Of a DNA stretch of 64,000 bases, positions 1 through 64,000 are shown piece after piece; positions within the stretch are counted from its first letter, which is position 1, and every line of letters starts with the position of its first letter. The DNA comes from a virus: the IMG/VR virus record IMGVR_UViG_3300021378_000004. One strand, given 5' to 3'. Made by a program: the position numbers and the translations under genes. The notes under the pieces are model-generated. The model ran no database searches. It was not told the origin of the DNA and worked only from the letters and a program-made list of their open reading frames with translations.

Positions 1-169
1 TGACTTTGTATATGACGGTCTCGTAGGCTTGATTGCTTTTGATATGTACTGCACCGACAATCCGTCATTCATGCTCGAACTCGTATGCGCTCACCTTGAC
101 AAAAAGATGGGCATCAACGGCAAGGGTGAAGACTGGCCTAAACTTCCTAACTTAGTTTAGGAGTTGCCG

Positions 170-328
170 ATGTTTGTAGTTTACGTATTTCAAAATGATG
201 AGCTTATTACACGTGCCGAATGCAATGACATGAAGCACGCAATTGGCATGATGAAAGACCACGTAGAGATCTGGTGTGAAAAGCCGGGTTATCGAGTCAC
301 GATTGCTCATGAAAAAAATTCAAATTAA
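170..328 (+). CDS. small hypothetical protein (52 aa)
   Basis: Hand-translated ORF MFVVYVFQNDELIT... with AGGAG RBS upstream. Confidence 0.6.
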   Translation: MFVVYVFQNDELITRAECNDMKHAIGMMKDHVEIWCEKPGYRVTIAHEKNSN

Positions 329-341
329 ATGCATTTTTTCC

Positions 342-370
342 TTTACATTAAGTTAAAAGTGTGGTATAAT
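342..370 (+). promoter_or_regulatory. early sigma70-type promoter (TTTACA-N17-TATAAT, extended -10 TG)
   Basis: Preceded by aaattaaatgcattttttcc, identical to the copy at ~1028; same architecture occurs 6 times. Confidence 0.85.
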
Positions 371-415
371 AGTACTATAAAATAAAAAATTAACTATTTA
401 ACGGGAGTTTATATA

Positions 416-712
416 ATGATAGTTTCAATTACTTTTAATAACAATTACGGTGCGGTTCCATATACTGCTGCATCAATTGCAACACCTTTTACAGATACTC
501 AAATGGCTCTACAGGATGCCTTCGGTAAGACACAAAATGTGTTCAAGTCTTGGTCTGAAAATCCACAATCTGGTGTAACAGTATGCCACCACAACTTTGA
601 TGGTACACCTCTTCGCAGCTCAATGGTTGGAGATGAGTTCACCATATTCGATGCTGACGGTGCGGCTACAAAGTTTGAAGTTGCAAGAATTGGTTTTAAG
701 GAGGTAGCGTAA
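416..712 (+). CDS. hypothetical early protein
   Basis: GGGAG RBS, directly after early promoter; RSSMVGD...VARIGF motif seen in small phage proteins. Confidence 0.7.
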   Translation: MIVSITFNNNYGAVPYTAASIATPFTDTQMALQDAFGKTQNVFKSWSENPQSGVTVCHHNFDGTPLRSSMVGDEFTIFDADGAATKFEVARIGFKEVA

Positions 713-897
713 TGAAGAAAGCAGAACACATGATGAGCTCAATGACTATGACAAAGCTCACTGCATACCAAAATGAATATACTTCTTTAGTAAAGTTACC
801 AAATCCATCTGATGATACTTTAGATCGAATTGGATTACTTGAAATTATTTTTACTAAGCTTGATCAAGGTAAAATTCTAATAAGGAGTGCAGCATAA
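712..897 (+). CDS. hypothetical protein
   Basis: TAATG coupling, GGAGG RBS. Confidence 0.6.
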   Translation: MKKAEHMMSSMTMTKLTAYQNEYTSLVKLPNPSDDTLDRIGLLEIIFTKLDQGKILIRSAA

Positions 898-1034
898 TGC
901 CAAAGAAGTATCATGACTGGGTGTACATGGCGGACGACTCCATGAATAAAACTTTAAAGACAATCATCGTAGTAGTTTATTGCTACGGTGCTTATCTTTT
1001 CTTTAAAGAAATAATTGAAAAATTTTTAAATTAA
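897..1034 (+). CDS. small membrane protein (45 aa)
   Basis: Hand-translated, TAATG coupling, one hydrophobic segment. Confidence 0.5.
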   Translation: MPKKYHDWVYMADDSMNKTLKTIIVVVYCYGAYLFFKEIIEKFLN

Positions 1035-1047
1035 ATGCATTTTTTCC

Positions 1048-1076
1048 TTTACATCTTAGAAAAAATGTGGTATAAT
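1048..1076 (+). promoter_or_regulatory. early sigma70-type promoter
   Basis: TTTACA-N17-TATAAT, near-identical to 342-370. Confidence 0.85.
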
Positions 1077-1111
1077 AGATCTATAATAATTAAAAAGGAA
1101 CAATTTATATT

Positions 1112-1234
1112 ATGAAAAAATTATTAGCAATAACATCAGTCTTAGCATGTGTCTTACTTATCGGCGCAATCGAAGATCCATGTACAACCGAAGGTCTTGC
1201 ACCTGGTTGTATCCAACAAAATTCAAATCAATAG
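1112..1234 (+). CDS. small signal-peptide-like protein (40 aa)
   Basis: MKKLLAITSVLACVLLIG..., AAGGA RBS. Confidence 0.45.
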   Translation: MKKLLAITSVLACVLLIGAIEDPCTTEGLAPGCIQQNSNQ

Positions 1235-1252
1235 CCTTAGGAGGAATATATT

Positions 1253-2212
1253 ATGGCACATCAAGTTGAAACAATGGCATATGCAGGTGAAGTACCATGG
1301 CATGGTCTAGGCGTACCGGTCAGCAATGATCTTACACCAAACCAAATGATGACGAAAGCTGGTCTCGACTGGACGGTCGATCAGGTTGACTCATACGCAA
1401 CTCTACCAAGTGGTAAGAAAGTTGCTACAGGCATGAAAGCCTTAGTAAGAAGTTCAGACGATAAAGTCTTGACTAACATCGGTCAGATCTGGAATCCAGT
1501 TCAGAATGAAGAAGCTTTTGAATTCTTTTCAGAGTATGTTCTTGCTGGTGATATGGAAATGCATACAGCAGGTTCACTTAAAGGTGGACAGATGGTATGG
1601 GCTTTAGCTAAAGTCAAAGAATCATTTGATCTCTTCGGCGGTGATAAAGTTGAGTCTTACTTACTTTTCTCTAATCCGCATCTCTATGGTAAGTCTATAG
1701 ACATTAGGTTTACGCCAATCAGAGTTGTATGTAACAATACACTTTCACTTTCACTCGATCAGCAGGCTCAAAGGTCTGTAAAAGTTGGTCATAGAGTTGA
1801 ATTCAATTCTAACGAAGTTAAGAAAGCTCTTGGCATTGCATCTGATAAGTTAAAGACTTATAAAGAAATGGCAGAGTTTTTAGGTTCTAAAAGATACAAC
1901 ATTGATTCACTTATTGAGTTCTATAATAATGTTTATCCAAGAACTGCGGATAAGAGAGTTCAAAACAGATCTCTTTCTATGGAAACTCTTTCAAAGAATG
2001 CGATTGCATGTTACGATGCTTTAGAGCAACAACCCGGTGCAAAGTATGCAGAAGGTTCTTGGTGGCAAGCATTCAACTCAGTAACTTATGTTACAGATCA
2101 TCTACAAGGTAGAAATTCTGACAACAGACTTTACTCTTCATGGTTTGGTGGAAACCAGATTAAAAAAAGAAATGCTCTTAACACAGCATTAAAGTTTGCA
2201 GAGGTTGCATAA
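1253..2212 (+). CDS. DUF932 family phage/plasmid protein
   Basis: PWHGLG, AGLDW, VQNEEAF, TAGSLKGG, TPIRVVCNNTL motifs. Confidence 0.9.
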   Translation: MAHQVETMAYAGEVPWHGLGVPVSNDLTPNQMMTKAGLDWTVDQVDSYATLPSGKKVATGMKALVRSSDDKVLTNIGQIWNPVQNEEAFEFFSEYVLAGDMEMHTAGSLKGGQMVWALAKVKESFDLFGGDKVESYLLFSNPHLYGKSIDIRFTPIRVVCNNTLSLSLDQQAQRSVKVGHRVEFNSNEVKKALGIASDKLKTYKEMAEFLGSKRYNIDSLIEFYNNVYPRTADKRVQNRSLSMETLSKNAIACYDALEQQPGAKYAEGSWWQAFNSVTYVTDHLQGRNSDNRLYSSWFGGNQIKKRNALNTALKFAEVA

Positions 2213-2403
2213 TGACTGATGGTCCTTTGAAACGAGCATTTGATCTCCTAGACAGTGAAGGTGTACTGTCTAGGGAACTTACAACATTTAAAATTCGTGG
2301 TAGTCAACTAGTAAAAGAAGTTGTAACACGAACTTATTATAATAATGATTATATTGATAAAATAGCAATAACCCCAATTTATAAAATAGAAGGAGAAAAA
2401 TAA
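2212..2403 (+). CDS. hypothetical protein
   Basis: Translationally coupled ORF. Confidence 0.6.
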   Translation: MTDGPLKRAFDLLDSEGVLSRELTTFKIRGSQLVKEVVTRTYYNNDYIDKIAITPIYKIEGEK

Positions 2404-2588
2404 TGGGAATCATAGTATTGGTCATTGCGATGTTCAGTATGAATACGCAAGAATTTAGAGAAACAGCTAACAGCCAAATGAAAGATGGTTATGAATGGGA
2501 ATACGTCGGTAAGCAAGCACCGTCTGGTGTCCCTGCGATAACTCTTGAAGCGAATGGTGAAGAGTATATATTATGGAAACTTAAATAA
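2403..2588 (+). CDS. hypothetical protein with N-terminal hydrophobic segment
   Basis: Coupled ORF, AGGAG RBS. Confidence 0.6.
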   Translation: MGIIVLVIAMFSMNTQEFRETANSQMKDGYEWEYVGKQAPSGVPAITLEANGEEYILWKLK

Positions 2589-2806
2589 TGAATACATCAC
2601 GGAGTGTATTTAAAGACACTCTAGCCATGTCTATGGGAATGGATAGAGTTCTTAATGAGATAAGTTTTTGGGAAAATAAATCTAAGAAAGTTAAATCTGT
2701 AAAGAAAAGACTCGAAAGGTTGTATGCGGCTCGCACTCAACTAGTAGAAAACCCAAAAGAATCGAAAAGTTTAGTTGATCAATTGAAGGAGATAAACCAA
2801 TCATGA
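2588..2806 (+). CDS. hypothetical protein
   Basis: Coupled ORF. Confidence 0.6.
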   Translation: MNTSRSVFKDTLAMSMGMDRVLNEISFWENKSKKVKSVKKRLERLYAARTQLVENPKESKSLVDQLKEINQS

Positions 2807-3210
2807 ATAAATTAACGTATATAGCATGTGCAAGCTTAGTGTTTTTTACAGGTTCTGCACATGCTAATCAAGTACGAGATCACTATAAGTCTGTCATAAG
2901 TCAAACACCTTATACAGTTGAAGTTTGTAGAGATCAAGTCACATCGGGTGACAAGACCGGAGATGCTCTTGCTGGAGCAATTATCGGTGGAATATTAGGT
3001 AACAACATCAAAGGAGAAAAAGATGGTGGAGCAATCGGAGCTATTATTGGTGGCATGCTTGGTCATTCAAATAGTAGCGCTAGTAGCGGTGTTAAGAGAT
3101 ACTGCAGGAATCAAACGCGTTATAAGGAAGAGTCTAGAACAGTCTACTCTCATTCAACAGTCACTTTCCAATACGAAGGAAAAACATATACAGTCAGGTT
3201 TCAAAAATGA
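2803..3210 (+). CDS. glycine-zipper 2TM exported protein
   Basis: Signal peptide (…SAHA) and GAIIGGILG/GAIIGGMLG glycine zipper flanked by a Cys pair. Confidence 0.8.
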   Translation: MNKLTYIACASLVFFTGSAHANQVRDHYKSVISQTPYTVEVCRDQVTSGDKTGDALAGAIIGGILGNNIKGEKDGGAIGAIIGGMLGHSNSSASSGVKRYCRNQTRYKEESRTVYSHSTVTFQYEGKTYTVRFQK

Positions 3211-3371
3211 AACATAAACTTGATATGATTGCCGCTTGGGCAAAAGAAAATGGAATTCGTGGATACGAACATTATGATCCTAATTATCGTCCAGAAGATA
3301 GGAAACGTAATAATTCTTCTCAAAAGAAAAGGTTTAACAAAAGTGTAACATTCAAGAGACGTGACCGCTAA
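3207..3371 (+). CDS. small basic hypothetical protein (54 aa)
   Basis: Hand-translated, ATGA overlap with the previous stop. Confidence 0.5.
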   Translation: MKHKLDMIAAWAKENGIRGYEHYDPNYRPEDRKRNNSSQKKRFNKSVTFKRRDR

Positions 3372-3382
3372 TATATAATAGT

Positions 3383-3850
3383 ATGAATGAATTAATTAAA
3401 AAGGTGTGTAAGATGGACTTAGGCAATCCCATAATGACTACTCTCGTTGGACTTGTTGTTTTTTATATAGGTCTTAAAATGTTTTCAGGTGGAATGAAAT
3501 CCATGGGAAACTTAGAACATCTTAACTTCTTTATTCATAATCCTTATTGGATGTTTGTTGGAGGAATTGTGATGACACTGTTATGGCAATCATCAAGTCT
3601 TTCAACCACCGCAATAATTGCCCTTGTGGCATCAGGCGCTGTCCCCCTTCCTGCAGCAATTGCTGCAGTTCTTGGCGCCAATATTGGAACTACTGGTACA
3701 ATTTGGTTAGCGGGACTTCTAGTTTCTGATGGTATGCCTAAAGGTGATACACTCAGAATAGCTATGGCTCATACTGGAGTCAATCTCTTAATGGCTGTAG
3801 CGTTACTTCCGTTTGTTGGTCACATAGCAAGATTTCTTCTTCGATTTTAA
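3383..3850 (+). CDS. Na+/Pi cotransporter family protein, single repeat
   Basis: QSSS motif plus GANIGTT, several TM segments. Confidence 0.85.
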   Translation: MNELIKKVCKMDLGNPIMTTLVGLVVFYIGLKMFSGGMKSMGNLEHLNFFIHNPYWMFVGGIVMTLLWQSSSLSTTAIIALVASGAVPLPAAIAAVLGANIGTTGTIWLAGLLVSDGMPKGDTLRIAMAHTGVNLLMAVALLPFVGHIARFLLRF

Positions 3851-3871
3851 AACGATTTAAAAATTAATACT

Positions 3872-3893
3872 GCGTCCGTAAGGGCGCTTTTTT
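3872..3893 (+). terminator. rho-independent terminator
   Basis: GCGTCC-GTAA-GGGCGC hairpin followed by T6. Confidence 0.85.
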
Positions 3894-3907
3894 AAGTTGT
3901 AAACTAT

Positions 3908-3915
3908 TATAAATA
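3908..3915 (+). promoter_or_regulatory. T4-type late promoter TATAAATA
   Basis: Exact gp55 consensus, after the terminator and 5 nt before the ATG at 3921. Confidence 0.8.
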
Positions 3916-3920
3916 GAATC

Positions 3921-5324
3921 ATGTTAAAATTTAAATCATACATGAGATACTTGGAGGAGCGCATGATACTCGAATTTTCGAAGATGCCGCCAGGTGAATG
4001 GGAAAAAATAAATTCTCAGACTAAAGAAACACGTATAGCTATACTAAGAAAGATCGTTAAAGCTGGTGAAGCTATTCCTTCTATTGCAGGCAAAGAAATA
4101 ATAATAAAGAATACACCAGCAAATAGAGAAGCAATTGATCGTTTAGAAAAAGAAAAGAAAACACAAGAGTTTGAAACAAATGCCGGCACAATTAAATCAA
4201 ATGAAATCGGTAAATCAAATGTATTCGGTGGAGCTACCGGAGGTTCTGGTGGCGGAACGCAGCAAACCGCTTTTGCTGAAATTACACAATGTGTTTACTG
4301 CGCGTATATGGTGAACAATACCCGTGCATCCTTTGAGTCTATCCAGCCATCTGATCTTGAAAAAGCCTATAATGCAATTTCAGTGAAAGGTGCTACATTT
4401 GAACAGGTTATGAGTCTAGATGCATCATGGCATTGGTCGGGTTATTGGACAGCACAAGAATTACTAAAGAAAAATTTAATTAATAAAAATATGTCATTCC
4501 ACCGTGATGATAAAGTTATGAATGACATTTATAAAGTAAAAGATGAAGCTCTTAAAAATTCTCAAATGAATAAGTTAAGTAATGACAAATGGAACCCTGG
4601 TGACATATGGGCAACTACTGATAAATCAATAGCCAGCAAACTACCAAAAGGTTCTATTCAGGAACTAAATAAAACACTTGTTAAACTATTTGAATCAAGA
4701 AAATTAGTAGGTATTTCATTAAAAAAGGTTCAATCTAAAAAAGGAATAAAACTTTCTATAGAAAATAAAGATGAAAGTTTAGATGTTCATAAGTTTAAAG
4801 GCGGACGATTGATGGCAACCTTTGCTAAAAAAGGTTCTGAATTCTGGAGAGGTAAAGCTGCTAACATCGAGTTTGACGGAGGTAAAGCTGCAATACGTAA
4901 TAAATCGCAATTTGCTGCTTTAACATTTGAACTAGAATTAAAAACTGCAAGAGGTGGTGGCGGAGGCTACGCACAAATAACCGATTCAATTAAAAGAAGG
5001 ATCGGTAAAACACTACCTTCAAACGCAGATCTTAAAAGAACAGCATTGGAATTAAACAAACAAGGTGAAAAGTCTCGTAATGCATTACCAATCTACAATA
5101 TGGTTAAGAAGATACATCCTACAGTTAGTAAAGAAGAATTCATGGAAGGCTTAACTACAAAGTTAGCAAATGAAGTGCATAGTAAAATTGCTTCAATACA
5201 TGTGTTGTTTCATTTAGTTGATAATATGAGAAACGGCAAAGCAGATTTGGTTGTAACAGACATGGTGAATTATGCTGGTTCTAAACTAGACATATCATCA
5301 ATTTACGCAAAGGTTTACGAATGA
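3921..5324 (+). CDS. putative PD-(D/E)xK-fold nuclease-like protein with capsid-targeting-like N-terminus
   Basis: KWNPGDIW...LVGISLKK; N-terminus MLKFKSYMRYLEE. Confidence 0.5.
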   Translation: MLKFKSYMRYLEERMILEFSKMPPGEWEKINSQTKETRIAILRKIVKAGEAIPSIAGKEIIIKNTPANREAIDRLEKEKKTQEFETNAGTIKSNEIGKSNVFGGATGGSGGGTQQTAFAEITQCVYCAYMVNNTRASFESIQPSDLEKAYNAISVKGATFEQVMSLDASWHWSGYWTAQELLKKNLINKNMSFHRDDKVMNDIYKVKDEALKNSQMNKLSNDKWNPGDIWATTDKSIASKLPKGSIQELNKTLVKLFESRKLVGISLKKVQSKKGIKLSIENKDESLDVHKFKGGRLMATFAKKGSEFWRGKAANIEFDGGKAAIRNKSQFAALTFELELKTARGGGGGYAQITDSIKRRIGKTLPSNADLKRTALELNKQGEKSRNALPIYNMVKKIHPTVSKEEFMEGLTTKLANEVHSKIASIHVLFHLVDNMRNGKADLVVTDMVNYAGSKLDISSIYAKVYE

Positions 5325-6550
5325 TTAAATTTAAAGAATATATAACAGAACAAAAGAATACACACATGACTCACATCGAAGACAAAGTTCTTTACGGTGG
5401 TGTAGATGGAACTAGGCAAGCTATACTTGCTTTACGTTCATTAAGAGACATGTTAGCAGGAGTTAAAGATGGAAACGTTAGTGTTAAGTGGGACGGTGCA
5501 CCCGCTGTTTTCGCTGGTACTGATCCTCGCGACGGTAAATTTTTTGTGGCTAAGAAAGGCATCTTCAACGCCACGCCAAAAGTATATAAAACTAATTCTG
5601 ACGTTGACGACGATACTGGTGGTGATCTTAATGCTAAACTCAAAGCCGCATTAAAGTATTTGCCTGAACTCGGTATCAAAGGTGTAGTACAAGGTGACTT
5701 CTTATTTGATTCAAGTGATGTTAAAACTAAAAAGTTAAAAGGTAAACCTTATGTCACTTTTCATCCTAATACAATTGTATATGCAGTGCCGGCTGGAACT
5801 GAAGCTGCTAAGAAAGTTAAAGCTGCAAAGATTGGAATAGTTTGGCACACTACATACACAGGTAACACATTTGAAACAATGAAAGCTTCTTACGGTGTAG
5901 ATACTACTAAGTTTAAAAACACTAAAAATGTTTGGTCACAAGATGCAATGCTCAGAGACATGACTCAATTTACAATGACTAAAAAAGATACGGAGGAAGT
6001 TAATGCACATCTTAGTAATGCTGGCAGGATTTTTAATAAAATTTCTAGTACTACCTTACGTACTCTCGAAAACAACAATAACATTGCTCAGCTTATTGAA
6101 ACGTTTAATAATTCTTTTGTACGAAAAGGTGAAGTCATTGGTAATACCAAAACCCACGTTGCGAAGTTAATATCACACATAAAATTGAAGTTTCAAAAAG
6201 AGATAGATAAAAGAAAGAGCGAAAAAGGTAAAACTGCTCAACAACAAAAATTAAATGAAATACTTAAATTCTTTTCACCACAAAACAAAATAAGTTTGGA
6301 AATGATGTTTGAATTACAGAAATCTATAGTTCTAGCAAAATTAAAAATTATAAATATACTTAATAAGCTTAATGGCGCACAAACGTTTCTTAAGACTCGT
6401 GATGGGTATAAGGTAACGGGTCAAGAAGGGTATGTGGCCATTGACAAACTTGGTGGTGATGCAGTGAAAATCGTTGATCGTATGGAATTCTCATATGCCA
6501 ACTTTTCACCAGAAATTATAAAAGGATGGGACAAGCCGGGGAGGAACTAA
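5321..6550 (+). CDS. ligase/capping-enzyme-fold nucleotidyltransferase (DUF6267-like)
   Basis: KWDG (motif I), QGDFLF (III), EGYVA (IV), VKIV (V); N-terminus MIKFKEYITE. Confidence 0.65.
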   Translation: MIKFKEYITEQKNTHMTHIEDKVLYGGVDGTRQAILALRSLRDMLAGVKDGNVSVKWDGAPAVFAGTDPRDGKFFVAKKGIFNATPKVYKTNSDVDDDTGGDLNAKLKAALKYLPELGIKGVVQGDFLFDSSDVKTKKLKGKPYVTFHPNTIVYAVPAGTEAAKKVKAAKIGIVWHTTYTGNTFETMKASYGVDTTKFKNTKNVWSQDAMLRDMTQFTMTKKDTEEVNAHLSNAGRIFNKISSTTLRTLENNNNIAQLIETFNNSFVRKGEVIGNTKTHVAKLISHIKLKFQKEIDKRKSEKGKTAQQQKLNEILKFFSPQNKISLEMMFELQKSIVLAKLKIINILNKLNGAQTFLKTRDGYKVTGQEGYVAIDKLGGDAVKIVDRMEFSYANFSPEIIKGWDKPGRN

Positions 6551-7446
6551 TGGCACCATTAGATTTTAAACATATGACGTCTGCGGATTATAAGCCAGGC
6601 GAATCAGATGAAGTGAAATACTACGCTCAGAAACGTAAGAAGCAATATCACGGAAATGAGAGCGTACAATCAGCAGATAGAAAACCAGAAAAATATATAA
6701 AGCCTGACGGTAAAGTCGGCATACGCATGGTTAAGACTGATAAAGAAGTTATTAAAAAAGAAGCAATTGTAGATCCTAATGATTTAAAAGGTAGACCAAA
6801 AAAAGCAGATCCTAATCCTGAATCTCCTTATGGTATTAAACATCCATTACATCCAGCTAATTTGAAAAAGAAAAAAGCTAAAAGCGAAGCTTCTTCTCCT
6901 TCAGTTCTTAAACCAACTAAACCATCTGACATAACTAAACACGCTAGAACACTAGCAAAAAATCCTGGTGATTACGAACGTAATAAGAAAAAGTACATTG
7001 ATAAAGCTCGTGCTAAAGTATTTAGAATGTATCCTAGAGAAAGCTTAAACGGTTTAATGAAAGAAGAATCAATTGACGAAGCTACATGGCCAGATGAAAT
7101 GCCAAAAGAAGAAGTAGATGTTGATGAAGCCTTAAACCTACAACAGAGAATGAAGAAATCTCGATTGATGAAGAGATTAAAAACAAGAATTAAGATTGGT
7201 CGTCAAAGAGCCATGAGAAAGATGGCTAATAAAAAGACTCTTGAAAAAAGATCACGAAGACAAGCACGTAATGAAATTGCAAAGAAATTAACTCGAGGCA
7301 TACCTAAAAGCGAGCTTACATTTGCAAGAAAACAAGAAATTGAAAAGAGACTTGATAAGCCAGCGTTAAAACAAAGGATTAATAGATTAGCTAAACGCAA
7401 GTTTAAAGACGTTCGTAAGAAAGAAGTACAGAGGAAAAAAGGTTAA
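6550..7446 (+). CDS. basic modular hypothetical protein, probable internal head protein
   Basis: Start at 6550 after GGAGG; K/R-rich C-terminus; shares a module with 8629-9579. Confidence 0.6.
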   Translation: MAPLDFKHMTSADYKPGESDEVKYYAQKRKKQYHGNESVQSADRKPEKYIKPDGKVGIRMVKTDKEVIKKEAIVDPNDLKGRPKKADPNPESPYGIKHPLHPANLKKKKAKSEASSPSVLKPTKPSDITKHARTLAKNPGDYERNKKKYIDKARAKVFRMYPRESLNGLMKEESIDEATWPDEMPKEEVDVDEALNLQQRMKKSRLMKRLKTRIKIGRQRAMRKMANKKTLEKRSRRQARNEIAKKLTRGIPKSELTFARKQEIEKRLDKPALKQRINRLAKRKFKDVRKKEVQRKKG

Positions 7447-8636
7447 TGATAAATTCGTTTAGATCATTTCTTATTGAAGAAGACAAAACTGTATACTTTA
7501 CTTTTGGACGTATGAATCCACCTACATCGGGTCATGAAAAGTTAATGAATGAGTTATCTAAAAAATCAGGTAGTAACCCATACAGAGTGTATCTATCTCA
7601 ATCTACAGATAACAAGAAAAACCCTTTGAACTATAATTATAAAATTAAGACGGTCCGTAAATTTTTTCCAAAGCACGCCAGAAGTGTAATGCTTGATAAG
7701 AAAGTTAAGAATGTATTTGATGCAGCAACTAAATTATATTCAGAAGGATATAAGAATATCAATATGGTTGTTGGCTCAGACAGGATTAATGAATTTAAAA
7801 AGTTATTAGAAAAATACAATGGTGTAAAAGGAAGACATGGACTTTATAAGTTTAACAAAATAAACGTAATTTCAGCTGGAGACCGTGATCCAGATGCAGA
7901 TGACGTATCAGGTATGTCAGCATCAAAGATGAGAAATTTGGCGAGTAAAGGAGACTTTACACAATTCTCACAAGGGTTACCTAGAAGTGTTTCGAATAAT
8001 GAAGCTAAGAAAGTATATAATGAAGTACGTCGTGGAATGGGATTAAAAGAACAAAAAGAATATAAAACTACATTACACTTTACTCCAGTCTCTGAAGAAA
8101 GAGAGGCATATGTTAAAGGAACTCTGTTTAATATTGGTGACAGTGTTGCTTTCATGGGCAGTGACGAACTCGCTACTGTTACCAATCTTGGAAGTAATTA
8201 TGTCATTGTAGAATCAAATGGTAGGTCTTATAGAAAATGGTTAACTGATATTGAATTAGTAGAAAAGAAACAAGAAGCACCGAAGAAAGTAAAGCAAGAT
8301 CCTGATGTAAAGAAAGCACCCGGTACTCAACCGGCTCCATACTTCAAAGGTCTTTCGAAATCTACTAAGACTAAAAGACTTTCACATTTCAAAAAACACG
8401 CTAAAATGTCGGATGATAATCCGGCAGCATACAAGAAAGCACCTGGTGATGCAACAGCTAAAACTAAACCAAGTAAACATACTTTAAAGTATAGAAGAAT
8501 GTATGGTGAAGATGCTGTAGACCTCGCTAAGAAAAAAATTGAAAGAGAAAAAATAGTTGATAAGATTAAACATGCTAGAATGTTAGATCGAGCTAAAGTT
8601 AGAAAAATTAAAAACAGGAGTAAAGCTAATGCTTAA
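7446..8636 (+). CDS. cytidyltransferase-like (HIGH-superfamily) nucleotidyltransferase
   Basis: FGRMNPPTSGH, VVGSDR, SAGDRDPD, MSASKMR. Confidence 0.85.
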   Translation: MINSFRSFLIEEDKTVYFTFGRMNPPTSGHEKLMNELSKKSGSNPYRVYLSQSTDNKKNPLNYNYKIKTVRKFFPKHARSVMLDKKVKNVFDAATKLYSEGYKNINMVVGSDRINEFKKLLEKYNGVKGRHGLYKFNKINVISAGDRDPDADDVSGMSASKMRNLASKGDFTQFSQGLPRSVSNNEAKKVYNEVRRGMGLKEQKEYKTTLHFTPVSEEREAYVKGTLFNIGDSVAFMGSDELATVTNLGSNYVIVESNGRSYRKWLTDIELVEKKQEAPKKVKQDPDVKKAPGTQPAPYFKGLSKSTKTKRLSHFKKHAKMSDDNPAAYKKAPGDATAKTKPSKHTLKYRRMYGEDAVDLAKKKIEREKIVDKIKHARMLDRAKVRKIKNRSKANA

Positions 8637-9579
8637 ATTTTCAACCCATCAAGAGTTATTCGAAAACGAAGGACTCAAGAAAAAATCGGCAAAGTCTGGC
8701 ATATCTTATGGTACTTTAAAGAAAGTATATAATAGAGGAATGGCAGCTTGGAAAACCGGTCACAGGCCAGGAACCACACCTCAACAGTGGGCAATGGCAA
8801 GAGTCAATTCTTATATTGGAAAAGGTAAAGGTACTTACTACGGTGCCGATTCAGACCTCAGCGGTAAAGGTAAAAAAGAATCTGTAGATGAAGCGCACGA
8901 CGCTAAACATGTTAAACAAGCAATTGGTATAGCATCTGATCCTCGATATAAAAAAGGAAATATGACTGGTGCTGTAAAAGCTATGAATAAAATCTCCAAA
9001 GATATTGATAAACATCCTCAAGTTGCAGCGGTTTTGAGAAAACAAAACGAATCTAAAGTAAATGAAATATCAAAGAATCTTGCAAAGAATTATATTGGCA
9101 AAGCCTCAAGAGATGTATTTCAAAAAGGCAGAGATGATTCTACACAAGATGCTATAGGCAAATTAGGTGGTAAGCATAAAGATCAAGATTACAATAAAGG
9201 TCCTGAAAGAAAAGCTTCAATGAGAGTACGTGGTATTGATAGAGCTACAAATAGGCTTATGAAAAAAGAAGCAGTTCATTCTGCAGATAAAAAACCAGAA
9301 AAATATAGAAAGCCTGATGGCAAAATTGGAATTCGAATGGTTCCAATGGATAAAGAAATTGTTAAAAAAGAAGCAATGTCTGATTCAGAAAAGAAAGCAC
9401 ATGACGCAGCTATCGCAGCATTTAAAGCTAAAGGTGGTAAAGTTAAAAAGCTTAAACCAGGTTATGCACAAGGTTGGACTGGTAAAGATGATCTTGGTAC
9501 TGGAATGAAAGGCATGATGTCAAAAGATGACACTAAAAGTTTTGGTACTAATAAAAAAGTTGGGAGCATGAAACGATGA
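8629..9579 (+). CDS. modular basic protein with DUF5824-like N-terminal domain
   Basis: LKKVYNRGMAAWKTGHRPG...QWAMARVNS. Confidence 0.6.
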   Translation: MLKFSTHQELFENEGLKKKSAKSGISYGTLKKVYNRGMAAWKTGHRPGTTPQQWAMARVNSYIGKGKGTYYGADSDLSGKGKKESVDEAHDAKHVKQAIGIASDPRYKKGNMTGAVKAMNKISKDIDKHPQVAAVLRKQNESKVNEISKNLAKNYIGKASRDVFQKGRDDSTQDAIGKLGGKHKDQDYNKGPERKASMRVRGIDRATNRLMKKEAVHSADKKPEKYRKPDGKIGIRMVPMDKEIVKKEAMSDSEKKAHDAAIAAFKAKGGKVKKLKPGYAQGWTGKDDLGTGMKGMMSKDDTKSFGTNKKVGSMKR

Positions 9580-9797
9580 CTTTGGCAAAAGCAATTAATG
9601 AAGTTAAAAAAAGCTTAATGGAAGAAAATATAGAAGAAGATCGTAAAGCTGGTAAATATAAAAAAGGTGAAATGATTGTTATGGGTCAATGGCCTAATCC
9701 TGATCAATGGGCTAAAGAATATATTATGCCAAATGTAGATAAAAAGGGTGTTCGTATATACTCAGATGGACCATCTTTTAAAATAGAAAAACTTTAG
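9576..9797 (+). CDS. hypothetical protein
   Basis: ATGA-coupled ORF. Confidence 0.6.
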   Translation: MTLAKAINEVKKSLMEENIEEDRKAGKYKKGEMIVMGQWPNPDQWAKEYIMPNVDKKGVRIYSDGPSFKIEKL

Positions 9798-9806
9798 GAG
9801 ATATTG

Positions 9807-10304
9807 ATGAAAACCTTTTTTCAATTTCGTAAAGATCTAAACGAAGCAAAATTTGCTGGTAGTACCATTAAGATGTTTGGTCAAAGTAATCGTAAGAAAC
9901 CTGTAAAGAAAGAAGCTTCTTGTCAAAAACCTATTAAGAAAGAAGATACAAGTTTTAAAGTTTCTATTGATGGATTACCAGATATGTATATGAACGATAA
10001 AACACCAGGTGCGTTATTGCAAAAGCTTCGTAAGATTGTTAAACAACCATCAATGATAAAAGATGTTGATAGAACTACTACAAACAAAGTTAAGAAAGCA
10101 TATAGAGATAAAGCACAAGGTAGAGAAGTTAAAGAATACAAATATGATTATGGTACACCGGAATCTGTAAAGCTTATGAAGAAAGTAACTCCTGGCGAAA
10201 AAGAAGAAGGTTATGTATCTATGGCTCAACAACGTGCCGTATGGGCTAATCGTAAAGACGGTGGCAAAGGACATCCTGATAATAAGAAAAAAAGGAAAAA
10301 GTAA
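9807..10304 (+). CDS. modular basic protein, probable internal head protein
   Basis: N-terminus MKTFFQFRKDLNE resembles the T4 capsid targeting sequence. Confidence 0.6.
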   Translation: MKTFFQFRKDLNEAKFAGSTIKMFGQSNRKKPVKKEASCQKPIKKEDTSFKVSIDGLPDMYMNDKTPGALLQKLRKIVKQPSMIKDVDRTTTNKVKKAYRDKAQGREVKEYKYDYGTPESVKLMKKVTPGEKEEGYVSMAQQRAVWANRKDGGKGHPDNKKKRKK

Positions 10305-10600
10305 TGAGCTTAGATAGATTTAAAACATTTATAGAAGCTCGAGGAGCAGATTCTAAAGGTCATTTTAGATCTACTAAATCTGGTGCTGGTATGACTGCAA
10401 AAGGTGTGGCAGCTCATCGTAGAAAGAATCCTGGTAGTAAATTACAAACTGCTGTTACTGGAAAAGTAAAAGCTGGAAGTAAAGCTGCTGGTAGACGTAA
10501 ATCATTTTGTGCTCGTATGAGTGGTATGAAAGGCCCGATGAAAGATGAAAAGGGTAGACCTACTCGTAAAGCTATGTCTCTAAAAAGGTGGAAATGTTAA
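10304..10600 (+). CDS. DUF6321-like small basic protein
   Basis: GMTAKGVAA..NPGSKL..RRKSFCARM..W-C motif. Confidence 0.7.
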   Translation: MSLDRFKTFIEARGADSKGHFRSTKSGAGMTAKGVAAHRRKNPGSKLQTAVTGKVKAGSKAAGRRKSFCARMSGMKGPMKDEKGRPTRKAMSLKRWKC

Positions 10601-10602
10601 CA

Positions 10603-10764
10603 ATGAAAAACTGGATAACAAAAAGAATTAAAGAACGAACAAGTATGGACGGAGCAGTTTGTATTGCTCTTGGTCTTATGATTTTATTTTTAGCGCCTTT
10701 GGCTAAGATTGCAGCAGGTCTTGCAATTGCTTATGGCGTATGGACTATTTGGAAAGGTGAATAA
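10603..10764 (+). CDS. small 2-TM membrane protein (holin-like candidate)
   Basis: Hand-translated MKNWITKRIKERTSMDGAVCIALGL... Confidence 0.55.
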   Translation: MKNWITKRIKERTSMDGAVCIALGLMILFLAPLAKIAAGLAIAYGVWTIWKGE

Positions 10765-10905
10765 ATGGCAAAAGCATTTAAAACTGTTTTAGAACACGAA
10801 GTTATTAAGCACGGAACTTCAATAGGTCGCAGACCAAACACTTCTACTATGAACAAACATAAAAGAAGAAGTCTAAAAAAATACAGAGGTCAGGGAAAAA
10901 ACTAG
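10765..10905 (+). CDS. small basic protein (46 aa)
   Basis: Hand-translated, ends KKYRGQGKN, a pattern seen in T4-like small proteins. Confidence 0.6.
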   Translation: MAKAFKTVLEHEVIKHGTSIGRRPNTSTMNKHKRRSLKKYRGQGKN

Positions 10906-11186
10906 TGGCAATAGAATCAAACGAAACTAGACTCGATAGAATCGAAAGTAAGATAGATAAGCTTGCAGATGCTATGATATCTTTAGCAAGAGCAGAGGAG
11001 AAGATAATAGCATTACAAGACGATCACGATAATATGAGAGACAGAATGAATAAACTCTCTGTCAAATTAGATGACATACAGAAAGCTGTTGACGATAACG
11101 CAAGAACTGTAAGTCTTATAAATAAAGTGGTATACGCTGCAATGGTTGCAGCAGTAGGAGCCTATGTGGCCCACATGTGGATGTAA
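10905..11186 (+). CDS. coiled-coil protein with C-terminal TM helix
   Basis: Heptad pattern, hydrophobic C-terminus. Confidence 0.65.
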   Translation: MAIESNETRLDRIESKIDKLADAMISLARAEEKIIALQDDHDNMRDRMNKLSVKLDDIQKAVDDNARTVSLINKVVYAAMVAAVGAYVAHMWM

Positions 11187-11197
11187 AGGAGAAACCA

Positions 11198-13252
11198 ATG
11201 TTCAGTAATAATCCATTCAGAATACATAGGGCCATAGATCAGGTCCTAAACGAAAGTAAATTTTTAATTCCGGAAGAAATACCTGCAAATGAAAGAACAG
11301 CATTTCATGGTGCAGCTGCAGGCGCTGCTAAAGATGGTAAGACATCTTTTAGTTTTGCTGGTAAAAAATATCCAGTAACTATGAAAAAAGATTTAGCAAA
11401 TAAAATTGCAGATCAAAAAGAAGCAACACACACTACTGACTTTTTTGTAGGACATAAACACGCTGCAAAAGCTGGTATGGGAGTTAAAGTACATAGTAAA
11501 GGTGCAGATGGAGATAACGTAACTATATCTCATTCAGATCCTAAAAAATTACAAAAGTATGTTGACAATCATTTAGGTGGTGGCAAAATAAAAGAAGATG
11601 CAGGAATACCACACAAATACACTGTAGATTTGTATCATAAGAATCATGGTTCGCATGACTCGTTTATGAAAAAAGCAAAAGCTGCTGGAATTAATGCAAA
11701 ATATTCAGGTGTTAACGACGATGGCAAAGTAAAAGTATCTTTGAATCATCATGATAATTCAGATGGCGGAACTATACATAAATTTCTTAAAAAGCACTAT
11801 GATAAAGATATGACTCATAGTAATATGCAAACTATGAAAACAGGATCTTCATCAGTACAGAAAGAAGTTACAGCACGATCATCTGGATATGGTATAAGAA
11901 ATAAAGTTTCAGATATGCCAGGTGTAGATTACAGTTGGAGAGATAAGTATAAAGGTGGTGTTGCATCTAAAGACGCTCTTAAAAAAGTTAGAGCAAAATC
12001 AGACGCAAAACGAGCTGAGTATAGAAAAAAAATGGGTATGAAAGAAGACTTTATGAATGAAGAATATAGTAAAACTAATAAAGCGTCTATAACTATTAAA
12101 CATGGTTATGACGAAGGTGATGGTCCAGATAACAAGAAATTTGCAAAGTATATTAATAAAAATACAGGCGCTACAGTTAAGCATCATAAAGATGGTTCAA
12201 CAATGTCATTTCATGGAAGCGATCATCAAATACATAAAGCCTTACAACATCATCACTCTGATGACAAAAAAGGATTAGGTGATTTGAATTATCATAAAAA
12301 AGGTATGACTCATTCTGACGACCACGTTGATGGTCAGCATTCTTATAAAGCTGAAGGTACAACTTTTAGAGAAAAGTTAATGTCTATATATGAGAACGAT
12401 AAAGCTTCTCATTACAAAAGCGCAACAAAGCCAGAAACTATGGACGATCAACTTAAAGGCGCTGGTGCTAAACAGATGAAAGCTGATCTTACAGGCGGTG
12501 ATACTAAACCAGCCGATATGGAAAAGCAATCACACGCAGATGCAGCAAAAGCAGGTAGAGCTGGACCAGGTACAAAAGCTAGAACTAATGATAATAAAAA
12601 AGGCGATAAGAAAGCTATGGCATCAGCCACACCAGTAAACGATCCTACAGCAAAAATTGTTAGGATGGAAGCTAAAGAGCTTCCGCATCAAGAAGCAATA
12701 GATGATCATAGATCTCACTCGCGCGAACATAAAGACAACCGCTTCGATAATCCTAAAACTTCAGGTAAGCATCATATGGCTGCTTATCATGCCCACCAGG
12801 ATGCTGCAGATCATCTAGAAAATGGTCGCATAAAAGAAGCTAAAGCTTCTGCAGAGAAAGCTCTTGATCATGCTAAAAAAGCAAAAGCTGCTGGTGGAGA
12901 AGATCATGTAGGTGAAACTGCTAATATTTTAAAAAAGCATCATTCAGCAAAAACAGAAGCTTATGGAATATCAGGAAACAAAATATCAAGTAGTTTACTA
13001 GCTGCTATTGCAATGGTTGGAGAAGACTATACTCACGAAATTGATGTAATGGATGATCATGTAAAGAAAATTGTATCTAGTGCTAAGAAAGCTGGTATTA
13101 AAGCAAAGATTCATACTATGAACGGACCGGGTGGTGGTAATCCAGTTGTTCATATTGGACACAAAGACGACGATCATGTGCATAAATTCTTGAAAAAGCA
13201 TTATGATCCAGATTTTAAAAAATCTGATTTGAAACATCATAAAATAGGGTAA
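11198..13252 (+). CDS. His/Lys-rich modular polyprotein, probable internal head protein
   Basis: Start after AAGGAG; repeated ~60-70 aa domains ending HKFLKKHY-like. Confidence 0.65.
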   Translation: MFSNNPFRIHRAIDQVLNESKFLIPEEIPANERTAFHGAAAGAAKDGKTSFSFAGKKYPVTMKKDLANKIADQKEATHTTDFFVGHKHAAKAGMGVKVHSKGADGDNVTISHSDPKKLQKYVDNHLGGGKIKEDAGIPHKYTVDLYHKNHGSHDSFMKKAKAAGINAKYSGVNDDGKVKVSLNHHDNSDGGTIHKFLKKHYDKDMTHSNMQTMKTGSSSVQKEVTARSSGYGIRNKVSDMPGVDYSWRDKYKGGVASKDALKKVRAKSDAKRAEYRKKMGMKEDFMNEEYSKTNKASITIKHGYDEGDGPDNKKFAKYINKNTGATVKHHKDGSTMSFHGSDHQIHKALQHHHSDDKKGLGDLNYHKKGMTHSDDHVDGQHSYKAEGTTFREKLMSIYENDKASHYKSATKPETMDDQLKGAGAKQMKADLTGGDTKPADMEKQSHADAAKAGRAGPGTKARTNDNKKGDKKAMASATPVNDPTAKIVRMEAKELPHQEAIDDHRSHSREHKDNRFDNPKTSGKHHMAAYHAHQDAADHLENGRIKEAKASAEKALDHAKKAKAAGGEDHVGETANILKKHHSAKTEAYGISGNKISSSLLAAIAMVGEDYTHEIDVMDDHVKKIVSSAKKAGIKAKIHTMNGPGGGNPVVHIGHKDDDHVHKFLKKHYDPDFKKSDLKHHKIG

Positions 13253-13256
13253 TAAT

Positions 13257-13619
13257 ATGCAAGCACCAAATTATCAAAAAGATGCTATTCCAACTCCAAT
13301 AAATGATCCTACAGCAAAGATCGTTAAAACAGAAGCTTATGGAATATCAGGAAACAAAATATCTAGTAATCTATTAGATGCTATATCAATGGTTGAAGAT
13401 ATGAATAAAGTTCATACTGTTGATATTGATCACATGACAGGTACTGCTGGTTCACATGAAAAAAAACATGGTATTACTTTAAAGAAAAGTAAAAACTATG
13501 ATAATACAAGAGGAATGATGGCAACTGATGCAACTGGTACTAAAGCTAACTTACAAAAATATTTAAAGAAACATTATGATGGGGATCATAAAGAAATGCA
13601 CCCTGAAATTTATAAGTAA
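13257..13619 (+). CDS. chimeric paralog of the neighbouring genes
   Basis: Built from DNA segments identical to both flanking genes. Confidence 0.65.
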   Translation: MQAPNYQKDAIPTPINDPTAKIVKTEAYGISGNKISSNLLDAISMVEDMNKVHTVDIDHMTGTAGSHEKKHGITLKKSKNYDNTRGMMATDATGTKANLQKYLKKHYDGDHKEMHPEIYK

Positions 13620-13629
13620 AGGAAATATA

Positions 13630-13959
13630 ATGCAAGCACCAAATTATCAAAAAGATGCTATTCCAACTCCTCAGGGTTGGAGGCATCCTAGAACTGGAGA
13701 GCTCTTAGTTTCTATGAAAATATCCGAAGCTGCGATTAATGAGTACTTAGGCGTTAGTCCTGAGCCACAAATGTTAAAAGAAGCTCCTACTAATTTTCAA
13801 GAAGCTAAAGTCGAACTTATGGTTGAAGACAATTTACCTAGTGAATACGAAAGTATGACAAAAGCTGAATTGGAATCAATAGGAAGAGATCACGGCGTTG
13901 AACTAGACAGAAGAAAATCAAAAGCAGCATTAATACAAGAATTAAAAGAGATACTTTAA
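13630..13959 (+). CDS. hypothetical protein with C-terminal Rho-N/SAP-like helical motif
   Basis: MTKAELESIGRDHGVELDRRKSKAALI; start at 13630 after AAGGA. Confidence 0.65.
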   Translation: MQAPNYQKDAIPTPQGWRHPRTGELLVSMKISEAAINEYLGVSPEPQMLKEAPTNFQEAKVELMVEDNLPSEYESMTKAELESIGRDHGVELDRRKSKAALIQELKEIL

Positions 13960-13978
13960 TAATTGAATATATAATTTT

Positions 13979-14347
13979 ATGATGATTTTTAAAGAACTGA
14001 CTGAAAAAAACTTGTTCTTATACGCAGCTAAGCATTATAAGAATCCTAAGTTTGCTGACATTGAAGAGTTTTATGAAGACTTAAAAAGATTTAAGTATAT
14101 AAAGCGATTATTAAATCGTTATATAGAAACAGATGATCTAGCTTATAGATTATTGTTAAATCATTTTATAGTTGTTTTTAATGTTTTTGGTATTGAAGCT
14201 GCTCTTGAAATATTAGAATTAAAACTTGAAAAACAACATTGGCCGATTGTAAAACCGTTTTTAATTTTTTTAAGTTATATAAAAAATGATCAATATATTG
14301 GTGTTACTATGGATCCATACGTTGTAGATAAGTTAAGGAAAATTTAA
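13979..14347 (+). CDS. conserved T4-like hypothetical protein
   Basis: EFYEDLKRFKYIKRLL..RLLLNH pattern familiar from marine T4-likes. Confidence 0.7.
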   Translation: MMIFKELTEKNLFLYAAKHYKNPKFADIEEFYEDLKRFKYIKRLLNRYIETDDLAYRLLLNHFIVVFNVFGIEAALEILELKLEKQHWPIVKPFLIFLSYIKNDQYIGVTMDPYVVDKLRKI

Positions 14348-14934
14348 TGGGAATACTTAAAGGTGCAGCTGATACAGTATACGCATTTCGTTTTATACGA
14401 ATGATGGTTATGGATTGGAAAAACTGGGACGCTTATAAAGAAGGACTTATTGACGAAAATGGTAAAAGAAATAAGGACGTGAAAATTGACACATCTGACA
14501 AAAGGTCTGCTTATACTCCTTTCGTTCGCCTTGTGGCTAACATCAAAAGGCTCGTCGCAAAACTTCCAGGAGGTGGAAGTAAACTCGGATCTTTTGCGTC
14601 AGCGCTTTATCTCGTTAAAGAAAAAGCAAACCTTAGTGAAAAAGGATTAACTAATATCTGTGAGAAATGTAATATAGAAGTATTAGATTTTTTAAATGAG
14701 AACAATCAATGGTTTCTATTAGAAAATAAACAATTATCACCAGGACTTTACAGAATACAGAATGCTAAATTATTAAATAAATCATGTAGTGAATTAGTGT
14801 GGGCTAAAGATCAAATAAGAATAAAAGAAGATTGTTATCCTATTGGAGATGTTTTTGGTGTAGATATATATGAAGCAACACACATTAAAACAAATCAAGA
14901 TGTTTATATAACTGCAGGAGAACTGATACGATGA
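14347..14934 (+). CDS. conserved T4-like hypothetical protein
   Basis: AYKEGLIDENG..AYTPFVRLVANIKR. Confidence 0.65.
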   Translation: MGILKGAADTVYAFRFIRMMVMDWKNWDAYKEGLIDENGKRNKDVKIDTSDKRSAYTPFVRLVANIKRLVAKLPGGGSKLGSFASALYLVKEKANLSEKGLTNICEKCNIEVLDFLNENNQWFLLENKQLSPGLYRIQNAKLLNKSCSELVWAKDQIRIKEDCYPIGDVFGVDIYEATHIKTNQDVYITAGELIR

Positions 14935-15413
14935 GGGTAGCTGGTAGGCAAAAAGGGAGTAAGATCAAAACTTACACTCATGTTGTAGTAAATCCTAATG
15001 CTCCAAAGTCAAGATACACTTTTAGTATGCATAGTTCAGAAGCAGGTGCAAAGAAAGCTGCTGAAAAATATTCACCGTTAGTAGGCGATGATTTAAAAGT
15101 AGTTAAACAAACTGGAAGGAGCCCGAGTACAGATATGTTTGAGGAAAAAATAGAAGAATCATTGTGGGATAATATAAGAAAAAGAAGAGCAGCAGGAAAA
15201 CGTAAGTTAAAGCCTGGTGATAAAAATTATCCTAAAACTCTTAAAGTGGGTGAAGATGTACCTTCAACAAACACTTCATCTATACCTAATCCTGCTACTA
15301 CGGCAATGGGTCCTAGACTAAAAACTACAACTATGCATGATAAACGTAGAAAAAAAGATCAGTTCCCAGTACTACTAAAAAGATTTAGAAAATATATAGA
15401 AGATCATGGCTAG
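14931..15413 (+). CDS. modular basic hypothetical protein
   Basis: Coupled ORF; IEE|SLWDNIRKRR module. Confidence 0.6.
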   Translation: MRVAGRQKGSKIKTYTHVVVNPNAPKSRYTFSMHSSEAGAKKAAEKYSPLVGDDLKVVKQTGRSPSTDMFEEKIEESLWDNIRKRRAAGKRKLKPGDKNYPKTLKVGEDVPSTNTSSIPNPATTAMGPRLKTTTMHDKRRKKDQFPVLLKRFRKYIEDHG

Positions 15414-15906
15414 GCTATATCTTTTAATATTTATTGTCGGCATAATTGGTATAGTAGGTTATGGCGCTAAATATTATTACGACACAACACAAAATAGAAT
15501 AGCTGTTCTTACAAAGAATAATACTACGTTAAAAGTAGCAATTGAAACATCTGAAAAAAGTATTAATAATTTAAAAGTTAATATTGCTAAGATGGCTACT
15601 TTAAACAAAGCACTACAAGTTGATTTACAAAAAGCCGAAGCATATAGAGATGAATTAAGATCTAAGTTAAGTAAATTAGATTTAGTAGTTGAAGCTTTAA
15701 AAGATTCAAAAGTTTTAGAAGGAAAGATGAATGGCGCAAGTTATACATTGTGGCAAGGTATCATGGAAGAAACTGGTAATACTAATAAGTCTGATAAGCC
15801 TAGCTGGTTGCAGCGGCCTCAGGATGGAACCGGAAATAAAGACGGTAACAAAGATAGAACAAATAACAATACCAGTAGTAGCGAGACCAAAGCCATTAAA
15901 CCTTAG
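15406..15906 (+). CDS. putative i-spanin (Rz-like)
   Basis: N-terminal TM plus long coiled coil, overlapped by a lipoprotein ORF. Confidence 0.7.
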   Translation: MARLYLLIFIVGIIGIVGYGAKYYYDTTQNRIAVLTKNNTTLKVAIETSEKSINNLKVNIAKMATLNKALQVDLQKAEAYRDELRSKLSKLDLVVEALKDSKVLEGKMNGASYTLWQGIMEETGNTNKSDKPSWLQRPQDGTGNKDGNKDRTNNNTSSSETKAIKP

Positions 15907-16123
15907 TGATACAAGAGTATTTGTAGTCACAAAAGATAATTATGAAGAGTTTGTAAAAGACTTTAAAGAAGTTTATGGCGAATTAGCTTATGTCGCATTA
16001 AGCATGAAAGATTATGAAAACTTAGCAATTAATATCGCAGAGATGAGAAGATATTTAAATCAACAAAAAGAAATTATAGTATATTATGAAAAGGCAGTAA
16101 AACCTAAAGAGGAGAAAAAATAA
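15731..16123 (+). CDS. putative o-spanin lipoprotein (Rz1-like)
   Basis: Lipobox LAGC, 5' end overlapping the i-spanin in another frame. Confidence 0.7.
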   Translation: MAQVIHCGKVSWKKLVILISLISLAGCSGLRMEPEIKTVTKIEQITIPVVARPKPLNLSDTRVFVVTKDNYEEFVKDFKEVYGELAYVALSMKDYENLAINIAEMRRYLNQQKEIIVYYEKAVKPKEEKK

Positions 16124-16710
16124 TGGAATTTATAATAGATCAACTAGTCACATGGTGGCAATTTACGATTGTCGGTGTATTAATTATCATTGGTTTTATA
16201 ATTAATATGTTTGGTGTTGATTGTGATGATGTCATTATTGGATTTGAATATAAAGAAATGCCAAAGCTACAACCTATAGCAATACCTACTGCAGGTAAAG
16301 GTTTTTGGGGAGCAATATGGATGTGGCTAATGGGCACACGTAATTGGAAACTTGCAGAAGATTGGCAGTTTAGAATGGAAGGAACTTGGTTTGTCATTCC
16401 AGCAGGATTTACTTTTGATGGTGCATCTATTCCAAAATTCTTACATACATGGTTATCACCCACAGGTGTATTGTTAATGGGTGGATTAGTACATGACTTT
16501 GCATACAAGTATGAAACATTATTGAAAAAAAATAAAAAGGAAACTATAGGAAATATTACTCAGAAGAAAGCAGATTTAATATTTCGTGATATAAACATTG
16601 AGCAAAACGGATTTCATCTATTAAATAAATTAGCCTATTGGGCATTAAGAATAGGTGGGTTTGTTGCATGGAATGGACATAGAAAAGTGAATGCCAAAAT
16701 AGGAGAATAA
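16123..16710 (+). CDS. DUF1353 family protein with N-terminal TM
   Basis: IPAGFTFDGASIP...LVHDFAY...KADLIF. Confidence 0.85.
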   Translation: MEFIIDQLVTWWQFTIVGVLIIIGFIINMFGVDCDDVIIGFEYKEMPKLQPIAIPTAGKGFWGAIWMWLMGTRNWKLAEDWQFRMEGTWFVIPAGFTFDGASIPKFLHTWLSPTGVLLMGGLVHDFAYKYETLLKKNKKETIGNITQKKADLIFRDINIEQNGFHLLNKLAYWALRIGGFVAWNGHRKVNAKIGE

Positions 16711-16711
16711 C

Positions 16712-16930
16712 ATGAACGTAGGCGAACAAATAATATTAGCAGCTAGAAAACAAGCTGAAGGTGAACTTGAAATTCACAAAGCAAATATTGAAGTATATAG
16801 AACTATGCCAGCTGGTATAGGTGAACATGGAGACATTACAGAAGCAGTAATAGCAGAACTAGATAAGATGTCAGCAGCGTATGACAGAATTGAAATGATT
16901 GAAAAATTCTTTTCGAAAAAACACAATTAA
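16712..16930 (+). CDS. conserved small hypothetical protein
   Basis: ANIEVY..PAGIGEH.D motif. Confidence 0.7.
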   Translation: MNVGEQIILAARKQAEGELEIHKANIEVYRTMPAGIGEHGDITEAVIAELDKMSAAYDRIEMIEKFFSKKHN

Positions 16931-16934
16931 TTCC

Positions 16935-16963
16935 TTTACAAAACTAGTTTTTTAATATATAAT
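16935..16963 (+). promoter_or_regulatory. early/middle sigma70-type promoter of RNR
   Basis: ttccTTTACA-N17-TATAAT. Confidence 0.75.
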
Positions 16964-16998
16964 AGATACAATAATCAAAAAAGATAAGAGGGATAGAA

Positions 16999-19212
16999 AT
17001 GCAACAATTTGTTGACACAAGGAATTTTTTGTCTGAAACTAAGTTTTACGAAGGCTATTCTCGTTATATGGAAAGCGATGGTAGATACGAAACTTGGGAT
17101 GAGGCAGTAGATCGTGTAATAGACATGCACGAACAAAATTATATTACTAATAATAACAGATTACAGCCATTTGTAGAAGAAGCTCGTACTGCATATAAAG
17201 AACAACGCGTTCTTGGTGCACAACGTGCTTTACAGTTTGGTGGTGATCAATTAATGAAACATCAAATGAGGATGTATAATTGTACATCGTCGTATGTAAA
17301 TAGACCAGAATTTTTTGGTGAAGTATTTTATATATTATTATGTGGTGCAGGTGCAGGGTTCTCTGTACAAAAACATCATATTAAGAAATTACCAAAAATT
17401 CAAAATAGAACTAAACAAGCGAAAGGTTATATTGTTGAAGATTCTATAGAAGGTTGGGCTTCAGCATTAGACATATTAATGTCATCTTTCTTTGTAGGTG
17501 GAGGCAAATATCCAGACTATGAAGGAAGAAGAGTATTCTTTGATTTATCGCAAATAAGACCTAAAGGCGCAAAAATATCTGGTGGATTTAAAGCACCAGG
17601 ACCCGAAGGCTTACGTAAATCATTGGATAAAATAGAACACTTACTTCAAGGTATTGTAATAGATTCCAAAGAACCAAGTGAAATTAAACCTATAAATGCA
17701 TATGATATCACAATGCATGCAGCAGATGCAGTGTTATCTGGTGGCGTAAGAAGATCTGCCACTATTTGTCTTTTCTCACCAAACGATGAAGAAATGATGA
17801 ATGCTAAAACTGGTAATTGGTTCATGGAAAATCCACAAAGAGGCAGGTCTAATAACTCTGCAGTTATTGTAAGAGATAAGACTACTCCCGAAGAGTTTGG
17901 CAAAATTATGGAATCAGTCAAACAATTTGGAGAACCAGGATTCGTCTTCGTTGAATCTACAGAACATACTACAAATCCATGCGTGGAAATTGGTATGTAT
18001 CCTCAGATCAATGGTAAGTCAGGTTGGCAAGGTTGTAACCTAACTGAAATTAACGGAGGGAAATGCAATACCGAGGAGGACTTTTATAAGGCATGCCGAG
18101 CAGCGTCTATCCTCGGTACCCTACAAGCTGGGTACACAGACTTTAAATTCTTATCAGACACATCAAAAAAGATTTTTGACAGAGAAGCTTTACTTGGTGT
18201 ATCAATCACTGGATGGATGAATAATCCTGATATTCTTTTCAATGAAAAGATACTTGAAAAAGGTGCAGAGATTGTTAAAGAAGTTAATAAAGAAGTTGCA
18301 AGCATTATTAAAATTAATCCTGCAGCAAGAACAACGTGTGTAAAACCAAGTGGTAACGCTTCAGTGTTATTACAAACTGCCTCAGGTATTCATGCAGAAC
18401 ATTCTAATATGTATATACGTAATGTTCAAATGAATAAAGAATCTGAAATCACACAAGCTATTATGAAGCAAAATCCGTATATGGTAGAAGAATCAGTTTG
18501 GTCTTCTACTGGTACAGATGTTGTTGTTTCATTTCCAATACTACCTAAGAAAGGTTCAATGTATAAAGACGATCTATTAGGTATTAAACATTTAGAACTT
18601 GTTAAGAAAGCTCAAAAGCATTGGGTTGAAACTGGAACTAATGAAGATCTTTGTGCTGATGAAGGTATAAGACATAACGTATCAAATACTATTATTGTAG
18701 ATGATTGGGATGACGTAGAAAAATACGTATATGAAAATCGTGATGCTTTTGCTGGCATTTCATTCTTAGCTATGACTGGTGATAAAGACTATAATCAAGC
18801 TCCAAATACTGGTGTCATTGATGCTAAAACTATGGTAAAGAAATATGGTGAGGCTTCAATATTTGCATCTGGTATGGTAGTTGATGCTCTTAAAGTATAC
18901 CCAAATCTATGGGATGCGTGTTCAACTGCTCAAGGTTTTGGTTTAGACTTATCAGTCGAATCTTCAGAAAATTCTGCTAGAAAAGATTGGGTACGTAGAT
19001 TTGAAAACTTTGCAAATAATTATTGTGATGGAGATAAGAAAGCTTCAGAAGGTTGTTTAAAAGATGCTTACCTATTACATAAATGGAATAAGATTCAATC
19101 TAATTTAAAACAAATTAATTGGAAAGAAGATATAACAGAAAAGAAGTATACAGATGTTGATACCCTCGCAGCTGCTGCATGTGCAGGCGGTGAATGTGAA
19201 ATCGATTTCTAA
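16999..19212 (+). CDS. nrdJ: class II (adenosylcobalamin-dependent) ribonucleotide reductase
   Basis: YNC, GGVRRSA, TNPCVEI, GCNLTE, TCVKPSG, C-terminal CAGGEC; no beta subunit adjacent. Confidence 0.9.
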   Translation: MQQFVDTRNFLSETKFYEGYSRYMESDGRYETWDEAVDRVIDMHEQNYITNNNRLQPFVEEARTAYKEQRVLGAQRALQFGGDQLMKHQMRMYNCTSSYVNRPEFFGEVFYILLCGAGAGFSVQKHHIKKLPKIQNRTKQAKGYIVEDSIEGWASALDILMSSFFVGGGKYPDYEGRRVFFDLSQIRPKGAKISGGFKAPGPEGLRKSLDKIEHLLQGIVIDSKEPSEIKPINAYDITMHAADAVLSGGVRRSATICLFSPNDEEMMNAKTGNWFMENPQRGRSNNSAVIVRDKTTPEEFGKIMESVKQFGEPGFVFVESTEHTTNPCVEIGMYPQINGKSGWQGCNLTEINGGKCNTEEDFYKACRAASILGTLQAGYTDFKFLSDTSKKIFDREALLGVSITGWMNNPDILFNEKILEKGAEIVKEVNKEVASIIKINPAARTTCVKPSGNASVLLQTASGIHAEHSNMYIRNVQMNKESEITQAIMKQNPYMVEESVWSSTGTDVVVSFPILPKKGSMYKDDLLGIKHLELVKKAQKHWVETGTNEDLCADEGIRHNVSNTIIVDDWDDVEKYVYENRDAFAGISFLAMTGDKDYNQAPNTGVIDAKTMVKKYGEASIFASGMVVDALKVYPNLWDACSTAQGFGLDLSVESSENSARKDWVRRFENFANNYCDGDKKASEGCLKDAYLLHKWNKIQSNLKQINWKEDITEKKYTDVDTLAAAACAGGECEIDF

Positions 19213-19360
19213 GATAATTTCGCCGTGTGTGAAAGTCTGCAAAGTTGAAAACAAAGTATGTATTGGATGTGGAAGAACTACTCAGGAAATAGCTGAGTGG
19301 TTCAAAGCATCTGATAAAAGAAAGAGAGAGATCGTTGAAGGATTACGAAATAGAGTGTGA
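19154..19360 (+). CDS. DUF1289 family Cys-rich protein (true start probably GTG ~19196)
   Basis: SPCVKVC..CIGCGRT..EI.EW. Confidence 0.75.
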   Translation: MLIPSQLLHVQAVNVKSISKIISPCVKVCKVENKVCIGCGRTTQEIAEWFKASDKRKREIVEGLRNRV

Positions 19361-19460
19361 AGAATGCGATAACATATCTTATGTTGCTTCAGAAGAAAAA
19401 CCAAAATATTGTTCGTTATGTGGAAGAAGAGCTGAATCAGAAGAGGTTGATAAACCTTAA
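19335..19460 (+). CDS. small zinc-ribbon protein (41 aa)
   Basis: Hand-translated from TTG: CEEC...CSLCG. Confidence 0.6.
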   Translation: MKDYEIECEECDNISYVASEEKPKYCSLCGRRAESEEVDKP

Positions 19461-19471
19461 TAAATAATATT

Positions 19472-19873
19472 ATGTGGTATTATAATAATAAGCTTTACGA
19501 CACAACACCAGAAGACTTCCAAGGATTTGTATATGAGATTACTGAACTGGACACCAACAAGAAGTATATTGGAAAGAAGAATTTCTGGAAACCTAAGATC
19601 CTCCCCATCACTAAAAAACGTAAGAGACGAATACGAACGCGTGTCGAATCTGATTGGAAACAATACTACGGCTCGTCCAATGAAGTATGCAAACTTGTGG
19701 AAGAATACGGAACCGAAAAGTTTAGAAGAGAAATATTAAGACTCTGCAAAACAAAAGGTGAAATGTCATATCATGAAGCAAAGCTTCAATTTGAGAAAGA
19801 TGTATTACTTAGTGATGAATACTATAACAACTTTATTGGTTGTAAAATACACTCAAAACATTTAACATGTTAA
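19472..19873 (+). CDS. denA: GIY-YIG endonuclease, T4 EndoII-like
   Basis: GFVY..KYIGKK, WKQYYGSS, FRREIL, YYN. Confidence 0.75.
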   Translation: MWYYNNKLYDTTPEDFQGFVYEITELDTNKKYIGKKNFWKPKILPITKKRKRRIRTRVESDWKQYYGSSNEVCKLVEEYGTEKFRREILRLCKTKGEMSYHEAKLQFEKDVLLSDEYYNNFIGCKIHSKHLTC

Positions 19874-19904
19874 CAACAAACTTTGAAAAAAGTGCATTTT
19901 TTCC

Positions 19905-19933
19905 TTTACAAACCCGTTTTTTTATGGTATAAT
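19905..19933 (+). promoter_or_regulatory. early promoter
   Basis: TTTACA-N17-TATAAT with TGG extension. Confidence 0.85.
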
Positions 19934-19966
19934 ATATCTATAAAATCAAAAAAGCGGAGAAATTTT

Positions 19967-20113
19967 ATGGAAAATCCCAAATCAAATATCATCGACTTTC
20001 AAAAAAAAGTTGATGAGAAGTTCGTAAAAGAAAATGAAGTAACTCTAACTTTAGACGATGATGATAACACTGAATTTGTCTTTGAAATGGATATTGATGA
20101 TGAGAACTTATAG
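19967..20113 (+). CDS. small acidic early protein (48 aa)
   Basis: Start at 19967 after GGAG; D/E-rich C-terminus. Confidence 0.6.
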   Translation: MENPKSNIIDFQKKVDEKFVKENEVTLTLDDDDNTEFVFEMDIDDENL

Positions 20114-20231
20114 TGAAGTAGAATTATTAAAATTGCAATTAGCAGAAGAAACTAAAGAAAAATATGCTTTATATAAAAGAATTAAAGAGCTAAATGAAAA
20201 ACTTGAAATGTATGAAAATAAAACTAGTTAA
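20097..20231 (+). CDS. small coiled-coil protein (44 aa)
   Basis: Hand-translated MMRTYSEVELLKLQLAEE... Confidence 0.5.
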   Translation: MMRTYSEVELLKLQLAEETKEKYALYKRIKELNEKLEMYENKTS

Positions 20232-20250
20232 CATGTTATGTTTATTTTCC

Positions 20251-20279
20251 TTTACATTTGCAAAAAACTATGGTATAAT
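20251..20279 (+). promoter_or_regulatory. early promoter
   Basis: TTTACA-N17-TATAAT. Confidence 0.85.
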
Positions 20280-20330
20280 ATAAGTATAAAATTAAAAAAG
20301 AGGTTTTAAAAATGACATAGCAAAAGTAAA

Positions 20331-20485
20331 GGTTGAGAGATTGAATAAGGGAGAGCGATAGGCTCGACAATCTCAGAGGTTTACAAGTCTGGTTGGACTC
20401 AAGGAACCATAACCTACAATAAAAGCAACCCGCTTCTACCGCCGAGGGGCATACCTAGGTAGAAGTGATTGTTAGAGAGCCCCTC
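20331..20485 (+). ncRNA. candidate structured RNA (multibranch domain plus H-type pseudoknot)
   Basis: GC-richer gap with no annotated ORF, behind a promoter, with several complementary pairings (see findings). Confidence 0.5.
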
Positions 20486-20515
20486 AAAGAATTTTAACGA
20501 ATAGGAGAGTGGCAA

Positions 20516-20761
20516 TTGCCAAGCCCATCAGAGATACAATCGATGCTTCCACTATTTTTTCAACTCCTCTTCTTCGCAGTAGCTGGAGCATTGATTGTAG
20601 GTGTATTCTTTTCCATAGTTGGTTGGTTCTTTCGTAATGCAATTGTTATTATGATAATAGTTGCAATACTATTTGCCATCAACTATGGATATATCGATTT
20701 AACTAAATTATTTGGAGCTGTACAATATGACAATGCATCTATTACCAATCTATTACAATGA
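20516..20761 (+). CDS. 2-TM membrane protein
   Basis: TTG start after AGGAG, two hydrophobic segments. Confidence 0.65.
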   Translation: MPSPSEIQSMLPLFFQLLFFAVAGALIVGVFFSIVGWFFRNAIVIMIIVAILFAINYGYIDLTKLFGAVQYDNASITNLLQ

Positions 20762-21086
20762 CAATAGTACTAAAAAGAAGAAGCCATTTCGCAAACCAGG
20801 TTGGATTAAAGCACAAGCTGAGCATGATAAATGGTTAAAAGCTCGAGGCGTACATCCGGATCAGCTTAAGAATAAATCAAAAGACTCTGGTAATAAAGTA
20901 CCAGTATATAGCAATAGTAATTCAATACCTACATCTAATTATGTTGGTCGTGTTGCAACTAAAAAAACTGCTAATCAATATACTGGTGATTATATTACAG
21001 GTATTGCTACTATGCATAAATCCAATATGGTACCAGTCAATAAAGATACAAACGTTGTTGATTATGCTACCATGCGTAGAAACTAA
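20727..21086 (+). CDS. conserved hypothetical protein
   Basis: YTGD..GIATMHKSNMVPV motif of T4-like phages. Confidence 0.7.
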   Translation: MTMHLLPIYYNDNSTKKKKPFRKPGWIKAQAEHDKWLKARGVHPDQLKNKSKDSGNKVPVYSNSNSIPTSNYVGRVATKKTANQYTGDYITGIATMHKSNMVPVNKDTNVVDYATMRRN

Positions 21087-21109
21087 TTAACATGTTATGT
21101 TTATTTTAG

Positions 21110-21138
21110 TGTACATTTGCATAAAAGCATGGTATAAT
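21110..21138 (+). promoter_or_regulatory. early promoter
   Basis: TGTACA-N17-TATAAT; context nearly identical to 20228-20300. Confidence 0.8.
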
Positions 21139-21170
21139 ATAAGTATAAAATTAAAAAGGGAGTTTAATTT

Positions 21171-21347
21171 ATGGCTAATTTAAATAGAATGATAGATGAT
21201 CTAGAAATGTTATCAATAGAAGAGCAAGATGAACTTGCTCAAAGACTTCTAGATAGAAATAGTGGACTAGCAGTCACCTTATCCACTAAGATTAATATAG
21301 CTCATCAGGATAAGTTTTATACTGATTCTGTCGTGGATTCTCAATAA
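21171..21347 (+). CDS. small acidic hypothetical protein (58 aa)
   Basis: Hand-translated, GGGAG RBS. Confidence 0.6.
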   Translation: MANLNRMIDDLEMLSIEEQDELAQRLLDRNSGLAVTLSTKINIAHQDKFYTDSVVDSQ

Positions 21348-21592
21348 TGAAGAATCCTATTGCTAAATACTTAATGTGCGCATATGCTTATTATCAGCTT
21401 GATACTAACTTAATTCCAGATAGTGAATTTGATCAACTAGCAAAAGATATTCTTGCAAATTACGATAACATCGAACATATGCATAAGTATTTAGTTACTA
21501 AAAAAGATTTAGACGCTGGTACTTATCTTGGGGAATATCCAACTATAGTACGAAGTGCTACAAAGCAATACATTAAAATCAATAACATATAA
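21347..21592 (+). CDS. stand-alone NAD+-dependent DNA ligase domain Ia-like protein
   Basis: AYYQLD..IPDSEFDQL matches the LigA Ia YY..D...I.D.EYD pattern. Confidence 0.65.
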   Translation: MKNPIAKYLMCAYAYYQLDTNLIPDSEFDQLAKDILANYDNIEHMHKYLVTKKDLDAGTYLGEYPTIVRSATKQYIKINNI

Positions 21593-21605
21593 ATGGGAGT
21601 TTAGT

Positions 21606-22757
21606 ATGGGATTAAAGAAATTACAAACAAAGAAATTAAAAAAGAAAACCGTAAGATCAAGAGCAAGAACTGGTCTTGCTGGTGTACCAATTGAAAAAGG
21701 TTTTGACGCAGTAAAAAATTATTTTCATTTAGAAGTTGATAAAAAAGATTGTATCAATCAGGTTAAAACGTGGGTTAAGAAAAACTTTCCAAAACCATCT
21801 AAATATATTTTAGCAAATCCAGAGTATTGTTTTACAATGTCACATCATGGTGCTACTGCATTTTGGTATAATAATGATTTAAATAAAACATATGAGTCTG
21901 AAAAGGCTGCTGAATTTTTATCACATCTATTTGATAGAATGATACCTCTTATTGATAAAGGTAAAGTTTTACTTGAAGAAAAACAAAGAGAGAAAAAAGA
22001 TAATGGTAATATCATAACCTTATCGCCACAAGATAAATTGGTGCGTAAGATTAAGAATACTATAATACAAGAATTACTTGAACTAGAAGACAAGTGGATT
22101 GATGGTGATGATGCCACTTTTAACATATACGATAGATTCAAGTACCACGGCTTAACAAACACTGCAATCAGTCACGTTAAGCCTATGATTGAGGGTTGGC
22201 TACTTGATTATGAAGATGCTTACCATAAGAGATGTGATCAGGCAGTAGAAGGTTACTCCCACCTTAAAAGGTCAACTCTCAATCAACGAATTAAACTATG
22301 TACAACTATGATTGAAGATCTTGAAAGAATAAGATCAGCAACTAAAGCTTCTCGTACAATTAAGATTAAGAAGCCTACATCAGCCGACAAACAGGTTGCC
22401 AAGATACAATACAAAAAAGAAGATAATGACTTCAAGATTGTATCGATACATCCTATACAAATTATTGGGAAAACAAAATTATATATTTTCAATACAAAAT
22501 ACAGAGAGATGTGTTATTACGAAACAGCAGCTCCACGCGGTTTTGAAATCTCTGGTACTACTATCAAAAACTTTGATAGAGAATCAAGTTTTAAAATTAA
22601 ATTTAGAAAGCCATTAGAATTTTTTCCTGTTATTCTTACAAAGAATTATAAACAAATAACAAAGTTTCTTGAAGAAAAAGCAAAGTCATCAAAACGTAAA
22701 GAAGCTAATGGCCGAATTAACAAAGATACAATATTATTAAGGGTTTTAGACAAATGA
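21606..22757 (+). CDS. conserved T4-like hypothetical protein
   Basis: QAVEGYSHL, G..ISGTTI.NFD, RKP, NGRIN..TILL; upstream of gp33. Confidence 0.7.
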   Translation: MGLKKLQTKKLKKKTVRSRARTGLAGVPIEKGFDAVKNYFHLEVDKKDCINQVKTWVKKNFPKPSKYILANPEYCFTMSHHGATAFWYNNDLNKTYESEKAAEFLSHLFDRMIPLIDKGKVLLEEKQREKKDNGNIITLSPQDKLVRKIKNTIIQELLELEDKWIDGDDATFNIYDRFKYHGLTNTAISHVKPMIEGWLLDYEDAYHKRCDQAVEGYSHLKRSTLNQRIKLCTTMIEDLERIRSATKASRTIKIKKPTSADKQVAKIQYKKEDNDFKIVSIHPIQIIGKTKLYIFNTKYREMCYYETAAPRGFEISGTTIKNFDRESSFKIKFRKPLEFFPVILTKNYKQITKFLEEKAKSSKRKEANGRINKDTILLRVLDK

Positions 22758-22996
22758 AAATAGAAGAACAATTTTTAACAAAGTCTAAATTTACGAAGCT
22801 TATCGAAAATGTCGTAGCAGAATCTAAGATGCCATATATGGATGCCATCATTAAAGTCTGTGAAACTAACGATATAGAATTAGAAGACATTCGAAAATTT
22901 ATATCACCAGTTATTAAAGATAAGCTTGAAGCAGAGGCAATGGATTTGAATTATTTACCTAAGAAAAATGCCATTGACTTATCACTATTCAACTAA
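22754..22996 (+). CDS. 33: late transcription coactivator gp33
   Basis: F..IE..V...YMDAII..CE..IE..ISPVIKDKLEAEA..LNYL; precedes gp32. Confidence 0.85.
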   Translation: MKIEEQFLTKSKFTKLIENVVAESKMPYMDAIIKVCETNDIELEDIRKFISPVIKDKLEAEAMDLNYLPKKNAIDLSLFN

Positions 22997-23057
22997 ACAC
23001 TGTGTATATATACTACTATATTTCAGTTAATATTTCAGCAAATAAGGAGACAATACA

Positions 23058-23942
23058 ATGTCATTCGCTACACTAAAACGCAATCGCGGTTCTAATCTCA
23101 ATAAAATTATCAAAGCAGCAGAAGCCACTACTAGTGGTGAAACTAAGTCATATATCGACGATAGAATATGGAAACCAACTGTCGATAAAGCAGGTAATGG
23201 TTACGCTGTTATCAGATTTCTTCCTGGTACAGAAGAGAACCTTCCATTTGTAAGATATTGGGATCACGGTTTTAAAGGCCCTACTGGTCAATGGTATATT
23301 GAAAACTCATTAACTTCAATTGGTCAACCTGATCCAGTTGGTGAGCTTAACTCAAGACTATGGAACTCAGGCATAGAATCTGATAAAGATAGAGCAAGAA
23401 CTCAAAAAAGAAGATTACATTACGTAACTAATATTTACGTAGTAAGTGATCCGTCTGCACCTCAAAATGAAGGTAAGGTATTCTTATATAAATTTGGTAA
23501 GAAAATCTTTGATAAGATTTCAGACATTATGAATCCTTCATTTGCTGATGAGACACCAGTAGATCCATTCGATTTTTGGGAAGGCGCTGATTTTAAACTT
23601 AAGATCAGAAATGTTGAAGGTTATAGAAACTATGACAAATCTGAATTTGCTTCAGCAGCATCACTATTAAATGCAGATGAAGCTCAATTAGAAGAAGTCT
23701 ATGGTAAGTTACATGACTTATCAGAGTTTACTAATCCTAAAAACTATAAGTCATATGATGATCTTAAATCAAAATTGATGAGAGTATTAGGTGAGCAATC
23801 AAACGCTGGTGCCTATACTATGAAAGAAGAGATTAAGTTAAATGAACCAATGCCAGCTATTGAGCCGGTTACTGCTGAAGAAATGAGCAGTGAAGATGAA
23901 GATACTTTATCTTATTTCTCTAAACTTGCAAAGCAAGATTAA
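23058..23942 (+). CDS. 32: single-stranded DNA-binding protein gp32
   Basis: DKAGNGYAVIRFLP, WYIENSL, GKKIFDKI, NYDKSEF, acidic tail. Confidence 0.95.
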   Translation: MSFATLKRNRGSNLNKIIKAAEATTSGETKSYIDDRIWKPTVDKAGNGYAVIRFLPGTEENLPFVRYWDHGFKGPTGQWYIENSLTSIGQPDPVGELNSRLWNSGIESDKDRARTQKRRLHYVTNIYVVSDPSAPQNEGKVFLYKFGKKIFDKISDIMNPSFADETPVDPFDFWEGADFKLKIRNVEGYRNYDKSEFASAASLLNADEAQLEEVYGKLHDLSEFTNPKNYKSYDDLKSKLMRVLGEQSNAGAYTMKEEIKLNEPMPAIEPVTAEEMSSEDEDTLSYFSKLAKQD

Positions 23943-25720
23943 GTACCAAACCCGAACTGGTCCTTCATATCAATTGTAGGACCAGATGATATTAATGCAG
24001 TTTGAGTGTTGTTAACAACATTTGAACTGTAATTATCAGAATTTAATTTGTTACCAGTGGATATGTTATTAACACCAGCTTGGCCAACACCTTCCATATT
24101 ATACATATTATTTTTTAATCTTTGATTATAATCGTTCTTTGCAAATTTTAAATCTGGACTTGTCAATCCGATAGACGAACTTATATCTTGAAATTGTCCA
24201 CCGTACATATCTTTTGCATTTGCTTTTTTTCTAACTTCGCTTAAAGATCCCATTAGATTTTTTTGACTTTCATTCATTTTTGGATTTCCACCCATAAAAA
24301 AATCAGCTAACATTTCACCTGCTACGTTAGGTGCTAACATACCTAATATACCACCAATACCGCCACCTAATACTGCGCCTTTAGGACCAATTCCTAAACC
24401 ACCAATTGCTGCGCCTATACCAGCAAAAGCCATAGAGTTAAGTTCTGTTCCTAATATGCCTCCTAATTGTTTTTTCTTTTCTTCTTCAGATACACTAGAT
24501 GCTAAAACGTCTTGCACGTCACTCATTGCAAATACTGCACTTAATGCTGCAAGAGGGCCAAATCCTTTTAAAAATTTAAGTACTCCTGATTTACTAAATA
24601 TACGAGGATATTTTTTAGGCATATCCATATCTTTTGGAGTTTTATCAGCGTTATAAAGTTGGCCACCTACGTTTTTACCATTAATTTTTGTGCCTTTAGC
24701 ATAACGTTTTATATTAGGTTGGCTTTTAGCTTGTTTAGATCGCGCAGCGTCATCATCTGCAGTTGGTGCTCCTCTATCTGTTAAACCCTTAATAGCTTTA
24801 AATCCTAAATATCCACCACCTGCAGCTAATGCTGTAGAAGCTAATGCTGTATCTCCGCCAAATGTTCCGTTTTCACCAAATAGATCCATTCCTATTTTTC
24901 CAGCTGCAGCTCCACCTATCAAAGATATTAAACCTTTTTTAGTTAAGGCAAACTTAGCTAAAAATTTAAGAGCTTTTAAAAATTTACCGGGCATAAGCAA
25001 GAACGCAACTGATCCTAGTAAACCAATGGCTGATCCCCAATTCTTTTTAAACTCTTCATTATCAAATCCTGACTCAGTAAATCCTTTTATTGCTGTTAAT
25101 CCTTTTGTTGCACTGCCTCCAATAAACTTTACTATATTATCAAAACTTGGTAAGAACCCTAATATCGGCTTAAGGTTTTCGGCAAACTTATCCCATTTTT
25201 CTTTTACGTTTGTGCCAATATCTTTTAGTATACCTTTATTCTTTTCAGTTGCAAGTAAACCTAATGCAGCAAATATAGGAATAAATCTTTTTCCTAAAAG
25301 CATGCCAAGTCCAGCGCCTTGAATACCTCTTGATACAGTATCTTTAAAGTCTTTTGGAAAGTCATCACCTAATATGGCATCAGCTATTTGATCTGAAAAG
25401 CCTATTAAGCCTAAACCTGGAAGTCTTTTTAATACTGCTGATCCAACTTTAGTTCCTAATCCCAATAATCCACCAGCGCCTAAGCCTGCAAGTCCAGCCT
25501 TAAAATTACTCCCAAACCCGCCACCACTAGAGCTATTATTAGCTCTTGCTTCAGCTTTAACAATTTTCTTTTCATTAGCCTTTGCTTCTCTTTCAGCTTC
25601 TAAATCTTTTGCTTTTTGTTTTTCAATATATTTAACAAACGCGCTTATACCTTTACTTGTTTCTTTAGTGTTATTTGAAACTTCTAAAAGCGTATCGTTT
25701 ACTTGTGCTAATGTCGTCAT
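23939..25720 (-). CDS. putative tail tape-measure / gp29-like hub protein
   Basis: 593 aa, G/A-rich helical with hydrophobic segments, downstream of gp26/gp51; similar length to T4 gp29. Confidence 0.55.
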   Translation of the reverse strand: MTTLAQVNDTLLEVSNNTKETSKGISAFVKYIEKQKAKDLEAEREAKANEKKIVKAEARANNSSSGGGFGSNFKAGLAGLGAGGLLGLGTKVGSAVLKRLPGLGLIGFSDQIADAILGDDFPKDFKDTVSRGIQGAGLGMLLGKRFIPIFAALGLLATEKNKGILKDIGTNVKEKWDKFAENLKPILGFLPSFDNIVKFIGGSATKGLTAIKGFTESGFDNEEFKKNWGSAIGLLGSVAFLLMPGKFLKALKFLAKFALTKKGLISLIGGAAAGKIGMDLFGENGTFGGDTALASTALAAGGGYLGFKAIKGLTDRGAPTADDDAARSKQAKSQPNIKRYAKGTKINGKNVGGQLYNADKTPKDMDMPKKYPRIFSKSGVLKFLKGFGPLAALSAVFAMSDVQDVLASSVSEEEKKKQLGGILGTELNSMAFAGIGAAIGGLGIGPKGAVLGGGIGGILGMLAPNVAGEMLADFFMGGNPKMNESQKNLMGSLSEVRKKANAKDMYGGQFQDISSSIGLTSPDLKFAKNDYNQRLKNNMYNMEGVGQAGVNNISTGNKLNSDNYSSNVVNNTQTALISSGPTIDMKDQFGFGT

Positions 25721-25726
25721 ATTATT

Positions 25727-25849
25727 TTACCTTTGTTCGTTTCTAGCTTTTTCTTCTATAAACTCATTTAGTAATATTAAATAAACCTCTCTCTCCCACG
25801 GTAACATTTGTTCTAACTCTGTTAAAGAATAATTAAAATGTTGCATCAT
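25727..25849 (-). CDS. 51: gp51-like baseplate hub assembly protein (possibly made as a gp26 frameshift fusion)
   Basis: Hand-translated MMQHFNYSLTELEQMLPWEREVYL. Confidence 0.8.
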   Translation of the reverse strand: MMQHFNYSLTELEQMLPWEREVYLILLNEFIEEKARNEQR

Positions 25850-25899
25850 CAAAAAATTAGTCTTGAAGAAATTCTCCAAGGTTTCATGAGAGAGGTTAA

Positions 25900-26622
25900 T
25901 TAAAAAAAATCATTAAGACCGTTCAGTTGTATAGTATTTTCATGCTTACACTTTTTACATTCATATTTTTCAGTATGAGTTAATGTTGGCATTTTTTCTA
26001 CAAAAGATGTAATTTTTTCTAATTGCTCATTTGTTAATGAATTTATAAACCTTTCTATCTCTTCCTTTGGTTCGTCTTTAACCATAATATTTTCATTTTC
26101 AGTTTTTACACTATAAAGACATGACATAATCGATTCAAATAAAACTTCAGCTACAGAACCATCTGTTTTACCTAAAATATTGTTACTAATAATATCTTGA
26201 TATGTTGGATATTTTAACTCTACAACAATATCATCTGTAATAGAAACATTTTTTTCTGTTTCCCAATTATCATTAGTTTTAATATCAATAGTTTGTAAAT
26301 CTATTTTGACTTCATTTTCTTCATTACATTCTTCACAAGGATGTAATAATTGAGTAGTTTCACCTACTGATTTAGATCTTACTTGTGTAAACATATAATC
26401 AACATCAAATGTTGCAAGATTGTTTACATCGATTCCTTGTACACACGTTTCTAAACAGCTTAACATAGAGTTTAGTATTTGCTTAGAATCTTTTGATTCG
26501 AATGCTACAAGTAATACTTTTTGTTCTTTTACTAAAAAAGGCCGATATTTAACAACTTCTTTAGTTGATGGTACCGTCATTTCATATTTTGGTACATCAT
26601 TTTGTAATTGAGGTAACCCCAT
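25900..26622 (-). CDS. 26: baseplate hub assembly protein gp26
   Basis: VKYRPFLVKEQKVLL, RSKSVGE, two CxxC, ends GLNDFF. Confidence 0.9.
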   Translation of the reverse strand: MGLPQLQNDVPKYEMTVPSTKEVVKYRPFLVKEQKVLLVAFESKDSKQILNSMLSCLETCVQGIDVNNLATFDVDYMFTQVRSKSVGETTQLLHPCEECNEENEVKIDLQTIDIKTNDNWETEKNVSITDDIVVELKYPTYQDIISNNILGKTDGSVAEVLFESIMSCLYSVKTENENIMVKDEPKEEIERFINSLTNEQLEKITSFVEKMPTLTHTEKYECKKCKHENTIQLNGLNDFF

Positions 26623-26634
26623 TCATTTCACTCC

Positions 26635-27327
26635 TTATAATACATCAATCCCACCAAGAGGTGTATCAATGTCCATATTAATAAATCCTTGAGTATTTGA
26701 TGATCTTTTCCAATTAGTGTAAGCAAATGTTACAGTTAATTGAACTAAACCATCTAATTCATTATTTAGTTCTATTGCACTTGTCGCTATAGGAAAGGCC
26801 TCAAGAAGGTCAACTGAATAAACAGTTCCACCACCAATTCCTGCGTTAAATCTTATTGGTCCTATTTGTTTACTCACACCAGCTAAAGGTTGTCTGAGTT
26901 GGTGTATTGTAATAGTTCTAGCATATTGACTTTTATAGTTACTGGTAAACGCATTACTTCCTTCTTCTGGAATTGCAGTATTTCTCCAAGCATCAAAATA
27001 TTCTTTAACACCATAATCATTCATAAGATAAAAAGTCATACTTACATCGTCAACAGCATAACCATAAGCAACTTTTTGAAATTCCATTCCAATGCGTCTT
27101 TCACTTGTTAGCGTAACTTTTGCAGGTAACGTTGCATTTGAACACAATATATTTAATTCTCTTCCAGAAGCTCCGCCTCCGCCACCAGTTAAAAGACCAA
27201 CAATACCATTTAAAAGACCTCCACTTCCACCGAAGCTTGTTGGCATTGTTACTAGAAATCTGTTTGGTCTCGCAAATCCTAATTTGGTATTAGCTAAAGC
27301 TTTTAATTCGTCTACTGTATTAGCCAT
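26635..27327 (-). CDS. tail-tube-fold baseplate protein (gp54-like)
   Basis: ARPNRF, C..ATLP, EAFP, LTVTFAY..W. Confidence 0.65.
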   Translation of the reverse strand: MANTVDELKALANTKLGFARPNRFLVTMPTSFGGSGGLLNGIVGLLTGGGGGASGRELNILCSNATLPAKVTLTSERRIGMEFQKVAYGYAVDDVSMTFYLMNDYGVKEYFDAWRNTAIPEEGSNAFTSNYKSQYARTITIHQLRQPLAGVSKQIGPIRFNAGIGGGTVYSVDLLEAFPIATSAIELNNELDGLVQLTVTFAYTNWKRSSNTQGFINMDIDTPLGGIDVL

Positions 27328-27910
27328 TTGCTATCTTCCTTGAATCTGAATATACTCTTCCAGCAGAAGCTTTCTTCCAACTTGCTGTTGGCATAAAAGT
27401 TACAATCTCCCACTCTGGTGCTGGTACTTGTGCAAACTTAGATTTAACATGATCTATTAAATAATGTTTAAAACAAGGTTGAAAGTATTTAAATTTAGCA
27501 GCGCCTTTAAGCAATCTATATGTTAAATTAAAACGTGTTGATTCGTTATAACTTTTGTTATTAACTAAATCAAGTAAACTATCTAAAAACTTTGCTCGTA
27601 AAACAGGTGGTATATAATGCAAGTTTAAACCTCTAAAACCCCCCGGTGCTTTTTCAACTGGTATTACTAAAGGAAACGTATCGTAATACGGAAGTTTATC
27701 TTTAAGTTTAGGATCATAAAAGAACATCATCATACTTCCTAATAAAGGTGAATTTACTTTATTAACACCTTCTTCTCTCATTAAAGATTCCCGGTTAACT
27801 CTCGTTAAACTTTGTACACGTTTACGAAACCAATCGCGTGATTCATCTGTACGTGGTGTAATACCTTTTCTAAAAGCTTCAAGTTCTAGTTTTTGAAATA
27901 AGTTACTCAT
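27320..27910 (-). CDS. 2: DNA end protector gp2
   Basis: FFYDPK.KDKLPYYD.FPL, GLNLHY, CFKHYL. Confidence 0.9.
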   Translation of the reverse strand: MSNLFQKLELEAFRKGITPRTDESRDWFRKRVQSLTRVNRESLMREEGVNKVNSPLLGSMMMFFYDPKLKDKLPYYDTFPLVIPVEKAPGGFRGLNLHYIPPVLRAKFLDSLLDLVNNKSYNESTRFNLTYRLLKGAAKFKYFQPCFKHYLIDHVKSKFAQVPAPEWEIVTFMPTASWKKASAGRVYSDSRKIANG

Positions 27911-27915
27911 GAATC

Positions 27916-27923
27916 TATTTATA
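27916..27923 (-). promoter_or_regulatory. late promoter TATAAATA
   Basis: Exact consensus just upstream of gp2. Confidence 0.75.
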
Positions 27924-28422
27924 TCTTTTTCTTACGCTTTTTTCTAAATGGTTTCATTGGAGTATACTTCTTAAGTTTTCCAGGAACTGGCTTATTCAAC
28001 AATTTCATTTCTTGTAAAGTTTTTTCAGTCCACACATGAAATTCCCATCCACGATCTTGAGCATATTCATTTGCAGCTTCCCACTTATTCATATTTTTTA
28101 CATAAGTAAGGCCTTCAGCAATATATCTTTTAGTTTTTCTTGCACTTACTGGTGGAACGGTTTCTTTTTCTGGTTTTATTTCAACTAAGATCGTTTTTTC
28201 TTCAAACACTATTTTTAAATCAACATAGTATTTGTGATACTTTTTATCAACGTCATAATAGTATGGAATGATAACTTCTTCTGAACTCCATCCTTTTACT
28301 TTATCGTTACTATCACACCAATTAAATGCAGCTCTTTCCCACAATGATCTATATACAACCGAAGATGGATCTCCTTTGTATTTTGATTTATTTTTGACTT
28401 GGTATCTTCCTGAATATCCCAT
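27919..28422 (-). CDS. 4: head completion nuclease gp4
   Basis: KYKGDP..VYRSLWE, WSSEE, EIKP, N..KWEAA. Confidence 0.92.
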   Translation of the reverse strand: MGYSGRYQVKNKSKYKGDPSSVVYRSLWERAAFNWCDSNDKVKGWSSEEVIIPYYYDVDKKYHKYYVDLKIVFEEKTILVEIKPEKETVPPVSARKTKRYIAEGLTYVKNMNKWEAANEYAQDRGWEFHVWTEKTLQEMKLLNKPVPGKLKKYTPMKPFRKKRKKKI

Positions 28423-28431
28423 GAAATCCGT

Positions 28432-28439
28432 TATAAATA
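28432..28439 (+). promoter_or_regulatory. late promoter TATAAATA
   Basis: Exact consensus upstream of the baseplate operon. Confidence 0.8.
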
Positions 28440-28475
28440 AAGAATAATACTTTAATATATCTATAAGGATTAAAT

Positions 28476-29828
28476 ATGTCAGAACTTAGCATTATAAATC
28501 AAAAAGCTGGTCCTTTAGGAGAGAAGAATTTTGGAAATCCGGGGGTAGGCAACGAAATTAAAAGTGTTGGTAATTCTAATTCTATGGGGTTAGATGATGA
28601 TATAACTGGTCAATCTTTATCTGGAAAATTACAAAGCCCATTATCAAGAAGCGCTCTTACTGCTAGTAGATTAGAATATCCTATAGATGTTAGTGGTAAT
28701 CCAGCATATTCTGCTACTATAAAATTTCAAGTGTTAGAATACACAACTGCTAGTCCAGGTCAATCACAAAAAAATCATATAACAACAACTACAGATAATA
28801 TTCGATCTCAAGAAACAACAAAAGCAAAAGTTGAAGACGATCCTAATGCAAATGCCAGCAAGCTAGGTGGCGGTGGGAGTGATATTGGTGCTCCTTCTAC
28901 TGTTTCTTTTAGTGACGACGCTAGTAATTCAGGTTATGCCGGTATTTCTAGTAATAGCATCGGTGATTTTAGTGACTTCAACGGTGTTAATGAATTTAAA
29001 ACCAAGCAAGATGCAAAAACTGAATTTAATAATATTAAAAAAACCACTGCGAGCTCTAGTAACTTTAAATTAGGATTTTTTCCAAAAACAACTGCGCCTA
29101 TTGTAACTATGTATTTTCCGCCTTCTCAAGCTTTTCTTGATGGCGTTCAATATGGTGATGCAAATTTAGGCGCCACAGGTGGAGCAGCTTTAGGAGCATT
29201 TGAAGCAGGCGGTGATGGAGTTAGAGCTGCTGCTTCTCAAATGTTAGATGTTGGAAAAACTGTACTAGATACTGTATTAGCTGGTCAAGTTAAAATAGCA
29301 GCAGCTGCTGAATCTGAAACTGCTAGATTAGGTGCTTCTAGACTTATAAGTGCAATACCTGGAATGAATTTAAATCAAGGATTAGGAGCTGCAGCAGGTC
29401 TTGCAAATAGAATAATAGTCAATCCAAACGTAAGAAAATTATTTAATGGTGTAACTGTAAGAGAGTTTACATTTCAATTTAAAATGATACCAACATCGCC
29501 TGAAGAAGGTGAAATTATACAAAAAATAATTAAACTATTTAGAAAAGAAATGTATCCAAGAGCTTTTAAAATTCCAGTAGGTGGTGAATCAAATGTAAGT
29601 TTAGGATATAATTTTCCTAATGCATTTAAGATTAAATTTAATTTTAAAGATTCTGAAAACAGAAATATACCTAAGTTGTTACCATGTTATTTAAGAAATG
29701 TTTCTCATACAATAAATCCAACAGGCGGTGGTTTTAAAAATGATGGAAAAGCTAATGAAACTGATTTAACATTAGCGTTTGTTGAGCACAGAGCTATTGA
29801 GCAACAAGATATAGAAAAGGGTTACTAA
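28476..29828 (+). CDS. 48: baseplate tail tube cap gp48-like
   Basis: LEYP, NPN..LF.GV..REF.F.FKMIP.S..E, FR..MYP. Confidence 0.75.
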   Translation: MSELSIINQKAGPLGEKNFGNPGVGNEIKSVGNSNSMGLDDDITGQSLSGKLQSPLSRSALTASRLEYPIDVSGNPAYSATIKFQVLEYTTASPGQSQKNHITTTTDNIRSQETTKAKVEDDPNANASKLGGGGSDIGAPSTVSFSDDASNSGYAGISSNSIGDFSDFNGVNEFKTKQDAKTEFNNIKKTTASSSNFKLGFFPKTTAPIVTMYFPPSQAFLDGVQYGDANLGATGGAALGAFEAGGDGVRAAASQMLDVGKTVLDTVLAGQVKIAAAAESETARLGASRLISAIPGMNLNQGLGAAAGLANRIIVNPNVRKLFNGVTVREFTFQFKMIPTSPEEGEIIQKIIKLFRKEMYPRAFKIPVGGESNVSLGYNFPNAFKIKFNFKDSENRNIPKLLPCYLRNVSHTINPTGGGFKNDGKANETDLTLAFVEHRAIEQQDIEKGY

Positions 29829-30559
29829 TGCTTTATTTTAATGAATTTGAAAATTTAACATATAAATTTGGAGATGAAGTTGACACAGTTGTATTTCAAA
29901 ACTTATCAATATATGCTGATCTAATAGATGAGATTAAAAATAATATAACATTTTTAAACATTCATACTATTCAAGAAGGGTTTAGACCAGATCAAGTTTC
30001 AATACAACTATATGGAACTCCTTTATACTATTGGACTTTTTATCTTATTAACGATGATATTAGAGAACAAGGTTGGCCTCTTATTAGAACAGAACTTGAC
30101 GTATATACCAAAAAAATATTTCCAAATACTACAATAACAACAAGAGATCCTGACTTTGCAAATAAATTTAAAATAGGTCAAACTATTTCAGGAGGAACGT
30201 CAGGTGTATCTGGTAAAATTATAAAAAGAAATCCAGATTTAGGACAAATAGTTGTTGAAGGTAATGTAGCTTTTTCTATAAGTGGCGAATTATTTTCATC
30301 AACAAATTCTTCTGGAACGTTAGAATCTTTAACTGGAGTGTCAAGCTCAAAAGAATATCAATCTGCTTCTCATTATATAGATGGAACTGGTACAATAGTA
30401 GACATAGATCCTACAGTAGGTCCTGGAGCTTTACTTACAGAAAAAACTTATGAAGATGTTTATTTCACAATAAATGAGAATCTTAGACAAATTAAAATTA
30501 TTAAACCTAGTCAAGTTACTAACTTGGTTTCAAGTTTTAAAAGAGCTGTAAGAGGATAA
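29828..30559 (+). CDS. 53: baseplate wedge gp53
   Basis: RPDQVS..LYG...YYW...IND...WP; NE..RQIKIIKP. Confidence 0.85.
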   Translation: MLYFNEFENLTYKFGDEVDTVVFQNLSIYADLIDEIKNNITFLNIHTIQEGFRPDQVSIQLYGTPLYYWTFYLINDDIREQGWPLIRTELDVYTKKIFPNTTITTRDPDFANKFKIGQTISGGTSGVSGKIIKRNPDLGQIVVEGNVAFSISGELFSSTNSSGTLESLTGVSSSKEYQSASHYIDGTGTIVDIDPTVGPGALLTEKTYEDVYFTINENLRQIKIIKPSQVTNLVSSFKRAVRG

Positions 30560-30560
30560 T

Positions 30561-31919
30561 ATGGAATTAGACATTGCTTCTACTGCAGAAGGATCTACTG
30601 AATACTCTCTTGTGAGCGCTCTTATAACATCAGACCGTATGCAATCTGAAGTAGAAATATCTGCAGTTGTAACTGAATTTGTAATTTATGAACACATAGA
30701 AAAACCTTATTTAACTATGAGGTTGTCTTTTATAGATCAAATTAATATAGTTCAAACTGTAGACTTTCAAGGTGGAGAAAAACTATCAATAGTAGTAAAA
30801 CAAATAGAAGAAATTGAAACTGGAAATGAAATAAGAAAAGATTTTGTTATCGATGAAGTAGAAAAAGTAATTAAAGTCGACGAAAGAAATGAAACAGTTG
30901 TAATACATTGTACTGAATATCACATGTTTGAAGCTGCAGCACAAAATGTAAATAAATCTTACAGCGGTTCTCCTTCTAGTATTATTAATAGTTTAGTTTC
31001 TAGTTATATAAATAAGTCTTTAGTAATAGATGGCATAGATTCTACTAAGAATTTAAAAGTAATAATACCAAACTTAGATCCTATAGATGCAGCTTTATGG
31101 ATAAAAAATAGATCAGTGACATATAATGGTCTACCTTTCTTTTTGTATTCGCCTTTAGGCGTTGATAATTTAGTATTTAAAGATTTAGGAAAAATGTTAT
31201 CTGAGCCTGTAAATAACATTACAAGGCCTTATGTTTATACTAGTAGTTTATCTCAATCATCAGGAGAATCAAAATTATATAGCATAATAGAATATAAGTA
31301 CGAAAACTCTGAAGAATTAATTAATCTTTTAAGAAAAGGATATGTAGGAGCTTCATATAGTTTTTATGATGTGCATAGAGGAATACCTGAAGAAAAACAT
31401 TTTGATGTTGATAATGTATTTAAAAGTTTATTAGTACAAAATCTTTTAGGAGGCGAAAATTCAAAATATAATTATGGACCAGAATATAAGATAAAAGGAA
31501 AGAATTTATCAAGTTATAATTCTAAAGTAATTAGTAAAATATCTTCTAGTGGTAGTTATAGAGGTGGTTCGTATAATGCTGGTTATAGAAGTTATAGCGA
31601 TGAAACTTTAGGTGGTGATCATATGAAACACATTACAAGTAAAGCTATAAAAGGTTTTTTATCTAAAACTCCTTTGTGTATTACTGTGAAAGGCAGAGAG
31701 TTTATAACTGGTAATGATAATTATACTTTAGGAAAAACTATAAGAGTTTTATTTTTAGATGCTGATCCTACCGAAGATACAAATAGTGCTTCAAAAGATT
31801 TAAAAAAATCAGGTGATTATCTAATAATAGGTGCTAAACATTCATTCAATGGTGATAAGGTTACTAGTGAATTATTATGTGGTAAAGTCGCATCTATTGG
31901 AAAGGAAATTGCAATATAA
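30561..31919 (+). CDS. baseplate hub protein (gp27-like)
   Basis: Position between gp53 and gp5; IYEHI..P, SGDYLI...KH pattern. Confidence 0.6.
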   Translation: MELDIASTAEGSTEYSLVSALITSDRMQSEVEISAVVTEFVIYEHIEKPYLTMRLSFIDQINIVQTVDFQGGEKLSIVVKQIEEIETGNEIRKDFVIDEVEKVIKVDERNETVVIHCTEYHMFEAAAQNVNKSYSGSPSSIINSLVSSYINKSLVIDGIDSTKNLKVIIPNLDPIDAALWIKNRSVTYNGLPFFLYSPLGVDNLVFKDLGKMLSEPVNNITRPYVYTSSLSQSSGESKLYSIIEYKYENSEELINLLRKGYVGASYSFYDVHRGIPEEKHFDVDNVFKSLLVQNLLGGENSKYNYGPEYKIKGKNLSSYNSKVISKISSSGSYRGGSYNAGYRSYSDETLGGDHMKHITSKAIKGFLSKTPLCITVKGREFITGNDNYTLGKTIRVLFLDADPTEDTNSASKDLKKSGDYLIIGAKHSFNGDKVTSELLCGKVASIGKEIAI

Positions 31920-32827
31920 TGGCATACGCACATATATTAGAATCTGAATATTATGGTGATCAAGTAAGATGGTTTATTGGAACAGTTGTAGACGTTAATG
32001 ATCCTTTAAAACTTGATAGAGTTAAAGTAAGAGTTTATGGTATTCACACGTCAAATACTATTGATATACCAAATGAAGATTTGCCATGGGCAAATGTTTT
32101 AATACCTGTTACAGAAGGTGGCACTTCTGGAATTGGAGCAAATTCTCAAATAAAAAATAGAGCACAAGTTTTTGGAATATTTTTAGATGGAAAAGATTCG
32201 CAATGCCCTTTAGTTATGGGGTCAATTCCTAAAGTTGAAACAAAAAGAAATGATGTTAATGAATCGCCTTCGACAAAGAATGAATATGATGGAAGCTCAG
32301 TTGTTCCTAATGCATCGCCACAAGGTGTTAAGCCTGGTGTGCCTTCAGTTAGTGAAGGCAATTTAATAGGACAGAATAACGCAGAAAAAGCATACAATTT
32401 TTTCTTATCTAAAGAAGGTGGATCTTTTACAGCTGCACAAAGTGCTGGTATAATAGGAAACTTAATAGCAGAGTCTGGTAAAAACCTAAATCCAACTATA
32501 GTTTCAGGATTTAAAGATGAAGGATCTTTTGGAATAGCGCAATGGAATCCAAGTAAGGCTGCAGGTTTTAGATTGCAAGAGCTTAAAAGATTTTGTAAAG
32601 ATTCAAATTTAAATTTTAGGACACTATATGCTCAATTAAAATTTATAGTATATGAACTTGGAAAATATCCATATTTAGGCCTTGGTAAATTAAGAAAAGC
32701 TCAAACACCTGAAGAGGCTTCGCGAATCTTTGAAAAATTTTATGAAAGACCGGCGCCTGGAAGTACACAAAAAAGAATAGCTTTTGCTCTTGAAATCGAT
32801 AAAAAACTAGGAATTGGAGCTGCATAA
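31919..32827 (+). CDS. 5: gp5 N-terminal OB-fold fused to phage tail lysozyme domain
   Basis: WFIG.V.DVNDP..L.RVKVR, LPWA, G.FLDG; then AGIIGNL..ES, GIAQW, F...YERP. Confidence 0.8.
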   Translation: MAYAHILESEYYGDQVRWFIGTVVDVNDPLKLDRVKVRVYGIHTSNTIDIPNEDLPWANVLIPVTEGGTSGIGANSQIKNRAQVFGIFLDGKDSQCPLVMGSIPKVETKRNDVNESPSTKNEYDGSSVVPNASPQGVKPGVPSVSEGNLIGQNNAEKAYNFFLSKEGGSFTAAQSAGIIGNLIAESGKNLNPTIVSGFKDEGSFGIAQWNPSKAAGFRLQELKRFCKDSNLNFRTLYAQLKFIVYELGKYPYLGLGKLRKAQTPEEASRIFEKFYERPAPGSTQKRIAFALEIDKKLGIGAA

Positions 32828-35043
32828 TGGCTGATAAATCATTTATTAATATGAAAGCTGGTGATAAACCAAGAGGCGCTAATGAAAATAGTACATTTAA
32901 CGGTACAGTATTAACGATAGGTAGACCAGAAGTAATTGCAAAATTAACAGATATAAAAGTTGCTAAAAGTCAAACTAGCGATAAGAAAGCTTTTGTTACT
33001 AATAATCTCACATCAATATTTAATGATCTTTCTCAATATACTTATAATGGCAGTGTCATATCTTTAAAAAGCTTTCATCAAAGAATTAGAATAGAATATG
33101 AAAAACCTGAAGTAACACAAGCAGAGTTTGAAGCAGCTGCTTCGCCTGAAATGTTAGCTTTTCAACAAAAAATGATTGCTGATATTGGTGGTCCAATGAG
33201 AGCTTCTGCTTCGACTTTAAATGTTCAAGAAATTACTGGCAATGCATCACCTTTTAATGTTTTAGGTGCAACTTTTGGTGGATTCAAAGGATTACAAGAA
33301 GGATCAAAACCTACAGCTAATTTTACCAAAAGAGTAAGAATAGCTAAAATGGAGCCAGGCGCAGCCGACGGATCAGGAGACGCAACGTCATCCCAAACGT
33401 CGAATTTAACAACATTGTTTAAAAAAACTAATTTATCCACTAATAATTTAAATAAAGTGGTATTTACACAAGGTAGTGTTAATGCAATAATGGACGAATT
33501 AAAAGTTAGAACTTCTGCAAACTCGAGTAAAATAAAAGAAACAGCTCAATCTGTTTTACCTACAAATCTTTCTACTAAAATTTTAGAACAAGCAACAGTT
33601 GCTATTAATGATAAAGATGCTGGAATTACAGTTGAAAGTAAAATGACTAAAGAAGTACAAACTGAAGTTAAAACAAAACTTCGCGAAGCTCAAAACGCGG
33701 GTATAGACTTAGATCCTAATGCGTTAATTCCAGGAGCTGGTAGATCCGGATCTAATACGTTTGCTAACTTGTTAGGTAAAGTGAAAGGAATAAAAGCTCA
33801 ATTTCCTCCAAGTATTAAAAATTTAATGAAAGGATTACCAGATGGTGTTATCTCACCAAAATTAGGCACAAAAATTCCAAATATAATAGAAGGTGTAGAT
33901 CCAATTACTGGAAAACTTTCACTAGATACGAATACAAATAAATTAATACAAAAAGGCTCTTTGACGCCGAATATGACACCAGGTAATATATCTAATTTAG
34001 GTTTTAATAAATCTACGTGGGCTGGATATAATACGCCTAAAACACATAAATTTGAATTTGTAGATACTTCTGATGAATTAGAAACTGAATTTTCAAATAG
34101 TTCTAGAATAAAAACAGGAAATAATAATCAGGTTGTAGCTTTTATTGTAGGTTGGACTGATAAAATTTGGGGTCCACCAGAAAAAGTGAACGCTAATTCC
34201 ATTCATGAAATATCAAAAACAAATGACTTACAAAATTTAATTGATAGCGAAAAAAACATTAAAAGTGCATTAGTTAAAATAAATGTTAAACCTAAGATTT
34301 ATGGAATACAAGCTCATTACTTAATATTGACAGATGGAAGAATACAAAGAGGTAGACCTATAGATGAAACTAGAAATCCAAATAGTTCTTCTTTTGATTT
34401 AACTGGTGTTCAAGTTACTATTGTTGCAAACACTGAAAATCCAGTTAATGATGAGCAATTAGCATCATTAAAAAAACTAGTATCTAAAGCTTATAAAGTT
34501 TTGCCAGGTGTTAATTTATTTGGTGATTATGAAATGGATGCAAATAAAATAGGTCCAGGAATAGATATGGATTCTTTAAGAGATGTATATGGCAAAATAA
34601 ACTCTATTGATAATCCAGAAGAAGGTGGTAATGGGCCTAATAGAAAACAAATAGTTTATATAAAGCCTTCAGTTATTGCTCAAGGTTCCAAAACAAAATC
34701 AGTAGAACCTTTTAGTTTTAGTAAAATACAAAGTAAATTTGAAAATATAGATTTAGTTACTGGTAAAGAGTTACCAGCTAACGAAGAAGAAAATATAACT
34801 AATTTAAAAACAGCTTTAAACGATATAGGAAGTGGAAAATTGAATTTAAAAGATAAAATAAATAAGGCGGTTAATGAAGCTAAAGGTTCAAATATTAAAG
34901 TTACTAATGATACAGATATTAAATCTTTAACACCAGCATTAGATACGAATAAAACTAAAATTGATGGTTTTGCTAAAGATCTTGGCATAAAAACAGTAGA
35001 TGGCGCAAAATCATTAGCTCGAGCATTTGGATTTGGAGTATAA
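32827..35043 (+). CDS. large baseplate-associated protein with degenerate amidase-like domain
   Basis: IQAHYLILTDGRIQRGRP resembles T7-lysozyme/PGRP amidases. Confidence 0.55.
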   Translation: MADKSFINMKAGDKPRGANENSTFNGTVLTIGRPEVIAKLTDIKVAKSQTSDKKAFVTNNLTSIFNDLSQYTYNGSVISLKSFHQRIRIEYEKPEVTQAEFEAAASPEMLAFQQKMIADIGGPMRASASTLNVQEITGNASPFNVLGATFGGFKGLQEGSKPTANFTKRVRIAKMEPGAADGSGDATSSQTSNLTTLFKKTNLSTNNLNKVVFTQGSVNAIMDELKVRTSANSSKIKETAQSVLPTNLSTKILEQATVAINDKDAGITVESKMTKEVQTEVKTKLREAQNAGIDLDPNALIPGAGRSGSNTFANLLGKVKGIKAQFPPSIKNLMKGLPDGVISPKLGTKIPNIIEGVDPITGKLSLDTNTNKLIQKGSLTPNMTPGNISNLGFNKSTWAGYNTPKTHKFEFVDTSDELETEFSNSSRIKTGNNNQVVAFIVGWTDKIWGPPEKVNANSIHEISKTNDLQNLIDSEKNIKSALVKINVKPKIYGIQAHYLILTDGRIQRGRPIDETRNPNSSSFDLTGVQVTIVANTENPVNDEQLASLKKLVSKAYKVLPGVNLFGDYEMDANKIGPGIDMDSLRDVYGKINSIDNPEEGGNGPNRKQIVYIKPSVIAQGSKTKSVEPFSFSKIQSKFENIDLVTGKELPANEEENITNLKTALNDIGSGKLNLKDKINKAVNEAKGSNIKVTNDTDIKSLTPALDTNKTKIDGFAKDLGIKTVDGAKSLARAFGFGV

Positions 35044-35047
35044 TTAA

Positions 35048-36451
35048 ATGTCAATGGAATCTCAAAACTTTATAGTACCTGAAGGAAAAGCTAGCTCTTT
35101 AAAAAATAAAGAAAACGGCTTTTCTGATCCTAGCGGTATATTTCCTAAAGTTGAATATGAAGAAACATCATCAGTCAACGAAATAGCAAGAGGATTTAAA
35201 AGAGTAAACGTTGAACTAGGTGGTTCAGTAAAAGATATTGATTTTGATTTAAATGAAGAAGCAGTATCAACTTATCCTAATTCACAAGTTAAAGAAACTG
35301 CATCAGGTCATATTGTTGAATACGACGACACACCAGGCTCTGAAAGAGTTATGATAAGACATAATTCTGGTTCAGGCGTAGAAATGCGAGCAGATGGATC
35401 TGTAGTATATTCATCAACAAAAAATACAGTAAGAGTTACAGCACAAGATGAAAAGGTTGTAGTTGATGGAGATGGTGAACTACAATATAACGGTAACTTA
35501 AAACTAAAAGTTGCAGGAGATTTTGATGTTGAAGTTGGTGGAGACTTTAATGTAAACGTCAAAGGCGATATGGAACAAAATATAAGAAGAGGCCTTATTA
35601 CTGATGTTGCTGGAACTGTTGAAACTCAAATTGTAGGAAGTAAGTCAGAAACTATTGGTGGAGGATCCACTACGCTAATACATGGTGACAAGAATGATAT
35701 TATAAAAGGATCATTCGCTGAAAATGTGCAGGTTGATCATAACTATGCCGCTGGAGGAACACTAACAATGACTGCTGAAAATGAAGTTACTCTTTCAACA
35801 AAGAGCGCTAACATTACAGCATCATCACTCGCAGTATTAGGTGACAGTGGAACTATTGGAGGTGCTAATATGGTCTACTATGGTCATACTGCGCACATAC
35901 CAAGAGTTAACTCAACTTCAGTTCATGCTACTGCAATGTATGCTACAACATTTCATGGTGACTTAACTGGTAAAGCAGATAATGCTAATCAAGCAGACTT
36001 TGCGACAACTGCAGGCGAAGCACCCAATGGAAGTGCTGGATCTCCTGGGACAAACGTAAATAATACTACAACTGCTGCAGATTCCGATACCGTCTTACCT
36101 ACAACAGCTATAATAAATGATGCATTAGAGAATTCAGGTGTGGCAATCAGAAGAGTTCATATTGATGACTTTAATCAATTGTTTAACAGATTAGATCGTA
36201 CAGCACATTACGGTGGTGTATCTAAGGTAGACTTAAATACTAAAGAAGCTAGATCAAAATTAAGAGATCCAAATAACGCAAGTAACACTACGTTTATTTC
36301 AGCTCTTATATCAGATGGCACAATATCACCTTTTGCTACAAGGCTTTCACCATTATCAACGGGTAGAATAGTTGGTAAAGAAACAGCAGCAAGAAGAGGA
36401 AATGACGAATTAGGTAGAAGTCAAAACTCAACTAAATTATATAAGGCATAA
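35048..36451 (+). CDS. gp5 C-terminal beta-helix spike protein
   Basis: YP..V.ET.SGH..EYDDTPG.ER..H.SG and VxGx repeats. Confidence 0.8.
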   Translation: MSMESQNFIVPEGKASSLKNKENGFSDPSGIFPKVEYEETSSVNEIARGFKRVNVELGGSVKDIDFDLNEEAVSTYPNSQVKETASGHIVEYDDTPGSERVMIRHNSGSGVEMRADGSVVYSSTKNTVRVTAQDEKVVVDGDGELQYNGNLKLKVAGDFDVEVGGDFNVNVKGDMEQNIRRGLITDVAGTVETQIVGSKSETIGGGSTTLIHGDKNDIIKGSFAENVQVDHNYAAGGTLTMTAENEVTLSTKSANITASSLAVLGDSGTIGGANMVYYGHTAHIPRVNSTSVHATAMYATTFHGDLTGKADNANQADFATTAGEAPNGSAGSPGTNVNNTTTAADSDTVLPTTAIINDALENSGVAIRRVHIDDFNQLFNRLDRTAHYGGVSKVDLNTKEARSKLRDPNNASNTTFISALISDGTISPFATRLSPLSTGRIVGKETAARRGNDELGRSQNSTKLYKA

Positions 36452-36453
36452 CA

Positions 36454-37086
36454 ATGGCAGTTTCAACAGTAGATTTATTGGTAGATCAAAAATACAATCC
36501 AGTATTTCAAGATTCAATAACAAGTAAAACAAAACTTGCGTCTGGAATATCAATGGCAAAGTTTCTTGGTGGTGACAACGATCCTGTAACATTGACACAT
36601 ATTACAGATGACAATCAAAAAGTTTTACTAGCAAAGCAATATGTATTACATGCAGAAGCAATGAAAACAATTAATTCTCAAGATTCAACAAAAGAATTTA
36701 AAGATTTTAGATTACAAGTTGTAGAAGGATTATATAGAGCAGAACCCGGTGAAAACTTAGATGTTAGTGACGGATTAAATTACTTAATGTCTAGAGGTTT
36801 AGCTGTTGTATATGAATTAATTGGATTAAACGGTAAAATTGCTATAGAAAAAACATTTGATTTAGCCGTATATTGGAAAGATAATATACAATTTGATAAA
36901 ATGATTTTAGATTACGATAATTATAATCCAGATGGCACACTTAATGCTCAAATTATATTAGTAATGCCTGAAGTAATATCACCTTGGACTGTTACATTTA
37001 ATAATAACGTAGAAACAAGATATAATAATATTAATCAGGTTACAAATGAATTATTAGAGGTATTAAGAACAACTGTTGACGCATAA
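36454..37086 (+). CDS. hypothetical baseplate-region protein
   Basis: ORF between the gp5 spike and gp25. Confidence 0.6.
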   Translation: MAVSTVDLLVDQKYNPVFQDSITSKTKLASGISMAKFLGGDNDPVTLTHITDDNQKVLLAKQYVLHAEAMKTINSQDSTKEFKDFRLQVVEGLYRAEPGENLDVSDGLNYLMSRGLAVVYELIGLNGKIAIEKTFDLAVYWKDNIQFDKMILDYDNYNPDGTLNAQIILVMPEVISPWTVTFNNNVETRYNNINQVTNELLEVLRTTVDA

Positions 37087-37090
37087 CTTA

Positions 37091-37098
37091 TATAAATA
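37091..37098 (+). promoter_or_regulatory. late promoter TATAAATA
   Basis: Exact consensus before gp25. Confidence 0.8.
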
Positions 37099-37115
37099 GA
37101 TCAAAAGGAAACATA

Positions 37116-37559
37116 ATGCCAATAAGAGCTTTTTCAATTGAAGATGGTAATATAGGAACTAGTAATTTAATTTCAAGTAGAACTGAAACTTATAAAGATA
37201 TTGATTTAACTTTTACAAACAAAGCATCTGGTGACATTTTTAAAAAAGAACATGCTGCTTCTGTAAAACAAGCAATTAAAAATTTATTATTAACAAACTT
37301 TAGTGAAAAGCCTTTCCAACCAAGATTTGGTGGTAATTTAAATTCTTTTCTTTTTGCTTTAAACACAGATGTTGATGATGAAGATTTAAGAGATCAAATA
37401 ATACAAGCAGTTGAAATATTCGAACCAAGAATTCAAATATTAAATATTGATACAAATTTACGCGATGATTCACACGAAATAAAAGTCACAATTACTTTTA
37501 AAATGATTAATACATCACAAATTGAAAGTACACAAGTGAACTTAACGAGGTTAAGATAA
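37116..37559 (+). CDS. 25: baseplate wedge gp25
   Basis: YKDIDL, IKNLLLT..EKPF.P.FG, FEPRI. Confidence 0.9.
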   Translation: MPIRAFSIEDGNIGTSNLISSRTETYKDIDLTFTNKASGDIFKKEHAASVKQAIKNLLLTNFSEKPFQPRFGGNLNSFLFALNTDVDDEDLRDQIIQAVEIFEPRIQILNIDTNLRDDSHEIKVTITFKMINTSQIESTQVNLTRLR

Positions 37560-39386
37560 ATGGCAACAACTATTAGATCAACTCAATTAGATTTTAACAC
37601 TATTAAAAGTAGGTTAAAAGATTATTTAAAGCAACAAACAGAATTTGCTGATTACGATTTTGAAGCATCAGGTTTAAGTAATATATTAGATGTATTGGCA
37701 TATAATACACATTTTATGGGTTTAAATGCAAACTTTGCTCTTAACGAATCGTTCATAAACACAGCGCAACTTCGAAGCTCTGTGACATCACTAGCAGAAG
37801 GATTAGGATACGTTCCAAAATCATATTCTTCATCAAAAGCAGACTTAAATCTTGCTGTTCAAATATCAGCAGAGACAAGACCGACTCTTATAACTTTGCC
37901 AAGAGGCACATCATTTACGTCAAGTGTTGGAGAAATTTCATATACCTTTCAAACAAGAGAAAATTTTATAGGTATAGATGATGGAACAGGACTATATCAG
38001 TTTTTAAATTCTATAGATGGTGTAGCTATACCAGTTTTTGAAGGTACAGAAAAAACTAAAACTTTTTTTGTAGGTGACGTAGCTGATAATCAAGTATATG
38101 TAATTCCAGATATTACAATGGACACTTCAACTATACGCGTAAGAGTTTTTCCAACTGCAAGTTCATCTTCATTTGATACTTATATTAACATACAACGCGC
38201 ATTGAGAATTAATGATGATTCAAAGTTTTTTCAAATAAAAGAAGTTCCAAATGGATTTTACGAAATACTATTTGGCGATGGCACAACTTCAGGAAAAGCA
38301 CCAGTTGCTGGTAATAAAATAGTAATTGATTATTTATCAACACAAGGTACAGTTGCAAATAATGCTTCTTCGTTTTCGCCATCATCGGATATTACTGTTA
38401 ATGGCGTAGATTATACTCTTGTGACAACAACTGAGGCTGCCTCTGCTGGTGGTGCATATAAAGAAAGTATTGAGTCTATAAGACAAAACGCTCCTATAGC
38501 TTTTACTTCTCAAAGAAGATTAGTAACTGCAGAAGATTATAAAGCTCAAATACAATCAAATTATGGCGGATTTTTAGATGATGTAACATCATACAGTGGT
38601 GCAGATTCTATACCAGCAATATACGGAGTAACGTATATTGGTTTAAAATTTAAAGCAGGTGTAAGTGCATCAAGACAACAAAATGTTAAAGACCGAATTA
38701 AAACAGACCTTACAGATAATATGGCAATTATGTCGATAAATACAGAATATGTAGATCCTGTAACAACTTTATTAGAAATTTCAACTACCTTTAATTTAGA
38801 TCCAGATTTAACAGGTTCAACTTCACAAGCTCTTCAAACACAAGTTCAAAATACAATAAACAATTTTTTTACAACTAATCTTAAAAAATTTAATAAAGTT
38901 TTTAGAAGATCTAATTTATTAACTCTTATAGACGCTTTGGACCCATCAATTTTAAACTCTAAAATGGAAATTAAGTTAAAACAAAGTTTTGTACCAACTG
39001 CTAATATACCTTTATCTTATACTATATCATTTCCAGTTTCCTTAGCTGAACCAGATGATACAATTTCGTCTTTAACAACTTCTCAATTTACTTTTAATTC
39101 TCAAACTTGCTCTATAAAAAATAAAGTAGGAACTACAAAATTACAAATAATATCAATAGATGGCACTATTGAAGTTGATAATATAGGAAGCTATAACAAT
39201 TTAACTGGGATAGTTAATTTAGTAGGATTTAAACCAACTTCATTTGAAGGAAGTGAAATAAGTATATCAGTATTTCCAGCAAATCAGAATACTATAAGAC
39301 CTTTAAGAAATTACATATTAGATATTGATACAACATCATCATCAAGAGCAGTCTTAGATTTTCAAAATACAGCGGTTAGTATATAA
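37560..39386 (+). CDS. 6: baseplate wedge gp6
   Basis: LDF..IK, DYDFEASGL, LAYNTH, FGDG, Q.R.VTAEDY. Confidence 0.93.
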   Translation: MATTIRSTQLDFNTIKSRLKDYLKQQTEFADYDFEASGLSNILDVLAYNTHFMGLNANFALNESFINTAQLRSSVTSLAEGLGYVPKSYSSSKADLNLAVQISAETRPTLITLPRGTSFTSSVGEISYTFQTRENFIGIDDGTGLYQFLNSIDGVAIPVFEGTEKTKTFFVGDVADNQVYVIPDITMDTSTIRVRVFPTASSSSFDTYINIQRALRINDDSKFFQIKEVPNGFYEILFGDGTTSGKAPVAGNKIVIDYLSTQGTVANNASSFSPSSDITVNGVDYTLVTTTEAASAGGAYKESIESIRQNAPIAFTSQRRLVTAEDYKAQIQSNYGGFLDDVTSYSGADSIPAIYGVTYIGLKFKAGVSASRQQNVKDRIKTDLTDNMAIMSINTEYVDPVTTLLEISTTFNLDPDLTGSTSQALQTQVQNTINNFFTTNLKKFNKVFRRSNLLTLIDALDPSILNSKMEIKLKQSFVPTANIPLSYTISFPVSLAEPDDTISSLTTSQFTFNSQTCSIKNKVGTTKLQIISIDGTIEVDNIGSYNNLTGIVNLVGFKPTSFEGSEISISVFPANQNTIRPLRNYILDIDTTSSSRAVLDFQNTAVSI

Positions 39387-40349
39387 ATGTCAATTGATTA
39401 TAAAAGTAAAAGAAGATTTAAATCTTTTCAAAATAGAAAAGTAAGAGAAGCGCTACCTGAGTTTTATACTTCTGAATTTCCGACTTTAGTTACATTTCTA
39501 GAAAAATATTACAATTTTATAGATTCTGCTGATGGGACGCATGCCTTTGGAAGCAACGCCCAGCAGTTTTTTGCTAAAAAAGATATAAAAGAAATGCCAG
39601 CAAACTTACTTAATAATTTAGTTAGTGAGTTAGGTGGCGGTTTAAAAACAGGAGAAAATTTTACTGATACACGTTATGCTTTAACTAGACTAGCCGATCT
39701 TGCAAAACTAAAAGGCAGCAGATTCTCATTAGAAGAATTTTTTAGATTATTCTTTCAGCAAAAAGCTGAAGTTGAATATGGTAAAGAATCTATGTTTCTT
39801 ATTGGAGATTCAGCAAGTCAAATTGGAGTTGATTCAATAAAATTTATACAAAATAATGAACTCTTTCAAACTTTTGGGCTATTAATAAAATCAGAAATAT
39901 CTGTAGATACATGGAGTGAGCTTTATAAAAAGTTTGTTCATCCATCTGGTTTCTTTTTTGCAGGACAAGTTGTTTCTGATACTGAAGCTATAACTTCTCC
40001 AATTGGAGAAATATCAATACCAGATTCTGCAGCTGATCCTGTAATAATATCAGAAGCAATATTATCTGCAACGTTACCGTTTGTGCAATCAACTGTATTA
40101 ATTGATTCAGGTGGAGGTACAGTGAGATCTAATCTAAACGAGGTTGTGAGTGATTATCAAGACTTTACTTTAGCGCAATTAGATACAACTTATCATTCAG
40201 TCAAACAAGTTATAACACCTAATTCATTTACTTTTGATGACAGCAGTATTAGAGATAGCGATGAAAATGCAACTCCAGACTTCTCAATGACATTAGAAAC
40301 TATGGATAATCAAATATTTACAAGGCGTGTAACTGACTCGTCTTTCTAG
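39387..40349 (+). CDS. 7: baseplate wedge gp7-like (short)
   Basis: FLEKYY, KGS..S...FFR, FVHPSGF. Confidence 0.7.
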   Translation: MSIDYKSKRRFKSFQNRKVREALPEFYTSEFPTLVTFLEKYYNFIDSADGTHAFGSNAQQFFAKKDIKEMPANLLNNLVSELGGGLKTGENFTDTRYALTRLADLAKLKGSRFSLEEFFRLFFQQKAEVEYGKESMFLIGDSASQIGVDSIKFIQNNELFQTFGLLIKSEISVDTWSELYKKFVHPSGFFFAGQVVSDTEAITSPIGEISIPDSAADPVIISEAILSATLPFVQSTVLIDSGGGTVRSNLNEVVSDYQDFTLAQLDTTYHSVKQVITPNSFTFDDSSIRDSDENATPDFSMTLETMDNQIFTRRVTDSSF

Positions 40350-40357
40350 TATAAATA
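40350..40357 (+). promoter_or_regulatory. late promoter TATAAATA
   Basis: Exact consensus. Confidence 0.75.
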
Positions 40358-40378
40358 ACACTATAAGTAGGATAGCAA

Positions 40379-41320
40379 ATGACAAGACAAAATATAAACA
40401 TAGGTTCTTCAGCTAACGATGGAACAGGCGACACTTTACGTTCTGCAGGAACTAAGATAAATGCTAATTTTCAAGAAATTTATACACAACTTGGAGGAAA
40501 TAGCTCTACGCTTAGTGAATTAGTTAAATTAAAAGATTCAGCTACTATTGGTACTATACAATTTGAAGGAACAAGCGCAGACTCTCATGAAACAAAATTG
40601 ATTGCAACTAATCCTACTGCAGATAGAACAATTTCTTTGCCAAATGCAACTGGTACAATTATTTTACAAAATACTACAGACACTTTAACAAATAAAACTT
40701 TAACCACACCAACAATAGCATCTATAATAAATGGCGGTACAGTTACAATCCCTTCTGGTGCAGATACTTTAGTTGCTAGAACTTCAACAGACACTTTAAC
40801 AAATAAAACTTTAACCACACCAACTATAAATTCACCTATAATTGGCACTGCAATAAATGATGCAAATGGAAACGAAATTATAAAAATAACTGCAAACTCA
40901 AATGCTGTAAATGAGATAACAATTGCAAATGGTGCATCAATAACAGGTCCTACAATATCAGCAACAGGCAATGGAACAAATTTAAATTTACGTCTTGCAT
41001 CAAAGGGAACTGGATCTGTTAGTTTATCAAAAGCTTCTTTTACATCAGCTACAATTACAGCAAATGGTGCAGCAAATAGTGGTGTAACATACATAATAGG
41101 AAATAAAGGTTCAGCTCTTGCTGTAAGTTTAGCGGATGGAACCACTGTTGGAGAATATAAAATATTTACAAATAAAGGAGCAGGTGTAATGACTGTAACT
41201 CCTTCAAATTTTTCACAAGGAACAACGTTTGCACTTGCACAAAATGATGGATGTACTTGTATATGGGACGGGTCAAACTGGTTTCTTATAGGTAATCAAG
41301 GCGAAGTGACAGTAGCATAA
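40379..41320 (+). CDS. gp9/gp10-like baseplate-fiber connector
   Basis: INIG..ANDGTGDTLR...KIN.NF; TDTLTNKTL repeats. Confidence 0.75.
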   Translation: MTRQNINIGSSANDGTGDTLRSAGTKINANFQEIYTQLGGNSSTLSELVKLKDSATIGTIQFEGTSADSHETKLIATNPTADRTISLPNATGTIILQNTTDTLTNKTLTTPTIASIINGGTVTIPSGADTLVARTSTDTLTNKTLTTPTINSPIIGTAINDANGNEIIKITANSNAVNEITIANGASITGPTISATGNGTNLNLRLASKGTGSVSLSKASFTSATITANGAANSGVTYIIGNKGSALAVSLADGTTVGEYKIFTNKGAGVMTVTPSNFSQGTTFALAQNDGCTCIWDGSNWFLIGNQGEVTVA

Positions 41321-41331
41321 AGGAATAAGAT

Positions 41332-42726
41332 ATGGCAGCGATAATTACAGACTCTTTTAAGAAACAAATAGTTCAAACCGTATTTGATGAAGTTTCTTTT
41401 CCAGATTCAGCATCAACACATAGGTATTATATAGGAATAGGTAGATCCGAGCAATGGGATGATAGCGAAAACGTTCCTACAGTTACAGACGCTCCTAGAA
41501 CTATAAGAAATTTAAGAGCTGGATTACAATCAATAAAATCTGCAAGTGATGTAACTTTTACTATACCAAGATATAACTGGTCTTCTGGCGCAATATATTC
41601 AGCATATGATGATAATTTAGCATCTATTCCATTAACAAATAGCTATTACGTTCTTACTGAAGATAACCAAGTATATGTGTGTTTACAGCAAGGAAAATCA
41701 TCAACTGGTGTATCAACTACTTCCACAGTTAAGCCAACAGGAACATCTATAAAAGCTTTTAAAACTGCAGATGGTTATGTTTGGAAGTTTTTATATACAT
41801 TAAGTGCGTCAAGAGCAAATAAATTTCTCTCAGCAAATTTTGTGCCAGTTGAAAAAATATTAGATTCAGCTACACTAGGAAGACCTCATACAGTTTTAGA
41901 AAATCAACAACTTTTAATACAAAATGCAGGTGTTCCTGGCCAAATTATTGGTATTAATGTGACAAACGGCGGATCAGGATATACTGGTGCACCTATTGTA
42001 AGTATACATGGCGATGGTGTTAGAGCATCAGCAACTGCAATAGTATCAGGTGGAGCAGTTACAAAGATAGAATTAGATTCAAGTGCTGATAGCGGCCTTA
42101 CAATGGGTCAAGGATATAACTTTGCTAGTGTTACAATAGCAGCTCCTAGTGGATCTGGAATTATTGCTACAGCACGCGCAATATTAGGACCAGATAGTGG
42201 AATGGGCAATGATCCAAGAGATGAATTGAAATCAACATCATTAATGTTTAATACAAAACCAAATGGAATTGAGGATAGCAATTTTATAGTAGGTCAAAAT
42301 TTTAGACAAGTTGCTTTAATAAGAGATCCTAAAAAACCTACTACAGACTCTGATTTTTCTAATTCAAGTGGTAAAGTTTTAAGATTTTTAAAATTGCAAG
42401 CTACAGCAAATACTGGCTTTTTAAATGCAACAATAACAGGTGGAACCTCTGGAGCTAAAGCTTTAGTTGATGAAGTTGCTGGTGATAAATTATATTTTCA
42501 TCAAACAGAAGATACTGGATTTTTAGATTTTCAAGAAGAAGAAGGTATTGCTGGTGGTGGTCAAACTGGCACACTTATTGCAGAAGGAACTGACGCAGAC
42601 TCTGATGCATTTACACGAGACGACGTTAACAAGCTTTCCGGAAAAGTACTATATATAGAAAATAGAGCACCAGTAACTCGATCAGCTAATCAAACAGAAG
42701 ATATAAAAGTTGTGATAACACTTTAA
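41332..42726 (+). CDS. 8: baseplate wedge gp8
   Basis: PRYNWSSG, VYVCL, DGYVWKFLY, FRQVALI.DP, SG.VLYIENR. Confidence 0.88.
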   Translation: MAAIITDSFKKQIVQTVFDEVSFPDSASTHRYYIGIGRSEQWDDSENVPTVTDAPRTIRNLRAGLQSIKSASDVTFTIPRYNWSSGAIYSAYDDNLASIPLTNSYYVLTEDNQVYVCLQQGKSSTGVSTTSTVKPTGTSIKAFKTADGYVWKFLYTLSASRANKFLSANFVPVEKILDSATLGRPHTVLENQQLLIQNAGVPGQIIGINVTNGGSGYTGAPIVSIHGDGVRASATAIVSGGAVTKIELDSSADSGLTMGQGYNFASVTIAAPSGSGIIATARAILGPDSGMGNDPRDELKSTSLMFNTKPNGIEDSNFIVGQNFRQVALIRDPKKPTTDSDFSNSSGKVLRFLKLQATANTGFLNATITGGTSGAKALVDEVAGDKLYFHQTEDTGFLDFQEEEGIAGGGQTGTLIAEGTDADSDAFTRDDVNKLSGKVLYIENRAPVTRSANQTEDIKVVITL

Positions 42727-42737
42727 GGATATAAAAT

Positions 42738-45700
42738 ATGGCTACTACACTTACAAATTCAGTCTTTAATACAACTTATAAAGATGATTTTGCTGACAGC
42801 GCAGGATTTCATAAGATACTATTTAATTCAGGTAAGGCATTGCAGGCTCGTGAGTTAACTCAGCTTCAAACAATTTTACAAAATCAAATACAAAAATTTG
42901 GAAATAATGTATTTAAAGAAGGCGCTGTTGTTAAGCCCGGTGGCGCTAATTTAAATTCGCAATACGAATTTATAAAATTAAATACAACTATTAATACTCT
43001 TCCTGCTAATACTTCTACTATAACAACACCAGCAAGTAGTGCAAATATTTTTACAGGTGATACATCTAGTATTCAAGTTAAAGTCTTACAAGTAGTTACT
43101 GCTGCTGGTTCCGATCCCGATACTTTATATATTCAATATATGAATACGTCATCTGCTTCTTCAGGCGCAAATACACCTAGATTAACACCAGGCGAAAATA
43201 TAACTAATGGAACTGTAACGTTAACAGTTCAAACTACAAATACTTTGGATAATCCAGCAGTTGGTGTTGGTATACTTGCAACTTTATTATCTGGAATATA
43301 CTATGCAAGAGGACACTTTGTTTTTACTGAAGATCAATCAAAAATTATTTCAAAGTATAGTGATGTTAAAACAACAAATATAGGATTTAAAGCAATAGAG
43401 GATATTGTTTCTTCTATAGATGATGAAAGCTTATTTGATAATCAAGGTGCAGCTCCTAACTTAGCAGCTTCAGGCGCGGATAGATATAGAATTAAATTAA
43501 CAGTAGTTGAAGAAAGCGATGTTGATTCCGACGAAAATTTTATTCACGTAGCTACTGTAAAACAAGGTGCCATTTTCAACGCAGTAGATACAAATAACTC
43601 ATATAATATACCTAATGAAGTTATGGCAAAAAGAATTTTCGAAAATTCTGGTGATTATATTGTAAAACCGTATACTGTAGACTTTTCTTTAGATTCAGTG
43701 TCTACTCATCTAACATTAAATGTAAGTTCCGGCACAGCTGTTGTTGATGGGTTTAGAGCTCATAGAAGTTTTCCTACAACAATAAGAATTCAAAAACCAA
43801 CAGAAACAATAAGTTTAAATAACGATGTAATTGGTATCAACTACGGAAATTCTGTAATTGTAGATCCCAATACTGATTCTGCAACACGCGGTTTACCAAA
43901 CATAAATGTTTTTGAAAAGCTTACTTTAAAAGATAATTTAGACTTCACTGGTAATGACTTAGGGACTGTAAGAGTAAAAGCTATTAATGAAGATGGCTCA
44001 AATTTTAGATATCATTTATTTGATTTACAATTAAATTCTGGTTCTGCTTTTCGAAATGTTAAAAGTATTGGAACGAGTACTTCAAGCTATTTCAGACCTA
44101 CTTTAGAAAGCACAAAAGCTGTTTTAAAAGATGCGCAAAATAATACTTCTTTATTTAAACTAACGAGATTTAGACCTAAAGCATTAACAGATATTTCATT
44201 TGCAGCACAAAGAAGATTTACAGTAACTTCAAATGGTGCAGGTGAAGCTACAATAAGTGTTACAGCAGATGGTGAAACGTTTACAAATACAGACGATTGG
44301 GTAGTGGCTAAACAAGATAGTGATATATTCATTGGTGCTACAGCAAGCGGTGCTGGATCTACAGCTTCAACAATAACTGGCTTACCTGTTAGCAGCAGTT
44401 TAGAAATATTAGCTTATGTAAATAAAAGTCAAGCTTCTACAAAACAAAAAACATTAAATAATAAATCAATTACTATTAGTGTTGATAGTGACGGAAACGG
44501 CCTTAGAGTTATACCTCTTGCAACTGCTGATATTTTTGAAATAGATGAAGTGTTAAAAGAAAATGATAGTAGTGTTAGTTACGCTGATAGATTTGTTCTT
44601 GATAATGGCCAACGCGATAATTTCTATGGCCTTGGACGACTAATACTTAGAGGTGGACAATCTGCTCCAACAACAAATGTACATGTTAAATTTAAACATT
44701 TTACACATCAACCAGACGGCGATTTTTTTGCAGTAAACTCATACGCTGGTCAAGTAGATTATAATAGAATACCGAAATACAGATTTAGTAATGGTAAAGT
44801 CATAAATTTAAGAGACTACGCTGATTTTAGGCCAGTTATGGATTCTGGAGGAGAGTTTGTAGGAACTGCTGCTAGAGTAATTGAACAACCTCAAAATGGA
44901 ACTTTAGTTACTGCCGATGCAGAATATTATTTAAATAGAGCATCTAAATTAGTAGTTGATAGAGAAGGCGTTATTAGACTTATAAATGGAATACCGTCGT
45001 TTAATCCAGCCATACCAGAAAAACCAGATCAAACATTAGCGCTATATGATCTCATATTGCGTGGTAATACTGACGATGATTCTGATGTTACAGTAACAAA
45101 GATAGAGCATAAAAGATTTACTATGAAAGATATTGCTCAGCTTGAAAAAAGATTAGCAAATCTTGAAGAAGTTACTTCATTAAGTTTACTTGAAGTTGAT
45201 ACAAAGCATTTACAAGTTTTAGATTCTGCAGGTAATAATAGAACGAAGTCAGGATTTATAGTTGATAATTTTGCTGATCATTCTAAATCACATACGCTAG
45301 GCGGATACAGAGCAGCAATAGATCCTTTACAGCAAGAGCTTAGACCAAGTTTTAAAGAAGATAACATAAGACTTATATATGATTCAGCTTCATCTACAAA
45401 TACAATAAAAAAAGGTGATAACGTTTATATAGCTTACGACGAAACACCATATATCAATCAAAATTTTGCTAGTAAGGCTATTAAACTTAATCCATTTGCT
45501 GTAATAATATACGATGGCACAACTACTTTATCACCGTCATCAGATGAATGGAGAGATGTTGATAGAAGACAAGATAAAATAATACAAGGCGGCACAAGAT
45601 TATCAACTGTGAATGCTTATAATTGGAATAATTGGTCTTGGAGTTGGGGTGGAGTTTCTCTTGAAAATTTACAAGTAGGTTTTTCTACAAATGTTCAATC

Positions 45701-46460
45701 TGGCGTTGTAAATAGAATTGTTAGTGAAGAAACTGTTTTAGATTTAGTTGAAGATAGAGTTTTACAAACTGCATTTTTACCATTTATGAGAGCTAGAAAA
45801 GTTTTCTTTAAAGTTCAAGGATTAAGACCAAATACTCGAGTATTTCCTTTTTTAGATGGAAACAATATATCAGATTTTACAAGATCTGAAACATTTCAAT
45901 TCTATTCTGATACTAATATTGATTTCGGAAACACACTTAAAAACACAACTGCTCATCCAGATGGTTCAAGCAATTTGATCACTGATGCTAACGGCGATGT
46001 ATCAGGATCATTTATAGTTCCTAACAATGATACTTTAAAAATAAGAGTCGGTACTAAAGAATTTAAGATAATGGATATTAGTGCTGATAACGAAAAAAAT
46101 GCAGGTTGTATTGCAAAAGCGCCGTATTCAGCTGCAGGACTTTTAGACACAAAAGAAGCAACTTATTCTAGCACTAGACAATTAAATGTAACAAGTGTAA
46201 ACGTTCGAACTGCTTCAGTTTATCAAGGAGATGACGGCGGCGGTGGTGGCCCAACTCACGGCAGTGGAACAAAAGGCTCTTGGACAACTGGCCCAGAAGC
46301 ATTTGGAATTAGTCATAATCAGCAAGGTTATTCTTTCTCTGATGACGCTCAAGCAACTGACACTGGGTATGGAGCAGGTGATGATCCTACTGGTAATTCA
46401 GATGGTGGAAGTGACAATAGCGGAGGTGGAAATGCTAGTGATATGGGCGATGCAACATAA
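42738..46460 (+). CDS. DUF4815/VrlC-like large virion protein, N-terminal part
   Basis: Y.DDF, LQARELTQLQ, GADR, RFTMKDI..LEKR, KSGFIVDNF. Confidence 0.8.
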   Translation: MATTLTNSVFNTTYKDDFADSAGFHKILFNSGKALQARELTQLQTILQNQIQKFGNNVFKEGAVVKPGGANLNSQYEFIKLNTTINTLPANTSTITTPASSANIFTGDTSSIQVKVLQVVTAAGSDPDTLYIQYMNTSSASSGANTPRLTPGENITNGTVTLTVQTTNTLDNPAVGVGILATLLSGIYYARGHFVFTEDQSKIISKYSDVKTTNIGFKAIEDIVSSIDDESLFDNQGAAPNLAASGADRYRIKLTVVEESDVDSDENFIHVATVKQGAIFNAVDTNNSYNIPNEVMAKRIFENSGDYIVKPYTVDFSLDSVSTHLTLNVSSGTAVVDGFRAHRSFPTTIRIQKPTETISLNNDVIGINYGNSVIVDPNTDSATRGLPNINVFEKLTLKDNLDFTGNDLGTVRVKAINEDGSNFRYHLFDLQLNSGSAFRNVKSIGTSTSSYFRPTLESTKAVLKDAQNNTSLFKLTRFRPKALTDISFAAQRRFTVTSNGAGEATISVTADGETFTNTDDWVVAKQDSDIFIGATASGAGSTASTITGLPVSSSLEILAYVNKSQASTKQKTLNNKSITISVDSDGNGLRVIPLATADIFEIDEVLKENDSSVSYADRFVLDNGQRDNFYGLGRLILRGGQSAPTTNVHVKFKHFTHQPDGDFFAVNSYAGQVDYNRIPKYRFSNGKVINLRDYADFRPVMDSGGEFVGTAARVIEQPQNGTLVTADAEYYLNRASKLVVDREGVIRLINGIPSFNPAIPEKPDQTLALYDLILRGNTDDDSDVTVTKIEHKRFTMKDIAQLEKRLANLEEVTSLSLLEVDTKHLQVLDSAGNNRTKSGFIVDNFADHSKSHTLGGYRAAIDPLQQELRPSFKEDNIRLIYDSASSTNTIKKGDNVYIAYDETPYINQNFASKAIKLNPFAVIIYDGTTTLSPSSDEWRDVDRRQDKIIQGGTRLSTVNAYNWNNWSWSWGGVSLENLQVGFSTNVQSGVVNRIVSEETVLDLVEDRVLQTAFLPFMRARKVFFKVQGLRPNTRVFPFLDGNNISDFTRSETFQFYSDTNIDFGNTLKNTTAHPDGSSNLITDANGDVSGSFIVPNNDTLKIRVGTKEFKIMDISADNEKNAGCIAKAPYSAAGLLDTKEATYSSTRQLNVTSVNVRTASVYQGDDGGGGGPTHGSGTKGSWTTGPEAFGISHNQQGYSFSDDAQATDTGYGAGDDPTGNSDGGSDNSGGGNASDMGDAT

Positions 46461-46478
46461 AATTTTAGGAGATATAAT

Positions 46479-48059
46479 ATGGCAGTAACTTCACTAGGTT
46501 ACAAAGCAAATAAACAACCAATAGCTCAATCGTTCTATATTGATGCGCCTAATGGAATATATTGTACAAAGGTTGATTTGTTTTTTAGTGCAAAAGATAG
46601 CACTTTACCAGTTCAATTACACTTAAGGCCAATGGTTCAAGGTTTTCCATCAGCAAGTGAAATAATTCCAGGATCACAAGTGACATTAGCTAGTTCTAGT
46701 ATAAACGTTGATACAGTCGGGCCAGACTTAAATGCAACTTCATTTGCATTTGATGAACCTATTTTTTTAAAAGGTAAAGAAGATTATGCTCTTGTAGTAA
46801 CAGCAGATTCAAAAGATTATGAAATATACATAGCTGAGATTAATGAATTTACTTTTGGTTCTACTGAAAGAAGAGTTAATAAAAATCCAATTACTGGAAG
46901 TTTGTTTTATTCTCAAAACTCTGCTACTTTTACGCCTTCTCAAAATCAAGACTTAGCTTTTGTTTTACATCAAGCAAAATTTAAGCATACTACTGCAAAT
47001 GTTATTTTACACAACGCTTCTGTTTCAAAAAGAAAGTTAAACAACAATGCTTTAAAAACAACTTCAGGAAGTCAAACTGTAACAGTTAATCATTTAAATC
47101 ATGGTTTAGAAGTTGGTAATAAGGTTACTATATCTGGTGCTACCGCTGGTGGTGGAATGTTAGCTTCATCAATAAATGGAGCTAGAACAGTGGTTGCAAA
47201 GGATTTTACTGGATATACTTTTAATGCAGATTCTGCAGCTGATTCTGATGCTATAGCTGGAGGCGCAAATATACTAGCAGATAGAAACATACCATATAGT
47301 TTAATATATCCAAACATACAACTGCTAAAACCTAAAGATACGTTTATTGATGCTGGAATGAAAGCCGTGACTGGGAAGTCATTTGCAGGTGATGAACCAG
47401 CATTTCAAAAAGCTTCTACCTTTGAAGGAATTCAAATAAATCAAAACAATGCTGCTTCTAAAGTTTATTTAATTGCTCACGATTCTGCTGAAATTGCAGA
47501 ACTAGAAGCTGGGGAAAAATCACTTGACGTTCAACTAAATCTTAGTACTAATGATTCCAACGTTTCTCCTATGTTAGACTTACAAAGAACATCGATGTCG
47601 TTATTTAGCACGCTTATTGATAGGCAATACGATTCATCAGTAACATCACCTGGAGAATTCAATGCTCCACTTAATTTTGTTAATGAAACTTCACCTACTA
47701 CAGGAAGTTCAGCGGCAAGGCACATTACTAAAGTTTATTCTTTGCAAACTGACGCAGTAGGTCTTAAAGTATTAATTGATGCCAACGTTCCAGATGCAGC
47801 AGACTTTCAGTTGTATTTTAGAACTGCGTCAGCTGACGAAAATATTTTTACTAAAAATTACACGCTACAGACTTCTGATAATATTTTACCAAAAGATAAT
47901 AATCCTAATGTATTTAGAGGATACGAATTTTTAATTGGTGGTCAAGGCGGATCAATGGTTGCTTTTACAAAGCTTCAATTAAAAATAGTAATGAGAAGTA
48001 CAAATCAGGCTATAGTTCCTAGATTTAGAGCGCTTAGAATAATAGCATTGAGTGTATAA
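46479..48059 (+). CDS. DUF4815/VrlC-like virion protein, C-terminal part
   Basis: PIAQSF, T.VDLFF, GSLF.SQN, VSP.LD. Confidence 0.75.
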   Translation: MAVTSLGYKANKQPIAQSFYIDAPNGIYCTKVDLFFSAKDSTLPVQLHLRPMVQGFPSASEIIPGSQVTLASSSINVDTVGPDLNATSFAFDEPIFLKGKEDYALVVTADSKDYEIYIAEINEFTFGSTERRVNKNPITGSLFYSQNSATFTPSQNQDLAFVLHQAKFKHTTANVILHNASVSKRKLNNNALKTTSGSQTVTVNHLNHGLEVGNKVTISGATAGGGMLASSINGARTVVAKDFTGYTFNADSAADSDAIAGGANILADRNIPYSLIYPNIQLLKPKDTFIDAGMKAVTGKSFAGDEPAFQKASTFEGIQINQNNAASKVYLIAHDSAEIAELEAGEKSLDVQLNLSTNDSNVSPMLDLQRTSMSLFSTLIDRQYDSSVTSPGEFNAPLNFVNETSPTTGSSAARHITKVYSLQTDAVGLKVLIDANVPDAADFQLYFRTASADENIFTKNYTLQTSDNILPKDNNPNVFRGYEFLIGGQGGSMVAFTKLQLKIVMRSTNQAIVPRFRALRIIALSV

Positions 48060-48268
48060 TGGCTTTACTTAAGGTTGAAGGCCATACTGATTATTTAAAA
48101 GACACAAATACTGGTGTAGTACATAATAATAACACTAGTGAAATTGAAGCAGCTCGTATGAGAAAAACTCAAAAAAAGCAACAGCAAGAGGATATAAATA
48201 ACCTTAAGAACGAAGTTAATGATATAAAAAAAATGTTAACACAAATTGTAGAGAAATTAAATGGCTAA
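48059..48268 (+). CDS. small coiled-coil protein
   Basis: KVEGH...KD..TG; typical neighbour of DUF4815 genes. Confidence 0.7.
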   Translation: MALLKVEGHTDYLKDTNTGVVHNNNTSEIEAARMRKTQKKQQQEDINNLKNEVNDIKKMLTQIVEKLNG

Positions 48269-48887
48269 AACTATAATAAACTTATCTGATCCAGTATCAA
48301 CATTAGTTTCTAAAACTAATATAATATCAAGCCACTTAGGTGATATAACTCAATTACAAGTACCGGCAAACGCGGATTCTGATATAGTACAAGCAATAAA
48401 TCACGTTTTTGCAAATAGCACTGATTCTGGTGTCATCACTGGACTTGTTGATTCTGCTTACATACAAGCAAGACAAAGTCCTGCAACTTCGCGTGATACT
48501 GTATTGCCGTTTTTTATAAAAGATAGTGCAAATGGTATAGGTCTTGATTCTTCGGAAGGAAGATTCTTTATTCCTAGTAACACTGTTAGTACATCAATGA
48601 TTGAATCTACTGCAATTACAACAGCAAAAATTGCTGGTGACGCTGTTGATGGAACAAAAATTGCCGATGACACTATCAATTCTGAACATTATGTTGATGG
48701 TTCAATTGATACTCAACATATTGGTGACTTACAAGTAACAACTGCAAAAATTGCAGATGATAACATAACTGAAGATAAAATGGCTAATGATGCTGTAGGA
48801 TCCGCTGAATTAAAATCATTATCCACGTTGTTAATTAAAGATGTTAATGGAACTACGTTGAAAACTATTCACGGCGCTGGAGCTTAA
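48261..48887 (+). CDS. short fiber-like virion protein
   Basis: ITTAKIA.DAV repeats. Confidence 0.65.
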   Translation: MAKTIINLSDPVSTLVSKTNIISSHLGDITQLQVPANADSDIVQAINHVFANSTDSGVITGLVDSAYIQARQSPATSRDTVLPFFIKDSANGIGLDSSEGRFFIPSNTVSTSMIESTAITTAKIAGDAVDGTKIADDTINSEHYVDGSIDTQHIGDLQVTTAKIADDNITEDKMANDAVGSAELKSLSTLLIKDVNGTTLKTIHGAGA

Positions 48888-48890
48888 ATT

Positions 48891-49910
48891 ATGGTGGATA
48901 TAGTTCTTAAACAAACATCTTCAGGCGGTGTTATTCAGGAGATGGACTCTTCTGATAAAGACTATATTGAGCATACAATTCTTACAGATTTTTATAGCTC
49001 TGATACTGGTGTAGGCACAATAAGTGTAAATCCAACAGATACTACTGGTTTAACTTTAATTGGTTCATTTGTTGATACAAAACGCCCAGCTGCAGTAGGT
49101 GCTCATCCTGTTGGAACAAATGTGACAACCGTAACTACTTATAATTTTTATCAAGATCTAGGAACAGCAACTGAAAGCATAACAAATGCAACTAGGCCAG
49201 TTGCTCTTGACAGTTTAGCAGATATTCAACGAATGTCTGATTCAGAGACAAATGATGATTTTGTTTTTTCCACACAACAAAACTTAGTAGCTAGCGGAGT
49301 TGGTAGCTATAAGCTTCAGCCTTCAGCACCTACAGACGGAACATGGGTAGAAAAAGCAGCTATAGTAGATTCATTGCAAAGTACATCAAATACAATTAAA
49401 CTTTGGAGAAAATCTGCACCAGCAACTGCACCTACTGTTGTAAGACCTTTAAAATTTGTAGCTGGTTCTGGTTCATTAAGAGAATTAACAAATACTGAAA
49501 TTAATAAATTCACGCCAAGGCTAAGAAATAGAATAGTTGCAAACGGAATAGGGCAATATAGATTACAAACAGCAGCGCCTTCTGATGCCGGCACATGGAT
49601 TCAAGTAGGATCTGATATTATTGATACTAGACATCAAGTAAGCAATCAAAATTATACTGGATTTTTTACTAATACATTTTCAAATACATTTAGTAATACA
49701 TTTACTGGATATTATAGTGGAACCTATAACAGATATGCTTCGTTTAGTGGAGCTTTCCAAGGAAGTTTTTCCGGAAGTAGAGCAAAAAACTTTACTGGAT
49801 ATTTCACAGGCACTTTTACAGGCACTTTCACAGCCACTTTCACAGGATTAACAGTACAAAGTTCAACTGAAAACGTAACTACTAAAAAATTGTGGATAAG
49901 AGTAGCTTAA
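48891..49910 (+). CDS. virion protein with aromatic tetrapeptide-repeat C-terminus
   Basis: (F/Y)-(T/S)-(G/N)-x repeats. Confidence 0.65.
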   Translation: MVDIVLKQTSSGGVIQEMDSSDKDYIEHTILTDFYSSDTGVGTISVNPTDTTGLTLIGSFVDTKRPAAVGAHPVGTNVTTVTTYNFYQDLGTATESITNATRPVALDSLADIQRMSDSETNDDFVFSTQQNLVASGVGSYKLQPSAPTDGTWVEKAAIVDSLQSTSNTIKLWRKSAPATAPTVVRPLKFVAGSGSLRELTNTEINKFTPRLRNRIVANGIGQYRLQTAAPSDAGTWIQVGSDIIDTRHQVSNQNYTGFFTNTFSNTFSNTFTGYYSGTYNRYASFSGAFQGSFSGSRAKNFTGYFTGTFTGTFTATFTGLTVQSSTENVTTKKLWIRVA

Positions 49911-49931
49911 TTATTATTATTGGAGTTTATT

Positions 49932-50351
49932 ATGAAAAGAACTATCAAAAACCCTTATTGGGCAAATAACACAAAAAAACAAATTATATGCGAGTTTCAT
50001 TACGAAAATAGCGAAACTATAGAAACTGCTTCGATCACTAACACTGAAGAAGGAAATCCCGACTGGAAAGAAATATTTGAAACTTTCACTGTAGAAGAAA
50101 TAGATAATACTACTAAAACTTATCTGGCTGAACATATAAAAGAACGGGAAAAAAGAAGAGAGATTCATAAAGACGAGATAGAAAGAATGAAGAGCGATAC
50201 ATTATTTGATGCTAAGCTCGAAGCATTTGAAATAGAAATTATAAAAATTTCTAAGAATAGAGAATTTAAATCTCGTATAAGAAAAGCAAAAAGTATTATG
50301 GAAGTGACAGCATTAACTGCTGCACTAATTATGTTAGAAAATGAAAAATAA
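49932..50351 (+). CDS. hypothetical protein, possible fiber assembly chaperone
   Basis: NPYWAN..I.CEF start; follows the fiber genes. Confidence 0.55.
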   Translation: MKRTIKNPYWANNTKKQIICEFHYENSETIETASITNTEEGNPDWKEIFETFTVEEIDNTTKTYLAEHIKEREKRREIHKDEIERMKSDTLFDAKLEAFEIEIIKISKNREFKSRIRKAKSIMEVTALTAALIMLENEK

Positions 50352-51042
50352 CGGATTTATATATGTTGCTAGCAAATATAAAGAATTTATAAACGCTGCA
50401 AGATTTTCAGCCAATAGTTTAAAAGATCATTGGCCTTTATCAAATATTACTTTATTTACTCATAAAGAATGGTTAACTGAATTTGACTATTCTTTATTTG
50501 ATAATATTATAACACAAGATGTTCCTTATCACAATAGAACTAAATTATGGGCTCTAGACAAAACCCCATATAATTTAACATGTTACATAGATTGTGATAC
50601 TTGGATAGAGCATGATAATATAAAGTTTATATTTGATCAATTTGATAATAATTCTGATATAACAATAACAAAGTGTAGAAGTTATGCAGCGTCTATTGAC
50701 TCATCATTTAAAGGTGGAGAGCTTACAGATCATTGTGGATTATTTTTATATAACAATAAGAAACATACATTAAATTTTATGAAGCAATGGTGGCTTTTAT
50801 ATTGTAAACAGTATGAAGGTTCCTGGAATTGGGACACACACTTATATCCAGAATATTTAAGACCATGGGATATGTGGACTTACTGGTGGTTACAGAACAA
50901 AACTGAGCATGCTATAAAAAGATCATATTTTCCAGACCCAGATGCTAAATGGAATTTTGTATATGTTTATAAAGAAGAAGAATTGCAAGGACATGAAAAA
51001 ATAATATCGCATCAGCCTATACCTCAAGCGATGAGAACTTAA
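50341..51042 (+). CDS. GT-A fold glycosyltransferase-like protein
   Basis: GFIYVA..A..SA.SLK, TPY..T.YIDCD (DxD), WD, WN. Confidence 0.7.
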   Translation: MKNNGFIYVASKYKEFINAARFSANSLKDHWPLSNITLFTHKEWLTEFDYSLFDNIITQDVPYHNRTKLWALDKTPYNLTCYIDCDTWIEHDNIKFIFDQFDNNSDITITKCRSYAASIDSSFKGGELTDHCGLFLYNNKKHTLNFMKQWWLLYCKQYEGSWNWDTHLYPEYLRPWDMWTYWWLQNKTEHAIKRSYFPDPDAKWNFVYVYKEEELQGHEKIISHQPIPQAMRT

Positions 51043-51656
51043 TGATTAATATAAAAATACAAAATAAGCAAATAATCAATTTACTGAATGAGTGGTCATC
51101 TTGGTTTGAAAACGTAAATAAATCATTATTTAAATTACAAGGAGAAACTGATAAAAACGATTATTATACAGAAGAAAAATATTTTAAAAATATAGATAAA
51201 GAAAAACACGTTGGCTGGCCAGAAGTAAGTTATGGTGTAGATATAAATTTGCCAAATACAACTTCAGTAAATTTAAGAGAAAGAATAAGACAAATAGATT
51301 CAGATTTTAATAATGTATTAAGTGCTAAATATTGTGCAGTTAAAATGTATTATCCTAAAGGTGGATATATGGGTTGGCATAATAATCATAATGCTAATGG
51401 ATATAATATACTCTTTTCTTATACAAAGAACGGAAAAGGATATTTTAGATATAAAGATCCTATAACTTTAGAAACTATAACTATGCATGACACACCAGGA
51501 TGGACAGCTAAAGTTGGTTATTATGGTATGCTTTCAGAAAAAAATAAAATATATTGGCATTGTGCTCGAGCTTATGAGGATAGATTAACTTTAGGATTTG
51601 TTGTACCTAATAAAGATTTTTGGGAAATGATGATTGAAGACATTGAATCAATATAA
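51042..51656 (+). CDS. 2OG-Fe(II)/cupin-fold oxygenase-like protein
   Basis: YPKGGYMGWHNN...WHC...RLTLGF. Confidence 0.6.
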   Translation: MINIKIQNKQIINLLNEWSSWFENVNKSLFKLQGETDKNDYYTEEKYFKNIDKEKHVGWPEVSYGVDINLPNTTSVNLRERIRQIDSDFNNVLSAKYCAVKMYYPKGGYMGWHNNHNANGYNILFSYTKNGKGYFRYKDPITLETITMHDTPGWTAKVGYYGMLSEKNKIYWHCARAYEDRLTLGFVVPNKDFWEMMIEDIESI

Positions 51657-52247
51657 GCCAATAAGCATATATCTTTCATAATTATCAAATTTTTTAATTC
51701 CTTCATATATAAGTTTATTAAACTTTGTTTTTGACTTAAATTCCTCTAAAGAACTACTACAGTTTATATGATCTTCAATGTGATACATATTATTGCTTTG
51801 CACAGCAAACATACATTTTTTATTAAAGTTTCTATTATTCATTATTAATGGCAAATCATTCATATGTTCAGAAGATGTATTGATAATCAAATCTGCGTCA
51901 ATAAAGTTTTCAGTATGGTCATAAATTGACTTTGATACCGTTTTAACAAAATCATAATTAAAAAATTTACTGAAATTAGTACATACACTAGTTGCTACTT
52001 TATCTTTATCAATGTTAACTAACTTTTTAATTTCATTATCTTTTACTAAAAAGTTTATAAGCGGATAACCAAACCAACCTCCAATTAAATACACATTATC
52101 AAAGGTTATAGGTGCATTATTTAATTCTTCTATTAACCATTGTTTGCATTCTATTTGTTTAGGAGATACACTTTGAATATAATCATTTATTTTATCTGGA
52201 TATTTTCTATAAAACCAGTTTAAACATTTACTATAATTTATTTCCAA
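51648..52247 (-). CDS. class I SAM-dependent methyltransferase-like protein
   Basis: K.WL, LIGGWFG, NIDKD, INTSSEH, QSN. Confidence 0.65.
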   Translation of the reverse strand: MEINYSKCLNWFYRKYPDKINDYIQSVSPKQIECKQWLIEELNNAPITFDNVYLIGGWFGYPLINFLVKDNEIKKLVNIDKDKVATSVCTNFSKFFNYDFVKTVSKSIYDHTENFIDADLIINTSSEHMNDLPLIMNNRNFNKKCMFAVQSNNMYHIEDHINCSSSLEEFKSKTKFNKLIYEGIKKFDNYERYMLIGLY

Positions 52248-52957
52248 AACTTTTCAAACCCTTCATAAGCATCATCATCTATTCCTAACCATTTTCCAAG
52301 TCTTTTATCCATTTTCCATTTATTAAAAATACAAATATTATATTCGCTATTATAAAATAAAGGCACGCGAGGGCCGTTCCAATACATACGATTTTCGTCC
52401 ATGCCATGTAATCTTGAATATATTTCGTCTCTTGGGAAAAAATTTAATTTATCTTTATGATGAAAATATAAATATGAATCTATCCCTTGATACTTACACA
52501 TTAAATAATCAGCTTGATCATAAAATTCATTCCATACTTTTAGAAAATCGCCTTTCCAAACTATAACAGATGAATTTAAATCCATATTATAACCTGGAGG
52601 TATTGGTGGTAAATCACGTGCATGTGGTTTCCAGTAGGCTTTTATAGTGCAAATTTTATTATCTTCTACATAATTTTTATAATGTGTAATATCATTTTGT
52701 ATTACAACATCTAAATCAAGAAACATAGTAGGCTTATCTGCAACTTCTTTAAATAAAGTTAATTTCCACCACCATTTTTCTAAATCATCACTTAAATCTA
52801 AGTTTCTTATTTCTATATTTTTATTGATATAAGATGAATTTTCAGTATAACAAACAAAATTAAAATCATCTTTATAATTTTTACAAACCATTTTATAAAG
52901 ACGATTTACGTGTGTGTGATTAAACTTATCACCCCATTTTAAACATATTATTTCCAT
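52238..52957 (-). CDS. glycosyltransferase (GT-A, GT8-like)
   Basis: CLKWGDKF, WWWKL.LF, FLDLDVVI, NSSV. Confidence 0.75.
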   Translation of the reverse strand: MEIICLKWGDKFNHTHVNRLYKMVCKNYKDDFNFVCYTENSSYINKNIEIRNLDLSDDLEKWWWKLTLFKEVADKPTMFLDLDVVIQNDITHYKNYVEDNKICTIKAYWKPHARDLPPIPPGYNMDLNSSVIVWKGDFLKVWNEFYDQADYLMCKYQGIDSYLYFHHKDKLNFFPRDEIYSRLHGMDENRMYWNGPRVPLFYNSEYNICIFNKWKMDKRLGKWLGIDDDAYEGFEKFWK

Positions 52958-53580
52958 ATTATTACATCTTCCATTTTTGGTTTTATTTCACCTTCTTTAA
53001 TACGCCTATCTTTAAAATCTTTATAACTTTTTAAAGGATCACAATAACCTAAGCTCATAATAAAAAGAGCATGATTTTTTACTATTGTTTGATTTCGTGG
53101 ATCCACAAATTGGCAAAGAGTATATGCGGTGTCAATGTTGTGTTCTAGGGCCAGTGCAGTTAATATCATTGAAAACATTCCAATTTCTAGTGAAGTACTA
53201 GCTTTAACCTCAGGAGAATTAAAATTATCTTCTTCACATACTTTAATTCTTATTCCTTTTTTAATCATACCTTTAATCTTTTTACTTGGATTAGTTATTA
53301 ATCTAGTAGAAAATATAAGAAGATATGGAGCTTTTAATTGCTCATTTAGATTTTTTCCATACTCAATACGCATATGCTGATGGGTAGTTAATTTAATAAT
53401 TTCTTCTTTTTCTTTTTTAAATTCTGGTCCAAATACTGTTATCATATATGGCATTATGCACTGTTTTGAAGGAACTAATTCAAAAGTTTTTTTAATTATA
53501 GATTTTATTACTTTTTTTTCAGGAATATTATCTTGATCAAACCATCTTATAAATTTTCTATTTTTTAAAGTATTGGGCAT
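52948..53580 (-). CDS. nitroreductase-fold flavoprotein
   Basis: R..IRWF, PSKQ..PY, APYL, EIG.F...LT..ALE, LGY. Confidence 0.7.
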   Translation of the reverse strand: MPNTLKNRKFIRWFDQDNIPEKKVIKSIIKKTFELVPSKQCIMPYMITVFGPEFKKEKEEIIKLTTHQHMRIEYGKNLNEQLKAPYLLIFSTRLITNPSKKIKGMIKKGIRIKVCEEDNFNSPEVKASTSLEIGMFSMILTALALEHNIDTAYTLCQFVDPRNQTIVKNHALFIMSLGYCDPLKSYKDFKDRRIKEGEIKPKMEDVIIWK

Positions 53581-54265
53581 ATTTCTTCTTTGGTATTTTT
53601 TGACTTTTAATTTCTTGTTTAATTTGAATAGTTGACTTATTTATTCCATGATGACTTGATTCTTTAGGCCATCTGCTTGAATAAATAACTTTTAGAATTA
53701 TTCCATTTTTATTACAAAGGCTTTTAGCCAGTTCATGTTCATGTTCATTGTGTTCAAATAAAATAAATTGCCATATTATTGGTATTTTCTTTTTTACGCC
53801 CATAATCATAACTTCTAAAATTTCATTAAAGTTTGTGCCTATGCGATATATATTTGCAGTTTCTTGACTTGCTCCGTCTAAACCAAATATCCATCTAGTT
53901 GTTTCATCACAGAGATTATACGCGTCTTCCCACCAACTTAACTTTTTTCCGGAGCCATTAGTTGCTATATTCATTATCTTATTAGGATATTCATTTTTTT
54001 TTATTTCTAATATTTTTAAAAAATCTTTATGATAAATTGGATCACTAATCTGTCCACAACAAATTACCATTTTAGTAAAATTATAAATTTTTCTCATATC
54101 TTCATACGATAGTTCACCAGCTAGCTTTACTTTTTCTTTACCTCCTTTTCTTTGTCTTTGACAAAAAGGGCACTGAAGTCTACATCTAGATGTAGTTTCG
54201 ATATTAAAAGTAGCTTTTTTTTGTTGTTCTATATAATACTGATATAAATTATTAAAATTATTCAT
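53558..54265 (-). CDS. radical SAM protein (core domain)
   Basis: CRLQCPFC, GQISDP, TNG, FGLDG, WQFILF.HNEH. Confidence 0.88.
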   Translation of the reverse strand: MNNFNNLYQYYIEQQKKATFNIETTSRCRLQCPFCQRQRKGGKEKVKLAGELSYEDMRKIYNFTKMVICCGQISDPIYHKDFLKILEIKKNEYPNKIMNIATNGSGKKLSWWEDAYNLCDETTRWIFGLDGASQETANIYRIGTNFNEILEVMIMGVKKKIPIIWQFILFEHNEHEHELAKSLCNKNGIILKVIYSSRWPKESSHHGINKSTIQIKQEIKSQKIPKKKYAQYFKK

Positions 54266-54554
54266 GAGAGCAGTTTTTCTTGCAAACAGCAGGTGCTTCT
54301 TCTGGTTTTTCTATAATTGTTTTATGAAAGTTTATCCAAACATCAGACATAAATATATCTTCAATTGTATCATTATTTTTAACTTTTAAATCTTCGAAGA
54401 AAAAACCAAGTTTTTTAAATTCTTCTATATATTTCGGATTTAAACTATCGCACCAGCAACATGGAAGTAGATGCCCTGTAGATACATATGCAACGCCTTT
54501 AGGGGGTTCTTTAGATTGTTTATGGCATTTAGGTTTTAATATAAATTTTTTCAT
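54258..54554 (-). CDS. stand-alone SPASM/twitch-like Fe-S domain
   Basis: PKC...GHLLPCCWCD...CKKNC. Confidence 0.7.
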   Translation of the reverse strand: MKKFILKPKCHKQSKEPPKGVAYVSTGHLLPCCWCDSLNPKYIEEFKKLGFFFEDLKVKNNDTIEDIFMSDVWINFHKTIIEKPEEAPAVCKKNCSHE

Positions 54555-54559
54555 AATTC

Positions 54560-54567
54560 TATTTATA
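54560..54567 (-). promoter_or_regulatory. late promoter TATAAATA driving the tailoring operon
   Basis: Exact consensus 5 nt upstream of the ATG at 54554. Confidence 0.75.
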
Positions 54568-54579
54568 AACGTTAATTTG

Positions 54580-54587
54580 TATAAATA
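54580..54587 (+). promoter_or_regulatory. late promoter TATAAATA (divergent partner)
   Basis: Exact consensus, followed by GGACG-TAAG-CGTCC hairpin at 54601-54614. Confidence 0.75.
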
Positions 54588-54640
54588 GTTTAAATGGCAG
54601 GGACGTAAGCGTCCGACAAAGAAATCAACTGGAGTATTTC

Positions 54641-54994
54641 ATGGCCCAATACGAAGAATTCACCATCGATCAAGGTGCTGACGCAGCATTTGAACTTCAT
54701 CTCACTGACACTACTGGAGCAGCAAAGAATTTAGCAAATTATTCTGTTGCCGCAAAAATAAAAAAGAATTATAATAGTGATAGTGCTGATACACATAGCT
54801 TTACGTCAATCATTGCTTCACCAAGTTCAGGTGGTATTGTAACTCTATCATTAACAAATACTCAAACTGATGCTCTCAAGACAGGAAGATACGTCTATGA
54901 TGTAGAACTTTCCTTTGTTGACAGTGATTCAAATACTGTTGTTGAAAGAATTCTTGAGGGAAGAATCCAGGTAACGCCATCGGTAACAAAATGA
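54641..54994 (+). CDS. small virion structural protein
   Basis: IDQGA.., LSLT..QT, GRYVYDVE, RILEG..VTP. Confidence 0.75.
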   Translation: MAQYEEFTIDQGADAAFELHLTDTTGAAKNLANYSVAAKIKKNYNSDSADTHSFTSIIASPSSGGIVTLSLTNTQTDALKTGRYVYDVELSFVDSDSNTVVERILEGRIQVTPSVTK

Positions 54995-55003
54995 GTATTT
55001 TAA

Positions 55004-55858
55004 ATGGCTACTGATAAAATCCGAGTAAAGGTTGCTGGAAATTCTGAAATAAAGATTTCTGAAGGCCAAACCATTGTCAAGAAAATTGTTGTAGGCACGC
55101 CTATTCGCAATGTCATACAAACTGGCAATATTCTCGATAGTGCCAGTGGAATAGTCATAAATGGTCCTCTTAAACCGACTGACCATATTATCCCAAGTAA
55201 TAATGAACTCATTGATCTAGGTAGTATTAATAATAGATTTAGAAGTCTTTATCTTTCTGGAGCAACTTTATTTGTTGGTGATCTTGCTTTAAGCGATTCT
55301 GGTGGAAATTTATTAATTAGTAATATTGATGCTAGTGGAAATATTATTAGTAGCACTCAAAGATCTCTTGCAACTGTTGATTCTGACCAAATTATTGCTA
55401 CTGTTACTCCAAAGATTGATTCTGCGGTTAACGCATTAATTGATGCAGCACCAGATCAGCTAAACACTTTAAATGAATTAGCTGCAGCGTTAAATGATGA
55501 TTCAGATGCGTTTAATAGTCTTTTAACAAAGATTAATGCAGGAGTTAGAGCAGCAGCTGCAGAATTAGACAGTATAGGCGCTGATCAAATAATCGATACT
55601 TTTTCAAGTACTGAGTTTAGAACTGTGAAATATTTGGTGCAATTGGAACATGATTCCGATAATAAATATCACTCTTCAGAAATTATATTGACACACAATG
55701 GAACTAATGTATTTTTAACTGAATACGCTGAAGTAAAAACAGATTCTTCTCTTGGCATATTTAATGCCAATATTGTAAATAATAATATTACAATTACTCT
55801 TTCGCCTTCGTATACTAACACAGATTTTAAAGCAAAAAGGATCAGTGTAGATGCGTAA
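55004..55858 (+). CDS. fiber-related virion protein
   Basis: DLGS...RFR.LYLSG; AP..LNTL.ELAAAL.DD. Confidence 0.7.
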   Translation: MATDKIRVKVAGNSEIKISEGQTIVKKIVVGTPIRNVIQTGNILDSASGIVINGPLKPTDHIIPSNNELIDLGSINNRFRSLYLSGATLFVGDLALSDSGGNLLISNIDASGNIISSTQRSLATVDSDQIIATVTPKIDSAVNALIDAAPDQLNTLNELAAALNDDSDAFNSLLTKINAGVRAAAAELDSIGADQIIDTFSSTEFRTVKYLVQLEHDSDNKYHSSEIILTHNGTNVFLTEYAEVKTDSSLGIFNANIVNNNITITLSPSYTNTDFKAKRISVDA

Positions 55859-55861
55859 TGT

Positions 55862-55869
55862 TATAAATA
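55862..55869 (+). promoter_or_regulatory. late promoter TATAAATA
   Basis: Exact consensus. Confidence 0.75.
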
Positions 55870-55899
55870 GTATTAATAATTTTACTGTAGGAATAGATT

Positions 55900-56208
55900 A
55901 TGGCTATTAAACAAAATTTTATAGTTAAGTCAGGTCTTGAAGTAGCAGATTCGGCAACAGTCGGAGGAGTTTTTAAGGCATCCGGCTTACAGTATCCTAC
56001 AGCAGACGGTAATAACAATGAGGTTATAAAAACAAACGGTGGTGGCTCTTTAAGTTTTGGAACTTTAAGAATTCGTGATTTAAGTGATGTCGATTTAAGT
56101 ACCCTTCAAGAAGAAGGTCTTTTGATTTTTGATTCAGCTACTAACACATTCCAAGCCAGAAATGAAATAATTGGTGCGGATTTAAATTCAGATGGGGGTT
56201 TCTACTAA
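55900..56208 (+). CDS. small fiber-related protein
   Basis: YPTADG...KTNG.G.LSF; ends DGGFY. Confidence 0.65.
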
Positions 56209-58982
56209 TGGCATCAATAATTAAGATCAAAAGATCGGGGACCGGTGGCGCACCATCAACCCTAAAACTAGGAGAATTAGCGTATTCGTATCTTGCGGGA
56301 ACACAGGGCAACGGAGGTGACCGATTATATATCGGTACTGGCGGTGTCGACGGGTCGGGTAATGCTAATGAAATTGAAGTTGTTGGTGGAGTCTATTTTA
56401 CTGACAAATTAGATCACACACCTGGAACTTTAACAGCATCTAGTGCACTTATAGTTGATGCTTCTAGTAAAATTGATGTAATAAACGTTGATAATATTAC
56501 AATTGATGCTAATACAATATCAACAACTGATACAAATGGTGCTCTTGTTCTTTCACCAAATGGAACTTCGGCAGTTAACGTACCAGCCGGTTATAAAGAT
56601 CGTAGTGGATTTGGTACTAACTCTTTAGCAACAAAAGAATATGTTGATACTGTTGCTGGTGCAACTACACTTACTTTTAAGGCTGATTCTTCTGGATCAG
56701 ATTCTATTGATTTAGATGCTGATACACTTGCAATTACTGGTAACGCTAGTACTGGTATTAGTACTATAAGATCGGCGAATGCTGTCAATATTAGTCTTGA
56801 TAATACTGCAGTTACTCCTGCATCATATGGTTCTGCATCAGCAATTCCAACATTTACTGTAGATGCACAAGGTAGATTAACAGCTGCTGGCACAGTTAAT
56901 ATTTCAACTGATCTTTCAGTTGCTGGTGATACTGGAACTGATACAGTTAATCTTCTTGATTCTGATCTTACGTTTACTGGTGGAACAGGTATTGCAACAG
57001 CAGTAACGAATAACGTTGTTACTATTAATGGTACTAATGCTACAACAAGTGCTAAAGGTATTGCATCATTTAGTTCTGATAATTTTGCGGTTTCCAGCGG
57101 CGTAGTAACTATTAAAAATGGTGGAGTTGTAGCAGCTGAATTAGCAGCTACTCTTGATCTCTCTGGAAAAAGTGTTACACTTGGAGCAGGTGAAATTAGT
57201 AATGGTGAATTGGCAAACAGTAGTATTACAGTTTCTGGTGAAACAATTGCGCTTGGCGGATCAGCCACACTAGCAACAACAAATGTAACTGAAGGTACAA
57301 ATTTATATTATACCACAGCAAGAGCAGATAGCGATGCTAAAAATGCAGTATCTGTTACTGATAATGGTGGTGATGGATCATTATCTTATAATGCATCAAA
57401 TGGTGTATTTACGTATACAGGCCCATCTGCAGCAGAAGTAAGAGCACATATTAGTGCTGGCGAAGGTATTGATATAGCTTCAGGCGTAATATCTGGGGAA
57501 GATGCTAGTACAACAAATAAAGGTATTGCATCCTTCAGTGCTGATCATTTTTCTGTAGGAGCTGGCGCAGTAACCATTAAAGCTGATGGAATAGATGCAA
57601 CACACCTTGATTTTGGTACTGGAACAGATCAAATTGCTACAGCTGATATTCCAGAACAAACTAATTTATATTACACTACAGCAAGAGCAGATAGCGATGC
57701 TAAAAATGCTATTAGCGTTAATTTTGTAAGTGGTGATGGCGCTGCTGCCTATAACGCAGGAACTGGTGTAATCTCAATTACTGGTCCTTCTGCAACTGAA
57801 GTAAGAGCGCATATCACTGCTGGAACTGGTGTAACAATAACTGACGGTGAAATTGCACTTGCTCAAGCACTCGGACCAACAGATAATGTTCAATTTGCTG
57901 ATCTTCAAGTAGATGGTAATACAGTTATTGATGGTAGCCTTACAGTAAATGGTACAACAACTACAATAAACACAGCTACAGTAACAACTAATGATCCGTT
58001 GTTTAATCTTGCTGATTCTAATACTACAGCAGATACATTGGATATTGGTTTTATTGGTAAATATTTAGATACTGGCGAATCTAGAGTCGAACGTACTGGT
58101 CTTTTTAGAGATGCGTCAGACGGTCAATATAAACTTTTTACAGGTTTACACAATCCTGGTGGAACACTTGATAGTGCCACTAATACTGTTGATATTACTG
58201 GAACAGGATTTACGTATGCAGATTTAAGAGTTGGTGTTCTTACTGGTAATGTAACAGGCAATGTTACTGGTACAGTTTCTGATATATCAAATCATTCAAC
58301 TAGTGATTTAAGTGAAGGCACTAATCTTTATTATACTACTGCAAGAGTTGATTCAGACTTAGGTCAAATACTTACAGCTGGCGAAGGTGTTGATATCACT
58401 GAAGGCGCAGGTATTATTACAATTGCGGGCGAAGACGCTAGCGTAACAAATAAAGGTATCGCATCTTTTGCTACTGCAAATTTTACAGTATCATCTGGTG
58501 CAGTTTCATCTAAAGATATTACATTAAATGGTGGATCCGGAAATGCATCTGCAACACTTGGCGAATCATTTACAATTACAGGTAATGCTTCTCAAGGAAT
58601 TAGCACTAGTGCAACAGGCACAACCGTTACAGTTACAGCAGCTGATGCTGCGGCTGACGGAAGTACAAAGGGTGTTGCTACATTTAATGCAACTAACTTC
58701 AATGCATCTTCTGGTGTTATTACAACCACTGATGTTACACTTTTTTCAGGTGATACTACTAATGGTCAAGGTGGCGGAATAGCTGCAACTAATGGTGAAT
58801 CTTTTAATATTTACGGTGATTTTGGTCAAGGTATTACAACAACAATTACTAGTGGTAACCTTATAGTTACTGGTAGAAATGCTACAAAGAATTCAAAGGG
58901 TGTTGCATCATTTGATTCAGATATGTTTACAGTAACAACAGGAGCAGTAACACTTGCAACAGTAGACGGCGGAAGTTATTAA
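56208..58982 (+). CDS. long tail fiber-like protein
   Basis: IKIKRS..GELAY N-terminus; EGTNLYYT and KGIASF repeats; ends DGGSY. Confidence 0.8.
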
Positions 58983-59045
58983 TATATAGTCAAGTAGTTT
59001 TTTAATTATTTGACTCTAAAATAAAACCTTTTTTAAGGAATCGAT

Positions 59046-61559
59046 ATGACGACTAGCATTAAGCTAAAAAAGTCCAGTATTTCCGGACGCATACCATCAA
59101 CTAGTGATCTCGATTATGGCGAATTAGCCATTAACTATGCAGATGGTATATTATATTTTAAAAATTCTAGTAATCAAGTTAGTAGTATTAACGCTCGAGC
59201 AATAGGCGTTGATTCCACTGCAACTTTTTCTATTATCGATTCTGCATATATTGAATCTAGAGTTGGTAACACAACAAATATAGCAGAAGGTACCAATCTT
59301 TATTACACTTCAACGCGCGCTGATAGTGATGCTAAAAATGCAATAAGTGTTAGCGATGCTGGTGGGGATGGAGCATTATCTTACAATTCAACAACTGGTG
59401 TATTAACATATACTGGTCCAAGTGCAGCAGAAGTAAGAGCACATTTTAGTGCAGCCGGTGATATAACTTATAATTCTAGCACTGGGCAATTTAGTTTAGA
59501 TGTAGAATCAGTATACACCGCTGATAATTTTGATAGTGACTATATATTAGCAAAAGATTCTGCAAATACAGCTGTTGAAAGAAATAAGCATGACGCTACA
59601 ACTAAAAACTTTTCTGTAACAGTTGCTTCAAAAACTGCTGATCATGTTTATAACGGCACAGGAAGTGGCAGTGGTTATGTTATAGATGGTACTCAGTCAC
59701 CAATAGTACAACTACAAATAGGAAGAACATATCGTTTTACTCTTAGTTCAAGTGATATGTCAAATCACCCATTTAGATTTTATTATGATGCAGGAAGAAC
59801 TACACAATATACTACTAACGTAACAACTACGTCTACGTACGCTGAAATTGAAATAACAGAATCCACACCTACAGTATTACATTATCAATGTTCAGCGCAT
59901 GGTTATATGGGACATGCATTTGTAATTGGCACACGTAACTTAACTGGATTTAATACTGACAATTTATCTGAAGGTTCAAGTAATGTATACTACTCAAATA
60001 CTCGTGTTGAAACTTTGGTTGATTCTTCATACGTTCAATCAAGGCAAATAAACAATCCAACTGGGGTTGATTCATCTGCTACTATTGATCTAGTTGATTC
60101 AGCATATGTACAAGCCAGGCAAATAAACAATCCAACTGGTGTTGATTCATCTGCTACTATTGCTCTTGTTGATTCTTCATATGTTCAATCAAGGCAAATA
60201 AACAATCCAACTGGTGTTGATTCATCTGCTACTATTGCTCTTGTTGATTCTTCATATGTTCAATCAAGGCAAATAAAATATACTAATGATGATTTTGCTG
60301 ATTCAGCATTTGTTACTTCACAAATTAATAGTTTAATTGATGCTGCTCCTGGCGCTCTTAATACATTAAATGAACTTGCTGCAGCAATAGGTGATGATGC
60401 TAATTTTAGTACAACTGTTACAAACTCTATTGCCACTAAGCTCACTTCTGCACAAGCTACTAATTTAATAGACTCAGCTTATGTCCAATTAAGACAAATA
60501 AATAATCCATCTGGTGTAGACTCATCTGCTACTATTGATCTAGTTGATTCAGCTTATGTGCAAGCCAGACAAATAAACAATCCAACTGGTGTTGATTCGG
60601 CCGCCACTATTGCTCTTGTTGATTCAGCGTATGTTCAATTAAGACAAATTAATAATCCATCTGGTGTAGATTCTGCTGCTACTATCGATCTTGTTGACTC
60701 AGCTTATATTCAATCTAGACAAACAACTACACCAAGTGGTGTAGATTCAGCAGCAACAATTGCTTTAGTCGATTCAGCTTATGTAAATGCTTTTACTATT
60801 GATGCTAATACATTAAATGGTCAAAATGCTTCTTATTATTTAGATTATGGTAATTTAAATAATGTACCAAGTGAATTTACTGACTCAAGTACAGTTGACA
60901 GTATTATTTTAAATGTTGTTGATTCAGCATATGTACAAACTAAGTTTGGCACTCTTAGAGAAAGTAATAATTCACTAGTTGTTTCTGGAAGTATTATACC
61001 AGAAACTGATAGTGCATTTAGTCTCGGTACTGCGCAAAAGAAATTTAAAGATTTACATTTATCAGGTGGTACAGTTTTTCTTGATAATCTTGCTTTATCC
61101 GCAGATCCTGCTACACAAACTATTAATATAGGTCAAATTGACAGTATTGGTATTGTTAATGTTGTTGGTGTTATAGCAACTGTTGATTCTGCTGGAGTTT
61201 CTGCCATTGTTGACTCTGCGTTTTTAGAAGCTAGATTAGGAGACTTTGTATCAGAAACAGAATTAACATCTAAAAATTTTACTACTTTTGATTCTGCTGA
61301 TGCGACTAGTGTTATCGATTCAAGTTATATAAATAGTCTTAATGCGGATGCTGGAGCTTTAAATGGTCAGAGTGGCGCGCACTATTTGGACTATAATAAT
61401 TTTACAAATACACCCCAAGGCGGTGTTGATTATGGCACCGTGATTCAATCAGCAACTAGTGCTATTGATATACTTGATATACTTATTGCACAGACTACTG
61501 TAGATTATGGAACCGTGGGTTCACCTGGTAGTTTAAAATCTAATTACGGAACACTATAA
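59046..61559 (+). CDS. tail fiber-like protein with 25-aa DS repeats and cupredoxin-like insert
   Basis: IKLKKS..GELAINYADG N-terminus; internal repeats; YQCSAHGYMG. Confidence 0.8.
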   Translation: MTTSIKLKKSSISGRIPSTSDLDYGELAINYADGILYFKNSSNQVSSINARAIGVDSTATFSIIDSAYIESRVGNTTNIAEGTNLYYTSTRADSDAKNAISVSDAGGDGALSYNSTTGVLTYTGPSAAEVRAHFSAAGDITYNSSTGQFSLDVESVYTADNFDSDYILAKDSANTAVERNKHDATTKNFSVTVASKTADHVYNGTGSGSGYVIDGTQSPIVQLQIGRTYRFTLSSSDMSNHPFRFYYDAGRTTQYTTNVTTTSTYAEIEITESTPTVLHYQCSAHGYMGHAFVIGTRNLTGFNTDNLSEGSSNVYYSNTRVETLVDSSYVQSRQINNPTGVDSSATIDLVDSAYVQARQINNPTGVDSSATIALVDSSYVQSRQINNPTGVDSSATIALVDSSYVQSRQIKYTNDDFADSAFVTSQINSLIDAAPGALNTLNELAAAIGDDANFSTTVTNSIATKLTSAQATNLIDSAYVQLRQINNPSGVDSSATIDLVDSAYVQARQINNPTGVDSAATIALVDSAYVQLRQINNPSGVDSAATIDLVDSAYIQSRQTTTPSGVDSAATIALVDSAYVNAFTIDANTLNGQNASYYLDYGNLNNVPSEFTDSSTVDSIILNVVDSAYVQTKFGTLRESNNSLVVSGSIIPETDSAFSLGTAQKKFKDLHLSGGTVFLDNLALSADPATQTINIGQIDSIGIVNVVGVIATVDSAGVSAIVDSAFLEARLGDFVSETELTSKNFTTFDSADATSVIDSSYINSLNADAGALNGQSGAHYLDYNNFTNTPQGGVDYGTVIQSATSAIDILDILIAQTTVDYGTVGSPGSLKSNYGTL
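60016..60790 (+). repeat. 75-bp (25-aa) coding tandem repeats in two blocks
   Basis: Unit VDS(A/S)YVQ(A/S/L)RQINNP(T/S)GVDS(S/A)ATI(A/D)L, about 3+4 copies with synonymous variation. Confidence 0.9.
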
Positions 61560-61566
61560 ATAACTA

Positions 61567-61574
61567 TATAAATA
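61567..61574 (+). promoter_or_regulatory. late promoter TATAAATA
   Basis: Exact consensus. Confidence 0.75.
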
Positions 61575-61591
61575 TAGGTTAGAGGAATAAA

Positions 61592-64000
61592 ATGGCATTA
61601 CAATTTAGACGCGGTACAGATTCAGATAGACTAACTATCACCCCGGCAGCTGGTGAACCTATTTTTACCAGTGATACAAAAGAACTTTTTATAGGTGACG
61701 GTTCAACTACAGGCGGTATTGATCTTATCACTACAAAATTAGGAAGTATTTCTGGAGACATTATACCAGATACAGATAGTACGTATGATCTTGGTTCACC
61801 TACTAAGAAATTTAAAGATTTACATTTAAGTGGAAACTCTATATTTTTAGGTGCTGGATTAGTACTTTCTAATGATGGTGGTACATTTGCAGCTAAAGAT
61901 TCAGATAACAATCCAGTCGTTATATCGTTAACTAGTAACAACACAGGCCAATTATCTGAAGGTACAAATTTATATTATACGACAGCACGCGCAGATAGTG
62001 CATTTGATGTAAGATTAGCAACTAAAACAACAGCTAATATAACAGAAGGTTCTAACTTATACTTTACTAATGCTCGAGCAGATGCCAGAATAACAAATGC
62101 ATTACTTGATGAAGATAATATGGCATCAAATAGTGCTACTAAAATTCCATCACAGCAATCTGTTAAAGCTTATGTTGATGCAGAAGTTGCAGGAATAGTT
62201 GATACTGCTCCAGCAGCACTAAATACATTAAACGAATTAGCAGCTGCGCTTGGCGATGATGCTAACTTTAGTGCTACAATAACTGCTCAAATTGGAGCAA
62301 AATTAGATTCAGCAGAAGCAATATCTCTCATAGATTCTGCTTATGTACAAGCAAGGACAACTGCTGGCACAGATTCAGCTGCTACAATATCACTAATAGG
62401 AGCAACTGTAGACTCAGCTTATGTACAAGCAAGACAAACATCAGGCGGCGGTAGTAGTATTGATTCAGCTGCAACAATTGCTTTAATTGATTCATCTTAT
62501 GTACAAGCAAGACAAGTTGATCCAGTTTCAGCATTCACTACTGTATCAGTTACTGGTCAAACAGATATTGTTGCAGACGCAGATGCCGCAGTGCCAGATT
62601 GGACGTCAGGAACACAACAAGCTAAAATTATAAGAGTTCCTTTTGCAAACATTATGAGTGGTGATGGTTTTGGTAGAAGTCCAAGTTTAAGCACTAATGG
62701 TAATTATGCTGTTGTTGGTTCTGGCAAATCCAGTAATAACAGAGGTGCTATACATTTTCTGTCTAGATCCGGATCTACATGGACTTATGGTCAGATGATA
62801 AATAGAACAGGTGGACATGCATCTGATTTTACAGGTTTTGGCGATCATGTGGTTATGTCAAATGACGGCACAATTGCACTTGGTGCTGCTCAGTATGATC
62901 CTAGTGCAGCCAACGCTTCTTATGCAACGGGAGTAGTTTACCTTTTTACAAGAACCGGTTCCACGTGGTCACAACATTCCGCCATAGAACCCACATCTCC
63001 TAGTCCAGTTACCAATGATATGAGATTTGGTGCGTCAGTTGATATTAGTGGAGATAATCAGTATATAGTAATAGGAGGACCTGGCAACAATAAAGGTGTA
63101 TACATATACATAAATGATGGCTCAGGTAATTTTTCATTACAACAAAAACTAACAACATCAAATAGTGGAGATGACTATGGTGGTGGTGTAGCTATTGATG
63201 AAGATGGTAATACAATTGTTGTGAGTCATCAAGGTTCAGGATCTACAGGAAAGATTTACACATATGTAAGATCTGGTACAAATTGGACATTACAACAAAC
63301 AATAGCTCCGTCAGGAGCAGTAGATATTGGTTGGGATGATCGAAAAGGAAAAGGCGTAGCTATATCAAGTGATGGTAATAGAATAGCTTTTGGTAGTGGT
63401 GGAATATACAGTACTGGATCTTCTATATACATCTGGAATAGATCTGGTACAACTTGGACTCAGGAACAGAACATAACTCCATCTCATACAGTTGGTTCTG
63501 GCACCAACCAGGTTTTAAGATTTGGCCAAAATGTTAGTTTAAGCAATGATGGTACTCGTCTTGTAGCAGGTACTGATAGATTTAACACGCTCAGTCATGC
63601 AGAAACAGGTATAACATATGTTTTTACTAGAAATGGTTCAGGTGTATGGAGTGAGTCTAAAATATTATCTCCAAGCGATTTAGCTTCAGAAGATCAATTT
63701 GGTCTTGGTGCTAATATATCTGGAGATGGAACAACAATATTAAGTCATTCTAAATTAGCAGACTTAGTAGACGGTAGTGATACATATACAAATGCTGGGG
63801 CAGTATATGCGTTTACAGCGCCAGTAGGAAATCCATTACAAGATACTCTTACATTTGAAGCTGGTGCTGGAATAACTATTACAACTAATGCCACCACTGA
63901 TACAGTTACAATTGCTGGATCAGCAGCTGGTTTAGATTCAGCAAGTACAACTGCTTTAGTCGATTCAGCATATGTTCAAGCAAGACAGACTTCTGCCGGT
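61592..64000 (+). CDS. long tail fiber with Mtd-like N-terminus and FG-GAP-type beta-propeller (3' partial)
   Basis: Hand-translated MALQFRRGTDSDR..GEP...ELFIGDG; frame consistent at every segment checked up to the window end. Confidence 0.85.
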   Translation, partial: MALQFRRGTDSDRLTITPAAGEPIFTSDTKELFIGDGSTTGGIDLITTKLGSISGDIIPDTDSTYDLGSPTKKFKDLHLSGNSIFLGAGLVLSNDGGTFAAKDSDNNPVVISLTSNNTGQLSEGTNLYYTTARADSAFDVRLATKTTANITEGSNLYFTNARADARITNALLDEDNMASNSATKIPSQQSVKAYVDAEVAGIVDTAPAALNTLNELAAALGDDANFSATITAQIGAKLDSAEAISLIDSAYVQARTTAGTDSAATISLIGATVDSAYVQARQTSGGGSSIDSAATIALIDSSYVQARQVDPVSAFTTVSVTGQTDIVADADAAVPDWTSGTQQAKIIRVPFANIMSGDGFGRSPSLSTNGNYAVVGSGKSSNNRGAIHFLSRSGSTWTYGQMINRTGGHASDFTGFGDHVVMSNDGTIALGAAQYDPSAANASYATGVVYLFTRTGSTWSQHSAIEPTSPSPVTNDMRFGASVDISGDNQYIVIGGPGNNKGVYIYINDGSGNFSLQQKLTTSNSGDDYGGGVAIDEDGNTIVVSHQGSGSTGKIYTYVRSGTNWTLQQTIAPSGAVDIGWDDRKGKGVAISSDGNRIAFGSGGIYSTGSSIYIWNRSGTTWTQEQNITPSHTVGSGTNQVLRFGQNVSLSNDGTRLVAGTDRFNTLSHAETGITYVFTRNGSGVWSESKILSPSDLASEDQFGLGANISGDGTTILSHSKLADLVDGSDTYTNAGAVYAFTAPVGNPLQDTLTFEAGAGITITTNATTDTVTIAGSAAGLDSASTTALVDSAYVQARQTSAG

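Follow-up and report, generated by a model that had tools for sequence, protein, structure and literature searches.

Gene content and transcription signals of the operon

In the 64,000-nucleotide stretch of viral DNA analysed here (the window), about 14 genes occupy one strand from 3921 to 13619. They lie behind an intrinsic terminator (3872–3893, plus strand), in which GCGTCC-GTAA-GGGCGC (3872–3887) is followed by TTTTTT and which ends the upstream unit, and a late-type TATAAATA promoter (3908–3915, plus strand) placed 5 bases 5′ of the gene A ATG. Both elements, as anticipated in the original prediction, were located at this site. The gene A transcript probably has a short leader or none. 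Internal copies of TATAAATA stand on the same strand within gene B (6349–6356), 200 bases upstream of gene C, and upstream of gene L (11117–11124). The octamer also precedes baseplate and tail genes of the window, at 28432, 37091, 40350, 54580, 55862 and 61555 and, on the minus strand, at 27923 and 54567. Late expression of the operon is predicted from the copies at 3908, 6349 and 11117. No head genes were found within the 64-kb window, and the phage's own protease and scaffold are not seen for that reason.

All genes of the operon are on the plus strand. Gene A (3921–5324; 467 residues; phrog_1462) opens with the leader MLKFKSYMRYLEE (3921–3959); no known fold was recognised in its body, and among 21 homologues the leader is present in some and missing in others. 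A metatranscriptome contig joins 3933 to 5330, linking the leader of A to that of B, and matches relatives that have no gene A. Gene B (5321–6550; 409 residues) is a DUF6267 protein with the leader MIKFKEYITE (5321–5350). Gene C (6550–7446) encodes about 298 residues from the ATG at 6550, the likely true start of a reading frame that opens at 6526. Its leader is the variant MAPLDFKHMTSAD, in which Asp replaces the Glu where cleavage is expected; in T4, such an Asp stops processing yet permits targeting. Relatives of gene C begin MLDFKDFIVAD..., MPLRFKQFISE and MLSFKQFVSE. Its C-terminal part is very basic, and it contains internal I-D-E/A and V-D-E/A sites (here and below, a slash marks the expected cleavage point).

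Gene D (7446–8636; 396 residues) is a PPTxGH nucleotidyltransferase with a basic tail and the leader MINSFRSFLIEE (7446–7481), and gene E (8629–9579; 316 residues) combines DUF5824 with a basic region behind the leader MLKFSTHQELFE (8629–8664). Gene F (9576–9797; 73 residues) begins MTLAKAINE..., resembles the leader weakly and has only two homologues among related loci; its status as cargo is doubtful. The basic gene G (9807–10304; 165 residues) carries MKTFFQFRKDLNE (9807–9845), or (M)MKTFFQFRKDLNE from an alternative start at 9804. Gene H (10304–10600; 98 residues; DUF6321) carries MSLDRFKTFIE (10304–10336), and gene J (10765–10905; 46 residues, basic) the leader-like MAKAFKTVLE (10765–10794). 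Gene I (10588–10764; 58 residues) is small and hydrophobic and has no canonical leader. Gene K (10905–11186; 93 residues) is conserved in cyanophages and has a coiled coil and a C-terminal hydrophobic segment; the leader occurs in 0 of 30 members of its family. Both I and K are probably small membrane-like proteins rather than cargo.

Gene L (11198–13252) encodes 684 residues from a probable ATG at 11198, within a reading frame that opens with GTG at 11177; its leader is MFSNNPFRIHRAIDQVLNE (11198–11254), and the protein is His/Lys-rich and repetitive. Gene M (13257–13619; 120 residues) fuses the opening 14 codons of the gene that follows to L's C-terminal module; this chimera arose through tandem duplication of some 373 bp (repeat families D1, D2 and D3; spacing 373–376). 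The products of genes C, G, J and L, like the tails of D and E, are low-complexity sequences of extremely basic composition.

The N-terminal leader and its likeness to the T4 capsid targeting sequence

Nine genes of the operon begin with a leader of 10–19 residues of the form M-x-x-F-x-x-[F/Y]-[I/L]-x-E, with consensus positions F4, [F/Y]7, [I/L/V]8 and E10. All N-termini quoted in the original prediction were found, at 3921, 5321, 7446, 8629, 9804/9807, 10304 and 11177 (...RAIDQVLNE), and two more were added, those of genes J (10765) and C (6550). The 10-residue T4 spacing is exact only in B and D; the leaders of A, E, G, H and L are longer or shifted, with extra residues before the Glu. The cargo is somewhat smaller than the predicted 10 kb or so: the nine leader-bearing genes cover about 8.7 kb, and I and K without the tag, the doubtful F and the chimeric M fall outside it.

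The leader is concentrated in this operon, far beyond chance expectation. Within the first 24 residues, F..[FYH].{0,5}[LIVF].E is matched by 5 of 14 genes of the region, with F at position 4–5, compared with 2 of 73 genes elsewhere in the window (F at 11 or 16); among internal 24-residue windows, 2 of 693 match. Across the window and 80 related viral contigs, 217 of 1,435 reading frames carry the leader, 215 of them on the operon strand. In this set it tags 73 of 81 DUF6267 proteins and 86 of 155 members of the cytidylyltransferase (CTase)/DUF5824 cluster, and none of the members of four flanking families (0/36, 0/30, 0/26 and 0/24). The leader marks only families of this operon.

It also behaves as a modular tag that is present or absent within families. 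In a set of 122 complete DUF6267 representatives sharing less than 50% identity, the canonical leader is found in 60 and 22 begin at the catalytic domain; the other 40 start differently, in some cases with a recognisable variant of the leader. When encoded as a separate gene, DUF5824 bears a leader of its own; fused behind a CTase, it has none. In relatives, the leader is also found on HD_4 proteins and on Zeta-toxin/AAA_33 kinase-like proteins. In the AF2 model of gene B, the leader is disordered (pLDDT <50) ahead of a confident fold.

The conserved leader residues use varied codons (TTT/TTC for F, ATA/ATT/ATC for I, ACA/ACT/ACC/ACG for T and GAA/GAG for E), whereas the x positions change in amino acid; selection on the leader acts at the protein level across hundreds of relatives. 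In 166 distinct leaders, and within the limits set by the search pattern, P3 is I/V/L in 92%, P4 is F/L/Y in 87% and P7 is F in 65%; P1 is Glu by definition of that pattern. P1′ varies widely (Q, E, K, A and others), compared with Ala in the T4 internal proteins.

The predicted likeness to the T4 capsid targeting sequence was borne out. T4 IPII and IPIII begin MKTYQEFIAE/A, and IPI begins MKTFKEF...ITE/A. In the IPIII tag, residues 4 and 7 serve targeting and residues 8 and 10 processing (PMC9026906); these four mutation-mapped positions are the four conserved in the marine leaders. When 39 T4 gene starts are ranked with a position matrix built from 82 marine leaders, the window excluded, ipIII, ipII and ipI take the top three places in that order.

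The corresponding head machinery is encoded by relatives. A gp21-type prohead protease (PF03420, Peptidase_S77) is present in four of four operon-carrying relatives (E 1e-38 to 1e-41), adjoining gp22- and gp23-like genes. In one relative, gp21 starts MKLIAE/F and gp23 contains ...GMLSE/A; in one, a small reading frame starting MKTFRDVRTKKE adjoins gp21 in the head module.

Probable cargo enzymes and cyanophage virion proteomes

Gene B has K56-x-D58-G59, E369-G370 and K383 invariant across 103 sequences (34–60% identity), and these residues correspond to motifs I (KxDG, with the predicted catalytic Lys), IV (EG) and V (K) of covalent nucleotidyltransferases. Its AF2 model (pLDDT 94) found no match with Foldseek. 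With VIA-align, at Z scores middling for that tool, it aligned with REL1 (Z 8.1; 194 residues, rmsd 4.4), T4 Rnl2 (7.8; 177), Trl1 (7.7; 200) and T4 Rnl1 (7.2; 173); all matches over more than 170 residues were RNA or DNA ligases (aligned range 173–206). Similarity to ATP-dependent RNA ligases was not detectable at the sequence level. Gene B shares motifs I, IV and V and a putative adenylyltransferase-like core with T4 Rnl1 and Rnl2, T. brucei REL1 and fungal Trl1, but, unlike RNA ligases, has a helical insert of about 130 residues between the N-terminal motifs and motifs IV/V. We assign it as an RNA-ligase-like covalent nucleotidyltransferase of putative activity. In metagenomes, close homologues of this DUF6267 protein number more than 8,000.

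Gene D has G21-R-M-N-P-P-T27-x-G29-H30 and S158, K161 and R163 invariant in 49 sequences, matching the (H/T)xGH and C-terminal S-x-x-x-x-R type motifs of HxGH nucleotidyltransferases. Against Pfam PF01467 it scores 17.2 bits (E 0.006), below the gathering cut-off of 21. Since it matches PHROG 'cytidyltransferase' families at 2e-78 and 3e-67, and its fused relatives reach 30 bits for PF01467, membership of the HxGH superfamily (PF01467, cytidylyltransferase/NMNAT-like) is likely; its specific activity, be it NMNAT, CTase or other, is putative. Other phages have DUF5824 attached to the CTase C-terminus, and counterparts of B, D and E are found fused in one chain, which suggests that the three probably act together.

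Virion proteomes of cyanophages contain homologues of gene D. In the portions of the reports available (PMC9602691, PMC9146016, PMC10665884), NMNAT-like or cytidylyltransferase proteins are recorded in virions of S-SCSM1, S-CBWM1, S-SZBM1 and S-CREM2, and those of S-SZBM1, S-CREM2 and S-SCSM1 bear the leader. These CTases are 33–39% identical to gene D and occupy the same operon position, and the leader is present in all three inspected. The S-SZBM1 virion CTase starts MRFRQFIIE/A. S-CREM2 gp154 starts MKNFSSFLTE/A, and its gene likewise lies behind a terminator and TATAAATA; gp155 and gp156 are in the virion along with it. In S-SCSM1, ORFs 89–93 are in the virion proteome (PMC9602691): the NMNAT-like ORF91 starts MKSFLQFLKE/A and is 39% identical to D, and ORF90, the homologue of gene A, is a virion protein without a canonical leader. 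The DUF6267 protein of S-SZBM1 has no leader, and the accessible part of the report does not name it as a virion protein. The S-SCSM1 authors note that virion mass spectrometry may catch abundant co-purifying late proteins (PMC9602691). As far as the accessible portions go, the cyanophage virion papers (PMC9602691, PMC9146016, PMC10665884) report detection and consider carry-over, and mention neither a targeting leader nor processing. In the literature searched, no paper linked a T4-type tag to marine phage cargo.

Proposed packaging, alternatives and related systems

The operon probably encodes head-packaged internal proteins of an uncultured marine T4-like myovirus. It would be transcribed late in infection from TATAAATA promoters. 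The tag of 10–19 residues, M-x-x-F4-x-x-[F/Y]7-[I/L]8-x-E10, would dock the cargo to the scaffolding core during prohead assembly, and a gp21-type prohead protease would cut after the Glu, releasing the mature protein within the shell. The mature cargo would stay with the packaged DNA and exit with it at the next infection. This cargo would comprise the nucleotidyltransferases B and D, the DUF5824 protein E, A (467 residues), the DUF6321 protein H and the basic C, G, J and L, which may also neutralise DNA charge. That folded enzymes of 45–75 kDa could pass the tail is an assumption, made on the model of T4 Alt and of engineered fusions. Packaging of the leader-bearing proteins by a T4-type capsid targeting sequence, the core of the original prediction, is well supported, though indirectly, by the leader match, conservation, modularity, late promoters, the gp21 of relatives and three proteomes; docking to the scaffold, cleavage, delivery and a cellular role for the enzymes we infer by analogy with known systems. 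The parallel with IPI* and GmrSD is retained as context only.

It is unlikely that the leader loads the prohead with proteins that act as scaffold or core accessories or as charge fillers, the enzymes being inactive or used in head maturation only, with no role in the next cell. The extremely basic, low-complexity C, G, J and L and tails of D and E do resemble T4 IPII and IPIII, and the MKTFRDVRTKKE reading frame beside a relative's gp21 suggests that core-like proteins also carry the tag. Against this, the catalytic motifs of B (103 sequences) and the PPTxGH and S-x-x-K-x-R motifs of D are invariant, which argues that both are active enzymes with cellular substrates such as NTPs and RNA, and T4 internal proteins and Alt are ejected (PMC9026906).

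Readings in which the leader is not a packaging signal fare poorly. The shared N-terminus might be another kind of tag (a modification or degradation site, an oligomerisation helix or a translation-initiation feature), with virion detection explained by carry-over. TATAAATA lies so close to the gene A ATG that 5′ coding sequence could affect translation, and the authors of PMC9602691 allow for contamination. We consider this very unlikely: codon variation at conserved residues makes RNA-level selection improbable, most tagged genes are operon-internal and translationally coupled rather than leaderless, the operon has no linked modifying enzyme, the marine profile singles out experimentally proven T4 targeting-sequence proteins, and three independent proteomes agree on one family. 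That the likeness is functionless, with recombination between neighbouring genes recopying the same 30–40 bases, is extremely improbable and already disfavoured. The contig joining leaders A and B and the tandem duplication at the operon's 3′ end speak for it; yet the nine leaders differ in DNA and at x positions and have only 4–5 residues common to all, the pattern holds in families below 40% identity and in thousands of metagenomic proteins, and F4, Y7, I8 and E10 are under purifying selection while their codons change freely at synonymous sites, which shows function.

If packaging proceeds as in T4, the proteins carried into the cell would be predictable from genome sequence alone, and the conserved, sometimes fused pair of ligase-like enzyme and nucleotidyltransferase would be singled out as a function of the first minute of infection. 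Packaging would also account for the recurrent 'cytidylyltransferase/NMNAT' in cyanophage virion proteomes, and the tag could be put to use for packing foreign proteins into the heads of marine phages. T4-like myoviruses rank among the sea's most abundant viruses. On a wider reading, possible but more doubtful than not, T4-like phages of the sea (cyanomyoviruses, pelagimyophages, OM43 phages and many uncultured lineages) would bring a ready-made kit of enzymes into the cell along with their DNA, acting before phage gene expression. The kit might hold an RNA-ligase-like enzyme, an NMNAT-like nucleotidyltransferase and DUF5824 as one pathway, with HD-domain proteins and Zeta-toxin-like kinases as exchangeable extras, and might serve, for example, cleaved-tRNA repair or NAD+ restoration against abortive-infection defences. 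The 10-residue tag would then make the injected proteome readable, and its coding sequence could act as a recombination joint for cargo swaps.

Targeting sequences of this kind are already known from T4; here a T4-type tag stands on marine phage proteins that include two enzymes. As in T4 IPI, IPII and IPIII (Mullaney and Black 1996; reviewed in PMC9026906 and PMC3012670), the marine tag is a predicted propeptide of 10–19 residues at the extreme N-terminus, with aromatics at 4 and 7, Ile/Leu at 8 and Glu at 10 on otherwise unrelated proteins. In both systems the genes lie behind TATAAATA late promoters, several cargo proteins are small and basic, and a gp21-type protease is encoded, here by relatives. 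In contrast, the mature marine proteins do not resemble the T4 internal proteins and include enzymes of about 400 residues in one operon of about 9.7 kb, the spacing from aromatic pair to Glu varies by 0–9 extra residues, P1′ is not Ala, and cleavage and ejection are proposed from the T4 example. The original contrast with the small internal proteins of T4 leaves aside Alt, an enzyme of 76 kDa that T4 also packages.

Alt, an ADP-ribosyltransferase, is a large head-carried enzyme that is processed by gp21, injected and active at once on host targets (PMC9026906), and is thus a precedent for enzymes packaged in a T4-type head. It is processed at both termini and not listed among proteins with the IP-type 10-residue tag (PMC9026906), and the enzymes of this operon are nucleotidyltransferases with different folds. 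In the giant phages phiKZ, 201phi2-1 and SPN3US (PMC5694885), a gp21-like protease processes many head proteins, cutting N-terminal propeptides after Glu at a short motif, and the DNA is accompanied at ejection by a large protein payload, as proposed for this operon. Unlike here, their propeptides are mostly longer than 100 residues with the motif A/S-x-E, and their cargo consists of an inner body and a virion RNA polymerase (PMC5694885).

Leaders on the genes of a late operon

The window derives from an uncultured marine T4-like myovirus, with a G+C content of ~33%, a gp32-like ssDNA-binding protein, a ribonucleotide reductase and a full T4-type baseplate gene set. The original prediction placed a terminator and then a promoter ahead of the operon, and both are present: a hairpin at 3872-3887 with a T run precedes TATAAATA at 3908 and the ATG of gene A at 3921. 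The leader N-termini that it quoted were likewise all found in the window sequence. At other places in the window the TATAAATA octamer also precedes baseplate, tail and fibre genes, and two further copies lie within the operon, at 6349 and 11117. No convincing plus-strand terminator was found between 3921 and 14200, stop and start codons overlap at many gene junctions, and the region is read, from its sequence, as a single late transcription unit of ~14 genes. Gene C most likely starts at ATG 6550 (MAPLDFKH...), matching relatives, and gene L at ATG 11198 (MFSNNPFRIHRAIDQVLNE), shortly 3′ of the internal promoter.

At three late promoters (3908-3923 on the plus strand; 27923-27908 and 54567-54552 on the minus strand) the spacing is TATAAATA-N5-ATG, while other TATAAATA sites lie 20-50 bases ahead of the ATG. 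T4 late transcription starts ~6 bases past the octamer; with the same start point, these three late mRNAs would begin at or beside the start codon and thus be leaderless.

The recurrence of the N-terminal leader in operon genes exceeds chance. A permissive pattern (F..[FYH], then at most five residues, then [LIVF].E, within the first 24 residues) matches 5 of 14 operon-region genes, always with Phe at position 4 or 5, against 2 of 73 other window genes (Phe at 11 or 16) and 2 of 693 internal 24-residue windows. Among 1,435 clustered ORFs from the window and 80 related viral contigs, 217 carry the leader, 215 of them on the operon strand. It is present in 73/81 DUF6267 ORFs (the family of protein B) and in 86/155 ORFs of the cluster containing the cytidylyltransferase (CTase) and DUF5824, the families of proteins D and E. 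Its frequency is high too in several families with no member in the window, and flanking families lack it (0/36, 0/30, 0/26, 0/24 and 0/24). Counting back from the predicted cleavage site, the 166 distinct leaders have Ile, Val or Leu at P3 (92%), Phe, Leu or Tyr at P4 (87%) and Phe at P7 (65%), frequencies that hold within what the search pattern allows, P1 Glu being built into it; residues between the conserved positions vary freely. The constraint is on the protein, and an RNA-level signal is unlikely, because codons differ at the conserved residues: the DUF6267 leader, in 60 versions distinct at the DNA level, uses TTT/TTC for Phe, ATA/ATT/ATC for Ile, ACA/ACT/ACC/ACG for Thr and GAA/GAG for Glu.

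The leader is modular. Among 1.8 billion cluster representatives, 2,580 are relatives of protein B, and the consensus N-terminus of the family is M-x-x-F-x-x-x-L-x-E. Of the 122 complete, unfused proteins among the best 150 of these relatives, 60 have the canonical leader pattern, 22 start right at the first conserved domain motif (KN-x-H-x-x-H-x-ED) and 40 have other N-termini, recognisable leader variants among them. In family A the leader is likewise present in some members and absent in others, and DUF5824, which follows the CTase as a fusion in some phages, is in the window a separate gene, E, with its own leader. AlphaFold models B with a mean pLDDT of 94 for the fold and with pLDDT <50 for residues 1-10 ahead of it. 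The same leader occurs in relatives on an HD_4 domain protein (L058 302-1072), on two Zeta-toxin/AAA_33 P-loop kinase-like proteins (L060 2429-3298 and L072 2677-3351) and on several unannotated families. The HD_4 and Zeta-toxin/AAA_33 genes lie at the 5′ side of the operon, which appears to be an exchangeable slot for extra cargo.

The ESM Atlas copy of protein A starts at residue 15 (leader region 3921-3965 of the window), so the gene caller took the second Met. Automatic annotation can remove the leader, which may be one reason for its having been overlooked.

Marine metatranscriptome contigs from four runs, assembled from related strains and covering pieces of the operon, with DNA carry-over possible, join 3933 to 5330 and skip 1,396 bases. 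The join connects the opening codons of gene A straight to gene B, and the break falls within two similar leader-coding sequences; gene A is therefore missing from some relatives, and leader DNA may serve as a recombination joint for the gain and loss of cargo genes. At the 3′ end, gene M arose through a ~373-bp tandem duplication (12950-13297 and 13326-13670, 88-89% identical). It is a chimera of the next gene's first 14 codons (MQAPNYQKDAIPTP, also at 13630), a piece of L (12629-12673) and the C-terminal module of L (...KFLKKHYD...), an arrangement that suggests a recent shuffling of modules.

Among named phages the closest is C48C1 (Kyanoviridae), with 66% identity in protein B. Homologues at greater distances are found in some 400 cyanomyoviruses, Pelagibacter phage HTVC008M, Methylophilales phages Melnitz and Stenotrophomonas phage DLP_6. 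Compared by Megablast with 50,697 phage records, the 11-kb region had no DNA-level match. In marine metagenomes there are >8,000 protein B homologues, the best 120 all at least 86% identical, and the lineage is, on this count, very common there.

Identity of the probable cargo proteins

Protein B resembles an RNA ligase, an assignment of moderate confidence. K56-W-D58-G59, E369-G370 and K383 are invariant in 103 sequences and match covalent-nucleotidyltransferase motifs I, IV and V. Foldseek searches of the PDB gave no match for B or A at E <= 0.001, and searches of PDB chains with the A, B and D sequences and the B and D profiles gave nothing significant. In exhaustive VIA-align comparisons of B, all matches longer than 170 residues are ligases: T. 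brucei REL1 (Z 8.1, 194 residues, rmsd 4.4), T4 Rnl2 (Z 7.8, 177 residues) and Trl1 (Z 7.7, 200 residues) score highest, with Naegleria RNA ligase (Z 7.6), T4 Rnl1 (Z 7.2) and an archaeal DNA ligase (Z 6.6) also matched. The remaining rows match the helical insert only.

Protein D, a likely HxGH nucleotidyltransferase, has invariant PPTxGH and S-x-x-K-x-R motifs and matches PHROG cytidyltransferase families at 1e-78, its Pfam score being under threshold. The metagenomic protein P0126 contains DUF6267, the HxGH nucleotidyltransferase and DUF5824 in one chain, in that order, and has no leader ahead of the DUF6267 domain with which it starts; this fusion in one polypeptide points to a functional link among the three. 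B and D are fused in reverse order in P0211, and fusions among these metagenomic proteins (P0126, P0211 and P0262) occur in both orders.

Protein A has a confident predicted fold (pLDDT 87.6) that matches no solved fold, the best hit of a wide VIA-align search reaching Z 3.6. Atlas leads to HpaII/HaeIII restriction enzymes are weak (0.84, below the reliable level); given these and the lack of a fold match, A is assigned neither as a nuclease nor as a kinase. C, G, J, L and the tails of D and E are strongly basic, L being repetitive and His/Lys-rich, and the untagged I and K look like small membrane proteins. NCBIfam and PADLOC gave no meaningful matches for eight operon proteins.

Prohead protease and published virion proteomes

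No head module lies within the 64-kb window. A Peptidase_S77 (gp21) homologue was found in 4/4 operon-bearing relatives searched, namely three near-complete viral contigs and C48C1 (E 1e-38 to 1e-41). The head cluster of one relative (contig L088) encodes an acidic core protein, a 65-residue ORF, gp21, a gp22-like scaffold and gp23. Its gp21 starts MKLIAE-F and its gp23 has ...GMLSE-APTNS near residue 55, putative sites of the T4 type, hydrophobic-x-Glu. The 65-residue ORF (L088 4148-4345) starts MKTFRDVRTKKE and lies directly 5′ of the gp21 gene; T4 encodes small prohead core proteins directly upstream of gp21. The tag seems to be common to core components and cargo.

Homologues of the operon proteins have been reported in virions. 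CsCl-purified S-SZBM1 virions contain the cytidylyltransferase and the adjoining ORF139 (PMC9146016), and the CTase starts MRFRQFIIE-A in the genome. The DUF6267 protein of the same phage, S-SZBM1_141 (L003 11478-12671), has no leader, its N-terminus being that of the domain (MAKNTHLEHLED), and the virion proteins listed in the available passages of that paper do not include it. Within those passages, the leader-less DUF6267 protein and the detected, leader-bearing CTase form a small natural control (n = 1). The virion proteins of S-CREM2 include gp154 (CTase), gp155 and gp156 (PMC10665884); gp154 starts MKNFSSFLTE-A and, like the operon in the window, is preceded by a hairpin terminator and TATAAATA. 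The S-SCSM1 annotation lists each of ORFs 89-93 as a virion protein; ORF91 ("NMNAT"), with the N-terminus MKSFLQFLKE-A, shares 39% identity with D, and ORF90 is distantly homologous to A (E 1e-7).

The S-SCSM1 authors noted that NMNAT-like proteins are detected again and again in cyanophage virions, including S-CBWM1, and allowed for their being either carried or contaminants (PMC9602691). The available passages of the S-SZBM1, S-CREM2 and S-SCSM1 papers make no mention of a targeting leader, and a full-text search of non-subscription journals found no literature tying capsid targeting or the CTS to cyanophage or Synechococcus cargo. Targeted loading would explain this recurrent oddity of cyanophage virion proteomes, the detection of NMNAT-like/CTase proteins.

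Comparison with the T4 capsid targeting sequence

In the best-supported reading, cargo would be made late in infection from the observed late promoters. The tag would dock it to the scaffolding core while the prohead assembles, and a gp21-type protease, such as that encoded by the relatives, would free it by cutting after Glu. The cargo would then stay in the DNA-filled head until ejected. Of the proposal that the operon's products are loaded into the head, matured and injected, packaging is supported by the T4-matching tag and by the published presence of homologues in virions; docking, cleavage, ejection and a role in the cell we infer. An early role for the RNA-ligase-like and NMNAT-like pair, for example in tRNA repair or NAD+ rescue, is speculation.

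In T4, IPII and IPIII both have the N-terminus MKTYQEFIAE with Ala next, and IPI starts MKTFKEF, with ITE-Ala at residue 19 (NC_000866). The ten N-terminal residues of IPIII are enough for encapsidation (Mullaney and Black 1996, summarised in PMC9026906); residues 4 and 7 weigh most in targeting and 8 and 10 in processing, and Asp at position 10 blocks processing and keeps targeting (PMC9026906). The conserved positions of the marine leaders are these same four. The gene B leader, M-I-K-F4-K-E-Y7-I8-T-E10, fits the T4 CTS residue for residue, and that of gene D (MINSFRSFLIEE) fits with its register off by one residue. Gene C and many of its relatives have Asp at the equivalent place (MLDFKDFIVAD...); by the T4 rule, the N-terminus of C would be targeted yet uncut. 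A log-odds matrix built from 82 marine ten-residue leaders, the window left out, ranks ipIII, ipII and ipI first, second and third of 39 T4 gene starts (one T4 segment, starts from NC_000866). Being fixed at ten positions, it gives low scores to the longer leaders of A, E, G, H and L.

The principle is already known, since the CTS has been proposed as a possible general route by which T4-like phages load varied proteins into the capsid (PMC9026906). The leader-bearing operon proteins are probably T4-type capsid-targeted internal proteins, of a distant and ecologically dominant branch with enzymes as cargo.

Follow-up and report, generated by a model that had tools for sequence, protein, structure and literature searches.

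The window, by which we mean the whole 64,000-nucleotide stretch analysed (IMG/VR record IMGVR_UViG_3300021378_000004), belongs to an uncultured T4-like marine myovirus, as judged by gene content and promoter boxes. It encodes a gp32-like single-stranded DNA-binding protein (57% to Methylophilales phage Melnitz and cyanomyophages), a late-promoter regulator, and head closure, tail tube and baseplate genes, and it carries T4 late promoter boxes. Positions 16999-19212 encode a B12-dependent (RTPR-like) ribonucleotide reductase whose closest relative is in Rhizobium phage RHph_I1_18 (61%); an enzyme of this type in a marine T4-like phage is a hint that the host uses B12. The RNA element described here sits among short early genes behind repeated sigma-70-like promoters (19905, 20251 and 21110), and the promoter type of 20251 recurs in the window at 342, 1048, 16935, 19905 and 21110. 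Just 5' of three early promoters lies a 12-bp palindrome-like motif (19862, 20228 and 21087; also 50575), which is also found in relatives and ahead of a promoter-less member of the RNA family (L143) and is possibly an operator or a cassette-recombination site.

All parts of the element lie on the plus strand. The early promoter (20251-20279) has a -35 box at 20251-56 and a TG-extended -10 box at 20274-79, with 11 of 12 consensus positions, and transcription would be expected to start near 20286. A Shine-Dalgarno (SD) sequence at 20300-20304 is followed by a Met-Thr-stop minigene (20312-20320) that ends in UAG followed by C; the promoter, GAGG ribosome-binding site and ATG ACA TAG proposed in the initial annotation were all located. 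A 9-nt spacer (20321-20329), in which the first base (C), the third (A) and the two A residues just before helix P1 are invariant in the alignment, leads into domain 1 (20330-20415), a three-way junction of P1 (20330-35/20410-15), P2 (20337-43/20368-74, with a variable extension) and P3 (20378-82/20404-08). P3 runs via an invariant internal loop into P4 (20386-89/20396-99), and the P4 loop (20391-95) pairs 3' of P1 with 20426-30 to form pseudoknot PK1 (20391-20430), which includes an A-rich linker with an invariant UA(A/G)A. Domain 2 (20431-20485) is an H-type pseudoknot in which P5 (20431-40/20458-67) abuts PK1 without a gap and the P5 loop makes PK2 (20444-50/20479-85). The RNA measures approximately 175 nt from the AUG to the end of PK2 (20312-20485), of which approximately 155 nt are folded. 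These boundaries follow from locus L003, which was found with a 3' pseudoknot pattern search and has another promoter and another downstream gene, yet is exactly conserved from AUG to pseudoknot end. The element first placed at 20299-20500 is real, with its fold ending earlier, at 20485. The region holds no ORF of at least 30 aa on the plus strand. Outside the RNA, its downstream neighbour is an 81-aa membrane-protein ORF (20516-20761, plus strand) with no PHROGs or PADLOC family; it starts with TTG (20516-20518) in the window and with ATG in relatives.

Homologs were gathered from loci anchored on a neighbouring protein and by searching viral, metagenome and genome collections with a core motif. 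The core motif excluded the 5' end, so the minigene played no part in recruiting them. This yielded at least 121 distinct full-length homologs, 55 of those listed being below 93% identity and serving as the representative set for alignment (mean column identity 46%); because members are related and recombining, such counts overstate their independence. The family is common in marine viromes, and the listed homologs lie on contigs of T4-like and jumbo phages. A covariance model scored homologs at 79-165 bits and the next best match at approximately 15-20 bits, while searches with inverted-P4 and 5'-anchored patterns added only five further members, none more distant. The window, a complete 328-kb phage and a 132-kb fragment each carry a single copy. 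Rfam 15, one of the checks initially suggested, returned no match in the window or in any of 20 homolog loci, the best E being 3.3 with a cut-off of E<=10, ARAGORN found no tRNA-like domain in the element, and BLAST of three family members against cultured phages gave no match. Four RNA-bearing contigs that resemble phage early regions (L330, L331, L332 and L334) had been binned into Flavobacteriales, Balneola, Marinovum and archaeal MAGs. The first two and L334 match viral or metagenome contigs, and all four are likely mis-binned viral contigs; for these reasons no host was taken from the MAG matches. In all five loci that bear tRNAs (L144, L173, L232, L240 and L331), tRNA-Arg(UCU) is near the element, sometimes accompanied by Pro, His, Cys or Trp tRNAs.

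Folding of the window region as a single sequence gave z = -2.57 against shuffles, and comparison of homologs, the second suggested check, uncovered a covarying fold. In a MAFFT alignment that was not fitted to the structure, P3, P4 and PK1 were 100%, 97.7% and 99.3% paired, with two-sided changes in each; in PK1 these affect four of five pairs, giving eight distinct covarying versions. Helices that align poorly were scored by pairing each strand with its own partner or with that of another member, and own strands paired better for P1 (12.6 versus 6.8), P2 (15.1 versus 9.0), PK1 (12.3 versus 7.2), P5 (21.2 versus 11.7) and PK2 (19.4 versus 12.8). P1, P2 and P5 each occur in 25-40 distinct versions. 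Kinship among members inflates all of these pairing counts, but the covarying versions are nonetheless many. Further compensatory changes came from members found later, in P3 (L359, L375 and L390), in P1 and in the first P5 pair, and the internal loop proved invariant in 135 genuine members, although the search had left it free. The periphery is more plastic: P2 carries anything from a bare hairpin (L278 and L291) to an extension of 60 nt, and P5 is near-universal, whereas a few homologs lack PK2, which is also exchanged among lineages. Together, these comparisons support a three-way junction, an invariant internal loop and two pseudoknots. Frequent G-U pairs disfavour a function at the DNA level.

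Every pairing segment of the initial annotation is present and complementary, with one G-U in the 10-bp stem that we call P5. Set against the 55 homologs, its five proposed pairings divide: GAGATTG/CAATCTC (P2) and the 10-bp stem with its H-type pseudoknot (P5 and PK2) were borne out, whereas two were mis-assigned. GGTTG at 20331-35 and CAACC at 20426-30 are only 35.5% paired, the latter segment belonging instead with 20391-95 in PK1. Likewise, AACCT at 20411-15 pairs with 20330-34 in P1 rather than with AGGTT at 20377-81, of which 20378-81 pairs with 20405-08 (100%). The small GAGC/GCTC hairpin is a variable, peripheral part of the element. The first description as an uncharacterised structured non-coding RNA behind a minigene is thus supported, with a different core topology.

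Several other candidate roles for conserved segments were examined. The core hexamer equals a phage -35 box, but no -10 box follows it, so this resemblance is a coincidence. The invariant core can complement 16S helix h16 (positions 426-432), but 20% of shuffles equal this match and three members alter the base concerned with a compensatory P3 change, so the pairing was rejected; no rRNA complementarity of the element exceeded chance. P5 is weakly enriched in SD/anti-SD mimicry (4.06 versus 3.68, p about 0.01, uncorrected). The segment after P5 (20467-20478 in the window) contains AUG in 35 of 55 homologs and AUU in 16, and 28 of 55 have an in-frame stop at codon 3 behind a variable middle codon. 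The switch between AUG and AUU follows a change in the linker, so the segment is probably structural, a second mini-ORF being the less likely reading. Pairing of the minigene with the same segment was also rejected, as it is absent in variants encoding ML and MDYG.

The minigene is the most regular feature of the family. An AUG, one to three codons and a stop are present in 121 of 121 listed homologs, and a 4-7-nt SD in 55 of 55, mostly with an aligned spacing of 4-7; approximately 50 of 55 have a promoter-like -10 box within 100 nt upstream. The peptide is MT in 101 of the 121 and otherwise ML, MW, MKEP, MDYG, MTWT, MVWI, MRR or MRQ, variants that are scattered over the homolog tree, as far as recombination allows a tree. 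The four longer versions are each exactly two codons longer, and both they and several codon substitutions preserve frame and distance. For 113 of 121 listed homologs the stop and P1 are 12, 13 or 14 nt apart; the remaining eight, with 8 nt, form an Arg class in which a rare Arg codon occupies the place of the stop. The register is therefore anchored to the stop, not to the AUG. Of the 121 stops, 111 are UAG-C and 2 UGA-C, and the other 8 are UAA preceded by Arg codons. No stop tetramers are scarcer in these phages than UAG-C and UGA-C, which end 0 and 1 of 54 genes in the window and 3 and 4 of 323 ordinary genes in the homolog loci, and CGG is the rarest Arg codon (0.6-1.8%). A C at position +4 after a stop weakens termination. 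Glu-Pro-stop and rare-Arg-stop are termination-stall signals in E. coli (PMC3985003), which may not hold for the hosts here.

In 121 of 121 listed homologs the minigene fits the bar-like toxic pattern of an SD, an AUG, one to five codons and a stop, and it resembles the lambda bar minigenes, phage sequences that consist of an SD, AUG, one codon and stop and for which, as here, peptidyl-tRNA drop-off and slow termination are expected. The bar RNAs are not known to have a conserved downstream fold, whereas here a 155-nt covarying double pseudoknot lies at a fixed distance from the stop in all members. Moreover, the sense codon varies, which implies that, unlike in bar, no single tRNA is targeted.

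The genes around the RNA are far less constant. About 19 unrelated families follow it among the listed loci, the top neighbour occurring in at most 19 of 55, on contigs that are often short. Downstream genes have their own SD, with gaps of 16-35 nt that fall in each of the three frames, and several members have a fresh promoter, a hairpin or another non-coding RNA directly 3'. The Arg class, with UGA-stop members, sits mostly inside operons without its own promoter. The RNA is present in 30 of 80 syntenic loci, and in the closest relatives an ordinary ORF of approximately 63 aa takes its place with the same promoter and SD and with the membrane-protein gene kept. The RNA thus behaves as an accessory early gene that is exchangeable with an ordinary small gene, a pattern usual for host-takeover and counter-defence genes.

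We consider it about an even chance (roughly 0.5) that the element is an independent early phage gene for an RNA that functions as a complex with a captured host ribosome, a reading that appears to be the option of the initial annotation best supported by the comparative data. More tentatively, a stall minigene would load one ribosome and the pseudoknots would lock it at termination beyond rescue, as a decoy or inhibitor acting against ribosome-dependent antiphage toxins or against release or rescue factors. Host RNA polymerase would very probably transcribe the RNA from the early promoter, and the SD and AUG would, with similar confidence, load one 70S ribosome that makes a peptide of 2-4 residues. 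This ribosome probably pauses when its A site holds either UAG-C or UGA-C, in some cases preceded by Pro or Gly, or a hungry Arg codon; the conserved spacer would then fill the mRNA channel and the knotted domain would stand at the channel mouth beside uS3, uS4 and uS5. The fold might then bind or brace on the 30S subunit, slowing release and recycling, while so short an ORF leaves no room for another ribosome behind the first. More speculatively, the outcome could be a long-lived particle for counter-defence or host takeover, most likely a bait for factors that scan the A site, such as RelE-family toxins and release or rescue factors.

With the stop in the A site, P1 would start at +16 to +18, counted from the first base of the P site, and a conserved lead-in of 4 nt at +12 to +14. 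In bacteria the mRNA channel accommodates 11 nt past P-site +1, and a structure at the channel mouth can make ribosomes pause (PMC7282821); given this length, a terminating ribosome would abut the fold rather than melt it. Hairpins 11-12 nt away hinder A-site binding and a distance of 13 nt relieves this (PMC7282821), so that hindrance here would depend on the lead-in belonging to the fold. tmRNA and ArfB rescue ribosomes less efficiently when much mRNA extends 3', and cleavage in the A site requires the 3' end to be trimmed first (PMC8012679); the 3' pseudoknots might impede the 3'-5' trimming required for rescue by tmRNA, ArfA and ArfB. In tmRNA itself, a short ORF and stop are likewise followed by pseudoknots (pk2-pk4 of the mRNA-like domain), of which pk2/H5 binds near the channel entrance (PMC8012679), whereas the present element has its own SD and AUG, no tag peptide and no tRNA-like domain. 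The gammaretroviral readthrough signal (UAG, 8-nt spacer, pseudoknot) and the dnaX and HIV hairpins similarly place a structure at the mRNA entry with a stop in the A site; here there is no frame past the stop, the fold is larger and lies 3-5 nt further out, and the host is bacterial.

A held ribosome would account for a minigene that is universal among the listed homologs recruited without it, and for the stop-fixed register, the rarest stop contexts, the stall-type Glu-Pro and Arg versions and the gene-like mobility. On the other side, so constant a spacing may reflect no more than the minimum that a ribosome needs to terminate with P1 intact, and the C that follows the stop may have a structural role. 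P1 also lies 3-5 nt beyond the 11-12-nt spacing of the dnaX and HIV hairpins (PMC7282821), and the Arg class is in a different stop register (8 nt).

Among the alternatives, which are doubtful to varying degrees, the minigene may be a 5' shield, a ribosome cap against RNase E/J, behind which the fold acts in trans by itself, for example as a sponge or antitoxin mimic directed at some host defence protein by which the invariant internal loop is recognised. An invariant unpaired core in a single-copy, patchily distributed RNA of an early accessory region agrees with this rather doubtful reading, and a steric limit alone could fix the spacing. A shield leaves unexplained, however, the rare stop contexts, the Glu-Pro and Arg-Arg versions and the invariant bases within the would-be ribosome footprint. 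Type III antitoxins are short repeated pseudoknots; here the tandem short H-type repeats with conserved sequence expected of a pseudo-ToxI mimic are absent, the RNA is single-copy, and the H-type part is the most variable, dispensable and sometimes lost.

It is unlikely that the RNA is a portable cis element for downstream early genes, either an xrRNA-like knot that, with a 5' ribosome, resists 5'-3' decay or an enhancer of termination-reinitiation. The topology is like that of flaviviral class 1 xrRNAs, in which a three-way junction, a distal-loop pseudoknot 3' of P1 and a stacked hairpin follow one another, and xrRNAs block RNase J1 (PMC8374639). The element is mostly first in its transcript and independent of the gene behind it, and in 49 of 55 homologs the 5' lead-in could form 3 bp with the internal loop, but this pairing is broken in six and lacks covariation. 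In contrast to class 1 xrRNAs, the arm contains an extra internal loop and P4, the conserved bases are others and the minigene is obligatory, in a DNA-phage early region; the likeness is one of topology, and a ring threaded by the 5' strand would be only putative here. Furthermore, each genome has one copy despite many early promoters, relatives run the operon without the element, and it is often followed directly by a fresh promoter or another non-coding RNA, with downstream genes having their own SD.

A new self-cleaving or processing ribozyme, perhaps triggered by a ribosome reaching the stop, is quite improbable. The compact double-pseudoknot fold has invariant unpaired bases, and its order is loosely similar to that of pistol (hairpin-loop pseudoknot, A-rich linker, hairpin). 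A tentative helix between the linker and the post-P5 segment has one covarying position, with p 0.14 on unique combinations and slid registers nearly as good. No Rfam ribozyme matched even at E<=10, with the pistol, twister, HDV-like, hammerhead and hatchet cores among those covered; no unpaired conserved stretch separates PK1 from P5, and a ribozyme would not need a stall-type minigene.

Recoding by readthrough, frameshift, a gene-60-like hop or an IGR-IRES-like start after PK2 is still more remote. The fold begins 9-11 nt past the stop codon, within the 8-12 nt spacing of readthrough and frameshift pseudoknots, and a stop, 9-nt spacer and pseudoknot resemble the gammaretroviral readthrough geometry (PMC13517186). 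Readthrough, however, would add a median of two residues, shifted frames contain no conserved ORF, and there is no fixed frame to the next gene, which has its own SD in each case. Stop-to-core distances occur in all three frames, as do indels, and no frame is open; these observations argue against recoding and refute a decayed protein gene, which had been put forward as a way in which the initial annotation might fail. Dicistrovirus IGR IRESs share the size (approximately 180 nt), two domains, a 3' H-type pseudoknot and presumed direct ribosome binding, whereas the present RNA has another pairing order, no open frame after the last pseudoknot, which is dispensable, and a need for SD-led initiation upstream. 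Hardly credible, finally, is the originally suggested riboswitch or attenuator-type leader for the membrane-protein gene: this gene follows in 13 of 53 homologs, but it also occurs without the RNA, no terminator or SD-sequestering platform was found at the element, and the diversity of following families, the ordinary gene in the same slot and the single copy speak against a leader, as does the lack of the consistent downstream gene class and expression platform seen with riboswitches and leader-peptide attenuators.

Structured viral RNAs that grip ribosomes, among them IRESs and the elements for readthrough and reinitiation, are familiar from eukaryotes but, to our knowledge, hardly known in phages. 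If a ribosome is held on this RNA, it would represent a new mode of phage control over host translation and possibly an RNA anti-defence factor, and the natural variants single out one variable, the stop-to-fold register. The rival readings would still make it a new class of non-coding RNA, as the first xrRNA-like element of a bacterial virus or a new ribozyme. Literature searches returned no description of such an RNA, and the main text of PMC10690425 describes no such motif; the RNA may be among the unnamed viral motifs of that study, and its architecture would be a new RNA class as far as that main text allows the two to be set apart.

Some neighbouring sequences deserve mention. The ORF of approximately 63 aa fills the RNA slot upstream of the membrane-protein gene in L008, L009, L011, L016 and others, stands in tandem with the RNA in L010, and is a candidate functional analogue of it. 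In L137 (690-800, minus strand), and also in L236, approximately 110 nt of GC-richer non-coding sequence lies between the element and the next gene; the L137 stretch folds no better than shuffles (z 0.06). Five loci have a second structured non-coding RNA directly 3' (L184:848-1065, L194:1140-1356 and L310:56-272 on the minus strand, L216:4280-4500 and L261:1066-1285). It consists of a branched hairpin of approximately 65 nt with a covarying 12-bp closing stem, followed by another conserved stem, and has no Rfam match; L216 apparently carries two different copies of it in tandem.

Follow-up and report, generated by a model that had tools for sequence, protein, structure and literature searches.

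A putatively selected D-S-[A/D/S] tag on exposed virion proteins of marine T4-like phages, a candidate acceptor for phage-encoded O-glycosylation

Glycosylation of tailed-phage virions has been reported for few systems, among them the mycobacteriophages Che8 and Rita (Freeman et al. 2023, as cited in passages of PMC11256854 and PMC12619734). In bacteria, the general O-glycosylation of the Bacteroidota recognises D-(S/T)-(A/L/V/I/M/T) in non-cytoplasmic proteins (PMC12871550), and staphylococcal SdgB and SdgA, an initiating and an extending enzyme, O-glycosylate serine from nucleotide sugars with DSD as the minimal motif (PMC8561734). For the GT8 genes of pelagimyophages, the relevant passages of PMC7029224 propose remodelling of host lipopolysaccharide and exclusion of other phages. 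Our literature search returned no paper giving a sequon for tailed-phage virion glycosylation, none on Asp-Ser O-glycosylation of phage tail fibers and none on C48C1, a phage used below for comparison.

The window analysed here is a 64,000-nucleotide stretch of IMG/VR virus record IMGVR_UViG_3300021378_000004. A preliminary description had noted that the dipeptide DS is over-represented from gp7 onward in outer baseplate and fibre proteins, and had proposed that it is a sequon of the Bacteroidota type, written by neighbouring late glycosyltransferases (GTs). Downstream of VrlC the window is a variable fibre and GT island lying between VrlC and the neck genes (a host recognition cluster). The features are as follows.

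37560..39386, plus strand: gp6 of the inner baseplate wedge, serving as internal negative control (DS 2 vs 4.3 by shuffle)
39387..40349, plus: short gp7-like wedge subunit, 8 DS (Pfam PF23786)
40379..41320, plus: gp9/10-like connector, 2 DS (PF07880)
41332..42726, plus: gp8 wedge protein, 10 DS (PF09215)
42738..46460, plus: VrlC-like (DUF4815) N-terminal part, 11 DS (PF16075)
46479..48059, plus: VrlC-like C-terminal part as its own gene, 7 DS (DS count, orthologue comparison)
48261..48887, plus: small fibre-like protein with a single VDSAYIQARQ unit, 5 DS
48891..49910, plus: protein ending in a tail of aromatic-(T/S)-G-x repeats
49920..50351, plus: small gene separating the repeat-tail and 50341 GT genes
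50341..51042, plus: GT-A glycosyltransferase, GT8/GT77-like, DxD at 84-86 (Atlas features, structure)
51042..51656, plus: gene after the 50341 GT, in the same order in relatives (locus comparison)
51648..54554, minus: variable cassette, patchy across relatives, with a late box at 54567
51648-52247, minus: possible methyltransferase with a GGxxG motif
52238-52957, minus: GT-A glycosyltransferase-like (PHROG glycosyltransferase match, E 1e-11)
52948-53580, minus: cassette gene without family match
53558-54265, minus: radical SAM
within 51648..54554, minus: 98-aa gene of the cassette
54641..54994, plus: LtfC-like beta-sandwich, 3 DS (PF23926, E 5e-4, under the curated cut-off)
55004..55858, plus: fibre/connector protein, 8 DS (PHROG tail-fibre matches)
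55900..58982, plus: two fibre proteins, of 102 aa (2 DS) and 924 aa (9 DS)
59046..61559, plus: 837-aa tail fibre, 31 DS (PHROG matches, DS count)
61592..64000, plus: 1886-aa Mtd_N/FG-GAP fibre, only its start in the window

Family searches with the 51042, 51648 and 52948 genes gave zero matches. The DS system extends beyond the window end, the 1886-aa fibre having 12 DS inside the window and 29 across the whole gene.

Recounting reproduced the earlier hand counts for the listed late proteins, gp6 and RNR. Corrected for composition by shuffling, DS pooled over 13 late proteins stood at 112 vs 50.1, the highest of all dipeptides (z 8.7). Taken singly, gp7 (8 vs 2.5, p 0.0025), gp8 (10 vs 3.1, p 0.0005), the 55004-55858 protein (8 vs 2.4, p 0.002) and the 837-aa fibre (31 vs 9.1, an excess of 5 SD where about 3 had been estimated) are enriched; the 48261-48887 protein is not significant alone (5 vs 2.4, p 0.065), and those starting at 42738 (11 vs 8.7), 56208 (9 vs 7.0) and 40379 (2 vs 1.1) are individually weak. 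RNR (2 vs 3.0) is, like gp6, as DS-poor as had been claimed. Across all 19 outer and fibre proteins of the walked genome we counted 175 DS vs 98, with no enrichment of SD (111 vs 98). The excess goes beyond tandem repeats, as the preliminary description had held: after removal of later copies of repeated 12-mers from these 19 proteins it was 96 vs 63 (P 7.5e-5) and DS was still the top dipeptide. A codon- or DNA-level artefact was ruled out, DS being written by eleven different codon pairs. Clade-wide avoidance of DS in non-virion proteins was considered and dropped (observed/expected 0.78 here, 0.78-0.92 in tag-free genomes).

The true excess is of D-S-[A/D/S], not of DS as such. In this phage's own outer proteins DS[ADS] reaches 135 vs 28 and near-misses are rare (DT[ADS] 7 vs 27; ES[ADS] 1 vs 10), the [ADS] rule having been derived from the same clade on which it was tested and orthologues being non-independent counts. 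Among the window proteins the residue following DS is constrained (observed/expected: DSA, the commonest form, 45/4.8; DSD 22/3.8; DSS 19/5.4), DS[ILVMT] is not enriched (11/16.2), and DT[ADS] and DT[ILVMT] stand at 3 vs 14.6 and 19 vs 17.3. Neither NS[ADS] nor the reversed SD[ADS] is enriched. Depletion of DT[ADS], strong in this genome, was rejected as a clade trait (clade 0.70 vs controls 0.72-0.86).

These figures tell against the Bacteroidota sequon that had been suggested. The targets here are T4-type virion proteins, which assemble in the cytoplasm; DT[ADS] is depleted, DS[ILVMT] unenriched and DSD common, so that combined use of D-S and D-T is not seen and the third residue overlaps that sequon at A and S only. 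For the Bacteroidota machinery, substrates are non-cytoplasmic, DT is a valid site and the third residue is preferably hydrophobic (PMC12871550). The 269-aa gene described below is found on contigs binned in 13 GTDB genomes, 8 of them labelled Bacteroidota or Balneolaceae, but low-GC binning is weak host evidence, and we regard the writing of the tag by such a host's own D-(S/T) O-glycosylation as highly improbable. A search for a host name through the Bmp protein returned none.

The tag is carried by a large clade of uncultured marine T4-like phages. Pooling gp7, gp8, VrlC and LtfC gives 285/55 for this clade, against 11/33 for the C48C1 lineage and 15/20 for outgroup isolates. Because the outer-baseplate excess is missing from the C48C1 lineage and from eight cultured relatives, the gp7, gp8 and VrlC folds do not need the tag. 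No tag-rich isolate was found. The C48C1 lineage is nested (starred support 100/99), with the AU test leaving an alternative standing (p 0.113), and formal proof of tag loss there was not obtained.

Across relatives, gp7, gp8, VrlC, fibres, sheath, gp14, gp15 and capsid are marked. The sheath (228/72, over 43 different alignment columns) ranks first of 100 comparable classes and gp15 (90/11) first of 123; capsid and gp14 are among the top 4. Hidden proteins seldom carry the tag, as terminase (0/27), scaffold (1/13) and inner baseplate (7/30) show, the last being depleted in the C48C1 lineage as well (0.39). The tail tube is nearly tag-free; this was not retained as special, 37 of 178 classes being equally low. 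The 24 gp6 orthologues have 1.6 vs 3.8 DS per sequence and zero conserved DS columns. There are 6 such columns among 28 gp7 orthologues (full-length ones in the C48C1 lineage hold 0-2 DS) and 9 in the N-terminal part of VrlC, and orthologues of the gp9/10-like connector carry 4.3 DS per sequence. On an AF2 model of gp8 (pLDDT 87, T4 gp8-like fold) 8 DS lie in predicted loops, as had been anticipated, and 2 at helix starts; over 53 orthologues with 449 DS, 334 are at coil-coil positions and 45 at a helix start. Flanks of conserved DS are less conserved than those of other turn-type dipeptides (0.58 vs 0.665; P 0.018). Taking as exposed what secondary structure and T4 architecture indicate to be so, these data support the view that on exposed virion proteins DS acts like a short motif under selection. 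This much of the surface-sequon proposal stood (clade-specificity, loops, variable flanks, positional turnover); its Bacteroidota identity and its neighbouring writers were not supported.

If the origin were purely structural, nothing would be attached: DS would be a motif for helix N-caps, beta-layers or turns, preferred by chance in this clade, multiplied by repeats and passed on by descent. Many gp7 and gp8 sites are indeed fixed columns, but gp7, gp8 and VrlC orthologues in the C48C1 lineage and the eight isolates are tag-free, gp8 sites are mostly in loops, sheath sites are dispersed, the equally good caps DT[ADS] and NS[ADS] are not enriched, and hidden proteins are tag-poor. We consider it unlikely as a general account; it probably holds for the fibre shafts alone, judging from their repeats. 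In the 837-aa fibre, DS falls mostly in GVDSxATIxLVDSxYV repeats (18 distinct contexts) and recurs as hydrophobic-V-D-S at dominant spacings of 9 and 16, fitting a beta-layer N-cap, so that this protein, the headline evidence of the preliminary description, loses that place. Similar DS-rich fibre repeats occur in C48C1, G011 and G012, which lack the 269-aa enzyme; enzyme-negative phages give 31/17.7 and 27/14.0 for fibre DS, and hold 2-3 DS[ADS] in sheath. In beta-layers the third residue, nearly always D, N, T or S, serves as cap for the following helix, and the nonads of alpha/beta coiled coils share with the fibre shafts a period-9 hydrophobic-hydrophobic-cap pattern, with aliphatic-A-T-K as their consensus (PMC4786415). 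DS in fibre shafts is probably in part structural, but beta-layer nonads give no explanation for loop sites in globular wedge, sheath and neck proteins.

As to the writers, the two GT-A-like genes reported in the late region exist, and so does a further tailoring gene, the radical SAM. The 50341-51042 protein matches GT8/GT77-like structures (TM 0.76-0.78). The two GTs do not, however, behave as tag writers. The 50341 and 51042 genes are missing from G035, whose genome is complete and tag-rich, and from the corresponding spot in G002/G004; both have homologues in tag-free genomes (50341 at 32-34% in C48C1/G011/G012). This GT does not track the tag, and its partner is a different repeat protein, the 48891..49910 repeat-tail protein, found two genes upstream of it in 15/15 loci. 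The 52238 GT is patchy (22-66%), with no match in G004, G006 or G037 and a 27% match in C48C1.

A better candidate writer, from its distribution, is a 269-aa GT8-like gene (L237:8081-8890) about 63 kb past the window end, the first gene of a distal glycosylation cluster. All 11 clade genomes that span this region have it (61-78% identity), with no match in C48C1, G011, G012 or HTVC008M and zero among 50,697 deposited phage records. Of seven baseplate-bearing contigs with the gene, six chosen by it alone plus G006, six show the tag at 3.9-6.2 fold; G039 has the gene and little tag (7 vs 3.7, P 0.08). Co-occurrence is statistically weak because tag and enzyme change jointly only about twice on the tree, and class II RNR, ThyX and two hub-region genes, among others, share the same genome profile. 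The protein model (pTM 0.89) has a GT-A fold; D96 and D98 of the DxD and a C-terminal H247 are invariant in 67 homologues, several of which match PF01501. In a wide fold comparison it is most like 2p6w, a capsid glycosyltransferase of PBCV-1 (Z 16.8, rmsd 2.9, 194 aligned). A late box, TATAAATA, lies 447-583 bp upstream in 41/80 loci (476 bp for the L237 copy), and the gene is probably expressed late. Counting against an initiator role, several of the nearest solved folds (UGGT, XXYLT1, LgtC) belong to enzymes that lengthen existing glycans; A64R, too, extends glycans, and none of these initiates them on protein. Two further distal-cluster genes were rejected as specific writers, having homologues in tag-free HTVC008M/G011 (218-aa gene) or in C48C1/G011/G012 (206-aa gene).

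The cluster also resembles lipo-oligosaccharide genes, containing GT8, GT25 and sialyltransferase-like genes typical of that synthesis. Its GTs might therefore remodel host lipopolysaccharide against other phages, the tag being an unrelated clade trait. We think this very unlikely: the outside-only pattern would be left without account, and the conserved late box would suit virion assembly better than early exclusion. Quite unlikely, too, is a surface signal bearing no sugar, either a binding site for Ca2+/Mg2+ or a small decoration protein, or an acceptor of phosphate, polyol-phosphate or an acyl group added by a different phage enzyme. The acidic, hydroxyl-rich DSD/DSS loops, the nucleotidyltransferase, methyltransferase and RuBisCO-like protein of the cluster and the clade profile common to two hub-region genes would fit such a signal, but the commonest form, DSA, is a poor metal ligand, residue order is strict, and these alternative enzymes are patchy in tag-rich genomes where the 269-aa GT is constant.

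Our preferred reading, on which we are evenly divided, is that D-S-[A/D/S] is a recognition tag serving as acceptor for phage-encoded cytoplasmic serine O-glycosylation. Selection would keep the tag on the virion outside in this one clade; late in infection the 269-aa enzyme would add a sugar to tagged serines or to an attached core, and the variable GTs and sugar enzymes of the cluster would extend the glycan, so that baseplate, fibres, sheath, neck and capsid are covered by a phage-specific coat; the same DS letters would double as a beta-layer helix cap in fibre shafts. Computation shows the enrichment, the rule for the third residue, the limitation to one clade, the contrast between outer and inner proteins, the turnover of sites and the joint occurrence with the 269-aa gene, together with the fold and late box of the latter. 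We infer the covalent modification, the identity of the group as a sugar, the enzyme as initiator and any function, be it shielding, adhesion or host range. More tentatively, this widely sampled clade may own a sequon-directed system of cytoplasmic protein O-glycosylation in which one conserved GT8-like reader of D-S-[A/D/S] and a hypervariable cluster build a strain-specific coat at very many sites per particle. If true, the many GTs of marine T4-like phages that are unexplained and at present attributed to host lipopolysaccharide would gain a role, and a widespread ocean phage group may have particles coated in sugar, which could affect adsorption, grazing and proteomic detection. A small, soluble enzyme would also become available, together with its three-residue tag.

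Among known systems, PBCV-1 has the solved fold nearest to that of the 269-aa enzyme and virus enzymes that decorate the virion, but has a eukaryotic host, and identity is 13%. PBCV-1 capsid glycans are N-linked, and the 2p6w domain extends rather than starts them. The VrlC-to-neck island, fibres, GTs and radical-SAM cassettes recall the host recognition cluster of pelagimyophages and cyanomyophages, whose GTs are assigned to host lipopolysaccharide, with DS motif and virion glycosylation unmentioned in the relevant passages (PMC7029224); HTVC008M, a cultured member of that group, has neither tag nor 269-aa gene. Che8 and Rita share with this clade phage-encoded GTs, and there structural-protein glycans are reported to form a shield; in the passages cited, these sit on the C-terminal ends of capsid and tail-tube subunits, unlike the internal tripeptide here, much repeated over about a dozen proteins with the tail tube almost free. 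SdgB/SdgA (PMC8561734) also use a serine acceptor and a three-residue motif, but are GT-B (GT4) enzymes acting on long SD repeats, whereas the 269-aa candidate has a GT-A fold and the tag sites are dispersed and mostly DSA. Finally, the Bacteroidota system (PMC12871550) differs in its periplasmic en-bloc transfer and in the residues accepted, and is alike in placing an aspartate before the acceptor serine and in joining a conserved core to variable outer-glycan genes.

The dipeptide Asp-Ser (DS) is strongly over-represented in the late structural proteins encoded in the window, which is part of a T4-like (Kyanoviridae-related) phage of 33% GC and contains, in this order, a class II ribonucleotide reductase region, the baseplate genes and a fibre island. 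In 13 such proteins DS is the highest-ranked dipeptide (112 against 50 expected), and the hand counts of the preliminary description were correct, save for the SD count in the fibre, which is 5 and not 3. We walked ENA contig ERZ27251098 k141_43389, which encodes proteins 100% identical to those of the window where the two overlap; exact 200-base overlaps gave a stitched genome of about 140 kb, and further extension added about 9 kb. In its outer and fibre proteins DS occurs 175 times against 98 expected, and the excess outlasts repeat masking, DS remaining the top dipeptide (96 against 63). No excess is seen in its inner baseplate (observed/expected 0.71), whole head/neck module (0.98) or non-virion proteins (0.78).

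DSA, DSD and DSS account for the entire excess, and the enriched unit is the tag DS[ADS], Asp-Ser followed by Ala, Asp or Ser (135 against 28 in outer proteins of this phage). DS had originally been taken for a Bacteroidota-type O-glycosylation sequon, an assignment that fails the membership tests, with DS rarer than expected before I, L, V, M or T and no enrichment of DT forms; action of a Bacteroidota host's glycosylation system on the tag appears extremely improbable. A literature search found no paper describing the motif. The phage also encodes a Bmp-family ABC substrate-binding protein (L234:15319-16338), which has numerous near-identical homologues in metagenomes and might give a clue to the host.

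The pattern is genuine, sharply defined and present throughout the clade. DS lies above expectation (z 2.0–6.4) in the outer proteins of all 80 viral contigs whose gp8 is 44–92% identical, with no comparable excess in their gp6; in eight deposited phages that carry homologous modules DS is not in excess (observed/expected 0.69–1.13). The lineage of phage C48C1, the nearest deposited relative (gp8 identity only 36%), retains short gp7, gp8 and VrlC, yet has 11 tags against 33 expected, compared with 285 against 55 in the tag clade; the tag is a clade trait and not a requirement of the folds. Many clade members have VrlC (window 42738-48059) split into two genes (about 1240–1370 and 520–530 aa); other members, like the C48C1 lineage, have one gene of 1,620–2,130 aa. 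The class II ribonucleotide reductase (window 16999-19212) is 82–96% identical in several relatives and was not found in the C48C1 lineage. The two long fibre-like proteins of one relative (L169) contain little DS (1 against 7.9 and 2 against 10.4), possibly a second loss of the tag.

For a comparison of virion proteins, relatives (up to 75) were retrieved through their sheath gene. The tag is enriched 3.2-fold in the sheath, 8.5-fold in gp15, 4.0-fold in gp14 and 4.2-fold in the capsid, against 0 of 27 expected in the terminase, 1 of 13 in the scaffold and 1 of 11 in the tube; because the orthologues are related, the counts are not statistically independent. Set against comparable tripeptide classes, the tag is number one in both sheath and gp15 and among the four highest in both capsid and gp14; in terminase and scaffold it comes close to last, while its low count in the tube is not exceptional. 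Judged by T4 architecture, from which the outward facing of these proteins is taken, the tag marks the particle exterior. Sites in the sheath are spread over 43 different alignment columns, so tag positions turn over.

Retention of DS pairs across aligned orthologues is 0.40–0.76, mostly exceeding that of comparable pairs, and the residues around them show lower conservation than the flanks of other turn-type dipeptides (P 0.018). In the predicted gp8 model (pLDDT 87) loops hold 8 of the 10 DS sites, as the preliminary description had anticipated, and the other two are at helix starts. In the 837-aa fibre, DS sites in 18 distinct contexts recur at intervals of 9 or 16 residues, a spacing consistent with beta-layer coiled coils, where the third residue of the beta-layer caps the helix that follows (PMC4786415). 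Since the spacing fits and DS-rich fibre repeats also occur in phages without the 269-aa candidate enzyme (below), fibre DS is at least partly structural, and the case for the tag therefore rests on the globular proteins. That DS is a structural motif throughout we consider unlikely; the tag is probably a selected surface signal.

Modification by neighbouring late glycosyltransferases had also been proposed. The genes concerned are:
48891-49910 (+), aromatic-(T/S)-G repeat-tail protein
50341-51042 (+), predicted GT-A enzyme
51042-51656 (+), gene with no family match
51648-54554 (-), minus-strand cassette
This proposal is not supported: the complete, tag-rich genome G035 lacks both the GT-A gene and the gene that follows it, tag-free C48C1, G011 and G012 have homologues of them, and the minus-strand cassette is patchy among relatives. 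The GT-A gene sits two genes behind the repeat-tail protein in 15 of 15 loci, tag-less ones included, and belongs to a repeat-tail module (48891-51656 (+), with a small gene and the gene at 51042), whose repeat tail it may modify. In G002, G004, G035, G038 and G041 the gene at this position lacks the repeat tail, and the glycosyltransferase was not found.

A better candidate for writing the tag, a 269-aa gene, belongs to a second set of genes about 63 kb beyond the window end:
L237:8081-16161, distal glycosylation cluster
L237:8081-8890, GT8-like 269-aa gene
L237:10600-12422, RuBisCO-like protein (362 aa) beside a nucleotidyltransferase, found only in G003 among relatives checked
Besides the 269-aa gene, the cluster holds variable glycosyltransferases and sugar enzymes, the latter a methyltransferase, a RuBisCO-like protein and a nucleotidyltransferase. 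Two GT25 genes and a 218-aa GT-A are also present, as is a 206-aa gene whose sialyltransferase-like match is weak. Another locus, in the replication region (L235:12438-17955; DUF1599, thymidylate-synthase-like, dCMP deaminase, a 370-aa gene, galactopyranose mutase-like GLF, epimerase, DNA-methylase-like; partly common to C48C1), is probably a DNA base-modification system, so the distal cluster need not serve DNA. Close to the far end of the contig that we walked is a third enzyme cluster (L258:3635-8719: nitroreductase, TauD-like and fatty-acid desaturase-like genes, with several small ones).

The 269-aa gene has 2,404 homologue clusters. In most relatives it stands at the head of the stretch of cluster-type genes, and in half of 80 loci a T4-type late box precedes it by about 450–580 bp. 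Its predicted model (pTM 0.89; DxD invariant) is similar to UGGT, XXYLT1 and LgtC, the top match being the PBCV-1 capsid glycosyltransferase (Z 16.8). All 11 clade genomes that span this region carry the gene; it is missing from C48C1, G011, G012 and HTVC008M and has no match among 50,697 phage records. Contigs L431-L443, which carry it within 13 GTDB genome bins of mixed taxonomic labels, are most likely mis-binned phage contigs. Of six baseplate-bearing virus contigs picked by this gene alone, five carry the tag at 3.9–6.2 fold and G039 has little of it; G006 has it at 4.1 fold. The fibre island is a known host recognition cluster whose glycosyltransferases were ascribed to host LPS (PMC7029224); that the enzymes act there and the tag is unrelated seems to us very unlikely.

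In trees the tag-free, enzyme-free C48C1 lineage is nested within the tag clade with starred support, and this nesting suggests joint loss of tag and gene, while the AU test does not reject an alternative placement (p 0.113). Tag–enzyme co-occurrence comes down roughly to a single gain, a single loss and a single exception, and some six other ORFs share the gene's presence/absence profile. A tag for a non-sugar ligand or modification is a decidedly slim prospect, and we put at even chances that the tag is a serine O-glycosylation site written by the phage. Several of the nearest solved relatives of the 269-aa enzyme extend glycans and do not start them; its role as initiating transferase is tentative, somewhat doubtful.

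The proposed glycosylation mechanism is plausible. A tiny Asp-Ser motif is shared with SdgB, although by membership tests the phage system falls outside SdgA/B. In its proposed mode of working it resembles virion glycosylation in chloroviruses and in mycobacteriophages.
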